Below, piece after piece: positions 1 through 64,000 of a stretch of DNA of 64,000 bases. Source of the stretch: an uncultured delta proteobacterium. Lineage in GTDB: Bacteria; Desulfobacterota; Binatia; UBA9968. The stretch lies in contig CAVTUQ010000040.1 in NCBI GenBank assembly GCA_963737905.1, positions 61,870 through 125,869 on the forward strand, in the 5' to 3' direction. The notes beneath the pieces were generated by a model that was given only the letters and a program-made list of their open reading frames with translations, had not been told where the DNA came from and ran no database searches. Both the position numbers and the translations under genes were made by a program. Positions within the stretch are counted from its first letter, which is position 1, and every line of letters begins with the position of its first letter.

Positions 1-520
1 ATGCGATGGGCAGGAGAAAGAAAAAAACCGCTCTCCAGTGAACGTAGTCGATGATCAATCCGCCGACGCTCGGCCCCACGAGGACTCCCGAGTGAAAAGC
101 CGTCGTCATAAACCCCTGCGCTTTGCCGGCAGACTCTTTCGGCATCGAATCCATCGCCAGCGCCCGTGCTTGAGATTGGGTCATCGAGGCGCCGATCCCC
201 TGGAAAAATCGAAACCCGATGAGTTGGAAGACATTCTGAGAGAGGCCACAGAGACATGCACCGATCGCGGAGACCACGAACCCTAGCCCGAATATCTTCT
301 GCCGGCCATAGATATCCCCGATCCGGCCGAACACCAGCGACAAACTGATCGTGGAGATCTGAAACGAGATCACTGCCCAGGAGATGCCGACGATGGTCGT
401 GTCCAGACTACTCGCCACCGTTGGCATCGATACGGCAAAGATTCGGCTCGCCGTTCCCGCTAGAAAACTACCCAGCGCGGCGTTGATCAGGAGCAACCAG
501 TTGGTGCGCGAGTCCAACAT
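1..520 (-). CDS. MFS transporter (EmrB/QacA-like), N-terminal part; runs off the window edge
   Basis: Manual translation from ATG 520 reads MLDSRTNWLLLINAALGSFLAGTASRIFAVSMPTVASSLDT...GRIGDIYGRQKIF...FRFFQGIG. This includes MFS motif A (GRIGDIYGR) and hydrophobic helices. Confidence 0.85.
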   Translation of the reverse strand, partial: MLDSRTNWLLLINAALGSFLAGTASRIFAVSMPTVASSLDTTIVGISWAVISFQISTISLSLVFGRIGDIYGRQKIFGLGFVVSAIGACLCGLSQNVFQLIGFRFFQGIGASMTQSQARALAMDSMPKESAGKAQGFMTTAFHSGVLVGPSVGGLIIDYVHWRAVFFFLLPIA

Positions 521-600
521 TGAGTTTTTGGGATTTGTACGAGAGGTTAGTTAGCAAACCCAAACAGGAGAGCCCAAACCACCCCACCCCAGCCTTCGTT

Positions 601-1002
601 CTACCAATACTTTTCCACGAGCTGGATGCAAAACTCCAAAGCCGCCTCCACTTCATGCGCGGTGGCAGCACCGCCCTCGCCACGCGCGCCGGACCGAGCG
701 TTGTGAAGCTTTTGTAAACGCACGGCCTCCATCCGCGCAATCAATCCCGCACCGAGGGCCTTTTCTAAGAGCGCCGGGAAATCTTGCATTGACCAACCAG
801 ACAGCTTCAAACGCGCCTTTAGCCAATCCTCGAGGGATTGATCGCAAAGCACTAAGACATCGAGGGCGGAGAGATTTCCGGAGGACCATCCGTTCATGGC
901 TCGACTTAGAGTCCGGATCGCTCTTCCCTCCGCCGAATGGTGACCTTTCAACCGCTCTTTTTCGGCTAAATTCGCAAAGATCGCATGGGGATCAAAAGTC
1001 AT
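601..1002 (-). CDS. Hypothetical protein, possibly HEPN/DUF4145-like helical fold
   Basis: 133-aa ORF. The segments QSLEDWLKARL and EVEAALEF resemble HEPN helices, but there is no clear RxxxxH motif. Confidence 0.55.
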   Translation of the reverse strand: MTFDPHAIFANLAEKERLKGHHSAEGRAIRTLSRAMNGWSSGNLSALDVLVLCDQSLEDWLKARLKLSGWSMQDFPALLEKALGAGLIARMEAVRLQKLHNARSGARGEGGAATAHEVEAALEFCIQLVEKYW

Positions 1003-1151
1003 TGCGTATGTCGTCCATTCGATGATCTAACTTTTATATCATGGATTTGTCACCAGTCGTAACTTGGATGTTCGCACTGACGAAAGATATTCTCGCCACG
1101 AAGTGATTCATGATCTTACGCTCGCCCACAAAGCATGAAAATGGAGAGCCT

Positions 1152-1248
1152 CGTCATGCCGGCATGGATGGCCGGCATCCAGGTGCGCAGGATGCGTCCG
1201 GAAACATCCATGTCGGCCTGGATTCCAGCACTCCATGCTGGAATGACG
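1152..1248. repeat. CGTC-tagged REP-like palindrome dimer
   Basis: CGTCATGCCGGCATGGATGGCCGGCATCCAG ... CTGGATTCCAGCACTCCATGCTGGAATGACG: two inverted hairpin units in an intergenic position. Confidence 0.75.
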
Positions 1249-1598
1249 CAATCGAGGAGTCGTACTAAGACTGACCCAGGCCCTCCACCCCGCGTATTTT
1301 CAAAGGAGCGCACGAAGGATACGAAGGATTCCGAAATTATCACGTTTCAATTTCTTACTTCGTGCTCCCTTCGGCTTTGCTCAGGGCATGCTTCGCGTCC
1401 TTGATCGCTAAATCTGTAGCTCAATGCGCTATCTCTCCTTGACCTGTTTTTCGCCATCCTCGATCCTCCATTCTCGATCCTCGCTCTCTGTGGTTTTGGC
1501 TCCGCCTCGCTGGCTTCTAAATCTCGCTTGTCAGCTATTGACATGAGCCTGCTCGGATCAATAAATTAGCCACTAAGACTTGCTACTGGAGGTAACTC

Positions 1599-2561
1599 AT
1601 GGAACCCCTTCCCCGCGGCGCAAATTTTCAAAGAGCGAAACTGCTTTGGGAAATCGGCTTACACATCGCCGGTGATCCCAATACGCCTTACTTCGGTCCT
1701 CGCGACATGTGCATCTCCGTCGGGAGCGGCTCGGCGGAAAACTTCAAACCAAAGCTGCGCATGTCCACCGGTTCACCGATTTTGGCCCATGCGGTCTGCC
1801 GCGGCGACTTGGAAATGTCGATGGTCAATCCCTCGGGCTTCCTCACGCAGGCTTATCGCGGCACGGGGTTATTTCCCCAGCCTTTGCCGGTTCGCATTCT
1901 CGCCACTTACCCGTCCTGGGACCGCTATGTTCATCTGATTCACCCGCGTACTGGACTGAAATCGTTGGCCGAGATCAAAGACAAGAAGTATCCGTTGCGG
2001 CTATCCATCCGCGAAGATGCAACCCATTCTACCCGAGTATTGCTGGACCAGACGCTGGCGTTATATGGCTTCACCCTTGCCGATCTCGAATCCTGGGGCG
2101 GCAGTCTCCAGCTCAACGGCGGACCGGGAGATGAGCGGCGCATGAACGCGATCCATTCTGGAACCATCGACGCGATTATCGATGAGGGCCTCGTGCTCTG
2201 GTTTGATGCGGCTCTAGCCGCCGGCATGGAGCCGATCAGCCTCGAGGACTGGGCAATGACGAAGCTCCAAGCGCTGGGCTGGCGGCGCGTCGTAATTCCC
2301 AAGGGCCGCTATCCACATCTCAAATCCGATCACGAGTGTATCGACTACAGCGGTTGGCCGCTCTATACCCGAGCATCACTCTCGGATGAAGACGCCTACA
2401 AAGTCGTTGATGCCATCAACGCGCGCAAAGATGAAATTTACTGGGAAGATTCCTACACGGGAGTCGGCCAACTAGGCCAAGACACGGACGCGACGCCGCG
2501 GGATGTCCCGCTCCATCCCGGAGCGGAGAAGTGGTATCGAGAGCACGGGATCAAGGTGTAG
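1599..2561 (+). CDS. TAXI/NMT1-like solute-binding protein
   Basis: 320 aa; GIxSLAEIK-like segment and C-terminal VPLHPGAEKWYRE typical of TAXI proteins; GGAGG RBS upstream. Confidence 0.75.
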   Translation: MEPLPRGANFQRAKLLWEIGLHIAGDPNTPYFGPRDMCISVGSGSAENFKPKLRMSTGSPILAHAVCRGDLEMSMVNPSGFLTQAYRGTGLFPQPLPVRILATYPSWDRYVHLIHPRTGLKSLAEIKDKKYPLRLSIREDATHSTRVLLDQTLALYGFTLADLESWGGSLQLNGGPGDERRMNAIHSGTIDAIIDEGLVLWFDAALAAGMEPISLEDWAMTKLQALGWRRVVIPKGRYPHLKSDHECIDYSGWPLYTRASLSDEDAYKVVDAINARKDEIYWEDSYTGVGQLGQDTDATPRDVPLHPGAEKWYREHGIKV

Positions 2562-2604
2562 GATCAAAGGGATTTTGATGTGCATGCGGGGAAACGGTCT
2601 CCAC

Positions 2605-2632
2605 CGTCATGCCTGCGAAAGCGGGCATCCAG
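2605..2632. repeat. CGTC-tagged REP monomer
   Basis: CGTCATGCCTGCGAAAGCGGGCATCCAG hairpin, same family as 1152-1248. Confidence 0.7.
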
Positions 2633-2718
2633 CAGGGGCATGAAGGGAGAATTCAAGGAATGATGTGGACGGGGTTGGCGTTGTAGCGCGGCTTGGCCGA
2701 CCAACGCATGTCTTCCGT

Positions 2719-2997
2719 TTAAGCCACACGTTCAATCTTCGTCCCTACGAGACGCGACGGTTGGTCAGGAGCTAGATCTTTGATCCGTACATATATTACC
2801 GGTTGCCGCTTTTCTCGCTGCCGCTTAGCATTTCTTAGATTGAAGCGCTTCAGCTTCTGGTCGTAGTCGGGCAGCAAAACAACTTGCGCATTCTTCGGTA
2901 TCTTCTTTTCCATCTCAGGATGGGTCAGAAGATAGCGCATGAACTCAAAGCTCAGCTCCAAATTTCTTTCTATCAGTTCGCTTTCTTGCATAGTCAT
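2719..2997 (-). CDS. Small protein, DUF5647-like putative antitoxin (paralog of 16789-17061)
   Basis: NLELSFEFMRYLLTHPEMEKKIPKNAQVVLLP aligns with NILLNTEFNKYLVEHPEVADKIPNNALVVLLP. Its ATG overlaps the upstream gene's stop (ATGA). Confidence 0.7.
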   Translation of the reverse strand: MTMQESELIERNLELSFEFMRYLLTHPEMEKKIPKNAQVVLLPDYDQKLKRFNLRNAKRQREKRQPVIYVRIKDLAPDQPSRLVGTKIERVA

Positions 2998-3301
2998 CGT
3001 CCTTTCAAAAACCGCTCGCGGTAAATTGTCCCGTTGGCCTTCAGGTCCGCTTCCGCAAATGTCAGGGCTTGATTGAAGTTAAAGAAAACAACGGTGTCTT
3101 GAGCGCCCTACCACGGTTATCGTATTGGTCTCGGTGGCTGAATCCATGAGCGGTGTCATAGCGCACCACAACCATCCATTTCCCCTTCCAGAAAGTTTCA
3201 TATTGTACTGTGAAACTAATGATTTTTCCTCTACTTCGAGCATGATGTTCCCGAAGACGGTCGTCTGGCCCTAGCCGAATCGTGAATTCGGTCCTTTTCA
3301 T
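2994..3301 (-). pseudogene. Putative toxin with RYDTAHG motif (DUF7718-like), frameshifted near 3087
   Basis: VVRYDTAHGFSHRD motif. After a frame change the sequence continues FFNFNQALTFAEADLKANGTIYRERFLKGR*, matching the C-terminus of paralog 17058-17372. Confidence 0.7.
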
Positions 3302-3448
3302 CCAGGAGTTAGCTCAACGAGGGCGGGAAGAGCATTTTGTCCCTTTACAAATGAGGCCGAGTCGCTTGGACTTCTTGATCGAAATACTATACTCCATGTC
3401 TTCCGGCTTTTCACTTAGATGATGTTTCGACCTCGATTCCGCGGAAGC

Positions 3449-4792
3449 TTATTCAATTCCCAGGGACTTCATCAGCTTCAAAAAATATTTGGCTTCAAGC
3501 CCGAGCAACTTGGCGGCAGCGGACCGATTACCGTGGGTTGTGGCAAGCGCCTTCAGGAGTAACTCTTTTCTCGCCGCATTTAATCCCTCGCGATACGGCT
3601 GCACTCCCGGAGCAGGCGTCGTCCATCCGGCGGCGATCCGACCAGGCAAGTCTTCCAACGTAACCGTTGGGCCCGCACCCAGCACCACCGCCCTTTCGAT
3701 CACGTTCGCCAACTCCCGCACATTGCCGGGCCAGTCATAGGCCTCAAGTTTTGCCTGCGCTTCTTTGGATATCCCGTTGATATTTCTTCTGATAGCCATG
3801 GCATGCTTACGGAGAAAATATTGGCATAGCGCCGCTATGTCTTCCCTCCGCTCTCTCAGCGGCGGAAGACTAATCGCCACAACGTTAAAGCGGTAATAAA
3901 GATCTGCACGGAATAGTCCTTCCTTAACGAAGCGCTCTAAATTCCGATTGGTGGCGGCTATAATCCGAACATCAACGGAAATCGGCGTAACTCCGCCTAC
4001 CCGCTCGAATTCTCGCTCTTGAAGAAAGCGCAATAGCTTCGCTTGGAGTTCCAGAGAGATATCGCCGATCTCGTCGAAAAAGATCGTGCCGCCGTGAGCC
4101 AATTCGATCTTGCCGGTCTTACGCCGGTGCGCGCCGGTAAACGCCCCTTGTTCGTGGCCGAACAGCTCGCTCTCCAGGAGCTCTTTCGACAGACCCACCG
4201 AGTTGATAGCGATAAAAGGTCTGTCTTTTCTTTCACTCCAGTTGTGGATGGAGCGAGCAAAGATCTCTTTGCCGGTGCCGCTTTCGCCGAGGAGTAAGAC
4301 TGTTGCACTGCTGGCAGCAGATTTCTTGGCCAAATCAACGGCCTCCTTCATCGCGGCGCTCTCTCCGACCACCAAACGATAGCGGTCTTCGACCTCCTCC
4401 GAGAGAATCTCGACGCCGCGTTTGAGCCTTTGTCGCTCCAGAGCTTTACGCACTACCAGGGCGATATGATCCGGCTCAAAGGGCCTGGTGATGAAATCGT
4501 AGGCCCCTTCTTTCATCGCCTCCACGGCCCGCTCCATCGTTCCGTAGGCGGTGATCATCACCACAGGAGTATCGTTCTCTTTCTTGCGAAGTTCTTTTAA
4601 AACTTCCAACCCGCTAAGATCCGGCATCATGTAATCGAGAATAATGAGATCGGGCCGCGACGACTCGATTTTTTTAAGCGCCTCGCGACCATCGCTCGCG
4701 GCAACGACCGAGTAGCCCTCGTGGGTCAACTCCTGGCTGAGAATATTTCGGTTGGACGGCTCGTCGTCCACGATCAGAATCTTGTCGCTCAT
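3449..4792 (-). CDS. Sigma54-dependent response regulator (NtrC family: REC-AAA+-Fis HTH)
   Basis: Receiver domain (ILIVDD, LDYMMP), Walker A GESGTGKE, GAFTGA loop, WPGNVREL and a C-terminal HTH (GNRSAAAKLLGL). Confidence 0.96.
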   Translation of the reverse strand: MSDKILIVDDEPSNRNILSQELTHEGYSVVAASDGREALKKIESSRPDLIILDYMMPDLSGLEVLKELRKKENDTPVVMITAYGTMERAVEAMKEGAYDFITRPFEPDHIALVVRKALERQRLKRGVEILSEEVEDRYRLVVGESAAMKEAVDLAKKSAASSATVLLLGESGTGKEIFARSIHNWSERKDRPFIAINSVGLSKELLESELFGHEQGAFTGAHRRKTGKIELAHGGTIFFDEIGDISLELQAKLLRFLQEREFERVGGVTPISVDVRIIAATNRNLERFVKEGLFRADLYYRFNVVAISLPPLRERREDIAALCQYFLRKHAMAIRRNINGISKEAQAKLEAYDWPGNVRELANVIERAVVLGAGPTVTLEDLPGRIAAGWTTPAPGVQPYREGLNAARKELLLKALATTHGNRSAAAKLLGLEAKYFLKLMKSLGIE

Positions 4793-4858
4793 GTCCGCTC
4801 TTAGCTCGGCGTTCTTTGCACTTGCAGGTTAACGGTTCTGCTCCTCACCCTTTACCCC

Positions 4859-6757
4859 TTACCCCGATTTCAACGGCAGCCTCACCGTGAAAACCGATCC
4901 TTTACCCACCTCGCTTTCAACAGCAACCTCTCCGCCCAGAAGCTCCACGAATCTCTTCACAATGGCCAGTCCCAGACCAGTGCCCCGATATTGCTTCGTG
5001 CTCGACGAGTCCCCACGGTGAAACTCCTCGAAGATCTGATTCAGGTCCTCTTTTCCGATCCCAATACCCGTGTCCGAGACCATTAACTGCAATGATCCGT
5101 TTTGTTGCGATGCGGAAATCTTGATTTCACCTTGCTCAGTATACTTTATTGCATTGTCCAAGAGGTTGAGAATAATTTGTCTTAGCTTTTCTCGATCTGT
5201 ATTCAAGGGCCCCATGCCTGGATCGATTTCTCGAACGATGCGAACGCTGCCACCGTTCAAGGTCGGTTCGATGGTTGATAGAGCGCCCTGAATGACTTCG
5301 TTTACCCTAACCGGTTCCACATGCATTTCCATCTTACCTGCTTCGATCTTGCTAAATTCCAGCAGGCTGTCGATTTGATTGAGCAAACGTTCAGCGTTAC
5401 GGAGGAGATCTTCGAGATTTTCTCTTTGCAATCGCGAGATCTGGCCCTCGGTGGCACGCAGGACCAAATGTGCATAGCCGATGACCGCGCTCATAGGAGT
5501 ACGGAGTTCATGGTTTACATTTGCGAGAAATTGCGACTTGAGTTGGCTCGCCTCTTCCAGTTTCTCGTTGGCGACGGTCAGCGCCTGTGTCCGTTCCGCG
5601 ACTTTTCGCTCCAGGCTGGTTTGAGCTTCTTTAAGATGCGCGGTCATCTTGTTGAATTCCTCGGCGAGAGTCTCGATCTCATCCCCGGTCTTGATTTCAA
5701 GCCGGGAATTCAGGTCACCACTACTGATACGTTCCACTCCTTCACGCAAGGCCTGGAGCGGACGCACTACCCGGCGCGCCAGATAGAGGCTCGTCAAGAG
5801 TGCCAATCCCAAACCAACCAAAAGCAGGCTGGAAGTGCGTAAAATTGAAGAGTAGAGAGGCTCACGTGCATCTTCTATCGGTCGTTCAACAAAGACAGCC
5901 CAGTCCAGAATCGGGATCAGAGCATTGGAGCTGAAAACCTTTTGTCCTTGGAGGTTGTAGCTAACGATCGCTCTCGGCTTGAGTCCGCCTTGACTGGGTT
6001 GGAAAGCTTCTTTCAATTGATCCAGGACCACTTTTTTTTGTTGCAGGACTAATTTGATATTCGGGTGGGCAATGAGATCTCCCGCTCGCGTAACCATGTA
6101 GGCATAGCCCGCCTTGCCGACTTTGGTCGCGGATATGATGTCCCAAATATCTCTGAGGCTGAGTTCAGCTCTAAGGACACCTATGACGTCGCCAGTCGAG
6201 TACTCGATGGGGACGGCGATGGTCATGTAAGGTTCGAACTCTCGGAAGTAGGCCGCGCCGAAATAAGGCTTCCCTTGTTTGGATTGCCGAAAGGCTGCGG
6301 ATGCGGAGAAATTTCTTCCGGCATCAGACGAAACAGCGCGGAAGCGCGAGGTCTGCACCCGTATCACACCATTTCCGTCCAGCGCTGCTGCTTCAGTGAT
6401 CGCAGGCTCTAAAAAAAGAAGTCTCTTCAATTCAAACTCGTACGTGGGTGATATGCCATTAGCAGTGATATCTCGACTCTTGGTCGTAGCTTTCATTGAG
6501 GTTACAACATCTTGGATGAATCGCTCAATCTTTAAGGAAGTACCCACCGCGGCATCATGTTGTGCGAGGGCAAGCTGCTCCAGATTTTCCTGATACCGGA
6601 AATAGATTTCTACGAGTCCGCTGGAGATGAGCCCGCCGGCCAACAAGATCACCGAGAAAAAAAAGTAGTCTCGCACCAGCCGTTCACGGCCTGCTCTGCG
6701 CGAAAGATGCAGACGTTCTAGTAACTTCCTCAGTCTCAGTCCGAAATCCACAATCAA
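4859..6757 (-). CDS. Sensor histidine kinase (TM-Cache-TM-HAMP-HisKA-HATPase)
   Basis: Two TM segments around a Cache-like region, HAMP, H-box NHELRTP, N-box NLLDNAIKYT, G-boxes DTGIGI and GTGLGL. Confidence 0.95.
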   Translation of the reverse strand: MIVDFGLRLRKLLERLHLSRRAGRERLVRDYFFFSVILLAGGLISSGLVEIYFRYQENLEQLALAQHDAAVGTSLKIERFIQDVVTSMKATTKSRDITANGISPTYEFELKRLLFLEPAITEAAALDGNGVIRVQTSRFRAVSSDAGRNFSASAAFRQSKQGKPYFGAAYFREFEPYMTIAVPIEYSTGDVIGVLRAELSLRDIWDIISATKVGKAGYAYMVTRAGDLIAHPNIKLVLQQKKVVLDQLKEAFQPSQGGLKPRAIVSYNLQGQKVFSSNALIPILDWAVFVERPIEDAREPLYSSILRTSSLLLVGLGLALLTSLYLARRVVRPLQALREGVERISSGDLNSRLEIKTGDEIETLAEEFNKMTAHLKEAQTSLERKVAERTQALTVANEKLEEASQLKSQFLANVNHELRTPMSAVIGYAHLVLRATEGQISRLQRENLEDLLRNAERLLNQIDSLLEFSKIEAGKMEMHVEPVRVNEVIQGALSTIEPTLNGGSVRIVREIDPGMGPLNTDREKLRQIILNLLDNAIKYTEQGEIKISASQQNGSLQLMVSDTGIGIGKEDLNQIFEEFHRGDSSSTKQYRGTGLGLAIVKRFVELLGGEVAVESEVGKGSVFTVRLPLKSG

Positions 6758-6767
6758 GAGTCCTAAC

Positions 6768-7787
6768 TCACTTGATGATCCGGTCTGCCCACGTAAGCAT
6801 CTTGTCTGGAATCGTCACTCCAATTTCCTTAGCCGTCTTGAGGTTGATGACCAGCTCAAACTTTTTCGGCAGCTCTATCGGTAGCTCCGCCGGCTTCGCT
6901 CCTTTGAGAATCTTGTCCACGACATATGCCGCCCTCCGGAACTGCTCAATTTCGTTAGCCCCATAAGCCATAAGGCCGCCGACCTCCGCGAAGTCCGCTC
7001 GCCAGAAAATTCCGGGAAGACGCCTTTTTAAGGCCAAGTCGGCAACGTAGCCCAAGTCTTGACCGATGATTGAACTCGGCAGCAAGACAAAGGCTCCGGC
7101 TTGCCCTCGCGTCGCCCATGTGAACGCGGCGCCTACCGAACGTCTCACCAAACCGGATGGGTGCTTTTTAAACAATTTCACCTCCGCCGATTCCAACTCG
7201 ACTCCTAGTGAACGCGCCGTAACCTCCATACCTTTCATTGTTGGTTCCGCTTCAAATCCCTGGCTCCAGAGCACTGCTACCCGGCTGACCCTTGGAACCG
7301 TTTCTTTGAGCAGTTCGAGCCATTTTCCACCTAGCTCCGTTGACATACCGCTTATGCCCGTCACATTTCCTCCCGGTCGCTCACGGCTTGCCACAATCCC
7401 AACCGCGACCGGATCACCGAGATATGCCATGACGATAGGGATTGTCCTTGTTGCCTGCATGGCGGCACTTAAGGCAGGTGAACGTTGGGGGACGATCACG
7501 TTAACGTTGAGCCGGACCAACTCGGCGGCAAGCCCCGCAAGCCGCCAGTCGTTTCCAAAAGCAAATCGGGGCTCAATAATGATGTTCTGCCCCTCGATGT
7601 AGCCAACCTCGCGCAGACCTTGCCGGAACGACTGAAAGGCGGGAGACGATGGATCGTCGAGCCCGAGATAACCTATTCGTGGAACTTTCGTAGTCTGCTG
7701 AGCTCCGGCGAAGCCTTCAGTTAGAGCCATGAGCGTGATGATCAGAACGCGCAGAAAGATATTTTTCACGTCGCTTGCCTTCGGCAT
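6768..7787 (-). CDS. ABC-type substrate-binding protein (ABC_sub_bind-like), orphan
   Basis: Signal peptide, RIGYL, PGGNVTG, GGLMAYG, DKILKGAKPAELPIE, ELVINLKTAKEIG. No permease or ATPase gene nearby. Confidence 0.92.
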   Translation of the reverse strand: MPKASDVKNIFLRVLIITLMALTEGFAGAQQTTKVPRIGYLGLDDPSSPAFQSFRQGLREVGYIEGQNIIIEPRFAFGNDWRLAGLAAELVRLNVNVIVPQRSPALSAAMQATRTIPIVMAYLGDPVAVGIVASRERPGGNVTGISGMSTELGGKWLELLKETVPRVSRVAVLWSQGFEAEPTMKGMEVTARSLGVELESAEVKLFKKHPSGLVRRSVGAAFTWATRGQAGAFVLLPSSIIGQDLGYVADLALKRRLPGIFWRADFAEVGGLMAYGANEIEQFRRAAYVVDKILKGAKPAELPIELPKKFELVINLKTAKEIGVTIPDKMLTWADRIIK

Positions 7788-7884
7788 CCCTATATCACGG
7801 AAAGGCTTTCGGTGCAGTCATTCGGAAATCGGGATCGTCGCAGCTCTACGTTCAACCGAGTCCAGTGCAACCCCTGGATTAAGG

Positions 7885-7899
7885 GCAAAGGAAGTGCCA
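7885..7899 (-). promoter_or_regulatory. Sigma54 -24/-12 promoter for the SBP-HK-RR operon
   Basis: Minus strand reads TGGCAC-TTCCT-TTGC, about 100 bp upstream of the SBP gene and about 100-135 bp from the twin palindromes at 7996-8034. Confidence 0.75.
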
Positions 7900-7995
7900 A
7901 TCGCCCGATGCCTGAGAACCCATCCAAGAATGGCTGGGGTTAGTGGATAATTTCCTCCGTGCTGTCGTTGTTCAAATCCACGGGCGTAAAAACAC

Positions 7996-8124
7996 GGTGG
8001 CTTTTAAGACACCCAGGGTGGCGAAAAAGCCACCTTTTTTAATTGTCTAGCAAGCACTTCTTTATCAGCGCTTCCGTTAACTCAATCACTTAGCCGTCTG
8101 TTCTTAGCTGGCACTACGGTTGCT
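7996..8124 (+). promoter_or_regulatory. Sigma54 promoter module copy 1 (twin UAS palindromes, IHF-like site, -24/-12 box)
   Basis: GGTGGC-TTTTAA-GACACC (7996-8013), GGTGGC-GAAAAA-GCCACC (8017-8034), ACTCAATCACTTA (8080-8092), TGGCAC-TACGG-TTGCT (8109-8124). Confidence 0.88.
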
Positions 8125-8369
8125 GAGTAGTCGCAAGGATGATTACACACGACTCGTGCTTGAGTAGCGAGAGAGTTACTAAAAACAAATCACAAGGAGG
8201 AAGGTCGTCATGGGAAAATTAGTTCTCATGTCGTTCGGCTGAATCGACTTTTCCGCATTGTCATTTTCCGAATAGGCGTCGCGGTCGTCACTTCGGAAAG
8301 GTGCAAATTCTACGTAGCAACCTGCGGGGGAATTCACCTCACTTAGATTGAAGATAAAGGGAGGAAAAT

Positions 8370-8831
8370 ATGAAACTAAAAATGAGTTCAGTGGTAATGG
8401 TCGCTCTGGCGAGTGGCTTGTTGTTGGTGTCATCACATTTCCAGAGAGTCCATGCAGACGATCGGCATGAAAGAGCCTGCTCAAACAAAACTCTGAACGG
8501 TTCCTATGGAAGCTACAGGACGGGAACCACCAGCACGGGCCCACTGGCCGCAGTCGGCATTCTCTTCTTCGACGGCAACGGAACCGTTTTTGGGAGCCAG
8601 AACATCAGCAGGAACGGAGTCTTCACTTTTGATGTGCCAATCCCCCCCAGTCCGTATGAGGTGGCTGCGGATTGCACTGCCAAGTTCTTAACCGACACCG
8701 GTGACGAGGTTGCCCGGGTTCACATCGTAGACGGGGGAAATGAGTTTTACGAGCTCAGCGAGACGGCGGGTAATGCGGTCTATGGAGTTGCGAAAAAAAT
8801 CCACACTGCCGACGACGACCGCGACCGCTGA
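8370..8831 (+). CDS. Secreted hypothetical protein (beta-rich, two Cys)
   Basis: GGAGG RBS, N-terminal signal peptide ending VHA, CSNKTLNGSYG...YEVAADCT. Confidence 0.8.
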   Translation: MKLKMSSVVMVALASGLLLVSSHFQRVHADDRHERACSNKTLNGSYGSYRTGTTSTGPLAAVGILFFDGNGTVFGSQNISRNGVFTFDVPIPPSPYEVAADCTAKFLTDTGDEVARVHIVDGGNEFYELSETAGNAVYGVAKKIHTADDDRDR

Positions 8832-8908
8832 GTTGGGTCGGAGTCCACAGGGCAAGGAGAGCGAAAGCAAACTGGGAGTCTTTTCCTGATCGTTCTGAAT
8901 CAATGAGG

Positions 8909-8931
8909 CCGCGGGGCTTTTCGCCCCGCGG
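8909..8931. terminator. GC-rich hairpin, possible terminator
   Basis: CCGCGGGGC-TTTTC-GCCCCGCGG, with no U-tract after it. Confidence 0.45.
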
Positions 8932-9049
8932 ACCGTCTGTGAATGAGCTTGGATCGCCGTCTAGCCACCAGGGCTCGCTGGTCATGACGCGACGAAGGGA
9001 ACAAAAATGGAGCGAGAGTCTTTTTCTTTGATCTTTGAATGGAACCGAC

Positions 9050-9175
9050 ATGAGGGTTAGCAAAGCCCATGTTAAGAATTTGTTGGTGGCGCTTCTATGG
9101 TTGATGTTGGCTGGCGGCGCTGTTTCAAATTGTGCCCTCACCGGCATACGGGCCGTAGCGCCATCGAACGCACCG
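9050..9175 (+). pseudogene. N-terminal remnant of the M23-like gene (paralog of 18528-19148)
   Basis: MRVSKAHVKNLLVALLWLMLAGGAVSNCALTGIRAVAPSNAP versus MRVSKVYTENFLASLLWLMMAGCAVSSCALTGIRAVGPANAP. Confidence 0.85.
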
Positions 9176-9205
9176 AGTGATTCCCTCTGTAGACAAAAAC
9201 GGAAT

Positions 9206-9387
9206 CTGCTTGACTTGATCATGCCCGAGAACCCAGATGCGGCCACTGTCGAGTGATCTGCGCGAGTTTTATCCACTTACTGAACACGAACAGTGTTAAG
9301 TACGTGATCGTCGGCGCCATGGACGCTCGCATTCCACGGGCCACCACGTTATACCAGCGATCTCGATATCTTTGTTGCCAGAGACGA
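9206..9387 (+). pseudogene. Degenerate fragment of the small-gene/nucleotidyltransferase pair (paralog of 19342-19521)
   Basis: Close DNA match from CTGCTTGACTTGATCATGCCCGAGAACCC to GATATCTTTGTTGCC.GAGACGA, with a stop codon and indels. Confidence 0.85.
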
Positions 9388-9520
9388 AATCAGGTGAGCG
9401 AGGCTGGTCGGCTCGTCCTTTCTCCTTTCTCACCTGTCGCCAAACCCCATGGATTCCCGGGGAAAATTTCCTTAGCGTGGCATTTTCAGACGTGCAACAC
9501 ATCTCAAAATTCTAGAGGAG

Positions 9521-9651
9521 GGTGTCTTTTTACACACCCGTGGTGGCGAAATAGCCACCTCCGTTAGCCTTTCAGTAAGCAACGTCCTTCTCAGCTCTTT
9601 CATCAACTCAATCACTTAGCGCATCTCTCCTCCACTGGCACTACTGTTGCT
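9521..9651 (+). promoter_or_regulatory. Sigma54 promoter module copy 2
   Basis: GGTGTC-TTTTTA-CACACC (9521-9538), GGTGGC-GAAATA-GCCACC (9542-9559), ACTCAATCACTTA, TGGCAC-TACTG-TTGCT (9636-9651). Confidence 0.88.
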
Positions 9652-9724
9652 GAACAGCTCGGTGTGCGTCGTTACCGATCAGTTGCAGCTGAGGAAAAGG
9701 GTTTTCAAAAACTGGGAGGGAAAT

Positions 9725-10291
9725 ATGAAACTAGGGACGATTATAGTAGCGAGCAGAGAACGAGGTCGGACTTTAATATCTCAACTATCTTGGATTTCAT
9801 GGAGCGAAAAGCACCGTGAAACAAATTCTAAAGCTAGTCGGAAAACATGGCGCGCAACGTCTATTGTATATTTTCTGTTTTTTATCTTGTGCGCGAGATC
9901 ATTGGCGGCCGACCCAAAGACAATGGCCTTCCTCGAAGAGCACACCGTTGCTCCGGGTACGCCACAAACTGTCGGCGCTTTGTACGTGGTGCCGCCTGGA
10001 CGCAAAGCGTACGTCTCTAACATGGTCTGCGAGATCCGGTCGTTCAACGGTCCTGGCTACTCGTTCATGTTTCTCGTGGCTTTCGCCAATGCAACAATAG
10101 CGGGACCGGCGACAAGTACAGCGGGAATGAATCCGCTAGTCTGCGTTAATTCCGACTACATCACCACCAATACATCAAGCCCCGGATTTACGCTTTTACC
10201 TGGCAACTACATCTACGCTCTGTACGGCAATTTAGGGAATAATATGGATTTTCAAATGCTGTCTGCTTTCATTTTTGAGGATGATCTGTAA
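9725..10291 (+). CDS. Hypothetical exported protein
   Basis: GGGAGGG RBS and ATG at 9725; hydrophobic segment SIVYFLFFILCARSLAA followed by a beta-rich domain. Confidence 0.65.
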   Translation: MKLGTIIVASRERGRTLISQLSWISWSEKHRETNSKASRKTWRATSIVYFLFFILCARSLAADPKTMAFLEEHTVAPGTPQTVGALYVVPPGRKAYVSNMVCEIRSFNGPGYSFMFLVAFANATIAGPATSTAGMNPLVCVNSDYITTNTSSPGFTLLPGNYIYALYGNLGNNMDFQMLSAFIFEDDL

Positions 10292-10358
10292 GTACGATCG
10301 AACAGGAAAATTGGGTCAAATTGCCGAAGTGAACTTACCGGAAATTTGATTAAGCGAC

Positions 10359-10679
10359 ATGTTTGATCGACGGGGGGAGGTAATTAGGGTCAGGTCTTTA
10401 TATTTATATTTGATTCTGCTGAAAAGGTTTTCGGCAAAAATTAGGACACAAATTTTCGCTCACAGATGCCGTATAACGAACGATCGCAGCTTGGTTAATC
10501 ATCCTGAGAACAGTGTGACAACAACGATCCTTTTTAACGAGACACCGACGTTTGGGGGTTTCGTGGCGGCCGCTGGAGAGGTTTCCTTTATCCCGGAGAC
10601 GAATCGAATCTTTGTGCGCTTCAAAGACAGCAGCAATGTTACGCGCGGCTTAACCAGTGTGACCGTAAGAACTCAATGA
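10359..10679 (+). other. Possible gene fragment (C-terminal beta-rich piece)
   Basis: The 3' half (TILFNETPTFGGFVAAAGEVSFIP...RIFVRF) looks coding; the 5' half is AT-rich and spans a repeat motif. Confidence 0.3.
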
Positions 10680-10952
10680 CATGGAGAGGGAAAGGAGGAT
10701 ATTTTCATCTGATGGATGCATTGTTTCCGAGGCACTGATGCCTTAGCGGGTCGCAACTCCATAACCATGAACTACCAGCCTTGAGCGAGAAAGGTCCCGA
10801 GAGCCGGTCAGCCGATACAAGCAAAAGTCTATCTTGCCTTCGGCTCCGGCTCCCGCGACGGTCACAGTTTCTGTGTGCGTGGCACCGGGAGCCCGACGTT
10901 CTTAAATTCATTGAGACACATCTCAAAATAGGAAGGGGCGAAATAGAGCTAG

Positions 10953-11858
10953 ATGATGAAAACGTTGGCGACAATTCTAATGCCGGTCTACTTGCTCCTA
11001 ATCACCTGGATTCCGATCGAATCAAGCGCGCAAGTCTTCGGCGGCGGGACGGAAGAAAAAGATACCGTTGTTCTCAAATGGCTAGGCAATACTGGTTGGG
11101 AGATTCAGATCGGGCAAACGATCATTCTGATCGATCCGTTCTTAACCCGTGGAGAGGTAAATCTCGGCGCTGAATGGAAAACTGATGAAGCGGCTGTGTT
11201 GAAGGCGATCAACCGCGCTGATTATATTTTCGCCGGCCATAGTCACGCGGATCATATCGCCGACATCCCGTTCATCGCGAAAAAGTTCGGCGCCAAAGTA
11301 ATCGGATCGCAGACAACGACGAACATCGCGCTCACCGCTGGCGTGGACAAGTCACAACTCATCACCATAAGCGGCGGCGAAAAACTGGATTTTAAGGAGT
11401 TTTCGGTTCAAGTGATCGAAAGCGTCCACGGGGCGGTGATTAGAGGAGGACGTAGTCGCCGTCCGAAGTTTGAGGAAATCACCAGACCGTGGGCTGGTCC
11501 TCTAATGGGCAGCAGTTTCGTAGAGGGAGGATGCTACCTTTATTACTTCACCTTCGGAAAGCATCGCGTCTTGCACCAGAGCACTGGTGGCTTCATCGAA
11601 GAAAATCTCAGCGGTTTGCGACCCGATATCGCCCTTCTATACCCGATGAACCGCAACGATTCGGCAGAGATTCTCAAGGCGCTGCAACCGAAAATGGTAT
11701 TCGTCCATCACTTCGATGAGTGGCGGGCGCCAATCGCGGAAGGCATGCCGGAACGAAATCGTAAACGGGCTCAACGGTTCGCTAACGACGTTCGAGCGCT
11801 CAATCCTGAAATTAAAACCGTCATCCCCGAGTTCTTCGCGTCCTTTACCTTGGAGTGA
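10953..11858 (+). CDS. Secreted metallo-beta-lactamase-fold hydrolase (UlaG-like)
   Basis: Signal peptide, WLGNTGW, ILIDPF, HSHADH motif, downstream SVH and HHFD. Confidence 0.9.
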   Translation: MMKTLATILMPVYLLLITWIPIESSAQVFGGGTEEKDTVVLKWLGNTGWEIQIGQTIILIDPFLTRGEVNLGAEWKTDEAAVLKAINRADYIFAGHSHADHIADIPFIAKKFGAKVIGSQTTTNIALTAGVDKSQLITISGGEKLDFKEFSVQVIESVHGAVIRGGRSRRPKFEEITRPWAGPLMGSSFVEGGCYLYYFTFGKHRVLHQSTGGFIEENLSGLRPDIALLYPMNRNDSAEILKALQPKMVFVHHFDEWRAPIAEGMPERNRKRAQRFANDVRALNPEIKTVIPEFFASFTLE

Positions 11859-11974
11859 AGTCGAATCTGAATTCTTAGGAGCAGAGGAAAGGCGTCTTTT
11901 CACAGCCTATCTAAGTGGAGCTAGCGGGAAATTTCTTTAGAGCCTCCATATTTACTGCCAGCCTAGAAAGAAGG

Positions 11975-12104
11975 GGTGTCTTTTTACACACCCATGGTGG
12001 CGAAAAAGCCACCATGTTGATCGTCCAGCAAGCACTTCTCTTTATCCGCTCTCTCATCAACTCAACCACTTAGCCCGATGTTCTGCGCTGGCATTGCGGT
12101 TGCT
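11975..12104 (+). promoter_or_regulatory. Sigma54 promoter module copy 3
   Basis: GGTGTC-TTTTTA-CACACC (11975-11992), GGTGGC-GAAAAA-GCCACC (11996-12013), ACTCAACCACTTA, TGGCAT-TGCGG-TTGCT (12089-12104). Confidence 0.88.
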
Positions 12105-12192
12105 GTGTAGATCGGCGGGAAGTCGCAGCACAGGTGGAAATCAAAGTATTTTCCCGTCTCGTCGTCGTAGACGGGAAGAAGGAGTCATTCCT

Positions 12193-12436
12193 ATGAAAAG
12201 CACAAGAAGCACCGCTCAACATCCATTCGTTTTGATCCTGGCACTGCTCGGTTTGGCGGGTCTGGCCACGTTCGCGTTGGAGCCAGTTGCGCTCGCACAG
12301 GTTAATCCGAGTTGGACCCCTACCGGCAGCCTGAACATAGCTCGCGTTGGTCACACAGCGACGCTGCTCCCCAATGGCAAGGTACTGGTCACAGGGGGCA
12401 GGGGCTATAACTATGAAGCTCTCAACAGCGCGGAGG
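12193..12436 (+). pseudogene. Truncated Kelch-repeat secreted protein (paralog of 20104-22083)
   Basis: Signal peptide plus PSWTPTGSLNIARVGHTATLLPNGKVLVTGG...LNSAE, then fused to IS200 sequence. Confidence 0.85.
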
Positions 12437-12666
12437 TATATGGGACGGGCGAAGAACTTTGTGAGACAGCACTTTTGGGCGAGGGGGTACTACGTGTCGA
12501 CGGTGGGGCGGGACGAGGCCGAGGTGCGTAAGTATATCCAGGCGCAAGAGAAAGAAGATCGACGGTTGGATCAGCTGAAAATGTTTGAATAGAAGGAAAC
12601 GCCGGCGTAGCCGGCCAGACCGCTTTGAGCGGTTCACAAATCAAGCCTCCGGCTCTGCCGGAGGTA
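12428..12666 (+). mobile_element. tnpA: IS200/IS605-family remnant: tnpA 3' end and right-end hairpins
   Basis: ARRYMGRAKNFVRQHFWARGYYVSTVGRDEAEVRKYIQAQEKED contains the Y1 FWxxGY and catalytic YI.xQ region. Hairpins at 12618-12635 and 12646-12664. Confidence 0.85.
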
Positions 12667-12760
12667 CATGACTAATGAGTAAGGCGAAAGCCGGTTTTGG
12701 GGTCTCTATGTACATGTCACAAAGACAGACACCTTAACAGCGGCGTATCCAGAAGCAAAC

Positions 12761-12885
12761 ATGGACAGCGCCATGCAGAAGCTGAAGGACTTCACCCTCG
12801 AAGGTATGGCCGACAAAATCGAATGCCCGATACTCATTGTGCACGGCGAGCACGACACCATCGTGCCGGTCGAAATCGCTCGCGC
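12761..12885 (+). pseudogene. Alpha/beta-hydrolase C-terminal fragment
   Basis: FTLEGMADKIECPILIVHGEHDTIVPVE; no N-terminus and no catalytic His segment. Confidence 0.65.
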
Positions 12886-13105
12886 TCCTCCGACCGCTGC
12901 GCCGCCCAAACCAGCCGAGGCAACACCGCCATTTTCATCAAACATTAAATGGGATTGGCAACTCCCCGGTCCGGGCGATCTTGCTCAGGCCAGAAAAAAG
13001 GTGGTTTAAATTTCCTAGACAGATTGCGCGTATTGAAATTAGAGCCGCCGAGCGTGGCAAGATTGGGACCTCGTGCAGCCATTCTCCGCAACAGAAGGAG
13101 AAACC

Positions 13106-13843
13106 ATGTTCATAACATCGAACCATCTAGCCGCATATATTGCCCTTAAGAGCAGGCCAATGACTCAGGAGGGAGTGACCTACCGGAAGAGCGAAATCAG
13201 GGTCATCGCCACCAGAACAGCATATGGAACTTTGATCACGACGCTAGTAACGATCCTGTTCGGGATCGTTTTCGCTTCCACGGCCAGCGCGGGATGCGCG
13301 AACGTCCCAGCAAAGCCGGAGCAGCAGCCGTCCTGGCTCGTACAGACCGCATATCGGCCTGGGACGTTTGTGCTCGCTTCCGATGACGATGGCCCCTCAA
13401 TTGTAGGGCTGTGGCAATTTACGTTTGTGGCCAAAGGCAACGGAAACAATACCCCGCCCTTCAACCCGCCCGACGGAGCGATACTCGATGCGGGATACGT
13501 CCAGTGGCACAGCGATGGAACGGAACTCATGAATTCCGGGCGCGATCCGGCCACCAGCAGCTTCTGCATGGGGGTATGGAAAAGCACCGGAAGATTCAAG
13601 TACAAGCTGAATCACGTTGCCCTGAGCTGGGATGCCACTGGACAGAGTTGCCCTCCGTCTCAACAGCCGGGAGCGACCGGCTGTTTCCAGGGTCCCGCCA
13701 ATATTCGCGAGGAGATCACCCTGGACCATTCCGGCGATCACTACACGGGCAGGTTTACGTTAGATCAATACGATCCCACCAGCACGATGCTGCTATTCGA
13801 ACTGAAGGGTACCATTGCTGCAGACCGCATCACGGCGGATTGA
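13106..13843 (+). CDS. Secreted hypothetical protein (beta-barrel-like)
   Basis: AAGGAG RBS, signal-like segment ending ASTASAGC, SIVGLWQF...WHSDGTE...CMGVW. Confidence 0.75.
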   Translation: MFITSNHLAAYIALKSRPMTQEGVTYRKSEIRVIATRTAYGTLITTLVTILFGIVFASTASAGCANVPAKPEQQPSWLVQTAYRPGTFVLASDDDGPSIVGLWQFTFVAKGNGNNTPPFNPPDGAILDAGYVQWHSDGTELMNSGRDPATSSFCMGVWKSTGRFKYKLNHVALSWDATGQSCPPSQQPGATGCFQGPANIREEITLDHSGDHYTGRFTLDQYDPTSTMLLFELKGTIAADRITAD

Positions 13844-13917
13844 CGCCGGAGGACGGTGGCGCTCTGCCGCACAACAACAGCAGCGCCGCTTACGGTGTTT
13901 GCTTTGAACTCATAAGT

Positions 13918-13945
13918 CAGCCTCCGCCTTTCCGGGCGGAGGCTG
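13918..13945. terminator. Strong hairpin after the 13106-13843 gene
   Basis: CAGCCTCCGCC-TTTCCG-GGCGGAGGCTG, an 11-bp perfect stem. Confidence 0.5.
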
Positions 13946-14261
13946 CGCATACGCCCATTAGGTCTAAGACCCAATGCTGTCCTAGCTGGTTGTCTGCTGA
14001 TATCGTCAATCTCCGGCCTGCGATTGACGATGATTGGCGACTAGACAACCTCTAGCCCAGTTCTGGCTCCTGCATGTACGTGGCTGTAGTGTTGTCGGTC
14101 TCCCACAAGGGGAGTTCTGAGGTCGGATCTTGGACCATGTAATTGGCAAGAAGCGATCATGTATCAACGGTCGCGCGGAGATGGTTGAAAGATAATTCTA
14201 CCGTCAAGTTTTGGGTTCGCCCGCGAGAGGAATCTGCGTCCCCCGTGCAGTTGCGCGCTTC

Positions 14262-14345
14262 GTAGCTCGGTCGGTTCACACGGCAACGCTGCTTCCCAAT
14301 GGCAAGGTCTTGGCCGCGACGGGATATTATACGGGGACGGCGGGA
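14262..14345 (+). pseudogene. Isolated Kelch-repeat fragment
   Basis: HTATLLPNGKVLAATGYYTGTA is nearly identical in DNA to ~21049-21116 (HTATLLPNGKVLAAAGYYTGTA). Confidence 0.8.
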
Positions 14346-14478
14346 CGTACCTCGACCTTTAGAGATGGAATTCGACGGCGCTCTACCTCACGCTGGACAA
14401 TCGCGAAATGATTTCTTCGAAATGATACGGCCCGCGAATTGTTTCTCGGCACCCTCGCCCAAAAGTCAACGAGCATTG

Positions 14479-14919
14479 TCACGCGATGGCTATTTCGACG
14501 TTGAGCGGCTTAAGGTTTTCGGCCTTCGCCGCTTTAAGTAATCGCCCGTCGGCGGCAGCAAACGTGGTTTCCTCATCGAGAGCGATCTTGAGCGAGAGCG
14601 CGGAGGCCAGATGAACGGCATCGAAGCCCTTCAGTGGGTGGCGTTGGATCAGGTCGCGTGCCAGACCTAGGATATCGTCTCCCAACTCGACTCGAATATA
14701 GGCGTGCCAATCGCGGTCAAACTGGCTGCAAGCGAGGATGTACTCTGCTTTGGACAGATTGCGCTCGCGGAGTTTCCGTGTGAGACCCGCAAAGATTTCC
14801 GCATAGGCGATTTTCGCAGTGGCAACGGCTCTGTCTCGCTGCACCAGGGATCGAACCAGAAGCGATCCCTTTTCGCTAACGAACCGTTTAATCAGAGCGC
14901 TGGTATCGAGATAAATCAC
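14479..14919 (-). CDS. vapC: PIN-domain toxin (VapC)
   Basis: YLDTSALIK, YAE, GFDAVHLASA and AADGRL carry the PIN acidic residues. Confidence 0.9.
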   Translation of the reverse strand: MIYLDTSALIKRFVSEKGSLLVRSLVQRDRAVATAKIAYAEIFAGLTRKLRERNLSKAEYILACSQFDRDWHAYIRVELGDDILGLARDLIQRHPLKGFDAVHLASALSLKIALDEETTFAAADGRLLKAAKAENLKPLNVEIAIA

Positions 14920-15197
14920 CTGCGATCTTGCACAATGGCCTTCGAGGTGGGTTTACCCGAGACCCTTACTAACCGAACTCGCCTCAGGGGCTTTTGGGTC
15001 GGCAACACCAAGAGACCTCGTGCCGCAAGTCTAGCGAGCCTCGCTTCCAAGCTCACGGCTTTCTCCGCGCTCTTGATCGGCTGAATCAGCGCAATCGGGT
15101 TGCCTCTTTCAGTGACGATCACCTCTTCTCCTTGCTTGGTCCGTCGAAGGTATTGGGTAAGACAATTCTTAAGTTCTTTGACGCCAACCGTGCTCAC
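14916..15197 (-). CDS. Phd/YefM-family antitoxin
   Basis: VGVKELKNCLTQYLRRTKQGEEVIVTERGNPIA; GGAGG RBS before GTG 15197; overlaps the vapC start. Confidence 0.9.
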   Translation of the reverse strand: MSTVGVKELKNCLTQYLRRTKQGEEVIVTERGNPIALIQPIKSAEKAVSLEARLARLAARGLLVLPTQKPLRRVRLVRVSGKPTSKAIVQDRR

Positions 15198-15213
15198 AAG
15201 ATGATCCTCCAAT

Positions 15214-15230
15214 GTAGCTATGGTAGCTAC
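15214..15230. promoter_or_regulatory. Putative Phd operator palindrome
   Basis: GTAGCTA-TGG-TAGCTAC immediately upstream of the antitoxin RBS. Confidence 0.6.
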
Positions 15231-15394
15231 TTTAGGTCTAGAGTACAAACTCTAGCAGGCCGCTGCCTGCAAACAGACTTTTTCATCAACTTTCTGTTGC
15301 TGCTTTATTTCAGAACTGGCTACCTTTTTGAATATTGCGCCAGTACCATCGGAGTCGCCGCCGAAAAAGTCGCGTGTCCCCTCTCATTTCACAT

Positions 15395-15525
15395 GGTGGC
15401 TTTTTACACACCCAGGGTGTTGAAAAAGCCACCTTTGTTAAGCTTCCAGTAAGCAACCTCTTTTTCAGCTCTCTCATCAACTCAATCACTTAGCCCGCCT
15501 CCTGTCCGGTGGCATTACGGTTGCT
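15395..15525 (+). promoter_or_regulatory. Sigma54 promoter module copy 4
   Basis: GGTGGC-TTTTTA-CACACC (15395-15412), GGTGTT-GAAAAA-GCCACC (15416-15433), ACTCAATCACTTA, TGGCAT-TACGG-TTGCT (15510-15525). Confidence 0.88.
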
Positions 15526-15597
15526 CACCAGGACGTGGGTTCGCACAACCCGTAAAGAGACGGGACCCGGATACCATCAGATCCTCTTAAGAGAGTA

Positions 15598-16211
15598 ATG
15601 AACATGTTTGACTTCACTGGCATCATCATCAAAGGCGGCCGGTCATGGTCCCCCTTTTGGCCTGCTCGATCATCTCCCTCGCCGTGGTCATAGAGCGGAT
15701 CCTCTTTTGGCGCAAAGCCCGCTCCTGCGGACCGGTGGAAGAGCTCCTCCAACTGGTCGAGCGCCGAGAGTTCGCCAAAGCGACCGAACTGGGCCAGAGT
15801 GTCGATTTGCCAGCCGCCCGGGTCTTAACCGCCGGCCTCGAACACCGAAACCCTTCGCTTGCCAAAGCCCTAGAAGTAGCGGCACAGGCGGAGATCCCGG
15901 TTCTCAAAAAGCGCCTGACCATTCTCAACACCATCATCACTCTGGCACCCCTTCTGGGGTTACTGGGAACCATCACCGGTATGATCAGTTCTTTCGGCAT
16001 CATGTCGGAGGCGGGCCTCGGCCAGCCCCACGCGGTTACCGGCGGCGGCGCCGAGGCCCTGATCGCCACCGCGGCGGGACTCTTGATCGCCATTCTTACC
16101 CTCGTCCCATACAACTATTTCTCCAATCGAGCCGAACGGGAACTGGAAGAGATTGAGTATTACGGCTCGCGCCTGGAGCTGCTATTGGCCGAGCAGGAAG
16201 GGAAAAACTAG
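15598..16211 (+). CDS. exbB: MotA/TolQ/ExbB proton-channel protein (1-bp frameshift near 15640)
   Basis: APLLGLLGTITGMI and EALIATAAGL motifs. The upstream MNMFDFTGIIIKGG is 1 nt out of frame with MVPLL at 15645. Confidence 0.85.
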
Positions 16212-16403
16212 CCCAGTGTTCAACAGAACGACTTTAAGAAAGTTTATCGCGCCAAGACGCCAAGCACGCAAAGAAAGACATGTACTTATTTTCCGAACCT
16301 TGGCACCCCCTTCGACGTCGCTCGGGACATGCTTTGCGCCTTTGCGCGAGACATTGTTTTTCCGATCTCTTTCTCAATTCAGAATTTCAAAGGTAAGTGC
16401 CTA

Positions 16404-16510
16404 ATGCGGCTTTCGCGCAGAACCATCAAGAGAGCCCGCATCGAGATCATTCCGATGATTGATACGATCTTTTTCCTGCTGGTCTTTTTCATGATCTCGA
16501 CCCTTGGCCG
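16404..16510 (+). pseudogene. exbD: ExbD/TolR N-terminal fragment
   Basis: RARIEIIPMIDTIFFLLVFFMISTL, after which homology breaks off. Confidence 0.8.
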
Positions 16511-16689
16511 AGGACACGATGTTCGACTACAAGTGCACCATATGGGAAACCCGCACTTATCGCCATTCTCTTCAGTACAACATTCGCTGGATCATGGAGG
16601 TTCGAACACGAGATAATCGTTTTACAAATAGACAAATATAAAGCAACCGGAACCGTCGAGCCATGTAGCTGATTCGAATTCTTCACTTT

Positions 16690-16762
16690 GGGGACCGGCT
16701 ACTTTTTCGAATATCCCGGACAGTACGATCCGACTCGCCGCAGAAAAAAAGTTGCCTGTCCC
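16690..16762. repeat. Inverted pair of GGGGAC-type short repeats
   Basis: GGGGACCGGCTACTTTTTC ... AAAAAAAGTTGCCTGTCCC. Confidence 0.65.
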
Positions 16763-16788
16763 TTTAGTGCCTTTAGTGCGCCTAAACC

Positions 16789-17061
16789 CTAGAGCGCTAC
16801 TTTAAGTCGGGGTTGCACTAGACGGGACTTTGGAGGAGGAGCCAATTTCTTGACCCGTACGTGGACCACCGGCTGATTCTTTTCCCTGTGGCGGCGAGCC
16901 AGGGCCAGATTCTTGCGACACAGAGACGGATCATCCTCCGGCAGAAGCACCACTAGGGCATTGTTCGGAATTTTATCCGCCACCTCGGGATGCTCGACGA
17001 GGTACTTATTAAATTCCGTGTTTAGTAGGATATTTTTATAGGCGAAACTCTTTTTATTCAC
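16789..17061 (-). CDS. DUF5647-like putative antitoxin
   Basis: Paralog of 2719-2997; GTG start overlaps the upstream stop; GGAGG RBS. Confidence 0.72.
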   Translation of the reverse strand: MNKKSFAYKNILLNTEFNKYLVEHPEVADKIPNNALVVLLPEDDPSLCRKNLALARRHREKNQPVVHVRVKKLAPPPKSRLVQPRLKVAL

Positions 17062-17372
17062 TTCGTTTCCTCCCGAAAATATCTTTCTCGGTAGAGCTCC
17101 CAATTGGCTTTCACATCTTCCTGTGCGTAAGAGAAAGCGTCGCTAAAATTTGGAAAGTGCAGCAACCTCTTTTCCTTTGTCCCGTCCGGGTTCATGACAT
17201 CCGTGTGAGGCTGTCCATGCGCTGTGTCATAACGGACTATAGCCATCCACTGATCCTTCAGAAGCGTTTCATACTGAACAACAAATGCCGTGATTTTGCC
17301 TCGATCCTTTCTGAACCGAACCCGGATACGATCCTGGCCGGTGATCATTTGGACATAGGCTTTCTCAACCAC
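17058..17372 (-). CDS. Putative toxin with RYDTAHG motif (DUF7718-like)
   Basis: FVVQYE...AIVRYDTAHGQPHTD; translationally coupled to the downstream small gene. Confidence 0.72.
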   Translation of the reverse strand: MVEKAYVQMITGQDRIRVRFRKDRGKITAFVVQYETLLKDQWMAIVRYDTAHGQPHTDVMNPDGTKEKRLLHFPNFSDAFSYAQEDVKANWELYRERYFREETK

Positions 17373-17466
17373 TAACTTGCTATTCTTTACGAACAGCCAA
17401 ATAAGTCAACTCCTAAAGGCAGGTACGTGGAAGAACAAAGGCTCGGGAGTCCTTTTCAACCTATTT

Positions 17467-17646
17467 TCAGAGTAAGCGAGAACGCCCCAAAGAATTCTTT
17501 GCCACACCATGACGATTGGCGACATCATTCTGCACAATTAGGGCCGGGCGCGTCTTCCGAATTTCTGCACCTATCGTGGGATCAAAATTGACGAGATAAA
17601 CCTCACCCCTCCGAGGTCGTACTAACGGCGTTGGGCTTTGGGCCAT
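17467..17646 (-). pseudogene. mazF: Truncated MazF/PemK toxin
   Basis: Manual translation: MAQSPTPLVRPRRGEVYLVNFDPTIGAEIRKTRPALIVQNDVANRH, then unrelated sequence and a stop (59 aa). Confidence 0.85.
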
Positions 17647-17870
17647 ACTTCTTCATCGATTAGGAACCATTCTTCCGCAATTGCTCGGTCGCGCTCAAAT
17701 CTGCGAACGGATCCTTCCTTGATCTTTTTTTTGAGACTCTTCCTCGCCGCCCCTCGAAAATATTGTTTCAGAGCTTCGTCGACGAGCCGGCTTCGGTCGC
17801 CTTTACCCGCCACTCGTTCCATGAGGCGCACAGTTGACTCTGGCAAGGTGATATTAATGCGCTTGTACAT
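17622..17870 (-). CDS. Ribbon-helix-helix antitoxin (MazE/NdoAI-like)
   Basis: KRINITLPES...DRSRLVDEAL RHH pattern; overlaps the mazF start. Confidence 0.8.
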   Translation of the reverse strand: MYKRINITLPESTVRLMERVAGKGDRSRLVDEALKQYFRGAARKSLKKKIKEGSVRRFERDRAIAEEWFLIDEEVWPKAQRR

Positions 17871-18178
17871 CGCTTGGATTCCTTTCGGGGATTAACGCAG
17901 CATACACACTGTCAATTGCCAGGTGGACGCCTGGGATCGCGTTTTGAATTCTTATCGTTCTCGCTGAAGAGCAGGGCAAAGCGGGAAGACACCTTACACG
18001 TGAATCGGCGACGTTTTGCAGATTCAGCGCCATCCGTAGCGGACCTACCTGCTGGCGATTCTTATCGTAGTTCTCATACCCGTCTTCGAATGAGTTAAAA
18101 AGCGCCCCGAGAGCTATGCCGGTTAGCGGAAGAATTTCTTCACCGCGTCTTTTTTGAGCGACTAGGCAGCGGATCGGC

Positions 18179-18306
18179 GGTGGCTTTTAAGACACCCACG
18201 GTGGCGAAAAAACCACCTTTTTTAATTGTCTAGCAAGCACTTCTCTATAGCTCTTCCATCAACTCAATCACTTAGCCGTCTCTTCTCCGCTGGCATTACC
18301 GTTGCT
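18179..18306 (+). promoter_or_regulatory. Sigma54 promoter module copy 5
   Basis: GGTGGC-TTTTAA-GACACC (18179-18196), GGTGGC-GAAAAA-ACCACC (18200-18217), ACTCAATCACTTA, TGGCAT-TACCG-TTGCT (18291-18306). Confidence 0.88.
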
Positions 18307-18527
18307 GAGTAATCGCACGGATGATTACACACGACTCGTGCTTGAGGACAAGCGATTTATCTAAACAAATCACACGGAAGATCGTGACGAGAAAATTGAG
18401 TTTTAAGCCCCGCGGATCTCTGGTGAATGATCCCGAATCGCGGTGCAGCTTCCTTCCAACGACTAAAAAGACTCATGGTCCATTTGTGTTCCCTTCGTCG
18501 CATCATGACCAGCGAGACTTGGTGGCC

Positions 18528-19148
18528 ATGAGGGTTAGCAAAGTATACACTGAGAACTTTCTGGCATCGCTTCTATGGCTGATGATGGCTGGCTGCGCGG
18601 TTTCAAGTTGTGCTCTGACCGGCATACGAGCCGTAGGTCCAGCGAACGCACCGCCGACTCTTTCCGGTCGGTGGCAGCCAGCAGACGGCGCACTGCCACA
18701 TCAAGGGATAGCCATAGACGGTCGTGGTTATTTTGATTATGAAATTTTAGCTCCTTCAGACGGGATCGTTGTGCGCATTAGGGGTGATCATGTCACAATT
18801 CGTCATGGCCTAGGTTCGAACAAACAGGACATATACACGGACCATTTCCATGTGGACGGCACATCGCTCACGGAGGGGGATCAGGTAAAAAGAGGACAGA
18901 GCATAGGCTTGATTGGTAGGGGCACGTACACCCTCGTTCCCCATTATCATTACGTGGTCAGGAAAAGAGAAGGTCGCGGAAAGTTTATCGTGCTAGACCC
19001 CATCGATTACTGGTTTGGAATTGACGAGTACAAGGAAAAGCTGGGAAAAAAACTCGTTACTGGACCATTTGTAATCCCTTGCTTCGATCCAAATGTGAAT
19101 TACCCAAAAGAGCCGATAAGATTTACATATCCAGTCAAATGCAAGTGA
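18528..19148 (+). CDS. M23 peptidase-family exported protein, possible lipoprotein
   Basis: Signal peptide with MAGC, PHQGIAI, EILAPSDGIV, GDQVKRGQSIGLIG and PHYH. Confidence 0.8.
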   Translation: MRVSKVYTENFLASLLWLMMAGCAVSSCALTGIRAVGPANAPPTLSGRWQPADGALPHQGIAIDGRGYFDYEILAPSDGIVVRIRGDHVTIRHGLGSNKQDIYTDHFHVDGTSLTEGDQVKRGQSIGLIGRGTYTLVPHYHYVVRKREGRGKFIVLDPIDYWFGIDEYKEKLGKKLVTGPFVIPCFDPNVNYPKEPIRFTYPVKCK

Positions 19149-19242
19149 TTCCTTCGTTCCAGGCACCAACACGGCATCTAGGGTGTCCTCTTTCCTTTTG
19201 ACTGTAGATTGCCTTCTGGTTGTGATATTCTTTTGATTGAGT

Positions 19243-19434
19243 ATGGAAAAGGTAGTTCATAAATTTCGCTCCTTTGAAGATGCCGATAACGCCGACTACG
19301 AATATTACCGCGCCCTCTCCGGAAACGAAAAACTGCAACTGCTGCTTGACTTGATCATGCCCGAGAACCCCGATGCGGCCACTGTCGCGCGATCTGCGCG
19401 AGTTCATCCACTTACTGAACACGAACCGTGTTAA
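19243..19434 (+). CDS. Small protein partnered with the nucleotidyltransferase (putative TA component)
   Basis: 63 aa, DYEYYRALSGNEKLQLL; overlaps the downstream gene. Confidence 0.65.
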   Translation: MEKVVHKFRSFEDADNADYEYYRALSGNEKLQLLLDLIMPENPDAATVARSARVHPLTEHEPC

Positions 19435-19837
19435 GTACGTGATCGTCGGCGCCTGGGCGCTCGCGTTCCACGGGCGGCCACGTTATACCGGCGATCTCGA
19501 TATCTTTGTTGCCCGAGACGATGAGAACGCCGACAAACTGATGGCGGTCATCGAAGCTTTCGGATTTAAGGATGCCGGTATCAGGCGCGAAGATTTCCTG
19601 CAGGTCGATCACGTCATTCAGCTTGGGCGTGAGCCCAACCGTATCGATATCCTTACCGGAATCAGCGGAGTCTCATTCGACGAAGCATGGGCCAACCGAG
19701 AGTCAGGGAAAGTCGCCGATATTGCCGTATTTGTCATCAGCCGAGACCTTCTGATCAAGAATAAACGGGCGGCTAACCGAGACAAAGATCAGGGAGATAT
19801 CAAGCTATTGGAAAGAACTCGGCCGCCACGTCATTAG
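19373..19837 (+). CDS. Nucleotidyltransferase-like protein (DUF6036/AbiEii-like)
   Basis: YVIVGAWALAFHGRPRYTGDLDI (G...DxD), RIDIL and KRAANRDKDQGDI. Confidence 0.85.
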   Translation: MRPLSRDLREFIHLLNTNRVKYVIVGAWALAFHGRPRYTGDLDIFVARDDENADKLMAVIEAFGFKDAGIRREDFLQVDHVIQLGREPNRIDILTGISGVSFDEAWANRESGKVADIAVFVISRDLLIKNKRAANRDKDQGDIKLLERTRPPRH

Positions 19838-19882
19838 CGAGTCTAACGTCCGCCTCGTTTTGATCCGACCGGCGACATAAGG

Positions 19883-20013
19883 TGTGTCTTTTTACACACC
19901 TTATGGTGTCTAAAAAAACACCTTCTTAATCGTCCAGCCCGCATCGTTTTTAGCAGCTCTCTCATTAACTCAATCACTTAGCTCATCTGTTCTTCCCTGG
20001 CACTGCGGTTGCT
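19883..20013 (+). promoter_or_regulatory. Sigma54 promoter module copy 6
   Basis: TGTGTC-TTTTTA-CACACC (19883-19900), GGTGTC-TAAAAA-AACACC (19905-19922), ACTCAATCACTTA, TGGCAC-TGCGG-TTGCT (19998-20013). Confidence 0.85.
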
Positions 20014-20103
20014 CAGTTGCCGCTTAGAAATCATTACGCCGCCAGATTCTATGGTGTCGAAATCACGCTTCGGCATCATCGACAGCGGGAAGGGGTCATT
20101 CCT

Positions 20104-22083
20104 ATGAAACAGACAAGAAATATCGCTCGACGTTGGTTCGCTTCGATCCTAGTGCTGCTCATGGCCACATTAACGCTGGAGCCAGTTGCACTCGCAGGGG
20201 CGGATCCGAGCTGGATCCCTACCGGCAGCCTCAACATAACCCGCTCGGATCACACAGCGACACTGCTAGCCAACGGGAAAGTACTGGTCGTAGGAGGCTA
20301 CAACTATGAAGATGGTGGTGATCTCAACAGCGCAGAGTTGTACGACCCATCCACGGGCACATGGAGCGTCACTGGCAACCTCAATACACCTCGGTCTGGT
20401 CAGACCGCGACACTACTGCCAAACGGTAAGGTACTGGTCGTAGGAGGCTACAACTATGAAGGTGGTGGTGATCTCGACAGCGCAGAGTTGTACGACCCAT
20501 CCACGGGCACATGGAGCGTCACCGGTAGCCTCAGCACGGGTCGCCGCGGTCACACAGCGACGCTGTTGCCCAACGGTAAGGTACTGGTCGTTGGGGGCTC
20601 CAACTATAACAACTATCCACCAGCGGGTTCTCTCAACAGTTCAGAGCTCTATGACCCGGCTACAGGAACGTGGGCGGTCGCCAACGGCCTCAACGTAGCT
20701 CGCTCAAGTCACACAGCAACGCTGCTGTCCAACGGAAAAGTTCTGATCGCGGGAGGATTCACGGGATTCTCCACCAGCGGTCTTTGCCCATGCATAGATT
20801 TTGTTACGAACAGTGCGGAGCTCTATGATCCGATCACGGGGACATGGAGCTCCACGGCCAACCTCAACGCGGAGCGTGGTCTTCACTCAGCGACGTTGCT
20901 CCAGAACGGCAAGGTCCTGGTCGCGGGAGGAACCAATGGCACCCTTATCGATATTGACGAACTTGTCCCTCTCACTAGCGCAGAATTATACGATCCAGCC
21001 ACAGGAACATGGACCCTTACCGGCAGTCTCAATACAGCCCGCAATTCTCATACAGCAACGCTGCTTCCCAATGGCAAGGTCTTGGCCGCAGCCGGATATT
21101 ATACGGGTACGGCGGAGTTATACGACCCAGCCACGGAAACGTGGAGTTTCACCGCCAGTCTCAACACACCTCGCTCAGGTCACACAGCGACGCGACTCCA
21201 AAACGGCCAGGTGCTGATTGCGGGAGGCGATAATGGCTCCATTCCTAGCAGCGCGGAGCTATATAATTCCCATCGGCCCGCACCAGTGGATTTCGATGGC
21301 GACGGCAGAAGTGACATCGCAGTGTACCGCGATGGTGCTTGGTTCATCGTGCGATCATCGGACGGAGGAGTGACAGCGACAGATTGGGGAGGTCTGCCAC
21401 AGGACAAACCGGTACCAGCGGACTATGATGGAGATGGGAAAGTGGACCTAGCGGTCTACCGAGATGGGACGTGGTTTATTCTTCGATCTTCGGATGGAGT
21501 GCAACTATCACTGGCTTGGGGTGGTTTGCCGCAGGACATACCGCTACCTGCAGATTATGACGGCGACGGGAGGGCAGATCTAGCGGTGTATCGTGATGGA
21601 ATGTGGTTCATCTTACGTTCTTCAGACGGAGGCCAGACCACTGTGGGATGGGGCGGAGCGTTAGCGGATGTGCCGGTACCGGCAGACTATGATGGCGACG
21701 GGAAAGCAGATATCGCGGTGTACCGTAGTGGGACGTGGTTTATCATCCGATCATCGGACGGTGCGGTGCAGGTGTCAGCGGGTTGGGGCGGAGCGGCTCA
21801 GGACATACCGCTACCGGCAGACTACGACGGTGATGGAAAGGCAGATATGGCGATTTACCACGACGGGTTGTGGTTCATCTTACGTTCTTCCGATAGCGGC
21901 CAGATAGCCGTGGGCTGGGGAGGACTGCCACAGGATGTACCGGTGCCGGCAGACTTTGACGGTGACGGCAAGGCAGACGTGGCGCTCTACCGTAATGGAA
22001 TGTGGTTCATCATTCGATCCTCGGATGGAGGAGTGACAGCGACAGGATGGGGAGGGGCAGCGGAGGATATTCCGCTGAACTGA
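20104..22083 (+). CDS. Secreted Kelch-repeat plus FG-GAP/VCBS-like repeat protein
   Basis: Signal peptide, about 7 HTATLL.NGKVLV.GG...AELYDP repeats, then about 6 PADYDGDGKADxAVYR.G.WFI repeats. Confidence 0.92.
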   Translation: MKQTRNIARRWFASILVLLMATLTLEPVALAGADPSWIPTGSLNITRSDHTATLLANGKVLVVGGYNYEDGGDLNSAELYDPSTGTWSVTGNLNTPRSGQTATLLPNGKVLVVGGYNYEGGGDLDSAELYDPSTGTWSVTGSLSTGRRGHTATLLPNGKVLVVGGSNYNNYPPAGSLNSSELYDPATGTWAVANGLNVARSSHTATLLSNGKVLIAGGFTGFSTSGLCPCIDFVTNSAELYDPITGTWSSTANLNAERGLHSATLLQNGKVLVAGGTNGTLIDIDELVPLTSAELYDPATGTWTLTGSLNTARNSHTATLLPNGKVLAAAGYYTGTAELYDPATETWSFTASLNTPRSGHTATRLQNGQVLIAGGDNGSIPSSAELYNSHRPAPVDFDGDGRSDIAVYRDGAWFIVRSSDGGVTATDWGGLPQDKPVPADYDGDGKVDLAVYRDGTWFILRSSDGVQLSLAWGGLPQDIPLPADYDGDGRADLAVYRDGMWFILRSSDGGQTTVGWGGALADVPVPADYDGDGKADIAVYRSGTWFIIRSSDGAVQVSAGWGGAAQDIPLPADYDGDGKADMAIYHDGLWFILRSSDSGQIAVGWGGLPQDVPVPADFDGDGKADVALYRNGMWFIIRSSDGGVTATGWGGAAEDIPLN

Positions 22084-22171
22084 ACCACGGAAAGGATTTG
22101 GATAGACAACGCCTTACCAAAAAACGGAGAGTAGAAACGCGCTGGGAGTCTTCTTCTTGAGGCAGCTTAAC

Positions 22172-22222
22172 GATCAGGGAGATATCAAGCTATTGGAGAG
22201 AACTCGGCCCCCGCGTCGTTAG
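22172..22222 (+). repeat. 51-bp direct repeat of the nucleotidyltransferase 3' end (19787-19837)
   Basis: GATCAGGGAGATATCAAGCTATTGGA(A/G)AGAACTCGGCC...TTAG, 4 mismatches in 51 bp. Confidence 0.9.
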
Positions 22223-22366
22223 GACCGTAGCACCACAGGATGTGCTACGCGCGATACACTGATCCAATGCCACCCACTGCCTTAAGGATGCGGAACGATG
22301 ACTTCCTATTGACAACCAGCACCCGGCTTAACTATTCAAGAACCAACAATCCTGGAGGTTAAGCCG

Positions 22367-23395
22367 ATGGCGAACAAACGTGTCGATTGCGACGGTCACG
22401 TTATGGAAGTGACCGATGAGCTCATAAGCTTCGTGGGTGAGCCGTTTAAGACCACTGGCCACATGAATCCTCGTCGCGTCTTGCCAAGTCTGGATCGGTT
22501 TCACACGCCGCGCTTGGAGGAGCGCAAGCCCGGCACTTTTGATCCATCTGTGGGTCCGGAAAAATGGCTCCAATTTCTTGACAAGACCGGATTGGAATCC
22601 AGCGTACTGTTCCCTACTGAAGGACTGGCCTACGGCCAGGTCGCATTTCCGCCCTGGGCCATCGCCTACGCCAGGGCGTACAATGATTGGCTGCATGCGA
22701 AGTATTTGAAATTCAATTCCCGGCTCAAAGGTATGGCATTGATTCCCATGCAGGACGTACCGGCTGCGGTCACGGAGCTCCGGCGCGCCGTGAAAGAGCT
22801 GGGCATGGTGGGCGCAATGCTGCCGTCGAATGGCCTAACCCCACATTTGAGTGCAAAACATTTCTGGCCCGTCTATGAAGAAGCGGCCAAGCTCGATTGC
22901 GCTCTGGCGGTGCATGGGGGTTGCTACGGCGATCTGGGCTTTAATACCTACACGGTTTTTCCCGCCACCCGCGCGCTGGGGATGCCGGTACCTCTGGCCA
23001 TCGCCGCGACGGGTATGATCGTCGACGGCGTATTTGATTCATTTCCGACCTTGCGCGTCGGCTTTTTGGAAGGCGGCACCAGTTGGATTCCCATGGTCAT
23101 CGATCGTTTGGAAAGGGAATTGGAGTACGGCGGGCTGCGCATCAAACGCAAACCAGTGGACTACTTCAAGAGCGGCAAGCTCTTCTGTAGCTGCGAAGGC
23201 AACGAAAAAGCTTTGGCCTACGCCATCGAACGGGTTGGAGTGGAACCTTTCATGTTCGCTTCGGATTTTCCTCACGAGATCTCCCTCGACAACTGCATGG
23301 AGGAGATCGACGAAATCATCGAGCGCGACGATTTGAAGGAAGAGCATAAAGCAGCGATTCTCGGCGACAACGCGCGGCGTTTTTACAAGATTTGA
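22367..23395 (+). CDS. Amidohydrolase_2 family protein
   Basis: DCDGH, YNDW, LAVHG, FLEGG, FASDFPH and NARRFY. Confidence 0.92.
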   Translation: MANKRVDCDGHVMEVTDELISFVGEPFKTTGHMNPRRVLPSLDRFHTPRLEERKPGTFDPSVGPEKWLQFLDKTGLESSVLFPTEGLAYGQVAFPPWAIAYARAYNDWLHAKYLKFNSRLKGMALIPMQDVPAAVTELRRAVKELGMVGAMLPSNGLTPHLSAKHFWPVYEEAAKLDCALAVHGGCYGDLGFNTYTVFPATRALGMPVPLAIAATGMIVDGVFDSFPTLRVGFLEGGTSWIPMVIDRLERELEYGGLRIKRKPVDYFKSGKLFCSCEGNEKALAYAIERVGVEPFMFASDFPHEISLDNCMEEIDEIIERDDLKEEHKAAILGDNARRFYKI

Positions 23396-23505
23396 AGAGG
23401 ACATCAGAGACGAAATTGCGTCTGAGAATTGCGATCATCACCCCGCCGTCGTCGCCGGTCAGAAGGTTCATTGGATCATTTGAATTCCGGCCATAAAGGA
23501 GAGAT

Positions 23506-24664
23506 TTGATGTTGCAGGGTTATCAAGTATTCGATGCTGACGCCCATGGTTCGCTCAGCCCGGCCATGTGGGAAACACTGCCTAAGGAATACGCCGTCCG
23601 GCGCCCGCGCCCTGTCGACATCTCCGACGCAACCGGCCTGGGTAATTATAGCGCCGGTTGGCTCATCGAAGGCCGGCTCGAACCTCATGCCTTCGGTCCG
23701 GGCGCGCAGCAGGCAAATACCCCGCGCCTCATCATGCCGGAGTTCGGCGCCGACACGAGCCGCGAGATCTGTTCCCCCGGCAGTGTCAGCCTTACGGATA
23801 TTCCAGCGCGGATAGGCGACCTGGATCGCATGGGCTTCGACAGTCAAGTGCTCTTCCCCAGCACGCTTTACGCGCACATGACCGCCGACCCGGGTTTCGA
23901 AGCGGCGTTGTATCGATCCTACAACCGCTATGTCGGCAACCAATGCCGGCAAGCGCCCAAACGGCTCAAATGGGCCGGCTTGTTACCGGTGCGTCACCGA
24001 CGCGAAGCGTTCGCAGCGCTGGAGGAGATGCAACGGCTCGGCGCTCGCGCCGCCGTCGTTTTCGGCACCGCCGGTGAGCGGCTGCTTTCTGATCCGAGCT
24101 TTCCTTCCCGTATGGGATGAGTTTGCCCGCACCAGGTTGCCGCTCTGCGTGCACATGGGCATGAGCTATCCGCCGCTTGCCGAACTCGGACGCTCGATTT
24201 ACGACGGCCACGTCATCGGCATGTCACTGCCGGCGCAGCTTGCCTTCATGGCCATCGTCGGTCATCGCATGCTCGACCGCTATCCCGATTTGAAAGTCGC
24301 ATTTCTTGAGTTTGGCGCCGAGTGGATTTTTTACATGGTCGCCAGAATGGACCATTACCTGCCCCTCGATCGGGGCGCCCATATCTGGGGCATGAGTATG
24401 CCCAATGCGGAGAACCTGCCGCGAAAAAGCGTGGAAGAATACGTGAAGTCTGGAAGAATTTTTATCGCCGCGGAGGCCGATGACAAGTTATTACAAAACC
24501 TTTTTGGGCTGCTCGGCGAGGATCAAATTCTGTTTTCATCGGATTTCCCCACGGCGAAGGCAGGGAAAATGCGCGGCTGGAAATTCTTCAACGCAAGGAT
24601 CTTTCCCAGGCACAAAAGAAAAAGCTTCTGTACGACAACACGGTGCGGCTTTTCGGAGCCGTAG
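23506..24664 (+). pseudogene. Amidohydrolase_2 family protein with frameshifts at ~24100 and ~24548
   Basis: DADAH...YNRY in frame 1, LCVHMG...FLEFG...FSSDFP in frame 2, HGEGREN...DNTVRLF in frame 3. Confidence 0.8.
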
Positions 24665-24842
24665 CCCGGATCATTCACTGGCAAGCAACCATCACGGGAC
24701 GAGCCCTCCGGATCGAAGGCAATGGACCCTACCTAGGCGGCCTGCAAACGTAGGCTCTGGAGCAGACACCGGTCAAGTAACGTCAGGCTGTTCTCGCCTT
24801 GAACCGTAGTGTTCAGCTCGTCCTGAATACGGCTAATCGCGG

Positions 24843-26089
24843 CTACATCCCCGTTTCTGCTCTCCGCAATTGCTCGCGCAACGCTTCCAATGTCGGCGCG
24901 ATCGGCGCGAGCTCCTGCTCATCGAAGCGAATCGATTCCGGTTGTTTCAATCCGTGTCCGGTAAGGTTACAGATTACGAGTTCTTCGCGACCGATCACGC
25001 CGGTCGCCCGGAGTCTTTTGGCCGCGGCCACCGAAGTTGCAGCCGCGGGTTCAGCGAAAATTCCCGCGAGTCTTGCCGTTAGCTTTTGAGCTTCAAGAAT
25101 TTCCTCGTCGCTCAAGGGCACGGCCGTCCCATTAGACTCACGCAGCGCAGCCAGCGCTCGCCAACCCAGCGAGACCGGATTTCCTACCTGAATGCTTTCC
25201 GCTACCGTCGGGCCGCGCAACCTCCGGCTCGACATCGAGAAGTCCCTTCATAAACGCGGCGAGCGATCGGCGCCGCGGCCTCGCTTTGCGAGGCCACCAA
25301 CCGCGGTAGATTTTGAATCCAGCCCAGAGAACGAAATTCTTGAAACCCCTTCCACATGGCGTAGATTCCCGTGCCGCCCGCGGTGGGATGTATCACCCAG
25401 TCGGGAACTTCACCGTCAAGTTGATCGATGAACTCGTAGGCGTAGGACTTTTTACCCTCATCGCGGTACGGATTGGACGACAAACAATCGTACCAGCCAA
25501 ATTCCTCTAACGCAGATTTATAGAGCCTGGCCACTTCATTATCGAAATCACCATCGATAACGACGACGGTCGCTCCATACGCGCGTGCCTGAACGATCTT
25601 CGCTGCTGCCGTCCCCACCGGCACCATCACTACGCTTCGCATCCCGGCCGCTGCCGAATACGCCGCGACAGATGCCGCGGCATTCCCGGTTGACATCACG
25701 GTTGCGGTCGTGAAGCCGAGTTCTTTCGCTTTGGAAATGCCGACGCTGTTACTTCGGTCTTTGAGCGAACCGGTCGGCAAGACCGTATCGTTCTTCAAAT
25801 AGAGCCGGGGAATACTTAGCTCCGCGCCAAGCCGGGTTGCTTCGATCAATGGCGTGGAGCCCTCGCCCAGGGAAACAATCGATGAGCGGTTCTCGACGGG
25901 AAAGAAATCGAACCAGCGCCAAATACTGCGATCACGGCTCTCTGACATCGCTCGATGATCGGCGCGTGTGAGATAGTCAATTCCGACCTTTACTTCCAGG
26001 ATGCTATCGCAGGCACGACATCGGAAAATCGTCGGCAAGGTGGCTTTGTTGCCACATCTCGGGCAGAGTAGCGCGCTGACAATTCCCAT
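24843..26089 (-). CDS. thrC: Threonine synthase-like PLP enzyme (frameshift near 25260)
   Basis: SLGEGSTPL, PTGSLKDR, STGNAA and PTAGG. The C-terminal GIFAEPAAA and TGHGLK lie in ORF 24843-25235. Confidence 0.85.
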
Positions 26090-26163
26090 AAAATGCAGAC
26101 GTCTACGGGTCAGAGTTCATAACTTCAACCCGATATTCCATCATTCCATTATTCCGATCTTCT

Positions 26164-26673
26164 TTACGACGTTCTCCGCTCGATCTCATTGAGGGATTTC
26201 TCGAGTTCTCCCTCCAGATCCGCCACATCAAAGCCGACCGCACGCGCGCCGTCGAGGGTGGCAATACAAATCATGACTAAGTCCAGCGTCTCCTTCGGTG
26301 GCGGCTCATCCGGATGGTCGTAAAGATAGTGATCCACCCGGCCGCTGAGAGTAGAAAAATCTTTGAGGCAGACTACCGGCGGGAGGTCACGTAGCGGCCC
26401 GGTATTTTCTGTTGATGGGGCGAAAGCGATGCCTCCGGGATCTACCAGAGCGATTTGATTGCCGTTGTCGAAAAGCAAAACCAGGTAACTGTCTTGGGTC
26501 TCCGGATGAACCTTTTCTTCAAAGTCTTTTACTTCTTGCCACGGTAAACGGATGGTTTTCCCTGACGCCACGTCCATCAAGGAAGAGCTTTCCTCGTCAT
26601 AGAGCACGACCTGCCGATGCGTTTCCACCCAGGCACGTACTTTCGCTTTCGCTTGATCCACCAACTTGGGCAT
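26164..26673 (-). CDS. Hypothetical protein
   Basis: 169-aa ORF co-oriented within a minus-strand run; natural-looking composition. Confidence 0.7.
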   Translation of the reverse strand: MPKLVDQAKAKVRAWVETHRQVVLYDEESSSLMDVASGKTIRLPWQEVKDFEEKVHPETQDSYLVLLFDNGNQIALVDPGGIAFAPSTENTGPLRDLPPVVCLKDFSTLSGRVDHYLYDHPDEPPPKETLDLVMICIATLDGARAVGFDVADLEGELEKSLNEIERRTS

Positions 26674-26735
26674 TTATTGATTCTATCATGCGCACTAATT
26701 TTTACGCACGATAAAGGCCGGAACTGCGAAATAGC

Positions 26736-29645
26736 CTAGGACCGGGAATTTATCGATTCCCATAGCACCTCCGCCGGATGCTTCGCTCTCCTGCCTGCCA
26801 GGTGTTCGATCTGCTGGCGGCAGGAGATGCCGGGCGCCACTAGCTCGACGGCAGGGCTCGCGGCCTTGACCGCCGGTGCCAAACGCCGATTGCCTATCGT
26901 CAAAGATAAATCGTAGTGCTCTTTTTCGAAGCCAAAGGAACCGGCCATACCGCAGCAGCCCGAATCGATTTCGCTGACTTCGAAGCCGGCCTGCTTAAGA
27001 ACCGCGACAGTCGGCCCCGTCCCGACCAAGGCTTTTTGATGGCAGTGGCCGTGGAGCAGGACTTTGCGATTACCGTTGCTCCGACTCCAAGTTAATCGGC
27101 CTGCGTTCACTTCCCTCATCAGGAATTCTTCTAACAAAAAACTGTTTTCCGCTACTCGCTTGGCGTCGCTGGTTCGAAGAAACTCAGGATATTCGTCTCT
27201 GAGCGTAAGCAAACAGGAAGGCTCTAGACCAATGACTGGAACGCCCTTCGCAACCTCCGGGGCGAGTTGATCGACGTTCCAAGCCGCGTTGTTCTTCGCT
27301 TCTCCCAGCATACCCTTGGAAATCATCGGCCGGCCGCAGCAGCGTTTATTCACCAAGCGGACCTGATAACCCAGACGTTCCAAAAGACGCGTTGCTGCGA
27401 TGGCGACGTTCGGGGTATTGAAGTTATTGAACGTGTCGTGAAACAGAACCACTTCACCTTTTGCCCCGTCGCCCGACGCCTTGTGCTCCTCAAACCAGTC
27501 TTCAAAAGTGACCTCGGCAAAGCGAGGCAAGGGTCTCCGGCGATCGATCCCCGCGATTTTCTCCATTAGCCAACGGTTCAATCCGGACCCGGCGATCCAG
27601 TTCGACAATGGCGCAAACTGCGACCCGATACGGTTTAGTCGCTCGATGCCGCCAAACAGCCGATTCCGCAACGGGAGGCCGTTCGCCCGGTGATAGTGGT
27701 CGAGAAACTCGTACTTGAGCTTTGCCATATCCACGTTGGAAGGACACTCCGCCTTGCAGGCCTTGCACTCCAGGCAAAGATCCATTACCTCATAGAGCCG
27801 CTTGCCGGTAAATTCTTCTTTCGGGACCTTTCCCGAAAGCACAGCGCGCAAAGCATTCGCCCTGCCCCGCGTGGAGTGTTCTTCGTCGAGGGTTCCCATG
27901 TACGACGGGCACATGGTGCCGTCCAGCTTCTTACGGCACTCGCCCATGCCGCTGCACATCTCCACGGCACGCGCAAAACCGCCTTGGACGTCGAAGTCCA
28001 AGGTCGTATCCGGCTGCCACGTCTTGTACTGGGGACTGATCTTCAGCGACTCCGTCATGGCAGGCGCATCGACAATCTTTCCCGGATTCATGAGGTTCTT
28101 CGGATCAAAGGCGCGCTTCACCTGGCGGAAGGCTTCATAGAGGACAGGTCCAAAAAGTTTTTTGTTAAAATGGCTCCGCGCCAAGCCATCGCCATGTTCC
28201 CCCGACATGGCGCCATTGTACTCGAGGACGAGATCTGAGATCGCGTTGGCGATGGAGACCATTTTGGTCATTTCGCTGGGTTCCTTGAGGTTGATCAACG
28301 GGCGAATATGCATGCAGCCAACGGAACAATGGCCATAGTAGCCGGCGATGGCGTCGTGGTCTGTGATAATCTCTCTGAAACGCTTGATGAACTCCGGAAG
28401 CTTGGCCGGTGCGACGGCGGTGTCTTCGACGAACGCGATCGGTTTCTTGTCGCCCCTCGTCCCGAGCAGCAATCCGAGGCCGGCCTTTCTTACGCCCCAG
28501 ATCGCTTTGACCTCCTCTGGCTTGAATGCGAGGCTGGCGGTATAGCCGATCCGCTCTTTCTTTCGGAGTTCTTCTAGCTTGTAGACCTGCTCCTTGACCT
28601 CGTCTTCCGTTTCACCCGCATATTCCACCATCAACAGAGAATCAGGGTTCCCCTGCACGAAGCCCAGCTTTCTCGATTGCTCGATATTGCCCCGGGCCAA
28701 ATTGAGGATCATCTTATCCGTGGATTCCACCGCATAGGGCGCGGTTTGCAAAACCACCTGAGAGCATTCCAGCGCTTCTTGATCGCTGTAAAAGTGAATG
28801 ACATCCATCGCCGTCCACTTGGGCTTCGGCACCAAGCGCATTTTAGCCTCGACGACGGTGCCCAACGTCCCTTCGGAGCCGACGAGAATGCGCGACAGAT
28901 TAAAGGGCTGCGGCTTGATAAACTCATCCAGGTTGTAGCCGGAAACGCGACGCATGATCTTGGGATAACGCGCCAGGATTTCATCCTTGTGCTCTCGCGC
29001 CAGCTGCGCGATCTCCCGATGGATGCGTGCCTCGGAAGTTTCCGCTCTGCTCTTATCCTCCAACGACGCAGGCGATAAATCCTTCAGCATCACTTCGCTG
29101 CCATCGGACAGCAAGACGGTGAGTTCCAAGACGTGATCCAAGGTCTTGCCGTAGGTGAGTGAATGAGCGCCGGCGGAGTTGTTGCCGATCATGCCGCCGA
29201 TGGTGGCCCGGTTTGACGTTGAGGTGTCAGGCCCGAATTGCAGTCCCATCGGCCGGACGTGGGCATTAAGCTCGTCCTGGACGAGCCCCGGTTGAACGCG
29301 GCACCAGAGCTCTTCCCGGTTTACATCCATGACGTTTTTCATGTACTTCGAAAAATCTAAAACGATGGCATGCCCAACGGTTTGTCCGGCCAGGGACGTA
29401 CCCCCACCGCGGGGCAATACCGGCACGTTGAACTTGTTGGCGATTTCGATGACCGCCTGGACGTCACCCGTATGGCGCGGCACCACGACGCCGATGGGTT
29501 CAATCTGATACATGGAAGCATCCGTCGAATAGAGCAGACGCGAATAGGGGTCGAAGTGAACGTCTCCCTCGATACGCTTTTTCAATTCAGCGGCGATCTC
29601 AGAATATTCATTGTTCGTGTTGATCTTCATGTGGACCTCTCGCAT
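26736..29645 (-). CDS. FAD-linked oxidase with Fe-S and CCG domains (GlcD/GlpC-type, D-2-hydroxyacid dehydrogenase-like)
   Basis: PRGGGTSLAGQ, GSEGTL, SGEHGDG, CSGMGEC, CLECKAC, CCG motifs and HGHCHQ. Confidence 0.92.
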   Translation of the reverse strand: MREVHMKINTNNEYSEIAAELKKRIEGDVHFDPYSRLLYSTDASMYQIEPIGVVVPRHTGDVQAVIEIANKFNVPVLPRGGGTSLAGQTVGHAIVLDFSKYMKNVMDVNREELWCRVQPGLVQDELNAHVRPMGLQFGPDTSTSNRATIGGMIGNNSAGAHSLTYGKTLDHVLELTVLLSDGSEVMLKDLSPASLEDKSRAETSEARIHREIAQLAREHKDEILARYPKIMRRVSGYNLDEFIKPQPFNLSRILVGSEGTLGTVVEAKMRLVPKPKWTAMDVIHFYSDQEALECSQVVLQTAPYAVESTDKMILNLARGNIEQSRKLGFVQGNPDSLLMVEYAGETEDEVKEQVYKLEELRKKERIGYTASLAFKPEEVKAIWGVRKAGLGLLLGTRGDKKPIAFVEDTAVAPAKLPEFIKRFREIITDHDAIAGYYGHCSVGCMHIRPLINLKEPSEMTKMVSIANAISDLVLEYNGAMSGEHGDGLARSHFNKKLFGPVLYEAFRQVKRAFDPKNLMNPGKIVDAPAMTESLKISPQYKTWQPDTTLDFDVQGGFARAVEMCSGMGECRKKLDGTMCPSYMGTLDEEHSTRGRANALRAVLSGKVPKEEFTGKRLYEVMDLCLECKACKAECPSNVDMAKLKYEFLDHYHRANGLPLRNRLFGGIERLNRIGSQFAPLSNWIAGSGLNRWLMEKIAGIDRRRPLPRFAEVTFEDWFEEHKASGDGAKGEVVLFHDTFNNFNTPNVAIAATRLLERLGYQVRLVNKRCCGRPMISKGMLGEAKNNAAWNVDQLAPEVAKGVPVIGLEPSCLLTLRDEYPEFLRTSDAKRVAENSFLLEEFLMREVNAGRLTWSRSNGNRKVLLHGHCHQKALVGTGPTVAVLKQAGFEVSEIDSGCCGMAGSFGFEKEHYDLSLTIGNRRLAPAVKAASPAVELVAPGISCRQQIEHLAGRRAKHPAEVLWESINSRS

Positions 29646-29672
29646 ACAGACTAGAACTCGAGTCGTCTGCTC

Positions 29673-30566
29673 TCAAGCCCAACGCATCACCAGCACCCCG
29701 ATGACAACCAATGCCGCAGCGATCCCATCTCTGAATGTCACAATTTCTATCCCTTTCAGGGTAACGCGCGCAAGAAAAAAACTGATGATCGGCTGCGTAT
29801 TCCAGATGGGCGCGACGACCGAAGCGGGCGCGTAAAGGAGCGCGTTCAAAGTAAAGACGGAACCGATAGCCTGCAGCACCCCGGCGAAGACAAAACAAAG
29901 AAAGCTCGGCAGTGGGACCTTTTGCCATTTCAACTCTATCTTGAGCAGACTGCCGACGGTAAGCAACAGGAGCAAGCCTGTCGTATGGATGGTCAAAGCA
30001 CCCAGCATCGGAGAGCCGCCGCTATCCGTGGCAAACTTCTTCATGACGGGCACCAGCCCATAACAAATCGTCGCCAGAACCGAAGTTACCGTGAGGATTC
30101 GTTTGGCGGGACCGCGACTCGGGTGCGGTTCGGCCTTGGGAATGAAAAATATGCCGGAGACAATAAGGAGGACGCCGACAAGAACCGTCATTGTAAGATG
30201 CTCGCCGAGCAGCAACGCCGCCAGGATAACGGTTACCAAGGGCGAAGTGTTATTCACTAACTGCGCCCGCGTCGCTCCGATCTGATCAACGCTCTTCACG
30301 AAGAGGGTCCGCCCCAGATAAGCACCGACGATACCGATGGCGATGAAGACGGGCATGGCCGCCGTGGATACGCGGCCCGTGCCAACCGATCCCTCTACAA
30401 ACGTGAATACAATAAGAGTGAGAAGAATGGCGGCCTGTTGAATCAAAGTCGCCGTGCTCACGTCTGAGCCGACCAGCCCCCGTTTGACCAGCACAGGGCT
30501 CGCCCCCCAGAAAAAGCCGGCGATGAGCGCATATAAGATTCCGGTTTCCATGGTCTGGTCCGGCAA
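29673..30566 (-). CDS. EamA/DMT-family transporter
   Basis: About 10 hydrophobic helices in two repeats, with LLGEHL. Confidence 0.85.
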   Translation of the reverse strand: MPDQTMETGILYALIAGFFWGASPVLVKRGLVGSDVSTATLIQQAAILLTLIVFTFVEGSVGTGRVSTAAMPVFIAIGIVGAYLGRTLFVKSVDQIGATRAQLVNNTSPLVTVILAALLLGEHLTMTVLVGVLLIVSGIFFIPKAEPHPSRGPAKRILTVTSVLATICYGLVPVMKKFATDSGGSPMLGALTIHTTGLLLLLTVGSLLKIELKWQKVPLPSFLCFVFAGVLQAIGSVFTLNALLYAPASVVAPIWNTQPIISFFLARVTLKGIEIVTFRDGIAAALVVIGVLVMRWA

Positions 30567-30569
30567 GGA

Positions 30570-31247
30570 TTACAACACCGACCTGGCCCGATTAAAAACG
30601 GCGTGAAACATCGGTGGCGTGAGCTTTCCGGTGAATGTGTTTTGCTGGCTGGGATGATAAGAACATATCAACGTCACACCACTCGACAACACGACTGTTG
30701 CGCCGTGGCCAAACCGCGGCCGCGGCTTGGGCACCGTCCCGCCGTTTTCCTGATGGGCCGCAAGAAACGCGTCAAAGGCGATCTTTCCCAGCGTAACGAC
30801 CACACGAACGTCTTTGAATAGCCTGACCTCTTGAACCAAGTAAGGGCGGCAGCGCTCAAATTCTATTCGGCTCGGCTTATTGTCCGGCGGCGCACACCGA
30901 ACGGCAGCGGTAATGTAACAATCCCTGAGTTTCAGACCGTCGTCTCGGTGCACCGACTCCTGCTGATTGGCGAATCCGGCAGCGTGCAGCGCGCCATAAA
31001 GCCAGTCACCGCTGCGATCGCCGGTAAACATTCTGCCGGTTCGATTGCCGCCATGCGCCGCAGGGGCCAAACCCACGATCAGCAGCCGCGCATTGGGATC
31101 GCCAAACCCTGGCAAAGGTTTTGCCCAATACTTTTGACCTTGGTACCGCCGCGGTGGTTCTTTGGCGACTCCTTCGCGCCAGCGCACCAGCCGCGGGCAT
31201 TTGCGACAAGAGGTTATCCTATGTTGGAGCTGTTGAAGATCCTCCAT
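30570..31247 (-). CDS. Uracil-DNA glycosylase, family 5 (UdgB-like)
   Basis: CRKCPRL, GLAPAAHGGNRTGRMFTGD and SYHPSQQN. Confidence 0.92.
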   Translation of the reverse strand: MEDLQQLQHRITSCRKCPRLVRWREGVAKEPPRRYQGQKYWAKPLPGFGDPNARLLIVGLAPAAHGGNRTGRMFTGDRSGDWLYGALHAAGFANQQESVHRDDGLKLRDCYITAAVRCAPPDNKPSRIEFERCRPYLVQEVRLFKDVRVVVTLGKIAFDAFLAAHQENGGTVPKPRPRFGHGATVVLSSGVTLICSYHPSQQNTFTGKLTPPMFHAVFNRARSVL

Positions 31248-31569
31248 GGCTGTTTGTTAGCACAAAGATCACAAAAAAAGCAGTTCCATCGCCAGCACAG
31301 AAAAGTCCTATCGAGTCGGTCCCATGCCTTTGTCTTCGACTTTTTTCTAACATGATCACTTTGCTACAACAGTCTTCGACTTTTTTCTTGCCATCACGAT
31401 ACTTCTTCGTTAAGATTTAACTGTTCGCTGGCCGCGAAGCGCAAAGCTTCATTGGCCAGAGATGAGTGCGAGTGAAATCCGACCATCACCCTTCGCCAGA
31501 CTTTTCCCCCATCCGGCCCGTCGTTGACAACAGCTCGCACACCAACGCTTTTAGTGTGAAGGAGACTCT

Positions 31570-32181
31570 ATGTTTGGTTACAATCCGATCATTCTTCGAG
31601 GCGCTTTACAAGAACGACAATTGCTGGACAAGCTCTTTCGCATTCTTCTTAAAGTGATCCATGAAATTCCGACGAGCACCGAGAAAGAAACGAGCGAAGC
31701 CCTGATCCGATCTCGTAAGCTGATCTCGGAGGCCTCCTTCAGGGCCGCTGCAATCTCCGGAGCCCTCGCCCTGCCGTTGGGGGCCTTGGGATGGTTGACG
31801 ATTCTCCCGGATCTCGCGGCCATCTGGCGGCTGCAGGCGCAAATGGTGGCCGACATCGGCGCCGTGTTCGGCAAAAAAGGAAAGCTGACGGAAGAATCGA
31901 TGATCTACTGTTTGTTCCGCCATGCCGCCGCCCAGGTCGTGCGCGACCTGGTGACGCGCATGGGCGAGAGAGTCGTCGTACAGCGCGGTTCGTTGCGTGT
32001 GGCTGAAAACGTGCTGGAAAGTATCGGCATCAAGCTCGTTCACCGCGTCGCCCGCGGCGGACTCTGGCGACTCCTGCCCGCCATCGGCGCCGTAGCCGTC
32101 GCCGGCTACGCTTACTATGACACCGAACAAGTCGGTCACACTGCCATCGAGTTTTTTAGCAAGGACATCGACTTCGAGTAA
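31570..32181 (+). CDS. EcsC-family protein
   Basis: GWLTILPDLAAIWRLQAQMVADIGAVFG and RLLPAIGA; GGAG RBS. Confidence 0.75.
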   Translation: MFGYNPIILRGALQERQLLDKLFRILLKVIHEIPTSTEKETSEALIRSRKLISEASFRAAAISGALALPLGALGWLTILPDLAAIWRLQAQMVADIGAVFGKKGKLTEESMIYCLFRHAAAQVVRDLVTRMGERVVVQRGSLRVAENVLESIGIKLVHRVARGGLWRLLPAIGAVAVAGYAYYDTEQVGHTAIEFFSKDIDFE

Positions 32182-32204
32182 GAGCCCAAGCCAACGAGCG
32201 TCTG

Positions 32205-32816
32205 ATGAAACAATGGCGCCGGGTCTTTTTTATCTCCGCAATTCTACTCATGAGGATCGAGCACATGGAATTCGGCTCCCAAGAAGATGCCTCGATCGGG
32301 GTCGCTTATGCGGAAGAGCAGGATCGTGATTCCAGGTATATTGCGCCGTTCGTGCCCACACCGCAAGAAGTGGTCGATCGGATGCTGGAGCTGGCTCGAG
32401 TCGGCCCGGGGGACCTGCTTTATGATCTCGGATCGGGAGACGGAAGAATCGTGATAACGGCGGCCAAACGATATGGGGCCAGGGCCGTCGGTTTTGAGAT
32501 CGATCCTGCGCTGGTGACGGATTCTGAGCGCAATATCAAAGAAGCCGGCGTAGAGCACCTTGCCGAAATTCGTGAGGAGGACATCCGGACCGTGGACCTG
32601 TCGCCTGCCACCGTGGTGACGATGTATCTCTATCCCGGGGCCAACCTCCGGCTCCGAGCCGCGATCATGCGCCAGTTGAAACCGGGCTCCAGGGTGGTTT
32701 CTCACGATTTCAGCATGGGGGATTGGAAACCTGATCGGGTGGAACAGATGACCGACTCGGGTGGCTTGTCGCGAACGATCTATCTCTGGCGCATTGGAGA
32801 TCGGAGCACGCCCTGA
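32205..32816 (+). CDS. SAM-dependent methyltransferase
   Basis: PFVPTP, YDLGSGDGRI and LKPGSRVVSHDF. Confidence 0.9.
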   Translation: MKQWRRVFFISAILLMRIEHMEFGSQEDASIGVAYAEEQDRDSRYIAPFVPTPQEVVDRMLELARVGPGDLLYDLGSGDGRIVITAAKRYGARAVGFEIDPALVTDSERNIKEAGVEHLAEIREEDIRTVDLSPATVVTMYLYPGANLRLRAAIMRQLKPGSRVVSHDFSMGDWKPDRVEQMTDSGGLSRTIYLWRIGDRSTP

Positions 32817-32850
32817 GACGATGGTCTCCCGTCTTGACATCTGAGAGCCA

Positions 32851-33186
32851 TTGGCAAAACAAACTGGATGTCATATTGACCAGTTCTCATCGATGCGCCA
32901 CAGTAGGATGAGAAAAGGGGGACTGCCAGTGCCGCAATACGACATTTACGTGCGTTGCGTTGAATGTACCGCCGTGCATCCCATGCGCATTCGCATTCAC
33001 CTGGACAACGGTCCGGTGGAGAAACAGAGTATCGCCGAAACTTACCAAGGAAGAGTGCGGCCTCCACAGCTTCAAGCTATCGAAGGCCACAAAACCCTAT
33101 GTTTAAAGACAGGGCGGATGTTCGTACAAGAAAACCACAATCAAATATTTTTAGTCCCTAGCTACAGCTCGGAACGCATTACCTAG
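32851..33186 (+). CDS. Small hypothetical protein (CxxC...H, possibly Zn-binding); true start probably later (~32929)
   Basis: YDIYVRCVECTAVHPM...LCLKTGR. Confidence 0.5.
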   Translation: MAKQTGCHIDQFSSMRHSRMRKGGLPVPQYDIYVRCVECTAVHPMRIRIHLDNGPVEKQSIAETYQGRVRPPQLQAIEGHKTLCLKTGRMFVQENHNQIFLVPSYSSERIT

Positions 33187-33296
33187 ATGCGAGTCGCACT
33201 ACAACAACCATCCACGAAAAGCTGCGGGTCCAATTCCAAAAGTCCCAGGGAACTTCTAAAGAGACTGGACTAGCGATCGCCGGGCAGAGGAAGAGC

Positions 33297-33902
33297 ATGG
33301 CGATTGTGCCATGCGCTGACAATTTGACACTATGCGCTGTCAAATTGCCAGCCATGAGCTCTAGAGACCCGGTATTTTGGGCTTTTCTTCCTGGCGTGCC
33401 CTTTGCTCTTTTTTGGTGCATGAACACTGCCCAAAGATTCCTGCTATCACAACCCAACCCCATTACGAATTCGGAAATAGCCAGCGCCCATCTCGCGCGC
33501 GGTGAAGTAGCCGAGGCCGACGAGGAATGGGGACTAGCCCTGGAGCATTACGGAATCGGCCTATCGCTTTTGCCGAAAGAGACCCCCACGCTATATTTTC
33601 TTTTCAACAATGCCGCCCATTGCCTCAATGCGCTGGAGCTTTACTCCGAGGGAGAGAGCTACTGCCGTCGCGCTATCGAAATAGACCCGACTCGCCCCGA
33701 GGCCTATAAGAATTTGGCGGCTGCCCGCCGCGCCCAAGGTAACTTCAGAGGCTCGGCGTTGTGCTTGGTCGAAGCTATCAAAATTGATCCCTCCGATGAG
33801 CGCGCCGTGCGCCTTCTCAACCAGCTGTTAATGGATTATCCCACCCTGTCGCTGCAATACCCTCAGATCGCCCGAGAGCTCGAACTGCTAGAACGCAGGT
33901 AA
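33297..33902 (+). CDS. TPR-repeat protein (start uncertain)
   Basis: YCRRAIEIDPTRPEAYKNLA and AIKIDP. Confidence 0.75.
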   Translation: MAIVPCADNLTLCAVKLPAMSSRDPVFWAFLPGVPFALFWCMNTAQRFLLSQPNPITNSEIASAHLARGEVAEADEEWGLALEHYGIGLSLLPKETPTLYFLFNNAAHCLNALELYSEGESYCRRAIEIDPTRPEAYKNLAAARRAQGNFRGSALCLVEAIKIDPSDERAVRLLNQLLMDYPTLSLQYPQIARELELLERR

Positions 33903-34272
33903 AGTTTCCCCGCGCACCCCCCTAGTCCAGACCCTTTTCGTCAGCCAAGCCGAGCCGCCTGGAAAACCCAAAACAGAACAAGGCAGTTTCACCAAAGGCT
34001 CTCATAAGTTAATCGAAAATAACCGGCGGATGACCGAACCCGGAATCCCGGAGAAGGGCTGACGATCGAAGATCGAGGATATGGAGGATGGATTTGTAAT
34101 CGCAACAGGTCCTTTATTCACTGTTTTCGATGATCGAATCTCCGCTATCATCGATCCTCTATACTCTATCTTCCATCTCCCGCCTCCATTTCCTTGACGG
34201 TCGGAGAGCCATCTGCTATAGGGGGTCAAAGAGTATAACTAAGAGCGACGCTCACGAAAAAGCGCTACTGAA

Positions 34273-35895
34273 ATGCAAGAATTCGATGTGTTGGTCATCG
34301 GTGGTGGAGCTTCAGGCCTGAGGGCCGCCATTGCCGCAAAACGCGCCGGAGCCTCAGTAGGACTCATTTCAAAAGTCCACCCGCTGAGAACAAACTCAGC
34401 AATCGCGCAGGGCGGTCTCAATGCGCCGTTGGGTAGGGACGACTCGCCTGACAATTTTGCGGCGGACACGATTCTAGCAGGAGACGAATTGTGCGATCGT
34501 GATGTGGTTAAGGCATTGACCCAAGAGGCATCAAAAGAGGTTATCGGGCTTGAACGAATGGGGGTGCCCTTCAATCGCGATACGGAAGGACGACTGGATC
34601 TTAGAGGCTTTGGATCAAACCGCCAGAATCGAACTTGCTACGCCGATGATCGAACCGGGTACATCGTCCTGCAAGTCCTTCATGAACAGTTTCAGCGCGA
34701 GCAAATCCCATCATTCGCGGAGTGGTTTGTTACCTCATTGGTCGTCGAGGGAGGGACCTGCGTTGGAGCCATCGCCCTCGGTCTTAGGAACGGTAAATTA
34801 GATTCATTTTCAGCGCGCTCGACTGTCCTGGCCTCCGGTGGCTTCACGCGCTTCTATCTCCCTTCCACCGCTTCTCTTGGAACTACGGGCGACGGCCAGT
34901 CTCTCGCTTATGAAGCCGGTGCGAGGTTGATGGACATGGAGATGATTCAGTTCCATCCTTTAGTCTTTCCCAAGAAGCAAGGTTTATTGATCACCGAAGC
35001 AGCCCTAAACGCGGGTGCGCAAATTGTCAATCAGAAGGGTGAATCTATAACCGATCTCAAAGGGATGCCACGTCACAAAATCTGTCTTGCCATCCATCGG
35101 GCTATGCAGAACGGAGGAGGCGTTGTCTCCCTTGACCTGCGACCGATTGGCAAAGACAAACTTCGAGGCTATTTTCCTCAGACTCAGGAATTGCTCCGGA
35201 CCGTCGCCGGCTTGGATATTACGAAAGACCTCGTGCCCATTCGGCCGCTGGCACACCGGCCCATAGGGGGAATTGAAACTAACGCGGCTGGAGAGACCTC
35301 GGTACCGGGTCTATTTGCGGTTGGGGAATGCGCATGTAACGGCCTCAACGGCGCGGGTCGGCTTGCGGGAAATGCATTGACCGAGGCGGTCGTCTTTGGA
35401 AGACGGGCGGGAGAGAGTGCGGCGAAGCACGCGTCGGCCGGATCGGAAAAAAGTTTTCCAGCAGCTAAGGTAGCGGACGAAGAAAAGCAACTCGCCAGGC
35501 TCATATCAGCGGAATCGTCTACCGATTCACTGGGAAAAATCCACGGCGAACTGGGACATTTGATGAATGAAAAAGTTGGCCTCGTCAGGAACGGCACGGG
35601 ATTACAAGAGGCATTGGGTCACATTCAAAATCTGAAGGATCGGTACTCAAAGCTTCGAGTCAAGAATCCATCCAGGATCTACAACTACGAGCTTACCTCC
35701 TACCTTGAGCTGGGCTCGATGCTAACGCTAGCAGAGGTCGTGTCGTTGGCGGCTGGGGCACGGACCGAGAGCCGAGGAGCGCATCAGCGATCGGATTTTT
35801 CAGAACGAGATGATACCAACTGGAAGAACCATACCCTCGTGAGCTTGGCAGGGGAATCCGGGCACCTGAAGACAAAGCCAGTGGCTGGCGGCTAA
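34273..35895 (+). CDS. sdhA: Succinate dehydrogenase/fumarate reductase flavoprotein homolog (divergent)
   Basis: GGGASG, AQGG, QFHP, GRLAGNAL and ESRGAH. The covalent-FAD His position is Asn (RTNS). Confidence 0.85.
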   Translation: MQEFDVLVIGGGASGLRAAIAAKRAGASVGLISKVHPLRTNSAIAQGGLNAPLGRDDSPDNFAADTILAGDELCDRDVVKALTQEASKEVIGLERMGVPFNRDTEGRLDLRGFGSNRQNRTCYADDRTGYIVLQVLHEQFQREQIPSFAEWFVTSLVVEGGTCVGAIALGLRNGKLDSFSARSTVLASGGFTRFYLPSTASLGTTGDGQSLAYEAGARLMDMEMIQFHPLVFPKKQGLLITEAALNAGAQIVNQKGESITDLKGMPRHKICLAIHRAMQNGGGVVSLDLRPIGKDKLRGYFPQTQELLRTVAGLDITKDLVPIRPLAHRPIGGIETNAAGETSVPGLFAVGECACNGLNGAGRLAGNALTEAVVFGRRAGESAAKHASAGSEKSFPAAKVADEEKQLARLISAESSTDSLGKIHGELGHLMNEKVGLVRNGTGLQEALGHIQNLKDRYSKLRVKNPSRIYNYELTSYLELGSMLTLAEVVSLAAGARTESRGAHQRSDFSERDDTNWKNHTLVSLAGESGHLKTKPVAGG

Positions 35896-35914
35896 AGACC
35901 GGGAGGAGGTTTTG

Positions 35915-36874
35915 ATGGAAGTTACTTTCAAGGTTTATCGCAAGGACCCTGAGAAAGACGGCAAACCAGGTCGTTCCAACTACACTCTGGACTTGGCCGA
36001 AGATGCCACGGTTTTGGAGGCTCTGCTAAAAATCCGTGACGAGACCGACAGCACTCTGAGCTTTCGCGGATGTTGTGGCCGGGGTTACTGCGGCGAGTGC
36101 ATGATGCGCGTGAATGGTAGCGCCCGCCTCGCCTGCACCGCCAAAGTGCCTGACTATACAAAGAAGGGTCCGGAAATTTCACTCGACCCGCTGCGCAACG
36201 TGCCGGTCATCAAGGACCTGGTTTTCGATTGGGACGCCTTCATGTGGAACAAGATTGAACAAGTGAAGCCGTGGCTGGAACCTGACGATTCGCCTGTGAA
36301 CGGGGAAATCTTGACATCGGACACCGAGATGAAGGATCTGAGAAAAGTGATGAGTTGCTTTTACTGCGGGATGTGCGACGAGGGTTGTACGGTCCTGCCG
36401 GTGGATTTTGATTTTCTCGGACCGGCGGCTTTAACCAAAGCCTATCGGCTGGCCTTCGATCCACGGAACAAAAATTCCCGGGAACAAGTGAAGATCGTTG
36501 AAAAGCCCAAGGGTATATGGGATTGCGTTCACTGTTACGAGGCGGACGAACATTGTCCGAGAGGCATTGAACCAACGAAGCGCATTGTTGCCCTGAGAGA
36601 CAAGGCCTTTAACTCTGGGATCACACATGAGGCCGTCGCCCGGCACCACGCAAGCTTTGCTTCATCCGTTAAGGAAAGCGGGTGGCTGGATGAGGGCCGT
36701 CTGGCCGTTGAATCTGAAGGACTGACAAACGTCAAAGGCCTCATGAAACTCCTTCCCACAGCAGCGAAAGCGCTCGCCCGAGGGAAGGCGCCGATTCCGT
36801 ACATGCATTCGAAGCGGCCCGAGGCTGATAAGATCAAGAAAATTTTCGAGAAAGCTGAGCAGGAGGAAAAATGA
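35915..36874 (+). CDS. sdhB: SDH/FRD iron-sulfur subunit, long (type E-like)
   Basis: CCGRGYCGEC...C, CFYCGMCDEGC, CVHCYEADEHCP and a C-terminal extension. Confidence 0.88.
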   Translation: MEVTFKVYRKDPEKDGKPGRSNYTLDLAEDATVLEALLKIRDETDSTLSFRGCCGRGYCGECMMRVNGSARLACTAKVPDYTKKGPEISLDPLRNVPVIKDLVFDWDAFMWNKIEQVKPWLEPDDSPVNGEILTSDTEMKDLRKVMSCFYCGMCDEGCTVLPVDFDFLGPAALTKAYRLAFDPRNKNSREQVKIVEKPKGIWDCVHCYEADEHCPRGIEPTKRIVALRDKAFNSGITHEAVARHHASFASSVKESGWLDEGRLAVESEGLTNVKGLMKLLPTAAKALARGKAPIPYMHSKRPEADKIKKIFEKAEQEEK

Positions 36875-37752
36875 AATACGCATTCTACCCCGGCTGCGTT
36901 TCCCGCGGAGGCTGTCCGGAGCTTTATCCATCGGCGGTCAAAGTCGCTGAAAAACTGGGAATCGAACTTGACGAGCTGAAGAGCGTAGGGTGTACCGGAG
37001 CCGGTGTGCTTCCCCAGAACATCACCGATCCGATCAACGCTAGAACCTTCGCCAAAGCCGAACAGCTGGGGCTGCCGATCATGACCATATGCAGCACCTG
37101 TACGGGAGTGATGGCTCAAGCGAACTACCGGCTCAAGGAAGATCCGGATTACCGGGAAAAAGTGAATAAAGAATTCCTCGCGGACGAGGGCCTGGAATAC
37201 AAGGGAACTACCGAGGTGAAACATCTGCTGTGGGTTCTCTTCGAAGACTATGGGATCGAGCGTCTGCAGTCGTTGATACAAAGACCCCTCAAGGGTCTCA
37301 AAATATCGCCCTTTTATGGCTGCTATTTGCGCCGTCCCCCCGAAGCCATAACCCCGACAAAGGAACTTAGCCGACGGAAAAGCTATCTGGATGAACTCAT
37401 AGGTATTCTAGGCGCCGAAATGGCGGACATCAGCGGCAAGGGAAAGTGTTGTGGCTTTCCGATCCTTTCGGCCAACGAGGAAAACTCTCTGGCGATGGTG
37501 GCGAAGCACACCGGCGAGTCCAAAGAGAAGGGTGCTGATTTTATGGTGACTCCCTGCCCCCTTTGCCACCTAAACTTGGATGGGAATCAACAGAGAGCAG
37601 AGGCACAAACAGGGAAAGAGATTGATCTTCCAATACTCCACTTGCCTCAGTTCGTAGGTTTGGCCCTGGGTTTTGATCCCAATGAGATGAACCTCAAGCG
37701 GCATATCGTCTCGACGAGCGATGTCGAGTCGAAAGTCAGCATGATGTCCTGA
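36871..37752 (+). CDS. CCG-domain (HdrB-like/SdhE) subunit
   Basis: YAFYPGC, CTGAG, CSTC, FYGC, CCG and CPLCHLNLD. Confidence 0.9.
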   Translation: MKYAFYPGCVSRGGCPELYPSAVKVAEKLGIELDELKSVGCTGAGVLPQNITDPINARTFAKAEQLGLPIMTICSTCTGVMAQANYRLKEDPDYREKVNKEFLADEGLEYKGTTEVKHLLWVLFEDYGIERLQSLIQRPLKGLKISPFYGCYLRRPPEAITPTKELSRRKSYLDELIGILGAEMADISGKGKCCGFPILSANEENSLAMVAKHTGESKEKGADFMVTPCPLCHLNLDGNQQRAEAQTGKEIDLPILHLPQFVGLALGFDPNEMNLKRHIVSTSDVESKVSMMS

Positions 37753-37858
37753 CAGAAAAGCTGGAGTATTCGAGTGATGGAGTAAAGGACTAAATGGGTT
37801 AAGGGAGTGTTGTTTCTAACACCCATCACTCCAGTACTCCATCACCCCACTTTCCCCT

Positions 37859-38062
37859 ATGGAAGCGGCTGAAAAAAAAATCAACCCTATCGTACTGGCC
37901 CAGGAGATCATCAAGTTTCGTAAGGAGAAACACCCCTACGGTTACAATTACGCGGTAAAGATCCGCCTCGGTCACGCAGAGATCCAAGACCTTACCGCGG
38001 TCGCCGACATCCTCGCTGCGATAGAAGAACTCGGCTACACGGTCGTCAGAAAGCGCAACTAA
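37859..38062 (+). CDS. Small hypothetical protein
   Basis: 67-aa ORF between the two SQOR gene sets. Confidence 0.55.
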   Translation: MEAAEKKINPIVLAQEIIKFRKEKHPYGYNYAVKIRLGHAEIQDLTAVADILAAIEELGYTVVRKRN

Positions 38063-38109
38063 ACCAAGCCTTCGATCTCATATCTACCCACTAGAATGCT
38101 ACGCGAACC

Positions 38110-38136
38110 TTGACACCTAGTAGATCAGCATATAAT
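38110..38136 (+). promoter_or_regulatory. Possible sigma70 promoter for frdABCD
   Basis: TTGACA (38110) and TATAAT (38131) with a short 15-bp spacer; the ATG follows about 10 nt later. Confidence 0.4.
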
Positions 38137-38146
38137 AGAACTCAAA

Positions 38147-39877
38147 ATGTTTACTCATGACATTGTCATCGTCGGCGGCGGCGGAGCGGGCCTGCGCGCC
38201 GCGATTGCGGCGGCAGAAGGGTCGAGCAAGCTGTCCATTGCATTGGTCTCCAAAGTCTATCCGATGCGGAGCCACACGGTTTCTGCTGAAGGAGGAACTG
38301 CGGCAGTTCTTCGCGAATTCGATAGCCTCGATCTCCACGCGAAGGACACCATTTTTGGCGCCGACTTTGTAGCGGACCAAGATGCCGTCGAGGCTTTTGT
38401 CAAGGAGGCTCCCGGAGAGCTCATCCAACTTGAGCACTGGGGATGTCCCTGGAGCCGCGACTCAGACGGCCGGGTGAGCGTCCGATCTTTCGGCGGGATG
38501 AGCGTCGATCGGACCCTGTTTGCCGCCGACAAGACGGGATTCCATCTTCTGCATACCCTTTTCCAAACCTCCCTCAAGTACGACAATATCATCCGCTACG
38601 ATGAGTGCTTTCTCACCTCGTTGCTGGTCGACGATGGTAAGGTGTGCGGGGTCACATCCATCAACCTTTATACAGGCCGAGTCGAAGTTATTGTGGGCAA
38701 AGCCGTTATCCTGTGCACGGGCGGAGGCGGCCGCATCTTCCCTTTCACCACCAATGCGGCGATCAACACTGGGGACGGAATGGCCGTGGCTTATCGAGCG
38801 GGAGTCGCGCTCAAAGATATGGAGTTTGTTCAGTACCATCCCACGGGCTTGCCGGGAACGGGCATCTTGATTACGGAAGCCTCACGCGGTGAAGGCGGAT
38901 GGCTAAAAAACAAAGATGGCTACCGCTACCTTCAGGACTACGGTCTTGGACCGCCAACAGATCAGCCCACGCATCGCAAGATGGAACTGGGGCCCCGGGA
39001 CATTCTTTCGCGCTGCCATATGCAGGAGCTGGCCAAAGGCCGCACGTTTGAGGGACCTTACGGTCATTACGTGCATCTCGACCTGCGCCATCTCGGCGAG
39101 GAAGTGATCAACAGGAAACTACCCTTTGTCCGAGAGCTCGCAAGCAAATACGTCGGCATAGATCCTGTCTATGAGCCGATTCCGGTACGGCCGGTGGTGC
39201 ACTACATGATGGGCGGTATCTCAACGGATATTAACGCCAAAACAAGCTTGGCGGGACTCTATGCCGCCGGGGAAACCGCGTGCGTTTCAATCAATGGCGG
39301 CAACCGGTTGGGTTCCAACTCCCTGACCGAGCTGTTGGTTTTCGGGACCCGGGCAGGTCGCGCAGCAGCCGCCTTTGCCGGCACCGCTTCCGCTCCGGCG
39401 TCAGCCGCGATCGACGCGCTGGCTGCGGACGAACAACGGCGTCTTGATCGTCAGTTCTTGCGGAAGGATAGTGGAAAAGAAAGAATCGCAACCATTCGCC
39501 AGGAGATGCAGAAAACGATGGAGGAAGGGGCGGGAATCTATCGTGACGAGCAAAGGATGGAGAAGACTTGCAGGACGCTGAGAAATCTTAGAGAACGGTT
39601 CAAGGACATCATCATTGAAGATCGAGGCAGCACCTTCAACACCGAGGTCATGAACGCACTTGAACTTGATTTCATGCTGGATGTCGCCGAGGCGGTCGCG
39701 AATTCTGCCCTAAAGCGCAAGGAGTCCCGTGGCTCTCATACTCGAACAGACTTCCCTAAACGCGACGACGAGAATTTCTTAAAACATACTCTAGCTTATC
39801 GAACACCGGATGGACCGAAGATCGAATACCTGCCAGTCACCATCACCCGATGGCAACCGGAGGAGCGAAAGTATTAG
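38147..39877 (+). CDS. frdA: Fumarate reductase/succinate dehydrogenase flavoprotein
   Basis: [10 protein letters not shown] (covalent-FAD His), [27 protein letters not shown] and NRLGSNSL. Confidence 0.95.
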
Positions 39878-39998
39878 CAGGCCGCTGAAAAAGATACTTC
39901 GCATATGGCTTATCGCTTATGGCATATAGTTGGAACATACGAACCATACGCTATTAGCTATACGCGATAAGCCTTTAGCAATTTTCTACGAGGAGACA

Positions 39999-40742
39999 AT
40001 GGCTGAACCGACCATCACATTGAACGTTACCCGCTATCGACCTGGGCAAGATCAGGCTCCAACAACGCAAGCCTACGCCGTTCCTTACAAGCAGGATTGG
40101 GTTGTTCTCGATGCTTTAAACCATATCAAGGATCAAATGGACGGAACTCTGAGCTATCGTTGGTCTTGCCGGATGGGGGTATGCGGGAGCTGCGGCATGA
40201 TGGTCAACGGCACTCCTAAACTGACCTGTGCCGCATTCCTGCGCGACTACTACCCGCACGAGATCCGCGTCGAGCCCCTGGTCAACTTTCCCATCATCCG
40301 AGATCTGGTGATCGACATGAGCGATTTCCTAGACAAGTTAAAGAGTGTGAAACCCTGGATCATCCGCAAGCAGGAAAAACCCGTCGCTCAAGGCGAGTAC
40401 TTGCAAACCCCTGCGGAACTCGAGGCTTTCCACCAGTTCACCCAGTGCATAAACTGTATGCTGTGCTATGCCGCTTGCCCGGTTTACGGGCTGGAGCCGA
40501 AGTTTTTGGGTCCGGCCGCCATCGCCCTCGGCTATCGCTACAACATGGACTCGCGGGATCAGGGCAAGGAGCAGCGCGCTGTGATTGGCAACCACGATGG
40601 CATCTGGGACTGTACTTTTGTGGGGGAATGCAGCGTGGTGTGTCCTAAAGACGTTGATCCGGCGGCTGCCATACAACGCTCGAAGGTAGACACCACCAAG
40701 AACTGGCTTCAGTCAATCCTGATGCCCTGGGGGCAGCGATGA
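39999..40742 (+). CDS. frdB: Fumarate reductase Fe-S subunit
   Basis: [24 protein letters not shown] and [12 protein letters not shown]; AGGAG RBS before ATG 39999. Confidence 0.95.
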
Positions 40743-40815
40743 CCCAATCGACTGGACTCAAGGTCATCGTTCGACTGAGGCGCTCACGACTCGAAGTCCC
40801 GAGGAGGATCGAAGG

Positions 40816-41229
40816 ATGAGCGGCACCCGGCCCGACCCATCTAAACTCTATCGTCCCAAGATGCCGGCCACGTGGTGGCTGAAAAAAAAGAGTTATTTTC
40901 TTTTTATGCTGCGCGAGCTTTCGAGCGTCTTCATCGCCCTTTTTCTTCTCGTTTACCTCTACCAGATTTATCAGCTCACCCGGGGACCTGAGAGCTACGC
41001 CGCCTTTACTCAAAAGCTGGCCTCGCCGGGATGGCTTCTTTTCCACCTCGTGGCCCTGCTGTTCGCCGTATATCACAGCATTACGTGGTTTCAATCCTCG
41101 GCCGTAGTCCTACCGGTGCGGCTAGGAGAACATTGGGTTCCACGCCAGACTGTCACCGCATTGCATATCGGCGCCTGGGTGGTGATATCGCTGGGAGTTT
41201 TATTTTTATTTCTTGCGCTTAAAAACTGA
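40816..41229 (+). CDS. frdC: Fumarate reductase membrane anchor C
   Basis: YRPKMPATWWLKK..YFLFMLRELSS and HSITWF; 3 TM segments. Confidence 0.92.
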   Translation: MSGTRPDPSKLYRPKMPATWWLKKKSYFLFMLRELSSVFIALFLLVYLYQIYQLTRGPESYAAFTQKLASPGWLLFHLVALLFAVYHSITWFQSSAVVLPVRLGEHWVPRQTVTALHIGAWVVISLGVLFLFLALKN

Positions 41230-41232
41230 ACC

Positions 41233-41568
41233 ATGACTACGGAAAAAACAACGGAACCTTTTTGGTGGGGGCTTTTCTCGGCGGGAGGCGTGGTCGCCGC
41301 CTTTCTGGTACCCATTCACATCCTCCTCGTTGGCTTTGCGCTACCCCTCGGCTGGACTACCGACACCGGGGCGCTCTATAGGAACGGGTGGGTAAAAATC
41401 TATCTGTTCGTTTTGATCGTCCTCCCTCTCTACCACTGGGCCCATCGCTTCTACTTTACTCTGAATGACATGGGGCTAAAACCCATTCATAAGGTTCTGG
41501 CCGTGCTGTGTTACGGCGGAGCGATCATCGGAACCGCTGTTACGGCATGGGTCCTTCTGAAGGTATGA
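41233..41568 (+). CDS. frdD: Fumarate reductase membrane anchor D
   Basis: EPFWWGLFSAGG, HWAHR and LCYG. Confidence 0.92.
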   Translation: MTTEKTTEPFWWGLFSAGGVVAAFLVPIHILLVGFALPLGWTTDTGALYRNGWVKIYLFVLIVLPLYHWAHRFYFTLNDMGLKPIHKVLAVLCYGGAIIGTAVTAWVLLKV

Positions 41569-41579
41569 CCTCAGCCAGG

Positions 41580-42644
41580 CCATCGTTAGTATGGCTGGGG
41601 TGGATTTTGTGGCGTGCATTAAAGCTCGATGAGCAGTGCGAAGCGCTGTTGGCATCCAAGCGCGAGACGGTGGGGTGGGCGGAGGTGATTGCCATTTTGG
41701 TGATTGGGCGGCTGTGCGAGCCTTCAAGCGAGTTGCACGTGGCCGAGCAGTGGTATCGCAGCACGGCGCTACAAGATCTGCTTGGGGTAGCCGTTGAGGA
41801 CATCTACGACGAGCGTTTGTATCGAGCGCTGGATCGGCTGTTACCGCACAAGGAGGCCCTTGAAAAACATCTGGTCAAGCGTTTGGGGGAGCTATTTGAA
41901 CTGGACTACGATCTATTGCTTTACGATATCACCAGCACGTACTTCGAAGGGGTAGCCGATCCCGCCATTGCCAAGCGCGGCTACAGTCGCGACCATCGGC
42001 CCGATTGCGTACAGGTCAATATCGCGCTGGTGGTGAGCCGGGAGGGTATGCCGCTGGGCTATGAGATTTTCGCCGGCAACACCATCGATGTCACCACAGT
42101 CCAACAGATTGTTGAGAAGATGGAGGATCGGTTTGGGAAAGCGAACCGGGTATGGGTCATGGACCGAGGGATGGTGAGTGCTGAGAACATCAGCTGGCTT
42201 AACGCAACGGGGCGCCGCTATGTGATTGGGACGGCGCGTGCGGAGCTTGGCCGTTTTGCCAAACAGATGGCCGAGAAAACCGATTGGCATCAGATCCGCG
42301 AAGATATCGAAGTCAAAATATGTCGTGGACTAGATGGACGCGAGACCTTCCTTTTGTGTCGTTCGGCCAGTCGCAGCGAAAAAGAGAAAGCGATGCACGA
42401 ACGGTTCTCCAAGCAGATTGAAGAAGGGTTACAATCGCTTGGCCGACGCATCGGGAAAAGCAAAAAGGCCTTGGACCGCGGACAGATCGAGCGCCAGATC
42501 GGGCGGCTGTTGGGGCAAAGCTCCCGGGCTGCGGCGCGCTACTCGATTTCACTTTTAGAAGATAAGACCACGCCCGCGGGAGTTAATCTCAAATGGAACA
42601 CACGCCCGGAGTGGGACGATTGGGCCGGGCTCACTGAAGTGTAG
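41580..42644 (+). mobile_element. IS1634-family DDE transposase, internal fragment
   Basis: RLCEPSSEL, LLYDITSTYFEG, GYSRDHRPDC and VMDRGM. The N-terminus and the C-terminal catalytic-Glu region are missing. Confidence 0.85.
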
Positions 42645-42918
42645 GGCTAGGGCATTCGCCACGAACTATTCTTACCGAGTTTTCGCGCATTCAATCGGCG
42701 GATATCGTGTTGCCACTGGCGGACGGCTCGGCGCGTGAGATAAAGCTTCGCTGTGTGGTCCGACCTGACCGCGAACAGGAGTTGCTCCTACAACGCCTCG
42801 GACTGACTCTCCCCGAGCGACTCCGTCCACCTACAGGAACCCCAAATGTAGTGGCGACCTGAAGAGCTAACTAGACCTGACACCCCGCGGGCGAAATTTT
42901 TCGGAGCCCCTCAACTTC

Positions 42919-43473
42919 CTACTTCTTACGAGCGCCGGATCTCTGCAGGTAGCGTTCCACCCAGAACTCGTACAAACTGGCCGCGGATACGGTCTCCTCC
43001 CTCCTCTCCCCGTCAACAGTGTCGTACTGAATAGCGAGCGACTCTCCATACCGGGCGATCTTAACTAGTCGGGCCTTTTTTTGTTCAACATAGGCGCCGA
43101 TCGTGCGGAGGAGCTGAGAGAGACTGGCTACGTCCGGCACACCGGCGACGCTCTGTCGCTTCGCTTTTCCTTGTCGCTCCAATCGATCCATGTCTTTACG
43201 TGTGTAGCGCAGATTGAGCTTGGCCGGCCATGTGGACATGGCAAACTCTATCTCCGACTCAGACGCTCTTTCTCCGGGAAGCGATTCCCACACATATTTG
43301 ATGACTCTTTCCCGTATCGCCTGAGCTTCCTCCTGTTCCGGTGACGTGACTGCGCTCCCGCGGACGAGAAAGTCCCGACCGGTAAACTCCATTATAAAGG
43401 TCCCGAATTCGAGAACCTCCAGAGCCTGTCCGATGGCTCGCAAAAGCTGAGCGTGCTCACGGGATTGGGTCAC
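42919..43473 (-). CDS. Hypothetical protein with an internal repeat (QLLRxIG twice)
   Basis: AQLLRAIGQALE and SQLLRTIGAYVE; GAGG RBS. Confidence 0.7.
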   Translation of the reverse strand: MTQSREHAQLLRAIGQALEVLEFGTFIMEFTGRDFLVRGSAVTSPEQEEAQAIRERVIKYVWESLPGERASESEIEFAMSTWPAKLNLRYTRKDMDRLERQGKAKRQSVAGVPDVASLSQLLRTIGAYVEQKKARLVKIARYGESLAIQYDTVDGERREETVSAASLYEFWVERYLQRSGARKK

Positions 43474-43589
43474 AACGCCTCTTTATTGTTGCGTTTGCCA
43501 GTGACACGGGTGTGGCTTCGGTAAACCGACGACCATCGATTATGCATCGGTCGGCGACGGATCTCCAGTGATCGGGAGACCACCGCTTT

Positions 43590-44762
43590 CTAATTGCTGC
43601 GCAAACGGAAGGCGGCATTGGACTTCAACATGTCGAGCTTTGGCTCTTCCCGTCCGCTGCCGTTCGACGACGGTTGGAGTTGATCGGCCTCTTCGTCGCC
43701 CTTCAAGCCCGCAAGCTTGATTTTCAGGCGCAGATTGTTAGCGCTATCGGCGTTAATCAGCGCTTGGTCAAGACTGATTTTTCCTTCTTTATAGAGCATG
43801 AAGAGCGCTTGATCGAAGGTCTGGCAACCCTCCTGCACTCCCTGTTCCATAGCTTCTTTCAGAATATCCACGTCGCCTTTTTTTATGAGATCTCTGACGC
43901 GCGGGGTATCCATCAAGATCTCCAGCGCCGCGACTCGCTTGCCATCCACAGAAAGTATGAGCCGCTGCGAGACAATTGACCGGAGGTTCAAGGAAAGCTG
44001 GAGATAAATTTGCGCGTGCCGCTCCAGGGGAAAAAAATTCATAATCCGCTCGATCGCCTGGTTGGCGTTGTTCGAGTGAAGGGTTCCCAGGCAAAGGTGT
44101 CCCGTCTCGGCGAATGTGACCGCGGCTTCCATAGTTTCCGTATCGCGAATTTCGCCGATGAGAATGACATCGGGCGCTTGACGCAGGGTGTTTTTGAGCG
44201 CGGACTGGAACGAATGGGTGTCGAATCCAACCTCCCGCTGAGTGACGATGGATTTTTTGTGACGGTGGACAAATTCGATGGGGTCTTCGATGGTAATGAT
44301 GTGACCTGATTCGGTAGCGTTACGATAGTCGACCATGGCGGCCAGAGTAGTCGATTTGCCGGACCCCGTGGCGCCGACCACCAGCACCAGTCCGCGCTTC
44401 GACATGGTGATTTCTTTCAGTATGTCCGGCAACCCGAGTTCCTCTAGAGACGACACTTCGGCCTTCACCCGCCGAATAACCATACCCGCCGAGCCCCGCT
44501 GGCGAAAAACGTTGACACGAAAGCGACTGACCCCGGGGAGAGACATGGCCATATTCAATTCCAGTTGTTCGCCGTACTCTCGAAGCTGGGATTCACTCAT
44601 AACAGACTTTACCAGGGTCTCGAGTTCCTGCGGGTTAAAGATGTGATCGCCGATGGATCGTATTTTCCCCTCGATGCGATAGGTCGGAGGCCTTGCCACT
44701 GTAAGATAAAGATCCGACGCTTCGTTATCGACCATGACTTTAAAGAGCTCTTTTATATCCAT
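43590..44762 (-). CDS. pilU: Type IV pilus retraction ATPase PilU
   Basis: GATGSGKSTT, EDPIE, LRQAPDVILIGEIRD and TLHSNNANQAIERI. Confidence 0.93.
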   Translation of the reverse strand: MDIKELFKVMVDNEASDLYLTVARPPTYRIEGKIRSIGDHIFNPQELETLVKSVMSESQLREYGEQLELNMAMSLPGVSRFRVNVFRQRGSAGMVIRRVKAEVSSLEELGLPDILKEITMSKRGLVLVVGATGSGKSTTLAAMVDYRNATESGHIITIEDPIEFVHRHKKSIVTQREVGFDTHSFQSALKNTLRQAPDVILIGEIRDTETMEAAVTFAETGHLCLGTLHSNNANQAIERIMNFFPLERHAQIYLQLSLNLRSIVSQRLILSVDGKRVAALEILMDTPRVRDLIKKGDVDILKEAMEQGVQEGCQTFDQALFMLYKEGKISLDQALINADSANNLRLKIKLAGLKGDEEADQLQPSSNGSGREEPKLDMLKSNAAFRLRSN

Positions 44763-44777
44763 AAATTTACGCTAGCT

Positions 44778-45857
44778 TCAGCGACCCTGGGCGGCGGTAA
44801 CTCCTCCCATACCCAACCCACCACCGAACAGGTTCGGATTCATGCTCTTCGCCTGCGCTTCTTCCTTACTCACAAGGCTACGTGAAACCAAATTTTGGAG
44901 CGCCATGTCCATCGTCTGCATGCCGTCCTTTTGGCTCACCTGCATCGTTCCTGGAATCTGATGGATCTTGCCCTCCCGAATGAGATTCCGAACCGCCGTG
45001 GTGCCCGTCATGATCTCCAACGCCGCCAAGCGCCCACCGCCTTTTTTCTTGAGCAAAGTTTGCGTGACTACCGCTTCAACGGACTCGGCGAACTGCGCCC
45101 GAATCTGCGCCTGCTGATTGGGCGGAAAAACGTCGATGATACGATCCACCGTCTTCGGAGCACTGGATGTATGCAATGTACCAAATACGATATGACCGGT
45201 TTCCGCCGCAGTGAGCGCGAGCTGAATGGTTTCGAGATCGCGCATTTCACCGACCAGAATAATATCTGGATCCTCACGTAACGCGGCGCGCAGCGCGTTG
45301 GCAAATGAATCTGTGTGGGGTCCCAACTCACGTTGGTTCACGAGACACTTTTTGGACTGATGCACGAACTCAATGGGATCTTCGACGGTCAGAATATGCC
45401 CTTCGAAACTTTCGTTAAGATAGTCAACCATGGCGGCTAGCGTGGTCGATTTTCCTGACCCCGTAGGGCCGGTAACCAGGATCAATCCCTTTTCCTTTTC
45501 GCACAACTGCTTCAATATCGGGGGCATCTCCAACTGCTCCAGGGTCAGAATCTTGGTTGGAATTGTACGAAAAACCGCGCCCTCGCCTTTGCGCTGCATA
45601 AAAACGTTGACACGAAAGCGCGCCACCGCACCCATTTCAAACGAAAAATCACATTCGTGAGTTTCTTCGAAGGCTTTGCGTTGCGCGTCGTTCATGATGT
45701 CGTAAACCAGCGCGTGAGCTTGTTCATTCGTGAGGGGCGGGTGGTCCAGCTTTTTGAGATCACCGTGAATACGAATCATGGGCGGTTCACCCGCGCTCAG
45801 ATGACAATCCGAGGCGCCCTGCTCGACACCAAAAGCCAATAGTTGGGTAATATCCAT
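44778..45857 (-). CDS. pilT: Type IV pilus retraction ATPase PilT
   Basis: GPTGSGKSTT, LREDPDIILVGEMRD, AVRNLIRE (AIRNLIRE motif) and GMQT. Confidence 0.96.
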   Translation of the reverse strand: MDITQLLAFGVEQGASDCHLSAGEPPMIRIHGDLKKLDHPPLTNEQAHALVYDIMNDAQRKAFEETHECDFSFEMGAVARFRVNVFMQRKGEGAVFRTIPTKILTLEQLEMPPILKQLCEKEKGLILVTGPTGSGKSTTLAAMVDYLNESFEGHILTVEDPIEFVHQSKKCLVNQRELGPHTDSFANALRAALREDPDIILVGEMRDLETIQLALTAAETGHIVFGTLHTSSAPKTVDRIIDVFPPNQQAQIRAQFAESVEAVVTQTLLKKKGGGRLAALEIMTGTTAVRNLIREGKIHQIPGTMQVSQKDGMQTMDMALQNLVSRSLVSKEEAQAKSMNPNLFGGGLGMGGVTAAQGR

Positions 45858-46083
45858 GGGCAGTTAAGCTCCTATCCTAAAATCGGCGGAATGTTTTGCT
45901 GAACGATATTTGGAATCCCTTGTGGAACTAATCGGCTGAACGGCGAAAAACCTGAGCAATAATAATACCATTAAAATTTAGCCGGACTCAGTGACAATAA
46001 CCGTCGAGCCACCGGCCGCGTATTCTTGCCTTTTCTCGGAAAAGTAGCTACTTATGCTCATTTCTTACGTTTTTATTGGAATT

Positions 46084-46857
46084 ATGCTCCAGCACAAAAT
46101 TGCTCTAGTGACGGGAGGGGGCACGGGTATCGGAAAGGCCATTGGACTGCAAATGGCCAAAAATCGCGCAAAAGTCGCCATCGCCTCCCGTGATCGTTCC
46201 CACCTCGCAAGCGCCTGTGCCGAATTTGGAGCGCTTGGTCTAGGAGTCCTTCCAATCTCGATGGACGTGCGAAAAAAGCACGACATCCAGCGGGCAGTTG
46301 ATGAAATCGCCTCGAAATGGGGTGCCATTCATATCCTAGTGAACAACGCCGGAATCTCGGGCCTGAGCCTGATCGATGATCCCGACGACTCAAAATGGTT
46401 CAATATATTGGACACTAATTTGAATGGCACGTACCTTGTTACCAAAGAGGTATTGAGTCACATGCCAGACCATGATGGGGGAAGGGTCATCAATATCTCA
46501 TCGGTGCTCGGAAAATTTGGAGTTCCCGGTTACACCGCCTACTGCACAACCAAGCATGGCATGATCGGCTTCACTCGAGCCTTGGCGTTGGAAGTCGTTA
46601 GCCGGGGCATCACTGTCAATACCGTCTGCCCCGGTTGGGTGGATACCGAGATGGCAACGCAAGGGATAAACGAAACCGCAGCCGTTCAGGGCATCACGCC
46701 GGAAGAGTTCAAAGCGCAAGCCGTTGCCGGTGTGCCCATCAAGCGATTTTTAGAGGCCGATGAAATCGCGGAACTGGTTTGTTATCTTGTATCGGATCAG
46801 GCTAAGGGCATCACCGGCCAAGCGATTAACATTTGCGGCGGCCAGACGATGGTCTAG
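46084..46857 (+). CDS. Short-chain dehydrogenase/reductase (ketoacyl reductase-like)
   Basis: TGGGTGIG, NNAG, YCTTK and PGWVDT. Confidence 0.93.
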   Translation: MLQHKIALVTGGGTGIGKAIGLQMAKNRAKVAIASRDRSHLASACAEFGALGLGVLPISMDVRKKHDIQRAVDEIASKWGAIHILVNNAGISGLSLIDDPDDSKWFNILDTNLNGTYLVTKEVLSHMPDHDGGRVINISSVLGKFGVPGYTAYCTTKHGMIGFTRALALEVVSRGITVNTVCPGWVDTEMATQGINETAAVQGITPEEFKAQAVAGVPIKRFLEADEIAELVCYLVSDQAKGITGQAINICGGQTMV

Positions 46858-46913
46858 CAGGCTGCTCAAAAGAAAACCAAGACTTTTTTCTGTCAAGCTG
46901 ATAACAAGAAGTT

Positions 46914-48443
46914 GTGAAAACCCAAACGATTCAAGTTCGCAATCCAGCGACGCTAGAACCGATCACCGAATTGACAATGGCATCGCCGGCGGACGTAGCC
47001 GAAGCCGTGGGCCGGGCTCGTAAGGCGCAAGCGATCTGGCGAGCCAAGAGCTTTGATGCGCGGGCGGAGTTCCTCTATCGATTCCGCGACTTACTCATCG
47101 ACGAGCAGGAGCGGCTTGCCGACATTCTGACCTCCGAGAGCGGAAAACCGCGCGGGGAGGTGTTCGGCAACGAGCTGTTCTACCTTTGTGACGTCGTCGG
47201 TTTCTGGGCAAAAAACGCTGGCAAGTTTCTTGAACCAGAAAAGATTCGACCCCATTTGCTCATGTTCAAAACTAAGAAAGTGATTTCGGAGCACCATCCC
47301 ATGGGTGTCATTGGTATCATTAGCCCGTGGAATTTTCCGCTCGTGCTTACCGCGGGTGATGCGATGCCGGCACTCATGGCGGGGAATGCGGTCGTCATTA
47401 AACCATCTGAGCTGACTCCTCTCACGGCTCTGTTCGTTGTCGAGCTTGCTCAAAATGCCGGATTCCCGGAAAGTCTACTCCAGGTCGTGATAGGCGCGGC
47501 GGAGACCGGCGAGGCGCTGATCGATCACGTCGACATGATTGCCTTCACTGGAAGCGTAGAGGTCGGGAAGCAAGTCATGCGCAGGGCCGCTGATCGATTG
47601 ATTCCAGTATCGCTGGAGTTGGGCGGCAAGGATCCCATGATTATTCTCAAGGACGCTGACCTCGAGCGGGCGGCCAATGCCTGTGTCTGGGGAGCGCTGA
47701 TGAACTCGGGTCAAGTATGCACGTCCATTGAACGGGTCTACGTAGAAGAGCCGGTCTACCAGACCTTTGTCGATAAAGTCGTACAAAAAGTGCGGTCGTT
47801 GCGGCAGGGACCCAGCAACGAGGAGGTCGATCTCGGCAGCATGACATCTCCGGAGCAATTCCAAAAAGTCTCGACGCAAGTCAGCGAAGCTCTCACCCAA
47901 GGCGCCCGAGCTCTCACCGGTGGGCAGGCGAATCCGAAGTTCTCTGGGCTCTATTATGAGCCCACGGTGCTCGTCGATGTGAATCACGACATGTCCATCA
48001 TGCGAGAAGAGACCTTTGGTCCCGTGCTGCCGATCATGAAGGTACGAGACGCTGACGAAGCGCTGCGTTTGGCAAACGATTCTCGCTACGGTTTAGATGC
48101 TTGCATTTTCACCCGGGATAAAGAGAAGGCGCGCCAGATGTCCGAAAAGCTTCTCGCCGGCACAGTCTGCATCAACGATGGGTTGGTCAACTACATCATT
48201 CCCGATACATCGATGGGCGGTGTCAAAGAAAGTGGCTTCAGCCGACGACACGGCGTGGAGGGCATCCGCAAGTACTGCTATCAGAAATCCATCGTCATCG
48301 ACCGTTTTGGAATGAAAAGTGATTTCCCATGGTTCCCCGCCAGTGAGAAGAAAACCACGCAGATGCGCCGGCTGATCAGCCTATTCTGGCGCTCCGGCTG
48401 GAGGAACAAATTCCGTTCCCCCAACCGGCCCGCGCAAAACTGA
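46914..48443 (+). CDS. NAD(P)-dependent aldehyde dehydrogenase
   Basis: SPWNFP, FTGS, LELGGK, GQVC and EETFGP. Confidence 0.95.
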   Translation: MKTQTIQVRNPATLEPITELTMASPADVAEAVGRARKAQAIWRAKSFDARAEFLYRFRDLLIDEQERLADILTSESGKPRGEVFGNELFYLCDVVGFWAKNAGKFLEPEKIRPHLLMFKTKKVISEHHPMGVIGIISPWNFPLVLTAGDAMPALMAGNAVVIKPSELTPLTALFVVELAQNAGFPESLLQVVIGAAETGEALIDHVDMIAFTGSVEVGKQVMRRAADRLIPVSLELGGKDPMIILKDADLERAANACVWGALMNSGQVCTSIERVYVEEPVYQTFVDKVVQKVRSLRQGPSNEEVDLGSMTSPEQFQKVSTQVSEALTQGARALTGGQANPKFSGLYYEPTVLVDVNHDMSIMREETFGPVLPIMKVRDADEALRLANDSRYGLDACIFTRDKEKARQMSEKLLAGTVCINDGLVNYIIPDTSMGGVKESGFSRRHGVEGIRKYCYQKSIVIDRFGMKSDFPWFPASEKKTTQMRRLISLFWRSGWRNKFRSPNRPAQN

Positions 48444-48514
48444 ATCCCTTGAACTCCATGAGTGATTCGACTAAGTAGAATTGATATTCTTGATTCCACC
48501 AAAGGAGACTTCGC

Positions 48515-49891
48515 ATGGCTAAAGATCTACCGGGTTTCATCGCCCAAGAGGGGGCCAAAAGAGAGGGCTCTGTCATTCGTGAGAAGAACTTCATCGACGC
48601 GAACAATTATGAGACCGTTGCCTATCTCAAGCACCTCGATGTGCGCAACGAACCCAAGATGGTCTTGTTCGAGAACGTTCCCGCATTAAGCGGCAAAAAA
48701 TCTGAGTTTCCGCTTTTTTACAATCCGTGGGTCACGCGACAGTATGTCGCCGACTCCCTGGACATGGGAGATATCAAGTCCGGCATGGAGGTGAGCCTGG
48801 AGGTCGCCAGACGGGAATTACAAACGGGTTCGGTGGAAGTGATTCCGCCGGAAAAAGCGCCCGTCAAACAAGTTGTCTTAACGGGGGACAAGGCCGACTT
48901 GAGAACTCTACCCTTCCCCATCCACCAGAAAGACGATGCCGGAGCCTATCTGACCATGGCCTGCGCCATGAAGGGGCTGAACCGTGATTTTTACGATATC
49001 ACGTTTACGAAAAACAAATTCTACGAACCGCGCCGCATGAGCTTCTCCGCTCACAAACATCATCATCTGGAAGCCATGACCTGTGAATATGAAGCCCAAA
49101 ACAAACGGGCCCCGGTAATCGTCATCTTGGGTCACCACCCCGCTTTCTATCTTTCCACTTGCTGCATGACTCCCATGGGCAACAACGACTATCTAACCGC
49201 TTCGGCGTTTCTCCAAGAGCCGCTCCGGCTCACGCCTTCTACGACGTGGGGCGACAAATTTCTCGTGCCCGCGGACGCCGAAGTGATCATTGAAGGAGAG
49301 GTTCCGCCCGGGGTACGCGATACGCAAAATCCTTTCGGCGAAATCCTGGGTTACTATCAAGTGGAGATGCAAGTGCCGGTCATCGAGGTAACCGCCATCA
49401 CCTACCGAAGGAACGGGATTGTCGAAGACTTCTGGCCCGGGCATATGGATCACTGGAATCTCGGGAGTATCCCCAAAGAAGGAAGCGTGTATAACGTCAT
49501 CAAGAAAAATATACCCGGGATCAAGGCGATCCACCTCCCCGCTTCCGGCGCGGGACGCTGCATCGCCTACATTTCCATCAAAAAAGAATTCGAAAATGAG
49601 CCCAACAAAGCAGGCATGCAAGCCTTCGTTGAAATGCCCAACCTGAAACTTGCGGTCGTCGTCGACGACGACATTGACGTCTTCAACGAGCGGGATGTCA
49701 TGTGGGCGGTGGCGACCCGAGTCCATTGGGACAAGGACATTGAGATCATTCGTGAAGTACAGAGCTTCCGTGGCTGGCTGGGCGATTCCGTGGCCATCAT
49801 TGACGCCACCATCCCGCTGAAGGGCGGTTGGCCCAAACGAAACGAGGTTCAGCCAGAGGCCTTCGAACGAGTGGCCAAGTTCTTCAAATAG
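48515..49891 (+). CDS. UbiD-family (prFMN) decarboxylase
   Basis: VPADAEVIIEG, PFGEILGYY and VVDDDIDVFN..DVMWAVATR. Confidence 0.88.
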   Translation: MAKDLPGFIAQEGAKREGSVIREKNFIDANNYETVAYLKHLDVRNEPKMVLFENVPALSGKKSEFPLFYNPWVTRQYVADSLDMGDIKSGMEVSLEVARRELQTGSVEVIPPEKAPVKQVVLTGDKADLRTLPFPIHQKDDAGAYLTMACAMKGLNRDFYDITFTKNKFYEPRRMSFSAHKHHHLEAMTCEYEAQNKRAPVIVILGHHPAFYLSTCCMTPMGNNDYLTASAFLQEPLRLTPSTTWGDKFLVPADAEVIIEGEVPPGVRDTQNPFGEILGYYQVEMQVPVIEVTAITYRRNGIVEDFWPGHMDHWNLGSIPKEGSVYNVIKKNIPGIKAIHLPASGAGRCIAYISIKKEFENEPNKAGMQAFVEMPNLKLAVVVDDDIDVFNERDVMWAVATRVHWDKDIEIIREVQSFRGWLGDSVAIIDATIPLKGGWPKRNEVQPEAFERVAKFFK

Positions 49892-49905
49892 CTGAAGGGA
49901 CCCTC

Positions 49906-50253
49906 ATGGCTGACACGATCAAATTTATTTACAAGGCGACGTGAACGACCTGCCGGAAAGCAAGAAGTTTCTTGCAAGCGAAAAAAATCGATTTCGAAGA
50001 GCGGGAGTACGGCAAGAACCCATTCACGGAGAAGGAGTTGCGGGACATCATCGGCAACGACCCGATCCAGCTTTTTCTGAATACCCGCACACCCCTGTAT
50101 CGTGAAAAAAACCTGAAGCAGAAACCGCCATCGAAAGACGAAGCGATCCAGCTCATGCTCAAAGATCCGAACTTGCTGAAGCGCCCGGTGATCATCAAAG
50201 GGAAGAAAAAGCTCACGGGTTTCAACGAAGCTGAAGTCAGCCAACTGCTCTAG
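49906..50253 (+). CDS. ArsC/Spx-like thioredoxin-fold protein, probable selenoprotein (UGA at codon 13, UxxC)
   Basis: GAAGGGA RBS, then ATG 49906: MADTIKFIYKAT-U(TGA 49942)-TTCRKARSFL...PNLLKRPV. The TGA sits at the first Cys of the family CxxC motif. Confidence 0.78.
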
Positions 50254-50343
50254 CCGGTTCTTATCCCGGATGCCGATGACGAGGGGCTACTGTGGATGCG
50301 CTTGAGTATTTCAATCCATAGGTCGGACTAAAAAGGGTGCGCC

Positions 50344-51216
50344 ATGAATGAGGAAACGCTATCGGGTTTAACGCTGTTCAATCGAGGCAAGGTCCGCGAC
50401 ATTTACGACGTGGGGGATAAGCTCTTGTTGGTCGCGAGCGACCGCATCTCCGCCTTCGACGTGATTCTGCCGACCTTGATTCCGGGCAAGGGTAAGATTC
50501 TTACAGCCTTGTCGGTCTATTGGTTCGGCGTGATGCAGGATATTATTCCCCACCATTTGATTACGGCCAATGTCGATGAATTTCCGGCAGCCTGTCAGCC
50601 GCACCGAGCTGAGCTGGAAGGCCGAACTATGTTGGTCAAGAAAAGCTTACCCGCTCCGGTGGAGTGCATCGTTCGAGGATATCTCGTCGGTTCGGGGTGG
50701 AAAGACTATCAACAAACCGGAGCCGTCTGCGGCATCCCGCTACCAAGGGGCTTGGTGGAAGCCTCCCGCCTGGATCATCCGATCTTCACGCCGTCGACGA
50801 AGGCTCCGGTCGGAGCTCACGACGTTAATATCACGTTCGACGAGATGGTCGGGAAAGTCGGAAAGAAAAGGGCGGAGGCCATGCGCGACGCGACCATCGC
50901 GATCTATAGCCGCGCGCGAGAAATGGCGGAGAAAAAGGGAATCATCATCGCCGATACCAAGCTCGAATTCGGCTTGGAAGGCAATAGTATTATATTGATC
51001 GACGAGGTGCTCACCCCCGACTCTTCCCGTTTCTGGCCCGCAGACGGCTACCAGCCGGGCAAGACGCCGGAAAGCTTCGACAAACAATTCGTGCGCGACT
51101 ATCTCATCAATCTTCCTTGGGACATGAAATCCCCGCCGCCGGTTCTGCCGCAAGAAGTAGTCCGGAAAACCCAAGAAAAATATACCGAGGCGCTTAAAAG
51201 GCTGACAAGCAATTAG
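50344..51216 (+). CDS. purC: SAICAR synthase
   Basis: [30 protein letters not shown] and [12 protein letters not shown]. Confidence 0.97.
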
Positions 51217-51261
51217 AACGAACGCAGCCATCCGGATTGGGGCAGGTTGGGCCAACTTCGC

Positions 51262-52824
51262 CTAACCCGAATTGAAGAGTCTCAGTCTGCCCGTCGTCCC
51301 TTCGCGGGTGAATCTGTAAAAATGCCAGTGGGTCACGCAGCGATTCATGAATTGCGCAAAGCCAAAGACACCACTTTGATAACGCCGCATCTGTTTGAAA
51401 AAATAGCGCAGATACACGCCGCCGACTTGTTTGAGACTGCCATCCTTACGAAGCTCCCAAAACAATTTCCATGCCAGGATCACCCCGTATCCGAGGGCTT
51501 GCATGGCCTTGTTTTCCTTGGCCTTGGCGAACATCTCCCTTCGCCGGCGGCGAAATTCCGGATATTGATAGATTCTGAAATACCGGTCGAGAAACGCTTG
51601 AGGTGTGTAGAGCCGCTTGAGAAGCTGCCAGTACCCTTGCTGCAGTTCAGCGGGGGTCATCTGCTTCGGTACGATATTGCAATTCGCGTCATCCAGCCGT
51701 AGACGACCTTCTTTCTTTAATCTTTCAAAAAGCGGAGTCTTCGGCACTGCGGCAAGCATCCCGACCATCGCCAACAAAATCCCGTTGTCCTGAATGAATC
51801 GGAACTGATCTTCAAAGATTGTTTCATCATCGTTGTCGAATCCGACGATGAACCCGGCGCTGATATCCAATCCGGCGTTCTGAATTCGCGCCAGCTTGGC
51901 GTCAAGGGAATCTCCCCGGGTGTTCTGAAACTTTTTGGTTTCATTGAGAGATGCCACTCTCGGCGTTTCAATCCCGATGAACACGGAGCGAAAATTCGCC
52001 TGATACAGCAACTCGAGAAGCTCGGCGTCGTCGGCGAGGTTGACGCTCGCTTCGGTAGTGAGGCGCAAGGGGTAACCGTGCTTTTGCTGCCAGGGGATAA
52101 TCAGCCGGAGCAGCTCTTTGGCCAACTTCTTGTTGCCGATGAAGTTGTCGTCGACGATAAAGCAGGAAAAGAAGCCGGCTTGGCGCATTTCATCGAGTTC
52201 CTCGATCACCTGTTCGGGACGCTTTGTGCGCGGGCGGCGGCCGAAGGTCACGATGATGTCACAGAATTCACATTGGAAAGGACAACCCCGCGAGAATTGC
52301 AGAGACCCGGACGCGTACCGGTCAACCTTGAGCAGATCGACCCGAGCTTTGGGCACCCGAGTCATGTCCGTGGGATTTTCCTGCTTGTAAAATTTTTTAT
52401 ACTCCCTGCCGGCGGCAAAACACTCGACGAATTCGGGCCAGGTCTCATCGGCCTCGCCGGAAAACAGGACGTCGCACGAGCCGTCGAAGAAGGGTTCATC
52501 CACGGAAGCGTAGGCCCCGCCGACCACCGCGAAGACCCCCATTTGACGAAGCGGTCGCAAGATCTCTCGCATGCGATCCCGTTGGACTATCATTCCCGTT
52601 ACGCCGACGATGTCGAACCCTTTGAGAAACTCGAAGTCGATTTCCTCGACGTTCTCGTCGAGAAGATAAACCTCATGGTCGGGCACCAAACCCGCGAGAT
52701 GCGCCAGTGCTCCCGTGGTCATCGTACACTTCTTGTTCCCGGGATAGAGCGGCAAGGCGTAGTCGAAGCCCCAATAAGAGGGCTCAAATTTCGGATTGAT
52801 GAGACAAATTTTCAATCGCTTCAT
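51262..52824 (-). CDS. B12-binding radical SAM protein (DUF4070-type)
   Basis: N-terminal cobalamin-binding-like domain, RGCPFQCEFC, VDDNFIG and GIET. Confidence 0.92.
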   Translation of the reverse strand: MKRLKICLINPKFEPSYWGFDYALPLYPGNKKCTMTTGALAHLAGLVPDHEVYLLDENVEEIDFEFLKGFDIVGVTGMIVQRDRMREILRPLRQMGVFAVVGGAYASVDEPFFDGSCDVLFSGEADETWPEFVECFAAGREYKKFYKQENPTDMTRVPKARVDLLKVDRYASGSLQFSRGCPFQCEFCDIIVTFGRRPRTKRPEQVIEELDEMRQAGFFSCFIVDDNFIGNKKLAKELLRLIIPWQQKHGYPLRLTTEASVNLADDAELLELLYQANFRSVFIGIETPRVASLNETKKFQNTRGDSLDAKLARIQNAGLDISAGFIVGFDNDDETIFEDQFRFIQDNGILLAMVGMLAAVPKTPLFERLKKEGRLRLDDANCNIVPKQMTPAELQQGYWQLLKRLYTPQAFLDRYFRIYQYPEFRRRRREMFAKAKENKAMQALGYGVILAWKLFWELRKDGSLKQVGGVYLRYFFKQMRRYQSGVFGFAQFMNRCVTHWHFYRFTREGTTGRLRLFNSG

Positions 52825-52940
52825 GCCAAAGGCAATCTTTTAAATTTCGATTTTTTCAAATCGGTAGTTGTCCGCCCGATGTCCGACGCGGAGGTCTCGT
52901 CTTGCGGTTGTTTGGTTCGGCCGAGCGCGCTCCTCGACAA

Positions 52941-53633
52941 CTATGACTTGATCCAGCCTTGTTCTCGGTAGTAACGAGCGACTCGCTCAGCCAGCTCCCG
53001 AGCCATGCGCCTAGCGTCGGAGTCTTGCGCCGCCAAATAGGCTTCACTCGCAACGGCTCCTCGCTTCAAATCACTTCGGATCGTCGCATCCCCCTGCGCT
53101 TGAAGACGCAAGTTGAACCCGGTTCCTTGATAGAACCAAATACGCGCTCGCATCGTTCCATCGTCTTTGTCCCCCCACAGAAACCGGCCCCTGATGGAGA
53201 GGGTGTTCATTTGAGGAGGGGCCGCCTCAGTCGCGCGTTGCGCGTCTATGCCGCGGCCGCGTAGCTCCTCGACCAGAGTGCCGGTCAGCATCTTCGCAAC
53301 TGATTTTCCGGCCCGCATCTCCTCCTCCGTTCGAGCGTTCGTACCCGTGCCCGCAACCGAAGCGGCGGGCTCCAAATTTAGATCGCTATCCGCGTTTGCG
53401 ACTTCAAAATCGTGCACCAGGACGCGATCGGGCCTGGCCAACCCCGCCGGCGCGCGCACCGTCGGTGTGATTGTAGCCGTCGCGCAGCCGGAAGCTAACA
53501 GGAGGCAAAGCAGCCGCGGCAGATTCAAAATTTGATGTAAGTGGCGGTTCAGGATCTTGCTGCCGTAACCCACCCTCCATCGGGCGTCCCAATAGGCCGC
53601 ACGCGCCCGGCGGATCTTTTCAACTGACATCAT
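52941..53633 (-). CDS. Putative lipoprotein (DUF4410-like; start uncertain)
   Basis: LLASGC lipobox, RPDRVLVHDF and YYREQGW. Confidence 0.65.
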   Translation of the reverse strand: MMSVEKIRRARAAYWDARWRVGYGSKILNRHLHQILNLPRLLCLLLASGCATATITPTVRAPAGLARPDRVLVHDFEVANADSDLNLEPAASVAGTGTNARTEEEMRAGKSVAKMLTGTLVEELRGRGIDAQRATEAAPPQMNTLSIRGRFLWGDKDDGTMRARIWFYQGTGFNLRLQAQGDATIRSDLKRGAVASEAYLAAQDSDARRMARELAERVARYYREQGWIKS

Positions 53634-54122
53634 TCTGTGATCTCCTCCCCGCTTGCCTGCGGCTCACACTCTGACCGCGCCGCATCGTACATTGCCATTA
53701 TAGAAAACGAGGCCCCGCCGGCTGGTGGGGTCTGTGATTTGCGCTGCAGATTCTTTATAGCAAAGCTGCCCTAGTCCTGCCATCTCTAATTTTCCTGAGG
53801 TAATCGCGACGGGGCAGTGCATCGGTCAGTGTATGCCAGCCCGCTTCTTGTAACAAGTTACTACGGTCATTGGCTCCAGCCAGTAGCCGAACGCGGAACC
53901 TGGTTTCAGATAGGAAGAATACAGTCGAACAGGCTAGACCCGGGCTACCTGAGCCACGATCCAGCGCCCTGACTGGCTGGTGTCTCGGACGAGCGTAGTA
54001 GCTCTTTCGGAATAACGGTAAGAGTCGGTTTTCTGCAAGATCGAGAGGGTTGAAAGCGGCAGCCGAACGAACGTTCACGCCGTCCCGAAAAAATCAGGGA
54101 CATCACGCCTGATCTTTGAGAC

Positions 54123-54317
54123 TCAACGTGGCATTGGCCTTTCTCCGGCCATGTTTGAGTTTCGCATGAGCCAAGAGTCGATCATAGCTTGTTTAAAACG
54201 CCATTGACCGCCCACTTTAAAGGCCGGAATCTGCTTTTGTGTAACCAAACGGTAAACAGTAAACCGGTCGACTTTTAGATAGTTAGCGACCTGTTGAATC
54301 GTAATCAATTCTTCCAT
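54123..54317 (-). CDS. Excisionase-like HTH DNA-binding protein
   Basis: MEELITIQQVANYLKVDRFTVYRLVTQKQIPAFKVGGQWRF. Confidence 0.9.
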   Translation of the reverse strand: MEELITIQQVANYLKVDRFTVYRLVTQKQIPAFKVGGQWRFKQAMIDSWLMRNSNMAGERPMPR

Positions 54318-54685
54318 TGTGGGTACCCCCGCGTTAATGTTATCAATTGAAGTTCCTGAGTCACCTCTTGGTTCATCGACCTTTCTAAGGTTCCTTTTTC
54401 TCACACGATATTCAAGAGTACAATCGAGCGCTATCAGGTACGCCCTGATTCTTACTTCTAAATTCCTTAGAAAGTAGCGCCGGCCCCCCCCGCCGCCACC
54501 CACACGGACCATTTTCCGCCTGAGAAATGTGATCTGCGTGGACAACGGCAGGTTTTTCGGGAACACGTCATGACAGCTGAGAAGCGACATGGAGCCGAAG
54601 ATGTCGTCGTCATCGCCGATCAACTCGTAAGAAGTCCGCATCGTTTCGTTGATCGCGAGGATCGATACGGAAACACGCGTTTGTG

Positions 54686-56128
54686 TCACAACAACAGAAA
54701 ACAGAGCCACGCAACGATCGTAGGCACCAGAGCACCCAGGAACAAGCCGAGGGCGCTGACGCCATCCTCAAAGTGTTTGTCCAGGATCGACTGCCCCGCG
54801 GGGTTGGGCGCGTTCGCGATCACGGTCAAGCCTCCTCCCGCCACGGCCCCCGCCACGGCGGCATACTTCATCCCGTCGGTGAAGGTAGGCACCAACGTGC
54901 TCAGGTAGGTAATCGCGGCGTTGTCGTTGAAGGCCGTGAGAGCTGTTGCGGCGAGCATGAGCGGCACGTCACCCAGCCGGCTCAACACCGGAGCGATCCA
55001 CCACTGCTGTAAGCCACCATGAATCACCAGGCCCGCCAGGAAAAAACCGACCAGCACGGGTGGACGAAGGCTGAAGTCGCGCTGAAAGTCCTCGGTTACC
55101 TCGCTAAACGCCAGGAAGAACAATAGTGTGAAGATCAGATAAGGCGAGTCGTGGGAGTGAATCACGGCAAATAATAGAAACAAAAGATGCCCGATGGTCA
55201 CCCAGAGCGGGATGACTTCGCGCTCGAACTCCGGATGGGCTGTGGCTTCTAGCCGACCCAGGCGATGAAGCTCCCTACGGAAAAACAGGTAGTAGGCTGC
55301 AACCGAGATTAGAATGGCGACGGCGGCCTTCCAGCCGAAGTGCCGAAGCATAAAAGGCGTGCTCCAGCCCCAGGCATCCGCCACCATCAGTACGGGCGGG
55401 GCGGCGAAGTGTGTCAAGGTCCCCCCAACGGAAATGGCCACGAACAAAAGCCCCAGGGTGCCGTAGGCGAGAATTTTCCCAGGCCTCAATGGGTAAAACT
55501 TTTGCACCAGCAGCGAAGCACAAATAGTCATCGCCGCGGGTTCGGTAATCAGTGACCCCAAAAGCGGGCCCACCGTGAGAATGGCCAGCCACCATGCCAC
55601 CGGTTTCTCACTCCCGAGTCGCGCCAGAACCTGCAAGGAGTTTTCGGCCAGACGCAGAATCGGCTGCGTCGACGCGATGGCCATGATGACCACAATGAAA
55701 ATAGCCTCCGTGAAATCGACCTGCTGATTGAGGTAGTTTCCCGCCGCGCCCGGTCCCACAAAAACTTCCATGAGCAGCAACAGGGGGATGGCCCAGATAC
55801 CGAACACGGCTTCCACCTCTCCAAGAAAATGAAACACCCGAGCCGATGGAGAAACTCGTAGCTGACTCGCCTTCCGGCCGGACACGGTGGCCCGCCCTAA
55901 GGATTCCATGTGCCGGCGTTCCAGCACACGAGCGATATGGAGAAACCGGTGCGTGAGGAAGGTATGGACGATGGCGCAAAAAAATAACAGCGAGGCCCAG
56001 AGATTGAAGGGCACCTTGGACACCCGATTCGCTAGGATGTCCCAGAGGCTCGTCATTTGCGCGTCACCGTAACTCTCCAAGGGCGGAGGAAAAGAAACGG
56101 GAGCCTCTATGACGTCACGAGCACTCAC
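54686..56128 (-). CDS. Putative Na+/H+ antiporter (DUF1504-like)
   Basis: HFLGEVEAVFG, ITEPAAMT, THFAAPPVLMVA, DNAA and GGLTVIANAPNPAG. Confidence 0.85.
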   Translation of the reverse strand: MSARDVIEAPVSFPPPLESYGDAQMTSLWDILANRVSKVPFNLWASLLFFCAIVHTFLTHRFLHIARVLERRHMESLGRATVSGRKASQLRVSPSARVFHFLGEVEAVFGIWAIPLLLLMEVFVGPGAAGNYLNQQVDFTEAIFIVVIMAIASTQPILRLAENSLQVLARLGSEKPVAWWLAILTVGPLLGSLITEPAAMTICASLLVQKFYPLRPGKILAYGTLGLLFVAISVGGTLTHFAAPPVLMVADAWGWSTPFMLRHFGWKAAVAILISVAAYYLFFRRELHRLGRLEATAHPEFEREVIPLWVTIGHLLFLLFAVIHSHDSPYLIFTLLFFLAFSEVTEDFQRDFSLRPPVLVGFFLAGLVIHGGLQQWWIAPVLSRLGDVPLMLAATALTAFNDNAAITYLSTLVPTFTDGMKYAAVAGAVAGGGLTVIANAPNPAGQSILDKHFEDGVSALGLFLGALVPTIVAWLCFLLL

Positions 56129-56311
56129 AGCCGCAGTACCCGATAGCAGCCACAGCGATATGAGGATAGCTGATTAAAAAAACATTCTGGGAACAGTCCA
56201 AGAGTACTCGAACCATAGCTTTGATATTTTGCTCGCGATCGCCGTACACAATGCGCTGACCGATCGCTACAGGCCTGTCGTGGAGTTCTACTTTTTCACT
56301 TCACGACTGAC

Positions 56312-58736
56312 TTAGACATTGTCGCTTTCTGTGGAACTGGCGCGGCCGGATGCCGGCTTGTGCTGTCCCCACCTCCAGCCACTGATTTGAGGCGCGTCCT
56401 CGCCGTGTTCGTAGATATATTCCTTGTGATCGATGAGCGCATCGCGGATCGCCTGTTTCGCATAGGCTGCCCGGGCCCCCAACTGCGGCACACGGTCGAT
56501 CACGTCTTGCACTAAATGGAAGCGGTCGAGATCGTTGAGCACGCACATATCGAAGGGGGTGGTGGTGGTCCCCTCTTCCTTGTAACCACGCACGTGCAGA
56601 TTCTCATGGTTGGTGCGCCGGTAGGTGAGCCGGTGAATCAGCCATGGGTAGCCGTGAAAAGCAAAAATGATCGGCTTGTCCGTAGTGAACAGCGCGTCAA
56701 AATCTTTGTCGGCTGAGTCCGTGCGGGTGCTCGTTATGCGGCTGCAGGGTCATCAGATCGACGACATTGATCACTCTGATTTTTAAGTCGGGAACGTGCC
56801 GGCGCAACAGGTCCACCGCTGCGAGAGTCTCCAGGGTCGGCACGTCACCACAACAGGCCATGATCACATCGGGTACACCGCCACGATCGTTGCTCGCCCA
56901 CTCCCAGATGCCGATCCCGGCGGTGCAGTGCTTGACGGCTTGGTCCATATTCAGCCACTGGGGAGCCGGCTGTTTGCCGGCGATAATAACATTCACATAG
57001 TTGCGGCTACGGAGGCAGTGATCCGTCACCGAAAGCAGGCAGTTGGCGTCGGGCGGCAGATAGACTCGCACGATTTCAGCCTTCTTGTTGACCACATGAT
57101 CGATGAAGCCGGGGTCCTGGTGGCTAAAGCCGTTGTGATCTTGCCGCCACACGTGAGAAGACAGCAGATAGTTGAGCGAAGCGATCGGCCGGCGCCAGGC
57201 AATGCCGTTACTCACCTTGAGCCATTTGGCGTGCTGATTGACCATGGAGTCGATGATATGGATGAAGGCCTCATAACAAGAAAAAAATCCGTGGCGCCCG
57301 GTCAGGAGATATCCTTCGAGCCATCCTTCGCATTGATGCTCGCTCAGCATCTCCATCACCCGACCGTCGGGAGCCAAGTGGTCGTCGTAGGGATAGCGAT
57401 CCGCCATCCAGGCGCGATTAGTAACATCAAGCACGTCTTGCCAACGGTTCGAGTTGTTCTCATCCGGACTAAACAGACGGAAATTTTTGCTTTCCAGATT
57501 GAGCTTCATGACGTCGCGCAAAAAATCCCCCATGACCCGAGTGGCTTCGGCATCGACGGCACCGGGGCTCGAAATCTTAACCCCGTAGTCGCGAAAGTTC
57601 GGCAGCCGGAGATCTTTGCGCTGGAGGCCACCATTCGTATGCGGATTGGCGCTCAAGCGCCGCTCGCCCGTCGGCGGCAGCTCAGCCAGTTTGGGGATGA
57701 GTATCCCCTTCTCGTCGAACAGCTCCTGCGGCTTATAACTCTTCATCCAGTTTTCGAGGATCTTTACGTGTTTGGGATTTTCATGCATCTCACCCATCGG
57801 CACCTGGTGGCTTCGCCAGTAGTCCTCGGTGCGCTTGCCGTCGATCTCCTTGGGACACGTCCAGCCCTTTGGGGTGCGCAGAACAATCATGGGCCAGCGT
57901 GGCCGCTTTACTCTCCCGTTTCCCCGCTTACTAACGGTTCGCGCCTCGGTCTGAATCTGTTTGATCTCGGAGATAACTCGATCGAGTGTCCCGGCCATAA
58001 GCCGGTGCATCTTCTCCGGCTCATCGCCTTCGACGAAATACGGCGTGTAGCCGTAGCCACGAAAGAGCTGCTCCAACTCCTCGTGACTGACGCGCGCCAA
58101 CAGCGTGGGATTGGCAATCTTGTAGCCGTTCAGATGCAAGATCGGTAGCACCGCGCCATCGGTCACCGGGTTGAGAAACTTGTTTGAATGCCAGCTTGTG
58201 GCCAACGGCCCGGTCTCCGCTTCGCCATCCCCGACGACGCAGGCGACGATTAAGTTGGCATTGTCGAAGGCCGCTCCATAGGCGTGGGAAAGAGCATAGC
58301 CCAGCTCACCACCTTCGTGGATCGAGCCCGGCGTCTCGGGTGCCACATGGCTCGGAATACCACCGGGAAAGGAGAATTGCTTGAACAGCTTTTTCATTCC
58401 CGCTTCGTCCTGGGAAATATTCGGATAAACCTCGCTATAGGTTCCCTCTAGATACGCGTTGGCCACCAGACCCGGCCCACCGTGTCCAGGCCCCGTAATA
58501 TAAATCATGTCCAGGTCGTTCGCTTTGATGACCCGATTGAGATGAACGTAAATAAAATTCAAGCCCGGCGTGGTGCCCCAATGACCCAACAGCCGTGGTT
58601 TGATGTGCTCTTTGCTCAATGGCTTCTTCAGCAGCGGATTATCGTAAAGATAAATTTGCCCCACCGACAAATAGTTGGCGGCGCGCCAGTACGCGTCCAT
58701 CAGCTTTAATTGTTCCCTGGATAGTTTTTCGAGCAT
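56312..58736 (-). CDS. xfp: Phosphoketolase (frameshift near 56710)
   Basis: [25 protein letters not shown] and [11 protein letters not shown]. The C-terminal HGYP...[13 protein letters not shown] lies in another frame. Confidence 0.92.
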
Positions 58737-58839
58737 TGCGGTTCTCCTCTTGGTTTATCTTAGCGGACACAGCTTCTCGCGCAATGCCGAAAAGGAATTT
58801 CAATGCGCGTCGTAGGATGAAAGGAGGGTTTCCAGAAAT

Positions 58840-59265
58840 CTATCTTTCGAGTTTGATGGTCAATCCGCCGCCACCCAGCTGCAGCCTGACGCCCTGCGTA
58901 GTTGAGCGGAGATGTATAACCACGCCATTTTGATTGCGCAGCACGATGCTTCCCATCCCACCGCCCAGTGCAAACCCCGCTTCACCGGCGAAATAGATTC
59001 CTTCAAACAGCCCCAGGTCCACCAACTTGTAGATGTCCCCGACGGCGCTCGCCGTTGCAATGCCAAAATCAAGCATAGTAAGACCGTTAACGGAAAACCG
59101 GAACTCTCTGTCCGCGAAGCTCAGCGTCCCCTCTCCCCAGCTCACGCCGATGCCGAACGCAATCGACTTGGTTTGGATAGCTATCCTTCCCGAAGGCAAC
59201 GGCCTCTCACTCGAAACGGCGAACGGTGCAATCGCTAGAAAGAGAACAGCTAGGGTAAGTCCCAA
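58840..59265 (-). CDS. Exported hypothetical protein (DUF1134/EipA-like)
   Basis: Signal peptide, IGVSWGEGTL and LRNQNGVVIHL. Confidence 0.65.
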   Translation of the reverse strand: MGLTLAVLFLAIAPFAVSSERPLPSGRIAIQTKSIAFGIGVSWGEGTLSFADREFRFSVNGLTMLDFGIATASAVGDIYKLVDLGLFEGIYFAGEAGFALGGGMGSIVLRNQNGVVIHLRSTTQGVRLQLGGGGLTIKLER

Positions 59266-59700
59266 GATTTTATGCAGCTTAAGCAGGTTTCGAGTCCTCC
59301 TCGAGGCACAAACTTATCGTCGCGACTAAAGGCCGTCGGTCACTTCGTCGTGAATAATCCGCCGTCTACGTCTGTATAACACCTCGAGCCCAATTGTTCG
59401 GCAAGGGTCCTGTGGACAATGTATCGAAAAACAGTAAGACTGCCTATTGGACCTTGGTCCAATGGCAATGGGGAAGGCTCTTCGCCTTTTTTCCGCTTAA
59501 CGCGGTTGGGATGGTTTGAGCTTTGCCCTGCCACACGAGATGAGTGAAGCGCTGGCCATTGATCTGGCGCAAGTTGTCACTTCGACGCTTCGGGAATGCT
59601 CAAAACGTCGAAGGTTCACGGGTCCATTGCACGTCTCTATCCCAAGAGCTAGAATCAATGCCGGCGATGTGAGCGGCTTCTTTCTGGACGGAGGCATTTC

Positions 59701-61539
59701 TTGAGTCCATCATCAAAACATATTGCACTTTGGTTGGTCTTGGCGCTGGTTCTGGTTGCGATTTTCAGCGTTTTTAACAAACAATACCGGCGCGAACCGG
59801 AAATTATTTTCAGCGACTTTATGGGGGGTGTCGAGCGCGGCGACGTTCGAGAGGTCGTGATCCAGGGACATCATATTCAGGGCAAATACAAGAACGGTGA
59901 CCAGTTCAGAACTTTTGAGCCGGATGATCCGCAGCTGGTGAAGTCCTTGCGGGATAAGGACGTGAAGATCGCCGCAAGGGCCGAGGACGATTCGCCGTGG
60001 TACTTGGTGCTCCTGATTAACTGGCTGCCCATGCTGCTTCTGATTGGGGTGTGGATATTTTTCATGCGCCAGATGCAGGTGGGCGGCGGCAAGGCGATGT
60101 CCTTTGGCAAAAGCCGCGCAAAACTGCTTACGGAGAATCAACACCGGGTGACCTTTAACGATGTCGCCGGCGTGGATGAGGCCAAAGATGATCTGCAAGA
60201 GATCATCGCATTCCTCAAAGATCCGAAAAAATTCACGAAGCTGGGCGGCCGAATTCCCAAAGGGTGTTTGCTCGTGGGCGCTCCGGGAACTGGCAAGACT
60301 CTGTTGGCGCGTGCGATCGCGGGCGAAGCCGGGGTCCCGTTCTTCAGTATCAGCGGTTCCGATTTCGTAGAAATGTTCGTCGGCGTCGGTGCTTCCCGAG
60401 TCCGTGACCTTTTCGTTCAAGGCAAAAAGAAGGCGCCTTGCATCATTTTTATCGACGAAATCGACGCGGTTGGGCGTCACCGCGGAGCCGGCCTCGGGGG
60501 CGGCCACGACGAGCGCGAACAGACGTTGAACCAGCTGTTGGTCGAGATGGATGGGTTCGAGTCCAACGAGGGAGTCATTTTGATCGCTGCAACCAACCGG
60601 CCTGACGTTTTGGATCCTGCGTTGCTCCGTCCAGGACGGTTTGATCGACACGTGGTGGTACCTCGACCGGACATCAGAGGGCGAGAAGGTATTCTGCAGG
60701 TGCACACCCGTAAGGTGCCCTTGTCAACGGATGTGGACGTCCGTGTGCTGGCGCGATCCACGCCCGGCTTTACCGGCGCGGACTTGGAGAATCTCGTAAA
60801 CGAAGCGGCTTTGTTGGCAGCTCGGAATGACAAGGAAAACGTCAACATGCTCGACTTGGAGCTGGCCAAGGACAAGGTCATGATGGGCGCGGAACGGCGC
60901 AGCATGATTATCAGCGATGAAGAGAAGCGCAATACGGCTTATCACGAAGCCGGTCATGCATTGGTAGCGAAATTACTCCCGGGTGCCGACCCGATCCATA
61001 AAGTTACGATCATTCCTCGCGGTATGGCTTTGGGGCTGACGCAGCAACTGCCCACGGACGAAAAGCACACCTACCCCAGGGAATATCTCCTCAATAATTT
61101 GGTCATTCTGTACGGCGGGCGCGTGGCGGAAGAGCTTGTGCTCGAGCATACGACGACCGGCGCGGGAAACGATATCGAAAAGGCGACCGATCTGGCGCGC
61201 CGGATGGTCTGCGAGTGGGGAATGAGCGAAAAGTTAGGCCCCATGACGTTCGGCAAGAAAGAAGAAGAGATTTTTCTGGGAAGAGACTTTACACAGAAAG
61301 CCGACTATTCCAAGAGCACGGCCATTGAAATAGACGCTGAGGTCAGGCGCATTATCCAGGAGAGTTACCATCGAGCCAAGGATCTGTTAAAGACTAATCT
61401 GGGTCTGCTGCATAAAGTTGCGGAAAACTTGCTCGAAAAAGAGGTTCTGGACGGTTCGGAGATTGACGCTATAGTCAGAGCTTTCGGCGGCAACGGCGGA
61501 GAACCGTTCACACCATCGAGTGCGGCGGCCGTTGCCTAG
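59701..61539 (+). CDS. ftsH: ATP-dependent zinc metalloprotease FtsH
   Basis: Two TM segments, [15 protein letters not shown], second region of homology and HEAGH. Confidence 0.97.
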
Positions 61540-61570
61540 GTAGACCGTCCGATCCGCGCCCTAATCCCCC

Positions 61571-63934
61571 TCATTCCTCCATCGGCACGATCCACTCGGC
61601 CGGGTCGTCCGGGCTCGCACCCTTCGGACGAACCGCGCCCCCGATCTCCAGATCGCGCCATTGGAGCGGGCCGTGGACGCCCTGCAGTATCAATCGCACC
61701 CGCCGCCGAGAACCCTCGACGCGAACTTCCATGAAGCTCTGAAAGAACGGGGCTCGATTAAAGTCGAATATTCCGGAGAGCGCTTCCACCGAAGCCGGCC
61801 AGGCGTTGAAGCGCTTGATCCACCACCACACCGGCCATTTCCACCTGCCGGTCTCGTTCTCGAGCTTCGCGCGGACGGCCTCCGTGCTCGGGTAGAACGC
61901 CCAGTCCTGCACAGGGGCTGGCGAAGGCCAGTCGAGCGCCGTGCCGATACTGAGATAGGCTCCGCCACCGCCGTTGACGAAGTGATGCATCACATGCTGG
62001 CCGTCGCCACTGTCATAGGCTTCCCGGTAGTACTCGAAGTCGTGGGTGTCTCCCGCCATTACGATCGGAGTCTTATACTGGCGCAGGAGACGATGGATGC
62101 TGCCGAAAGCTTCGTCGGTTCCCTGATAGCCGCCGCCGGCATAAAGCGGATGGCCGAGGATCACCATCGTGAACCGGCCCCGCGCTCGCGACAGCGCTTC
62201 TTCGAGCCACCTGGCCTGAGCGGGATCGATGCGGCGCAGGATACCGGTGTCAACGGCAATTAGAGAAAACTTTTGTCCGTGGATCTCGAAGAACGGCGCG
62301 CGCTGCTCGCCGGTTCGGACACTATATTCCTTTCGTAGTCGCGCCGCTTCGCTTATCGCGCTGGCGACACCGGGTCGATCCGGCGGCGTGATCACTGCCG
62401 TCAACTGCTCGCGCGCGTCCATCGCCGCCTGCGCGGCCACCGGCTCCATCAGGTTCGCGGCAAAGCCGTCGAGCGCGCTGAACCAGTCATGATTGCCGGG
62501 AATCGCATAGATCGGCTTCTCGAAGCCTTTGAACGGCAGGTAGAAATTGAACTCGTAGTCGCGCATCGCGCCACCAGGATAGATCACGTCCGACGACACG
62601 ACGAGGAACTTCACGTCCGGACGCCGGCCCAGGTCGAGATAGCGGTCACGCAACGATGCCTGCGACGGATCGCCTTCGCCGGGATCACCGATGACGAGAA
62701 AGCTGAAGTCCGCGGCGTCGCTGACGCCGTCGGGTCGCACTTCAAACAGTGCTTCCTTGGACACGCCGGTGGGCAGCACTTCGCGCTCGACGGCCGCGAT
62801 CATCGCCTCGCGCCAGATGTCAGTCCGCGCTTCGGTGACCCTCTCCCAGAAGGCGCTCGCCCAGTTCTCTGTGTTAAAGTACCAGCTAAAGCCCCAGATC
62901 GGATTGATGGCCACGACCACGGCCACGATGGGCAAGCCAGCGCGGAGCCACTGTGAGACGGCGGCGCGCAGCGAACCGCGCGTCAGCCGCAAGCGGACGC
63001 CCCACCTGAGCCGGCTGTCGAGCCACCAATTTACCGCCTGCTCACCAAGACCCAAATCTTTCGCCTGGGTCTGATCCGAGAGGCGACGCTCCCAAACTCG
63101 CCGTTCGATGGGCCGCGTAAGCCGGCGCCAGCTGAGCCATGCGGGAAGCAGCAGCACGGCGACGAGCAGAGCCGAGAGCATGTCGCCGATAACAGCCACC
63201 AGCGGTGAAATCAGACCAAGCCAGGTCCAGTCCGCCTGCAGGCGCCCGGCATGGATGGCAAAAAATACCAGGATCAGAACGATGATCCAGAAGGCATCGA
63301 CGGGCAGCGCCGCCAGCTCGCGCTCGACGGCGGCGGCACGCAGCCGGCCAAATTCGGCGTGCGGCGGCAGGCCGAGTCGTTCATCCGGATGTTCATTGGT
63401 CGCCCGAGCGAAATCGACGTCTTCGATGCCTTTGTCTGGAGCGAAGAGCGCCGTCCACCCGCTGGACATGATGTAGAGCCCGAGCCCCACTCCAAGAACA
63501 ACGGCACCCGTGGAGGCGCCCTGCCGCCAAATCAGCAGCGCGAGGAGGAGATTGACGATGCCGTTGAAAATTGTCCACCAGCGCGTTTGGCCGAGCTTGT
63601 CTCTAAGCGCGCTCACGATCTTCGTGACACCGTCTGCCGCCACGATCAGCGCGAGGAACGCCAGAAGCCCGCCAATCACCATGACCGGCCGGGCGAAAAG
63701 CAGCAACCCGCCGAGGATCATCAGCACGCCCGTGAGATAGGTCGTCCATGTCGAGGACGACGATTGCGTTCGCAGGCCTTGGATAACCCCCACGGCCCCG
63801 GCAACCAGCACGATGAGGCCCAGGATTGAAATTGCCCACCCGCCCGCGCTGAAAGGCGTAATGATGGCAATCAGGCCGAACACCAACAACAGCGCGCCAT
63901 AAGCGCGCTGTGAAAAGGAGACGGCGCGCATCAT
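61571..63934 (-). CDS. Membrane protein: DUF308/HdeD-like N-terminus fused to a calcineurin-like metallophosphoesterase
   Basis: Multiple N-terminal TM segments; GDPGE, SDVIY, GNHDW, GHP and GDTH. Confidence 0.85.
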   Translation of the reverse strand: MMRAVSFSQRAYGALLLVFGLIAIITPFSAGGWAISILGLIVLVAGAVGVIQGLRTQSSSSTWTTYLTGVLMILGGLLLFARPVMVIGGLLAFLALIVAADGVTKIVSALRDKLGQTRWWTIFNGIVNLLLALLIWRQGASTGAVVLGVGLGLYIMSSGWTALFAPDKGIEDVDFARATNEHPDERLGLPPHAEFGRLRAAAVERELAALPVDAFWIIVLILVFFAIHAGRLQADWTWLGLISPLVAVIGDMLSALLVAVLLLPAWLSWRRLTRPIERRVWERRLSDQTQAKDLGLGEQAVNWWLDSRLRWGVRLRLTRGSLRAAVSQWLRAGLPIVAVVVAINPIWGFSWYFNTENWASAFWERVTEARTDIWREAMIAAVEREVLPTGVSKEALFEVRPDGVSDAADFSFLVIGDPGEGDPSQASLRDRYLDLGRRPDVKFLVVSSDVIYPGGAMRDYEFNFYLPFKGFEKPIYAIPGNHDWFSALDGFAANLMEPVAAQAAMDAREQLTAVITPPDRPGVASAISEAARLRKEYSVRTGEQRAPFFEIHGQKFSLIAVDTGILRRIDPAQARWLEEALSRARGRFTMVILGHPLYAGGGYQGTDEAFGSIHRLLRQYKTPIVMAGDTHDFEYYREAYDSGDGQHVMHHFVNGGGGAYLSIGTALDWPSPAPVQDWAFYPSTEAVRAKLENETGRWKWPVWWWIKRFNAWPASVEALSGIFDFNRAPFFQSFMEVRVEGSRRRVRLILQGVHGPLQWRDLEIGGAVRPKGASPDDPAEWIVPMEE

Positions 63935-64000
63935 GAATCGAAGGTCCGCCGAATGCCGGCCTGTCTGGTCACGTCGACTACCATGATCTTCTTCAGTGAC

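What the first reader, a model, noticed from the sequence alone, without database searches (positions are those of the whole stretch)
3449..22222. Self-contained sigma54 'promoter-cassette' regulon: one sensor/activator operon facing six copies of a complete promoter module, each with different cargo
Seen: six ~130-bp modules start at 7996, 9521, 11975, 15395, 18179 and 19883, all on the + strand with nearly fixed spacing. Each has two 18-bp palindromes GGTG(G/T)C-N6(A/T-rich)-(G/C)(A/C)CACC about 21 bp apart centre to centre, then a (C/T)AAGCA tract in five copies, then ACTCAA(T/C)CACTTA, then TGGCA(C/T)-N5-TTGCT. Downstream cargo: a secreted beta protein, an exported unknown, a Kelch protein, ExbB/D, an M23-like protein and a Kelch/FG-GAP protein. 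Established: TGGCAC-N5-TTGC is the sigma54 -24/-12 box; GAFTGA bEBPs bind tandem palindromic UAS about 100 bp upstream; IHF (WATCAANNNNTTR, one mismatch here) bends the DNA between them. Inference: the adjacent response regulator (3449-4792) is the activator, and the whole promoter has been copied as a portable unit that recruits new envelope genes into a local regulon. The result is integron-like in layout, but with one promoter per cassette and no visible integrase.
Basis: partly seen in the sequence, partly recalled or inferred. Interest (0 to 1): 0.9.

Follow-up and report, generated by a model that had tools for sequence, protein, structure and literature searches.

The report
Repeated sigma-54 promoter modules beside their regulator
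An uncultured soil bacterium (Candidatus Binatia) carries six copies of one complete sigma-54 promoter next to a sensor/activator operon, each driving different, mostly exported proteins, which shows how a whole promoter can be reused to wire changing genes into one signal response.

Summary
Six ~130-bp modules (window 7996, 9521, 11975, 15395, 18179, 19883, all +) each carry two 18-bp palindromes 21-22 bp apart, an IHF-like box and TGGCA(C/T)-N5-TTGC. A profile of them finds exactly these six in the 6.7-Mb assembly. The same module family lies beside the orthologous binding-protein/kinase/NtrC-type regulator operon in seven other Binatia genomes and occurs on 12 metagenome contigs, with different cargo. 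Similarity stops right after the -12 element. New here: a sigma-54 promoter facing the regulator operon shares the first palindrome pair in 8 of 8 genomes, which implies autoregulation. The regulator's DNA-reading helix also tracks the palindrome type. Corrections: modules 3 and 6 drive paralogous Kelch genes; cargo 3 is a pseudogene and ExbD is truncated. The array holds toxin-antitoxin genes and an IS fragment. Most module copies are old paralogs, not recent copies. I found no recombinase and no fixed recombination boundary, so "integron-like" is a layout analogy only. No binding, rpoN dependence or transcription was tested. This is a new variant of a known kind: a local enhancer-binding-protein regulon combined with promoter reuse.

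The parts
3449..4792 (-). NtrC-family response regulator (REC, sigma-54 AAA+ domain with GAFTGA, Fis-type HTH); the proposed activator
   Evidence: Pfam Sigma54_activat 2.8e-69, Response_reg 1.2e-34, HTH_8 3.3e-6. GAFTGA is visible in the translation. No NCBIfam equivalog passes its cut-off; the best is AtoC at 475.6 against 714.
4859..6757 (-). Sensor histidine kinase (dCache, HAMP, HisKA, HATPase)
   Evidence: Pfam. Orthologs at 56-69% identity lie beside module arrays in relatives.
6768..7787 (-). Periplasmic substrate-binding protein (PF04392), first gene of the operon; probable co-sensor
   Evidence: Pfam ABC_sub_bind 1.2e-43. TrpX-like at 113.6 bits, below the 390 cut-off. The co-sensor role is inference.
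7885..7899 (-). Sigma-54-type -24/-12 element facing the regulator operon (reads TGGCAC-N5-TTGC on the - strand), about 105 bp from UAS1 of module 1
   Evidence: An equivalent element lies at the same place in 8 of 8 genomes (3 with TTGC, 5 with TTGT at -12).
7996..8123 (+). Module 1: UAS1 7996-8013, UAS2 8017-8034, IHF-like box 8080-8092, -24/-12 8109-8123
8370..8831 (+). Cargo 1: 153-aa protein with an N-terminal hydrophobic signal-like segment; no family
   Evidence: No Pfam or NCBIfam hit. A homolog follows a module on metagenome contig L146.
9049..9387 (+). Remnants of the M23 lipoprotein N-terminus and of the nucleotidyltransferase gene; a deleted copy of 18527-19521
   Evidence: Repeat families D8, D12, D14, D16 at 81-96% identity
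9521..9650 (+). Module 2
9647..11858 (+). Cargo 2: exported unknown (ORF 9647-10291; true start uncertain), ORF 10359-10679, and a metallo-beta-lactamase-fold protein 10953-11858
   Evidence: An MBL homolog is also cargo in L015.
11975..12103 (+). Module 3
12094..14411 (+). Decayed cargo 3: truncated Kelch gene (12094-12531), IS200-type transposase fragment (12347-12592), hydrolase fragment (12761-13009), 256-aa exported unknown (13073-13843), Kelch remnant (14211-14411)
   Evidence: (D7, D11, D13)
14479..15248 (-). VapC (PIN) / Phd-YefM-type toxin-antitoxin pair between cassettes
   Evidence: It is 94% identical in DNA to a pair beside a module in G082.
15395..15524 (+). Module 4
15645..16616 (+). 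Cargo 4: ExbB (15645-16211) and a truncated ExbD (16329-16616)
   Evidence: MotA_ExbB 1.7e-30. ExbD matches only profile positions 5-28 of 128.
16789..17870 (-). DUF5647/DUF7718 gene pair, a MazF/PemK fragment (17467-17646) and an upstream small ORF (17622-17870)
18179..18305 (+). Module 5 (90% identical to module 1; homology runs about 40 nt further, into the leader)
   Evidence: (D10)
18321..19148 (+). Cargo 5: M23-peptidase lipoprotein (probable start near 18528, at MRVSK...)
   Evidence: Peptidase_M23 1.3e-9. The lipobox-like LMMAGC is visible. The start position is inferred.
19237..19837 (+). Small ORF plus DUF2204-type nucleotidyltransferase (possible toxin-antitoxin-like pair)
   Evidence: The pair reading is inference.
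19883..20012 (+). Module 6 (UAS1 begins TGTG; palindrome centres 22 bp apart)
20017..22083 (+). Cargo 6: Kelch plus FG-GAP repeat protein with a signal-like N-terminus (probable start near 20104)
   Evidence: Kelch_1 4.4e-47, FG-GAP_3 4.2e-22
22169..22222 (+). Remnant of the 3' end of the nucleotidyltransferase gene, with no module after it
   Evidence: Repeat D15, 91% to 19784-19837
24843..26089 (-). PLP-dependent (threonine-synthase-like) gene, split into two overlapping ORFs here. It is the conserved far boundary of the array in G021, L015, L113 and L150.

Best explanation
This is a chromosomal, lineage-restricted sigma-54 regulon of a Candidatus Binatia bacterium. One operon encodes a periplasmic binding protein, a dCache histidine kinase and an NtrC-type enhancer-binding response regulator.

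Inferred mechanism, step by step:
- On signal, the phosphorylated regulator binds the twin 18-bp palindromes centred near -131 and -110.
- An IHF-type protein bends the DNA at the ACTCAA-N4-TTA box near -49.
- The regulator's AAA+ ring then opens sigma-54 RNA polymerase bound at TGGCA(C/T)-N5-TTGC.

The first palindrome pair serves two divergent sigma-54 promoters, one for cargo 1 and one for the regulator operon itself, which gives positive autoregulation. Five more complete copies of the promoter head five further transcription units in a 14-kb array that ends before a conserved threonine-synthase-like gene.

The promoter copies are paralogs. Most are old and are kept by selection over their whole length; only modules 1 and 5 look recent. 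The genes behind them are mostly exported hydrolases, repeat proteins and ExbB/D. They are exchanged, duplicated and lost by ordinary recombination, so each genome has its own cargo set under one signal.

Shown: the anatomy, the copy distribution, the linkage to the operon and the cargo turnover. Inferred: binding, bending, sigma-54 dependence, the signal and the physiological role.
For: 1. Complete sigma-54 promoter anatomy at fixed distances in 6 of 6 modules.

2. In the alignment of 17 copies from six genomes, conservation covers UAS1, UAS2, the ACTCAA-N4-TTA block and -24/-12, then stops directly after -12, as expected for DNA upstream of a transcription start. The first two of the four N in the box vary between copies while the flanks do not.

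3. The copies are exclusive to this locus in the own assembly.

4. Conserved linkage to the operon:
- The orthologous operon (regulator 76-81% identical) lies divergently beside module arrays in G021 (3 copies), G016 (3), L015 (2), L016 (2) and L017 (1, at a contig end).
- G082 has 1 full copy plus remnants.
- G088 has a diverged form: a twin-palindrome pair between divergent sigma-54 promoters, with only the palindrome part matching the profile.
- Of 80 loci encoding relatives of the regulator, only the three most similar carry the module.
- Homologs at 60-67% identity (L019-L022, L027) sit in other contexts with other upstream repeats.

5. An independent metagenome scan used only the IHF-like box plus -24/-12 as pattern. 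It returned 12 of 80 loci with full modules that include the twin palindromes (17 copies). Contigs long enough to show context again carry the regulator (L123 88%, L164 71%) or the threonine-synthase-like boundary (L150).

6. An operon-facing sigma-54-type promoter about 100 bp from the shared palindromes is present in 8 of 8 genomes.

7. The HTH helix motif GLE[AST][KR]Y is present in 10 of 10 module-linked regulators and in none of 13 more distant regulator homologs, L019-L031. Other upstream sites were seen for five of these, L019-L022 and L027.

8. The host has one rpoN and two IHF/HU-family genes. One passes the IHF-beta cut-off at 125.9 against 115.

9. Cargo differs between genomes: subtilase, M23, alpha/beta hydrolases, MBL, PAP2/VCPO, beta-helix, He_PIG, Calx-beta and DUF4915.

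10. Sigma-70-like sites are not enriched: 10 found against 9.8 expected.
Against: - No experiment and no RNA data: no RNA run was available, so the transcription starts are unverified.
- The genome holds 31 strong sigma-54 activator genes, so another activator cannot be excluded by sequence alone.
- In 5 of 8 genomes the operon-facing element has TTGT instead of TTGC at -12, which departs from the GC rule.
One of the two IHF/HU-type genes is below the IHF-alpha cut-off, at 98.3 against 111.
- The HTH/palindrome correlation is confounded by kinship.
- UAS2 also fits a simple terminator pattern in 3 of 6 modules.
- Several cargo genes here are broken. In G082 the kinase and regulator are themselves disrupted by insertion sequences and a frameshift. 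The system may therefore be decaying in some lineages.
- The two same-genus genomes searched (G001, G002; 880 and 420 contigs) show no module and only 50-54% kinase matches.
- Module trees rest on about 135 columns with moderate support.
Confidence: 0.78

Rival explanations
1. The modules are sigma-54 promoters, but a different one of the genome's enhancer-binding proteins activates them. Adjacency to this regulator would then be incidental or reflect a different relation.
For: There are 31 strong Sigma54_activat matches in the assembly. No binding data exist. The regulator fits no named equivalog.
Against: Linkage of the module to this operon is kept in 8 of 8 genomes and on contigs L123 and L164. 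The palindromes are shared with an operon-facing sigma-54-type promoter. The HTH motif tracks the palindrome type. In L123 the sensor half was exchanged while the regulator and modules stayed together.
Confidence: 0.07
2. The module is primarily a mobile or recombination element (MITE/REP-like repeat or attC-like site), and its sigma-54 match is secondary.
For: It is a repeated unit of about 130 bp with palindromes. The array contains toxin-antitoxin genes, an IS200 fragment and pseudogenes, as integron arrays often do. One metagenome contig joins module 1 to module 3 (weak).
Against: There are six copies only, all at one locus and all oriented toward the downstream gene. I noticed no terminal inverted repeats in the module alignment; target-site duplications and terminal repeats were not searched for. 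No integrase or transposase is associated in the window or in 7 relatives, apart from unrelated insertion sequences in G082. Conservation ends at -12 rather than at a symmetric element end. Homology ends differ between pairs, with modules 1 and 5 extending about 40 nt further. The module family is old and syntenic.
Confidence: 0.03
3. The twin palindromes act mainly as transcription terminators or insulators between cassettes, or as operators for a repressor, not as activator sites.
For: UAS2 is a 6-bp GC-rich stem with a 6-nt loop followed by a T-run in modules 1 and 5. The simple terminator scan flags UAS2 in 3 of 6 modules.
Against: The T-run is not conserved in the other modules or across genomes, whereas the palindrome arms are. 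Terminator-like sites are not enriched: 17 found against 15.4 expected. Two sites two helical turns apart at about -110 and -131 upstream of a sigma-54 promoter is the usual activator geometry (established knowledge, as also summarised for the PrsR motif in PMC1569441, passages read). The first pair lies between divergent promoters, where no upstream transcript needs terminating.
Confidence: 0.05

Closest known systems
Local enhancer-binding-protein regulons (activator gene co-located with, or divergent from, its sigma-54 promoters), as catalogued for Desulfovibrio vulgaris (PMC4641369; passages read by term search)
   Same: The activator gene lies next to and divergent from sigma-54 promoters that carry a shared upstream motif. 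Autoregulated cases are also described there.
   Different: Here the whole region of about 130 bp, spacers included, is a paralogous copy six times over, not just a shared binding motif. The promoters form a one-directional array with cargo that changes between genomes.
PEP-CTERM / PrsK-PrsR system (Haft et al. 2006, PMC1569441; abstract and passages read)
   Same: Many single-gene units for exported proteins are each preceded by a long intergenic region holding a conserved activator motif, a spacer and a sigma-54 -24/-12 motif. They are controlled by an NtrC-type response regulator and a kinase.
   Different: The regulator scores 421.9 against a 502.6 cut-off for the PrsR model TIGR02915, so it is not a member. 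I saw no PEP-CTERM tails in the cargo I read. PrsR targets are spread over the genome and their spacer varies (mean 62.8, SD 10.6 nt in the paper). Here the copies are clustered and the spacing is fixed.
Putative mobile promoters / promoter reuse (Nijveen, Matus-Garcia and van Passel 2012, PMC3575422; main text read, part 1 of 2)
   Same: Highly similar upstream regions lie in front of unrelated coding sequences within one genome, and some are shared across genera.
   Different: That survey was generic (-150 to -50 from the start codon, at least 80% identity over 50 nt) and had no mechanism or regulator assigned. Here the repeated unit is a fully interpretable sigma-54 promoter tied to one regulator at one locus.
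Integron gene-cassette arrays
   Same: A one-directional array of unrelated, often exported or unknown genes, with toxin-antitoxin genes interspersed, next to a fixed platform. Content varies between relatives.
   Different: I found no integrase and no attI or attC sites. Each unit has its own promoter, whereas integron cassettes are mostly promoterless (recalled knowledge). The boundaries of homology are not fixed.

Membership tests
Sigma-54-dependent promoter | -24 GG and -12 GC elements with the TGGCAC-N5-TTGC spacing | tested here: met
   6 of 6 modules match TGGCA[CT]-N5-TTGC. All 17 copies from six genomes keep it. 7 of the genome's 164 matches lie in this 16-kb stretch.
Sigma-54-dependent promoter | Transcription requires rpoN and an enhancer-binding ATPase | not testable with these tools
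   One rpoN gene is present. No RNA run was available.
Enhancer-binding protein upstream activating sequence | Tandem dyad-symmetric sites about 100-150 bp upstream of the promoter, phased by whole helical turns | tested here: met
   Palindrome centres fall at about -131 and -110, 21 bp apart in 5 of 6 modules and 22 bp in one.
Enhancer-binding protein upstream activating sequence | Bound by the cognate activator | not testable with these tools
   Only indirect evidence: linkage in 8 of 8 genomes, the shared bidirectional site and HTH covariation.
NtrC-family response-regulator enhancer-binding protein | REC domain, sigma-54 AAA+ domain with the GAFTGA loop, and a C-terminal Fis-type HTH | tested here: met
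   Pfam domains; GAFTGA in the translation.
Named NtrC-family equivalogs (AtoC, NtrC, PrsR, ZraR, NtrX) | Score above the NCBIfam equivalog cut-off | tested here: not met
   AtoC 475.6 against 714; NtrC 430.1 against 558.6; PrsR 421.9 against 502.6; NtrX 401.4 against 600; ZraR 394.6 against 760.
IHF-assisted sigma-54 promoter | An IHF site between the UAS and the promoter, and IHF genes in the host | tested here: inconclusive
Its flanks are conserved and its first two N variable across 17 copies. There are two IHF/HU-family genes, one above the IHF-beta cut-off and one below the IHF-alpha cut-off. Bending was not tested.
Integron | IntI tyrosine recombinase, attI, and attC sites flanking the cassettes | tested here: not met
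   No recombinase appears among the ORFs annotated in window 1-26000 or in the relatives' arrays. The only repeats between cassettes are the promoter modules. I did not run a dedicated attC model.
MITE / REP-type dispersed repeat | Many copies dispersed over the genome in either orientation | tested here: not met
   Six copies at one locus in one orientation. In relatives all copies lie on the contig that carries the regulator.

The most novel reading that the evidence does not exclude
The array is a 'promoter-first' gene-recruitment platform. Selection maintains pre-wired sigma-54 promoter modules, in some cases together with the leader and a signal or lipoprotein peptide. The coding parts behind them are swapped by recombination at or just after the module, so a lineage can keep re-equipping one signal response with new exported proteins. 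Interspersed toxin-antitoxin genes help to hold the array. This would be a recombinase-independent functional analog of an integron, with regulation built into every cassette.

Findings that point this way:
- Copies that pair across genomes in the tree drive different cargo: ExbB against DUF4915, and Kelch/FG-GAP against DUF4915.
- Different mature domains share N-terminal lipoprotein signals and C-terminal tails.
- A VapBC pair beside a module is 94% identical between genomes whose regulators are 76.5% identical.
Probability: 0.3. Interest if true: 0.75.

Novelty: new variant of a known kind. Interest (0 to 1): 0.5.

Why it matters
This locus gives a mechanistically readable natural case of whole-promoter reuse. 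Activator sites, bending site and core promoter are copied as one unit and kept for a long time, while the regulated genes turn over. That bears on how regulons grow and rewire. It also suggests a compact, tightly off/on sigma-54 part (module plus regulator) that could be tested as a portable expression cassette. It provides a first testable regulatory circuit for Binatia, a lineage known to me only from metagenome assemblies (all 14 nearest records are MAGs). The unknown exported cargo proteins (beta-helix, Kelch/FG-GAP, DUF4915, several with no family) are flagged as co-regulated, which narrows the search for their role.

Tried and rejected
- Rfam scan of the whole window at gathering thresholds: 0 matches. 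No known RNA element explains the modules or leaders.
- Sequencing-run search: no RNA holder listed, so expression and transcription starts could not be examined.
- DNA contigs of four runs laid on window 3400-23300 were short and fragmentary. One contig of X5 joins 8095 to 12079 (module 1 to module 3), and others join Kelch repeats. At 90% likeness in metagenomes these may come from repeats or other strains. I treat them as a weak hint of cassette loss only.
- Uncovered parts are not evidence of anything.
- BLAST of module 1 against 61 relatives found only G021 and G016, plus a 30-nt match in G006 that I regard as chance.
- The kinase-based search was needed to find G082 and G088.
- L110 and L112-L116 (G011, G009, G015, G070) have related kinases but no module.
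- 68 of the 80 metagenome pattern hits were unrelated sigma-54 promoters or, in one case (L130), a partial copy.
- My script for cargo N-termini failed to orient 19 of the 35 copies (printed 'no') and found no ORF for 2 more. I use only the rows it printed.
- An early tree of 17 copies suggested that all six window copies form one clade. With 35 copies this dissolved, so I dropped the reading that the whole array is a recent expansion.
- A NifA-type TGT-N10-ACA reading of the palindromes was considered and dropped, because the spacing does not fit (inspection strings; the NifA motif is recalled).
- Literature: no paper holds both 'Binatia' and 'sigma-54'. None holds three of 'sigma54-dependent promoters', 'promoter duplication', 'gene cassettes', 'NtrC-family' and 'variable region'. 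One search listed general sigma-54 papers, none with 'duplicated promoter' or 'paralogous promoters'. One search was too broad to be useful.
- Supplementary files were not consulted.

Full report
OBSERVATION.
- An alignment of 200-nt slices around the six starts has mean column identity 73% and 74 invariant columns. 73 of these fall between the first palindrome and the -12 element.
- Exact coordinates: each module has UAS1 and UAS2 (18 bp each, centres 21 bp apart, 22 bp in module 6), the box ACTCAA-N4-TTA, and TGGCA(C/T)-N5-TTGC.
- With a start placed 12 nt after the C of TTGC, the palindrome centres lie near -131 and -110 and the box at -49/-50.
- 11 of 12 palindromes fit GGTG-N10-CACC.
- (C/T)AAGCA is present in 5 of 6 modules.

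IS IT MORE THAN CHANCE?
- A profile of the six, run over the whole assembly (6,715,063 bases, 46 contigs; the window is C40:61870-125869), returns six full-length hits, all here and all on the + strand (E 7e-37 to 9e-42).
- The same run returns the palindromes' own reverse-strand echoes, and nothing else better than E 0.7.
- Tandem GGTG-N10-CACC pairs occur 5 times in the assembly, all here.
- The -24/-12 pattern occurs 164 times on both strands, 7 times within window 7000-23000.
- The assembly is 87.5% complete with 6.7% contamination, so these counts describe the assembled part.

GENES.
- On the - strand lie a PF04392 periplasmic binding protein (6768-7787), a dCache-HAMP-HisKA-HATPase kinase (4859-6757) and a REC/sigma-54 AAA+/HTH_8 response regulator (3449-4792).
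- The regulator carries GAFTGA. It passes no NCBIfam equivalog cut-off; the best is AtoC at 475.6 against 714.
- Behind the modules lie, in order:
  1. A 153-aa protein of no family.
  2. An exported unknown and an MBL-fold protein.
  3. A truncated Kelch gene followed by an IS200-type fragment, a hydrolase fragment, a 256-aa unknown and a Kelch remnant.
  4. ExbB and a truncated ExbD.
  5. An M23 lipoprotein.
  6. A Kelch/FG-GAP protein.

- Between cassettes lie a VapC/Phd-type pair, a DUF5647/DUF7718 pair, a MazF fragment and a DUF2204 nucleotidyltransferase.
- Repeats larger than the module show segmental duplication:
  - 9049-9387 is a deleted copy of 18527-19521.
  - 22169-22222 copies the end of the nucleotidyltransferase gene.
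  - Modules 3 and 6 were duplicated together with the start of their Kelch gene.
  - Modules 1 and 5 share about 40 nt of leader.

ORGANISM AND RELATIVES. The nearest regulator loci in public genomes are named Candidatus Binatia, or 'delta proteobacterium' / Syntrophobacteraceae MAGs.
- The module recurs beside the orthologous operon in G021 (3 copies; regulator 77%, kinase 64%, binding protein 45% identical) and G016 (3 copies, at a contig end).
- It recurs in L015 (2 copies), L016 (2) and L017 (1, at a contig end). These are the three of 80 regulator loci with the highest identity (81, 80 and 78%); the other 77 loci have none.
- A kinase search over 61 family genomes, with fetched flanks, added two more:
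  - G082 has one full copy and remnants. Its kinase and regulator are disrupted by insertion sequences and a frameshift.
  - G088 has one diverged twin-palindrome pair between divergent sigma-54 promoters.
- Regulator homologs at 60-67% identity sit in other contexts, with sigma-54 promoters preceded by different repeats.
- The two same-genus genomes searched have no module and only 50-54% kinase matches. They are fragmented, at 880 and 420 contigs.
- A metagenome scan used a pattern made only of the IHF-like box and -24/-12. It gave 80 loci, of which 12 carry full modules including the twin palindromes, 17 copies in all.
- Among these 12:
  - L123 holds a regulator 88% identical with three modules, but a different sensor half: only the kinase's C-terminal half matches, and the upstream genes differ.
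  - L164 holds the whole operon plus a module driving an FG-GAP protein.
  - L150 ends at the threonine-synthase-like gene.
- That gene also bounds the array in G021, L015 and L113, and in the window at 24843-26089.

WHAT THE CONSERVATION SAYS.
- In the 17-copy alignment the conserved blocks are the two palindromes, a TCCAGC(A/G)AGC stretch, the block around ACTCAA-N4-TTA and the -24/-12 element.
- Similarity ends directly after -12. This is the signature of DNA that works upstream of a transcription start, not of a transcribed or mobile element.
- Within the IHF-like box the first two of the four N vary while the flanks are fixed.

NEW FINDING: AN OPERON-FACING PROMOTER.
- On the - strand at 7885-7899 lies TGGCAC-N5-TTGC, pointing at the regulator operon, about 105 bp from UAS1.
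- An equivalent element is present at the same place in 8 of 8 genomes: three with TTGC and five with TTGT at -12.
- The first palindrome pair is therefore a shared, bidirectional activator site, which implies positive autoregulation. It ties the palindromes to this operon more tightly than adjacency does.
- In addition, all 10 module-linked regulators have GLE[AST][KR]Y in the second HTH helix. The 13 more distant regulator homologs in that comparison (L019-L031) have GLH(R/K)TH, GLHEKY, GLQRTY or other variants; other upstream sites were seen for five of them.
- L018 (70% identical, contig too short to show context) also has the module-linked motif.
- This correlation is confounded by kinship.

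HOST FACTORS. The assembly holds one rpoN, 31 strong sigma-54 activator matches and two IHF/HU-family genes. One is above the IHF-beta cut-off (125.9 against 115). The other is best matched by IHF-alpha but falls below its cut-off (98.3 against 111).

AGE AND SPREAD OF THE COPIES.
- With 17 copies, the six window modules formed one clade with support 0.82.
- With 35 copies they interleave with copies from L123, L111, L152 and L187. Examples: module 4 pairs with L187 (0.91), and module 6 with a copy in L123 (0.87). Only modules 1 and 5 form a tight recent pair (0.98; 90% identical).
- Most copies are thus old paralogs that have stayed 74-81% identical over the whole 135 bp. I read this as selection on the full architecture. 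Gene conversion is not excluded. The trees are short and only moderately supported.
- Copies that pair across genomes drive different genes: ExbB against DUF4915, and Kelch/FG-GAP against DUF4915.
- Cargo across genomes includes an S8 subtilase, M23 peptidases, several alpha/beta hydrolases, MBL, PAP2/VCPO, beta-helix, He_PIG, Calx-beta, DUF3108-like and DUF4915-TPR proteins.
- Different mature domains share a lipoprotein N-terminus or a C-terminal tail. The window's M23 protein matches hydrolases of G021 and G016 over only 49 and 33 residues, so recombination also happens inside the cargo genes.
- The VapBC pair next to module 4 is 94% identical in DNA to one next to a module in G082, whereas the regulators are 76.5% identical.

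RIVALS.
- Another activator among the 31 is possible but fits the linkage data poorly.
- A mobile-element or attC reading fails on copy number, orientation, the asymmetric end of conservation and the absence of a recombinase.
- A terminator reading of UAS2 is supported only by a T-run in some copies (3 of 6 flagged), and that T-run is not conserved across genomes.
- Sigma-70-like and terminator-like sites are at background: 10 against 9.8, and 17 against 15.4.

COMPARISON WITH WHAT IS KNOWN.
- Activator genes co-located with or divergent from their sigma-54 promoters are common (PMC4641369, passages read).
- Many exported-protein genes, each with an activator motif plus a sigma-54 motif under an NtrC-type regulator, are known from the PEP-CTERM/PrsR system (PMC1569441, abstract and passages read).
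- Reuse of near-identical promoter regions before unrelated genes has been surveyed as 'putative mobile promoters' (PMC3575422, main text read, part 1 of 2).
- What I did not find in print is a clustered array of complete, paralogous sigma-54 promoter modules with cargo that turns over between genomes (searches). Supplementary files were not seen, and subscription journals are outside the library.

VERDICT. The integron comparison is a layout analogy only. I class this as a new variant of a known kind, of moderate interest.

Noticed in passing
window 24843-26089 (-): The PLP-dependent threonine-synthase-like gene that bounds the array is split into two overlapping ORFs (25202-26089 and 24843-25235). 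It is one 416-aa ORF in G021. This is either a frameshift or an assembly error.
   Followed up: partly
window 16789-17372 (-) and 2719-2997 (-): A DUF5647/DUF7718 gene pair lies inside the array, and a second DUF5647 gene lies just beyond the regulator. The pair may be an uncharacterised two-gene module of toxin-antitoxin type.
   Followed up: no
window 14479-15248 (-) versus L111 4645-5414: The VapBC pair is 94% identical in DNA between this genome and G082, much more than the neighbouring regulator (76.5%) or kinase (71.6%). This suggests recent exchange of the pair. In both genomes it lies directly upstream of a module.
   Followed up: partly
window 18528-19148; L011 11398-12378; L013 8280-9203; L016 4967-5845: Cargo lipoproteins with different catalytic domains (M23 against alpha/beta hydrolase) share an N-terminal lipoprotein signal. 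The window's M23 protein and G016's hydrolase also share a C-terminal tail of about 28 residues. This points to domain shuffling within the array.
   Followed up: partly
L123 8422-11578: In the metagenome contig whose regulator is most similar (88%), the sensor side is different. It has an NMT1-like binding protein, an SCO1/SenC-like protein, and a kinase that matches only in its C-terminal half. The input appears to have been swapped while the regulator and modules were kept.
   Followed up: partly
L111 (G082) 8156-9067 and 11964-15769: An IS3-type transposase lies between the shared palindromes and the first cargo. Further insertion sequences and a frameshift disrupt the kinase and regulator, so the system looks as if it is being lost in that genome.
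   Followed up: partly
window 8196-8243: The 247-nt leader of cargo 1 holds a 10-codon ORF preceded by a strong ribosome-binding-like AAGGAGG. It may be a chance ORF or a leader peptide.
   Followed up: no
L187, L123, L150, L189, L111: DUF4915(-TPR) proteins without an obvious signal peptide are the commonest cargo in relatives. They start only about 16 nt after the predicted transcription start and are often followed by a large beta-helix protein with a conserved N-terminal domain.
   Followed up: partly
window 1599-2561 (+): An NMT1-like periplasmic binding protein is conserved next to the regulator in the window and in G021 (84-87% identical).
   Followed up: no
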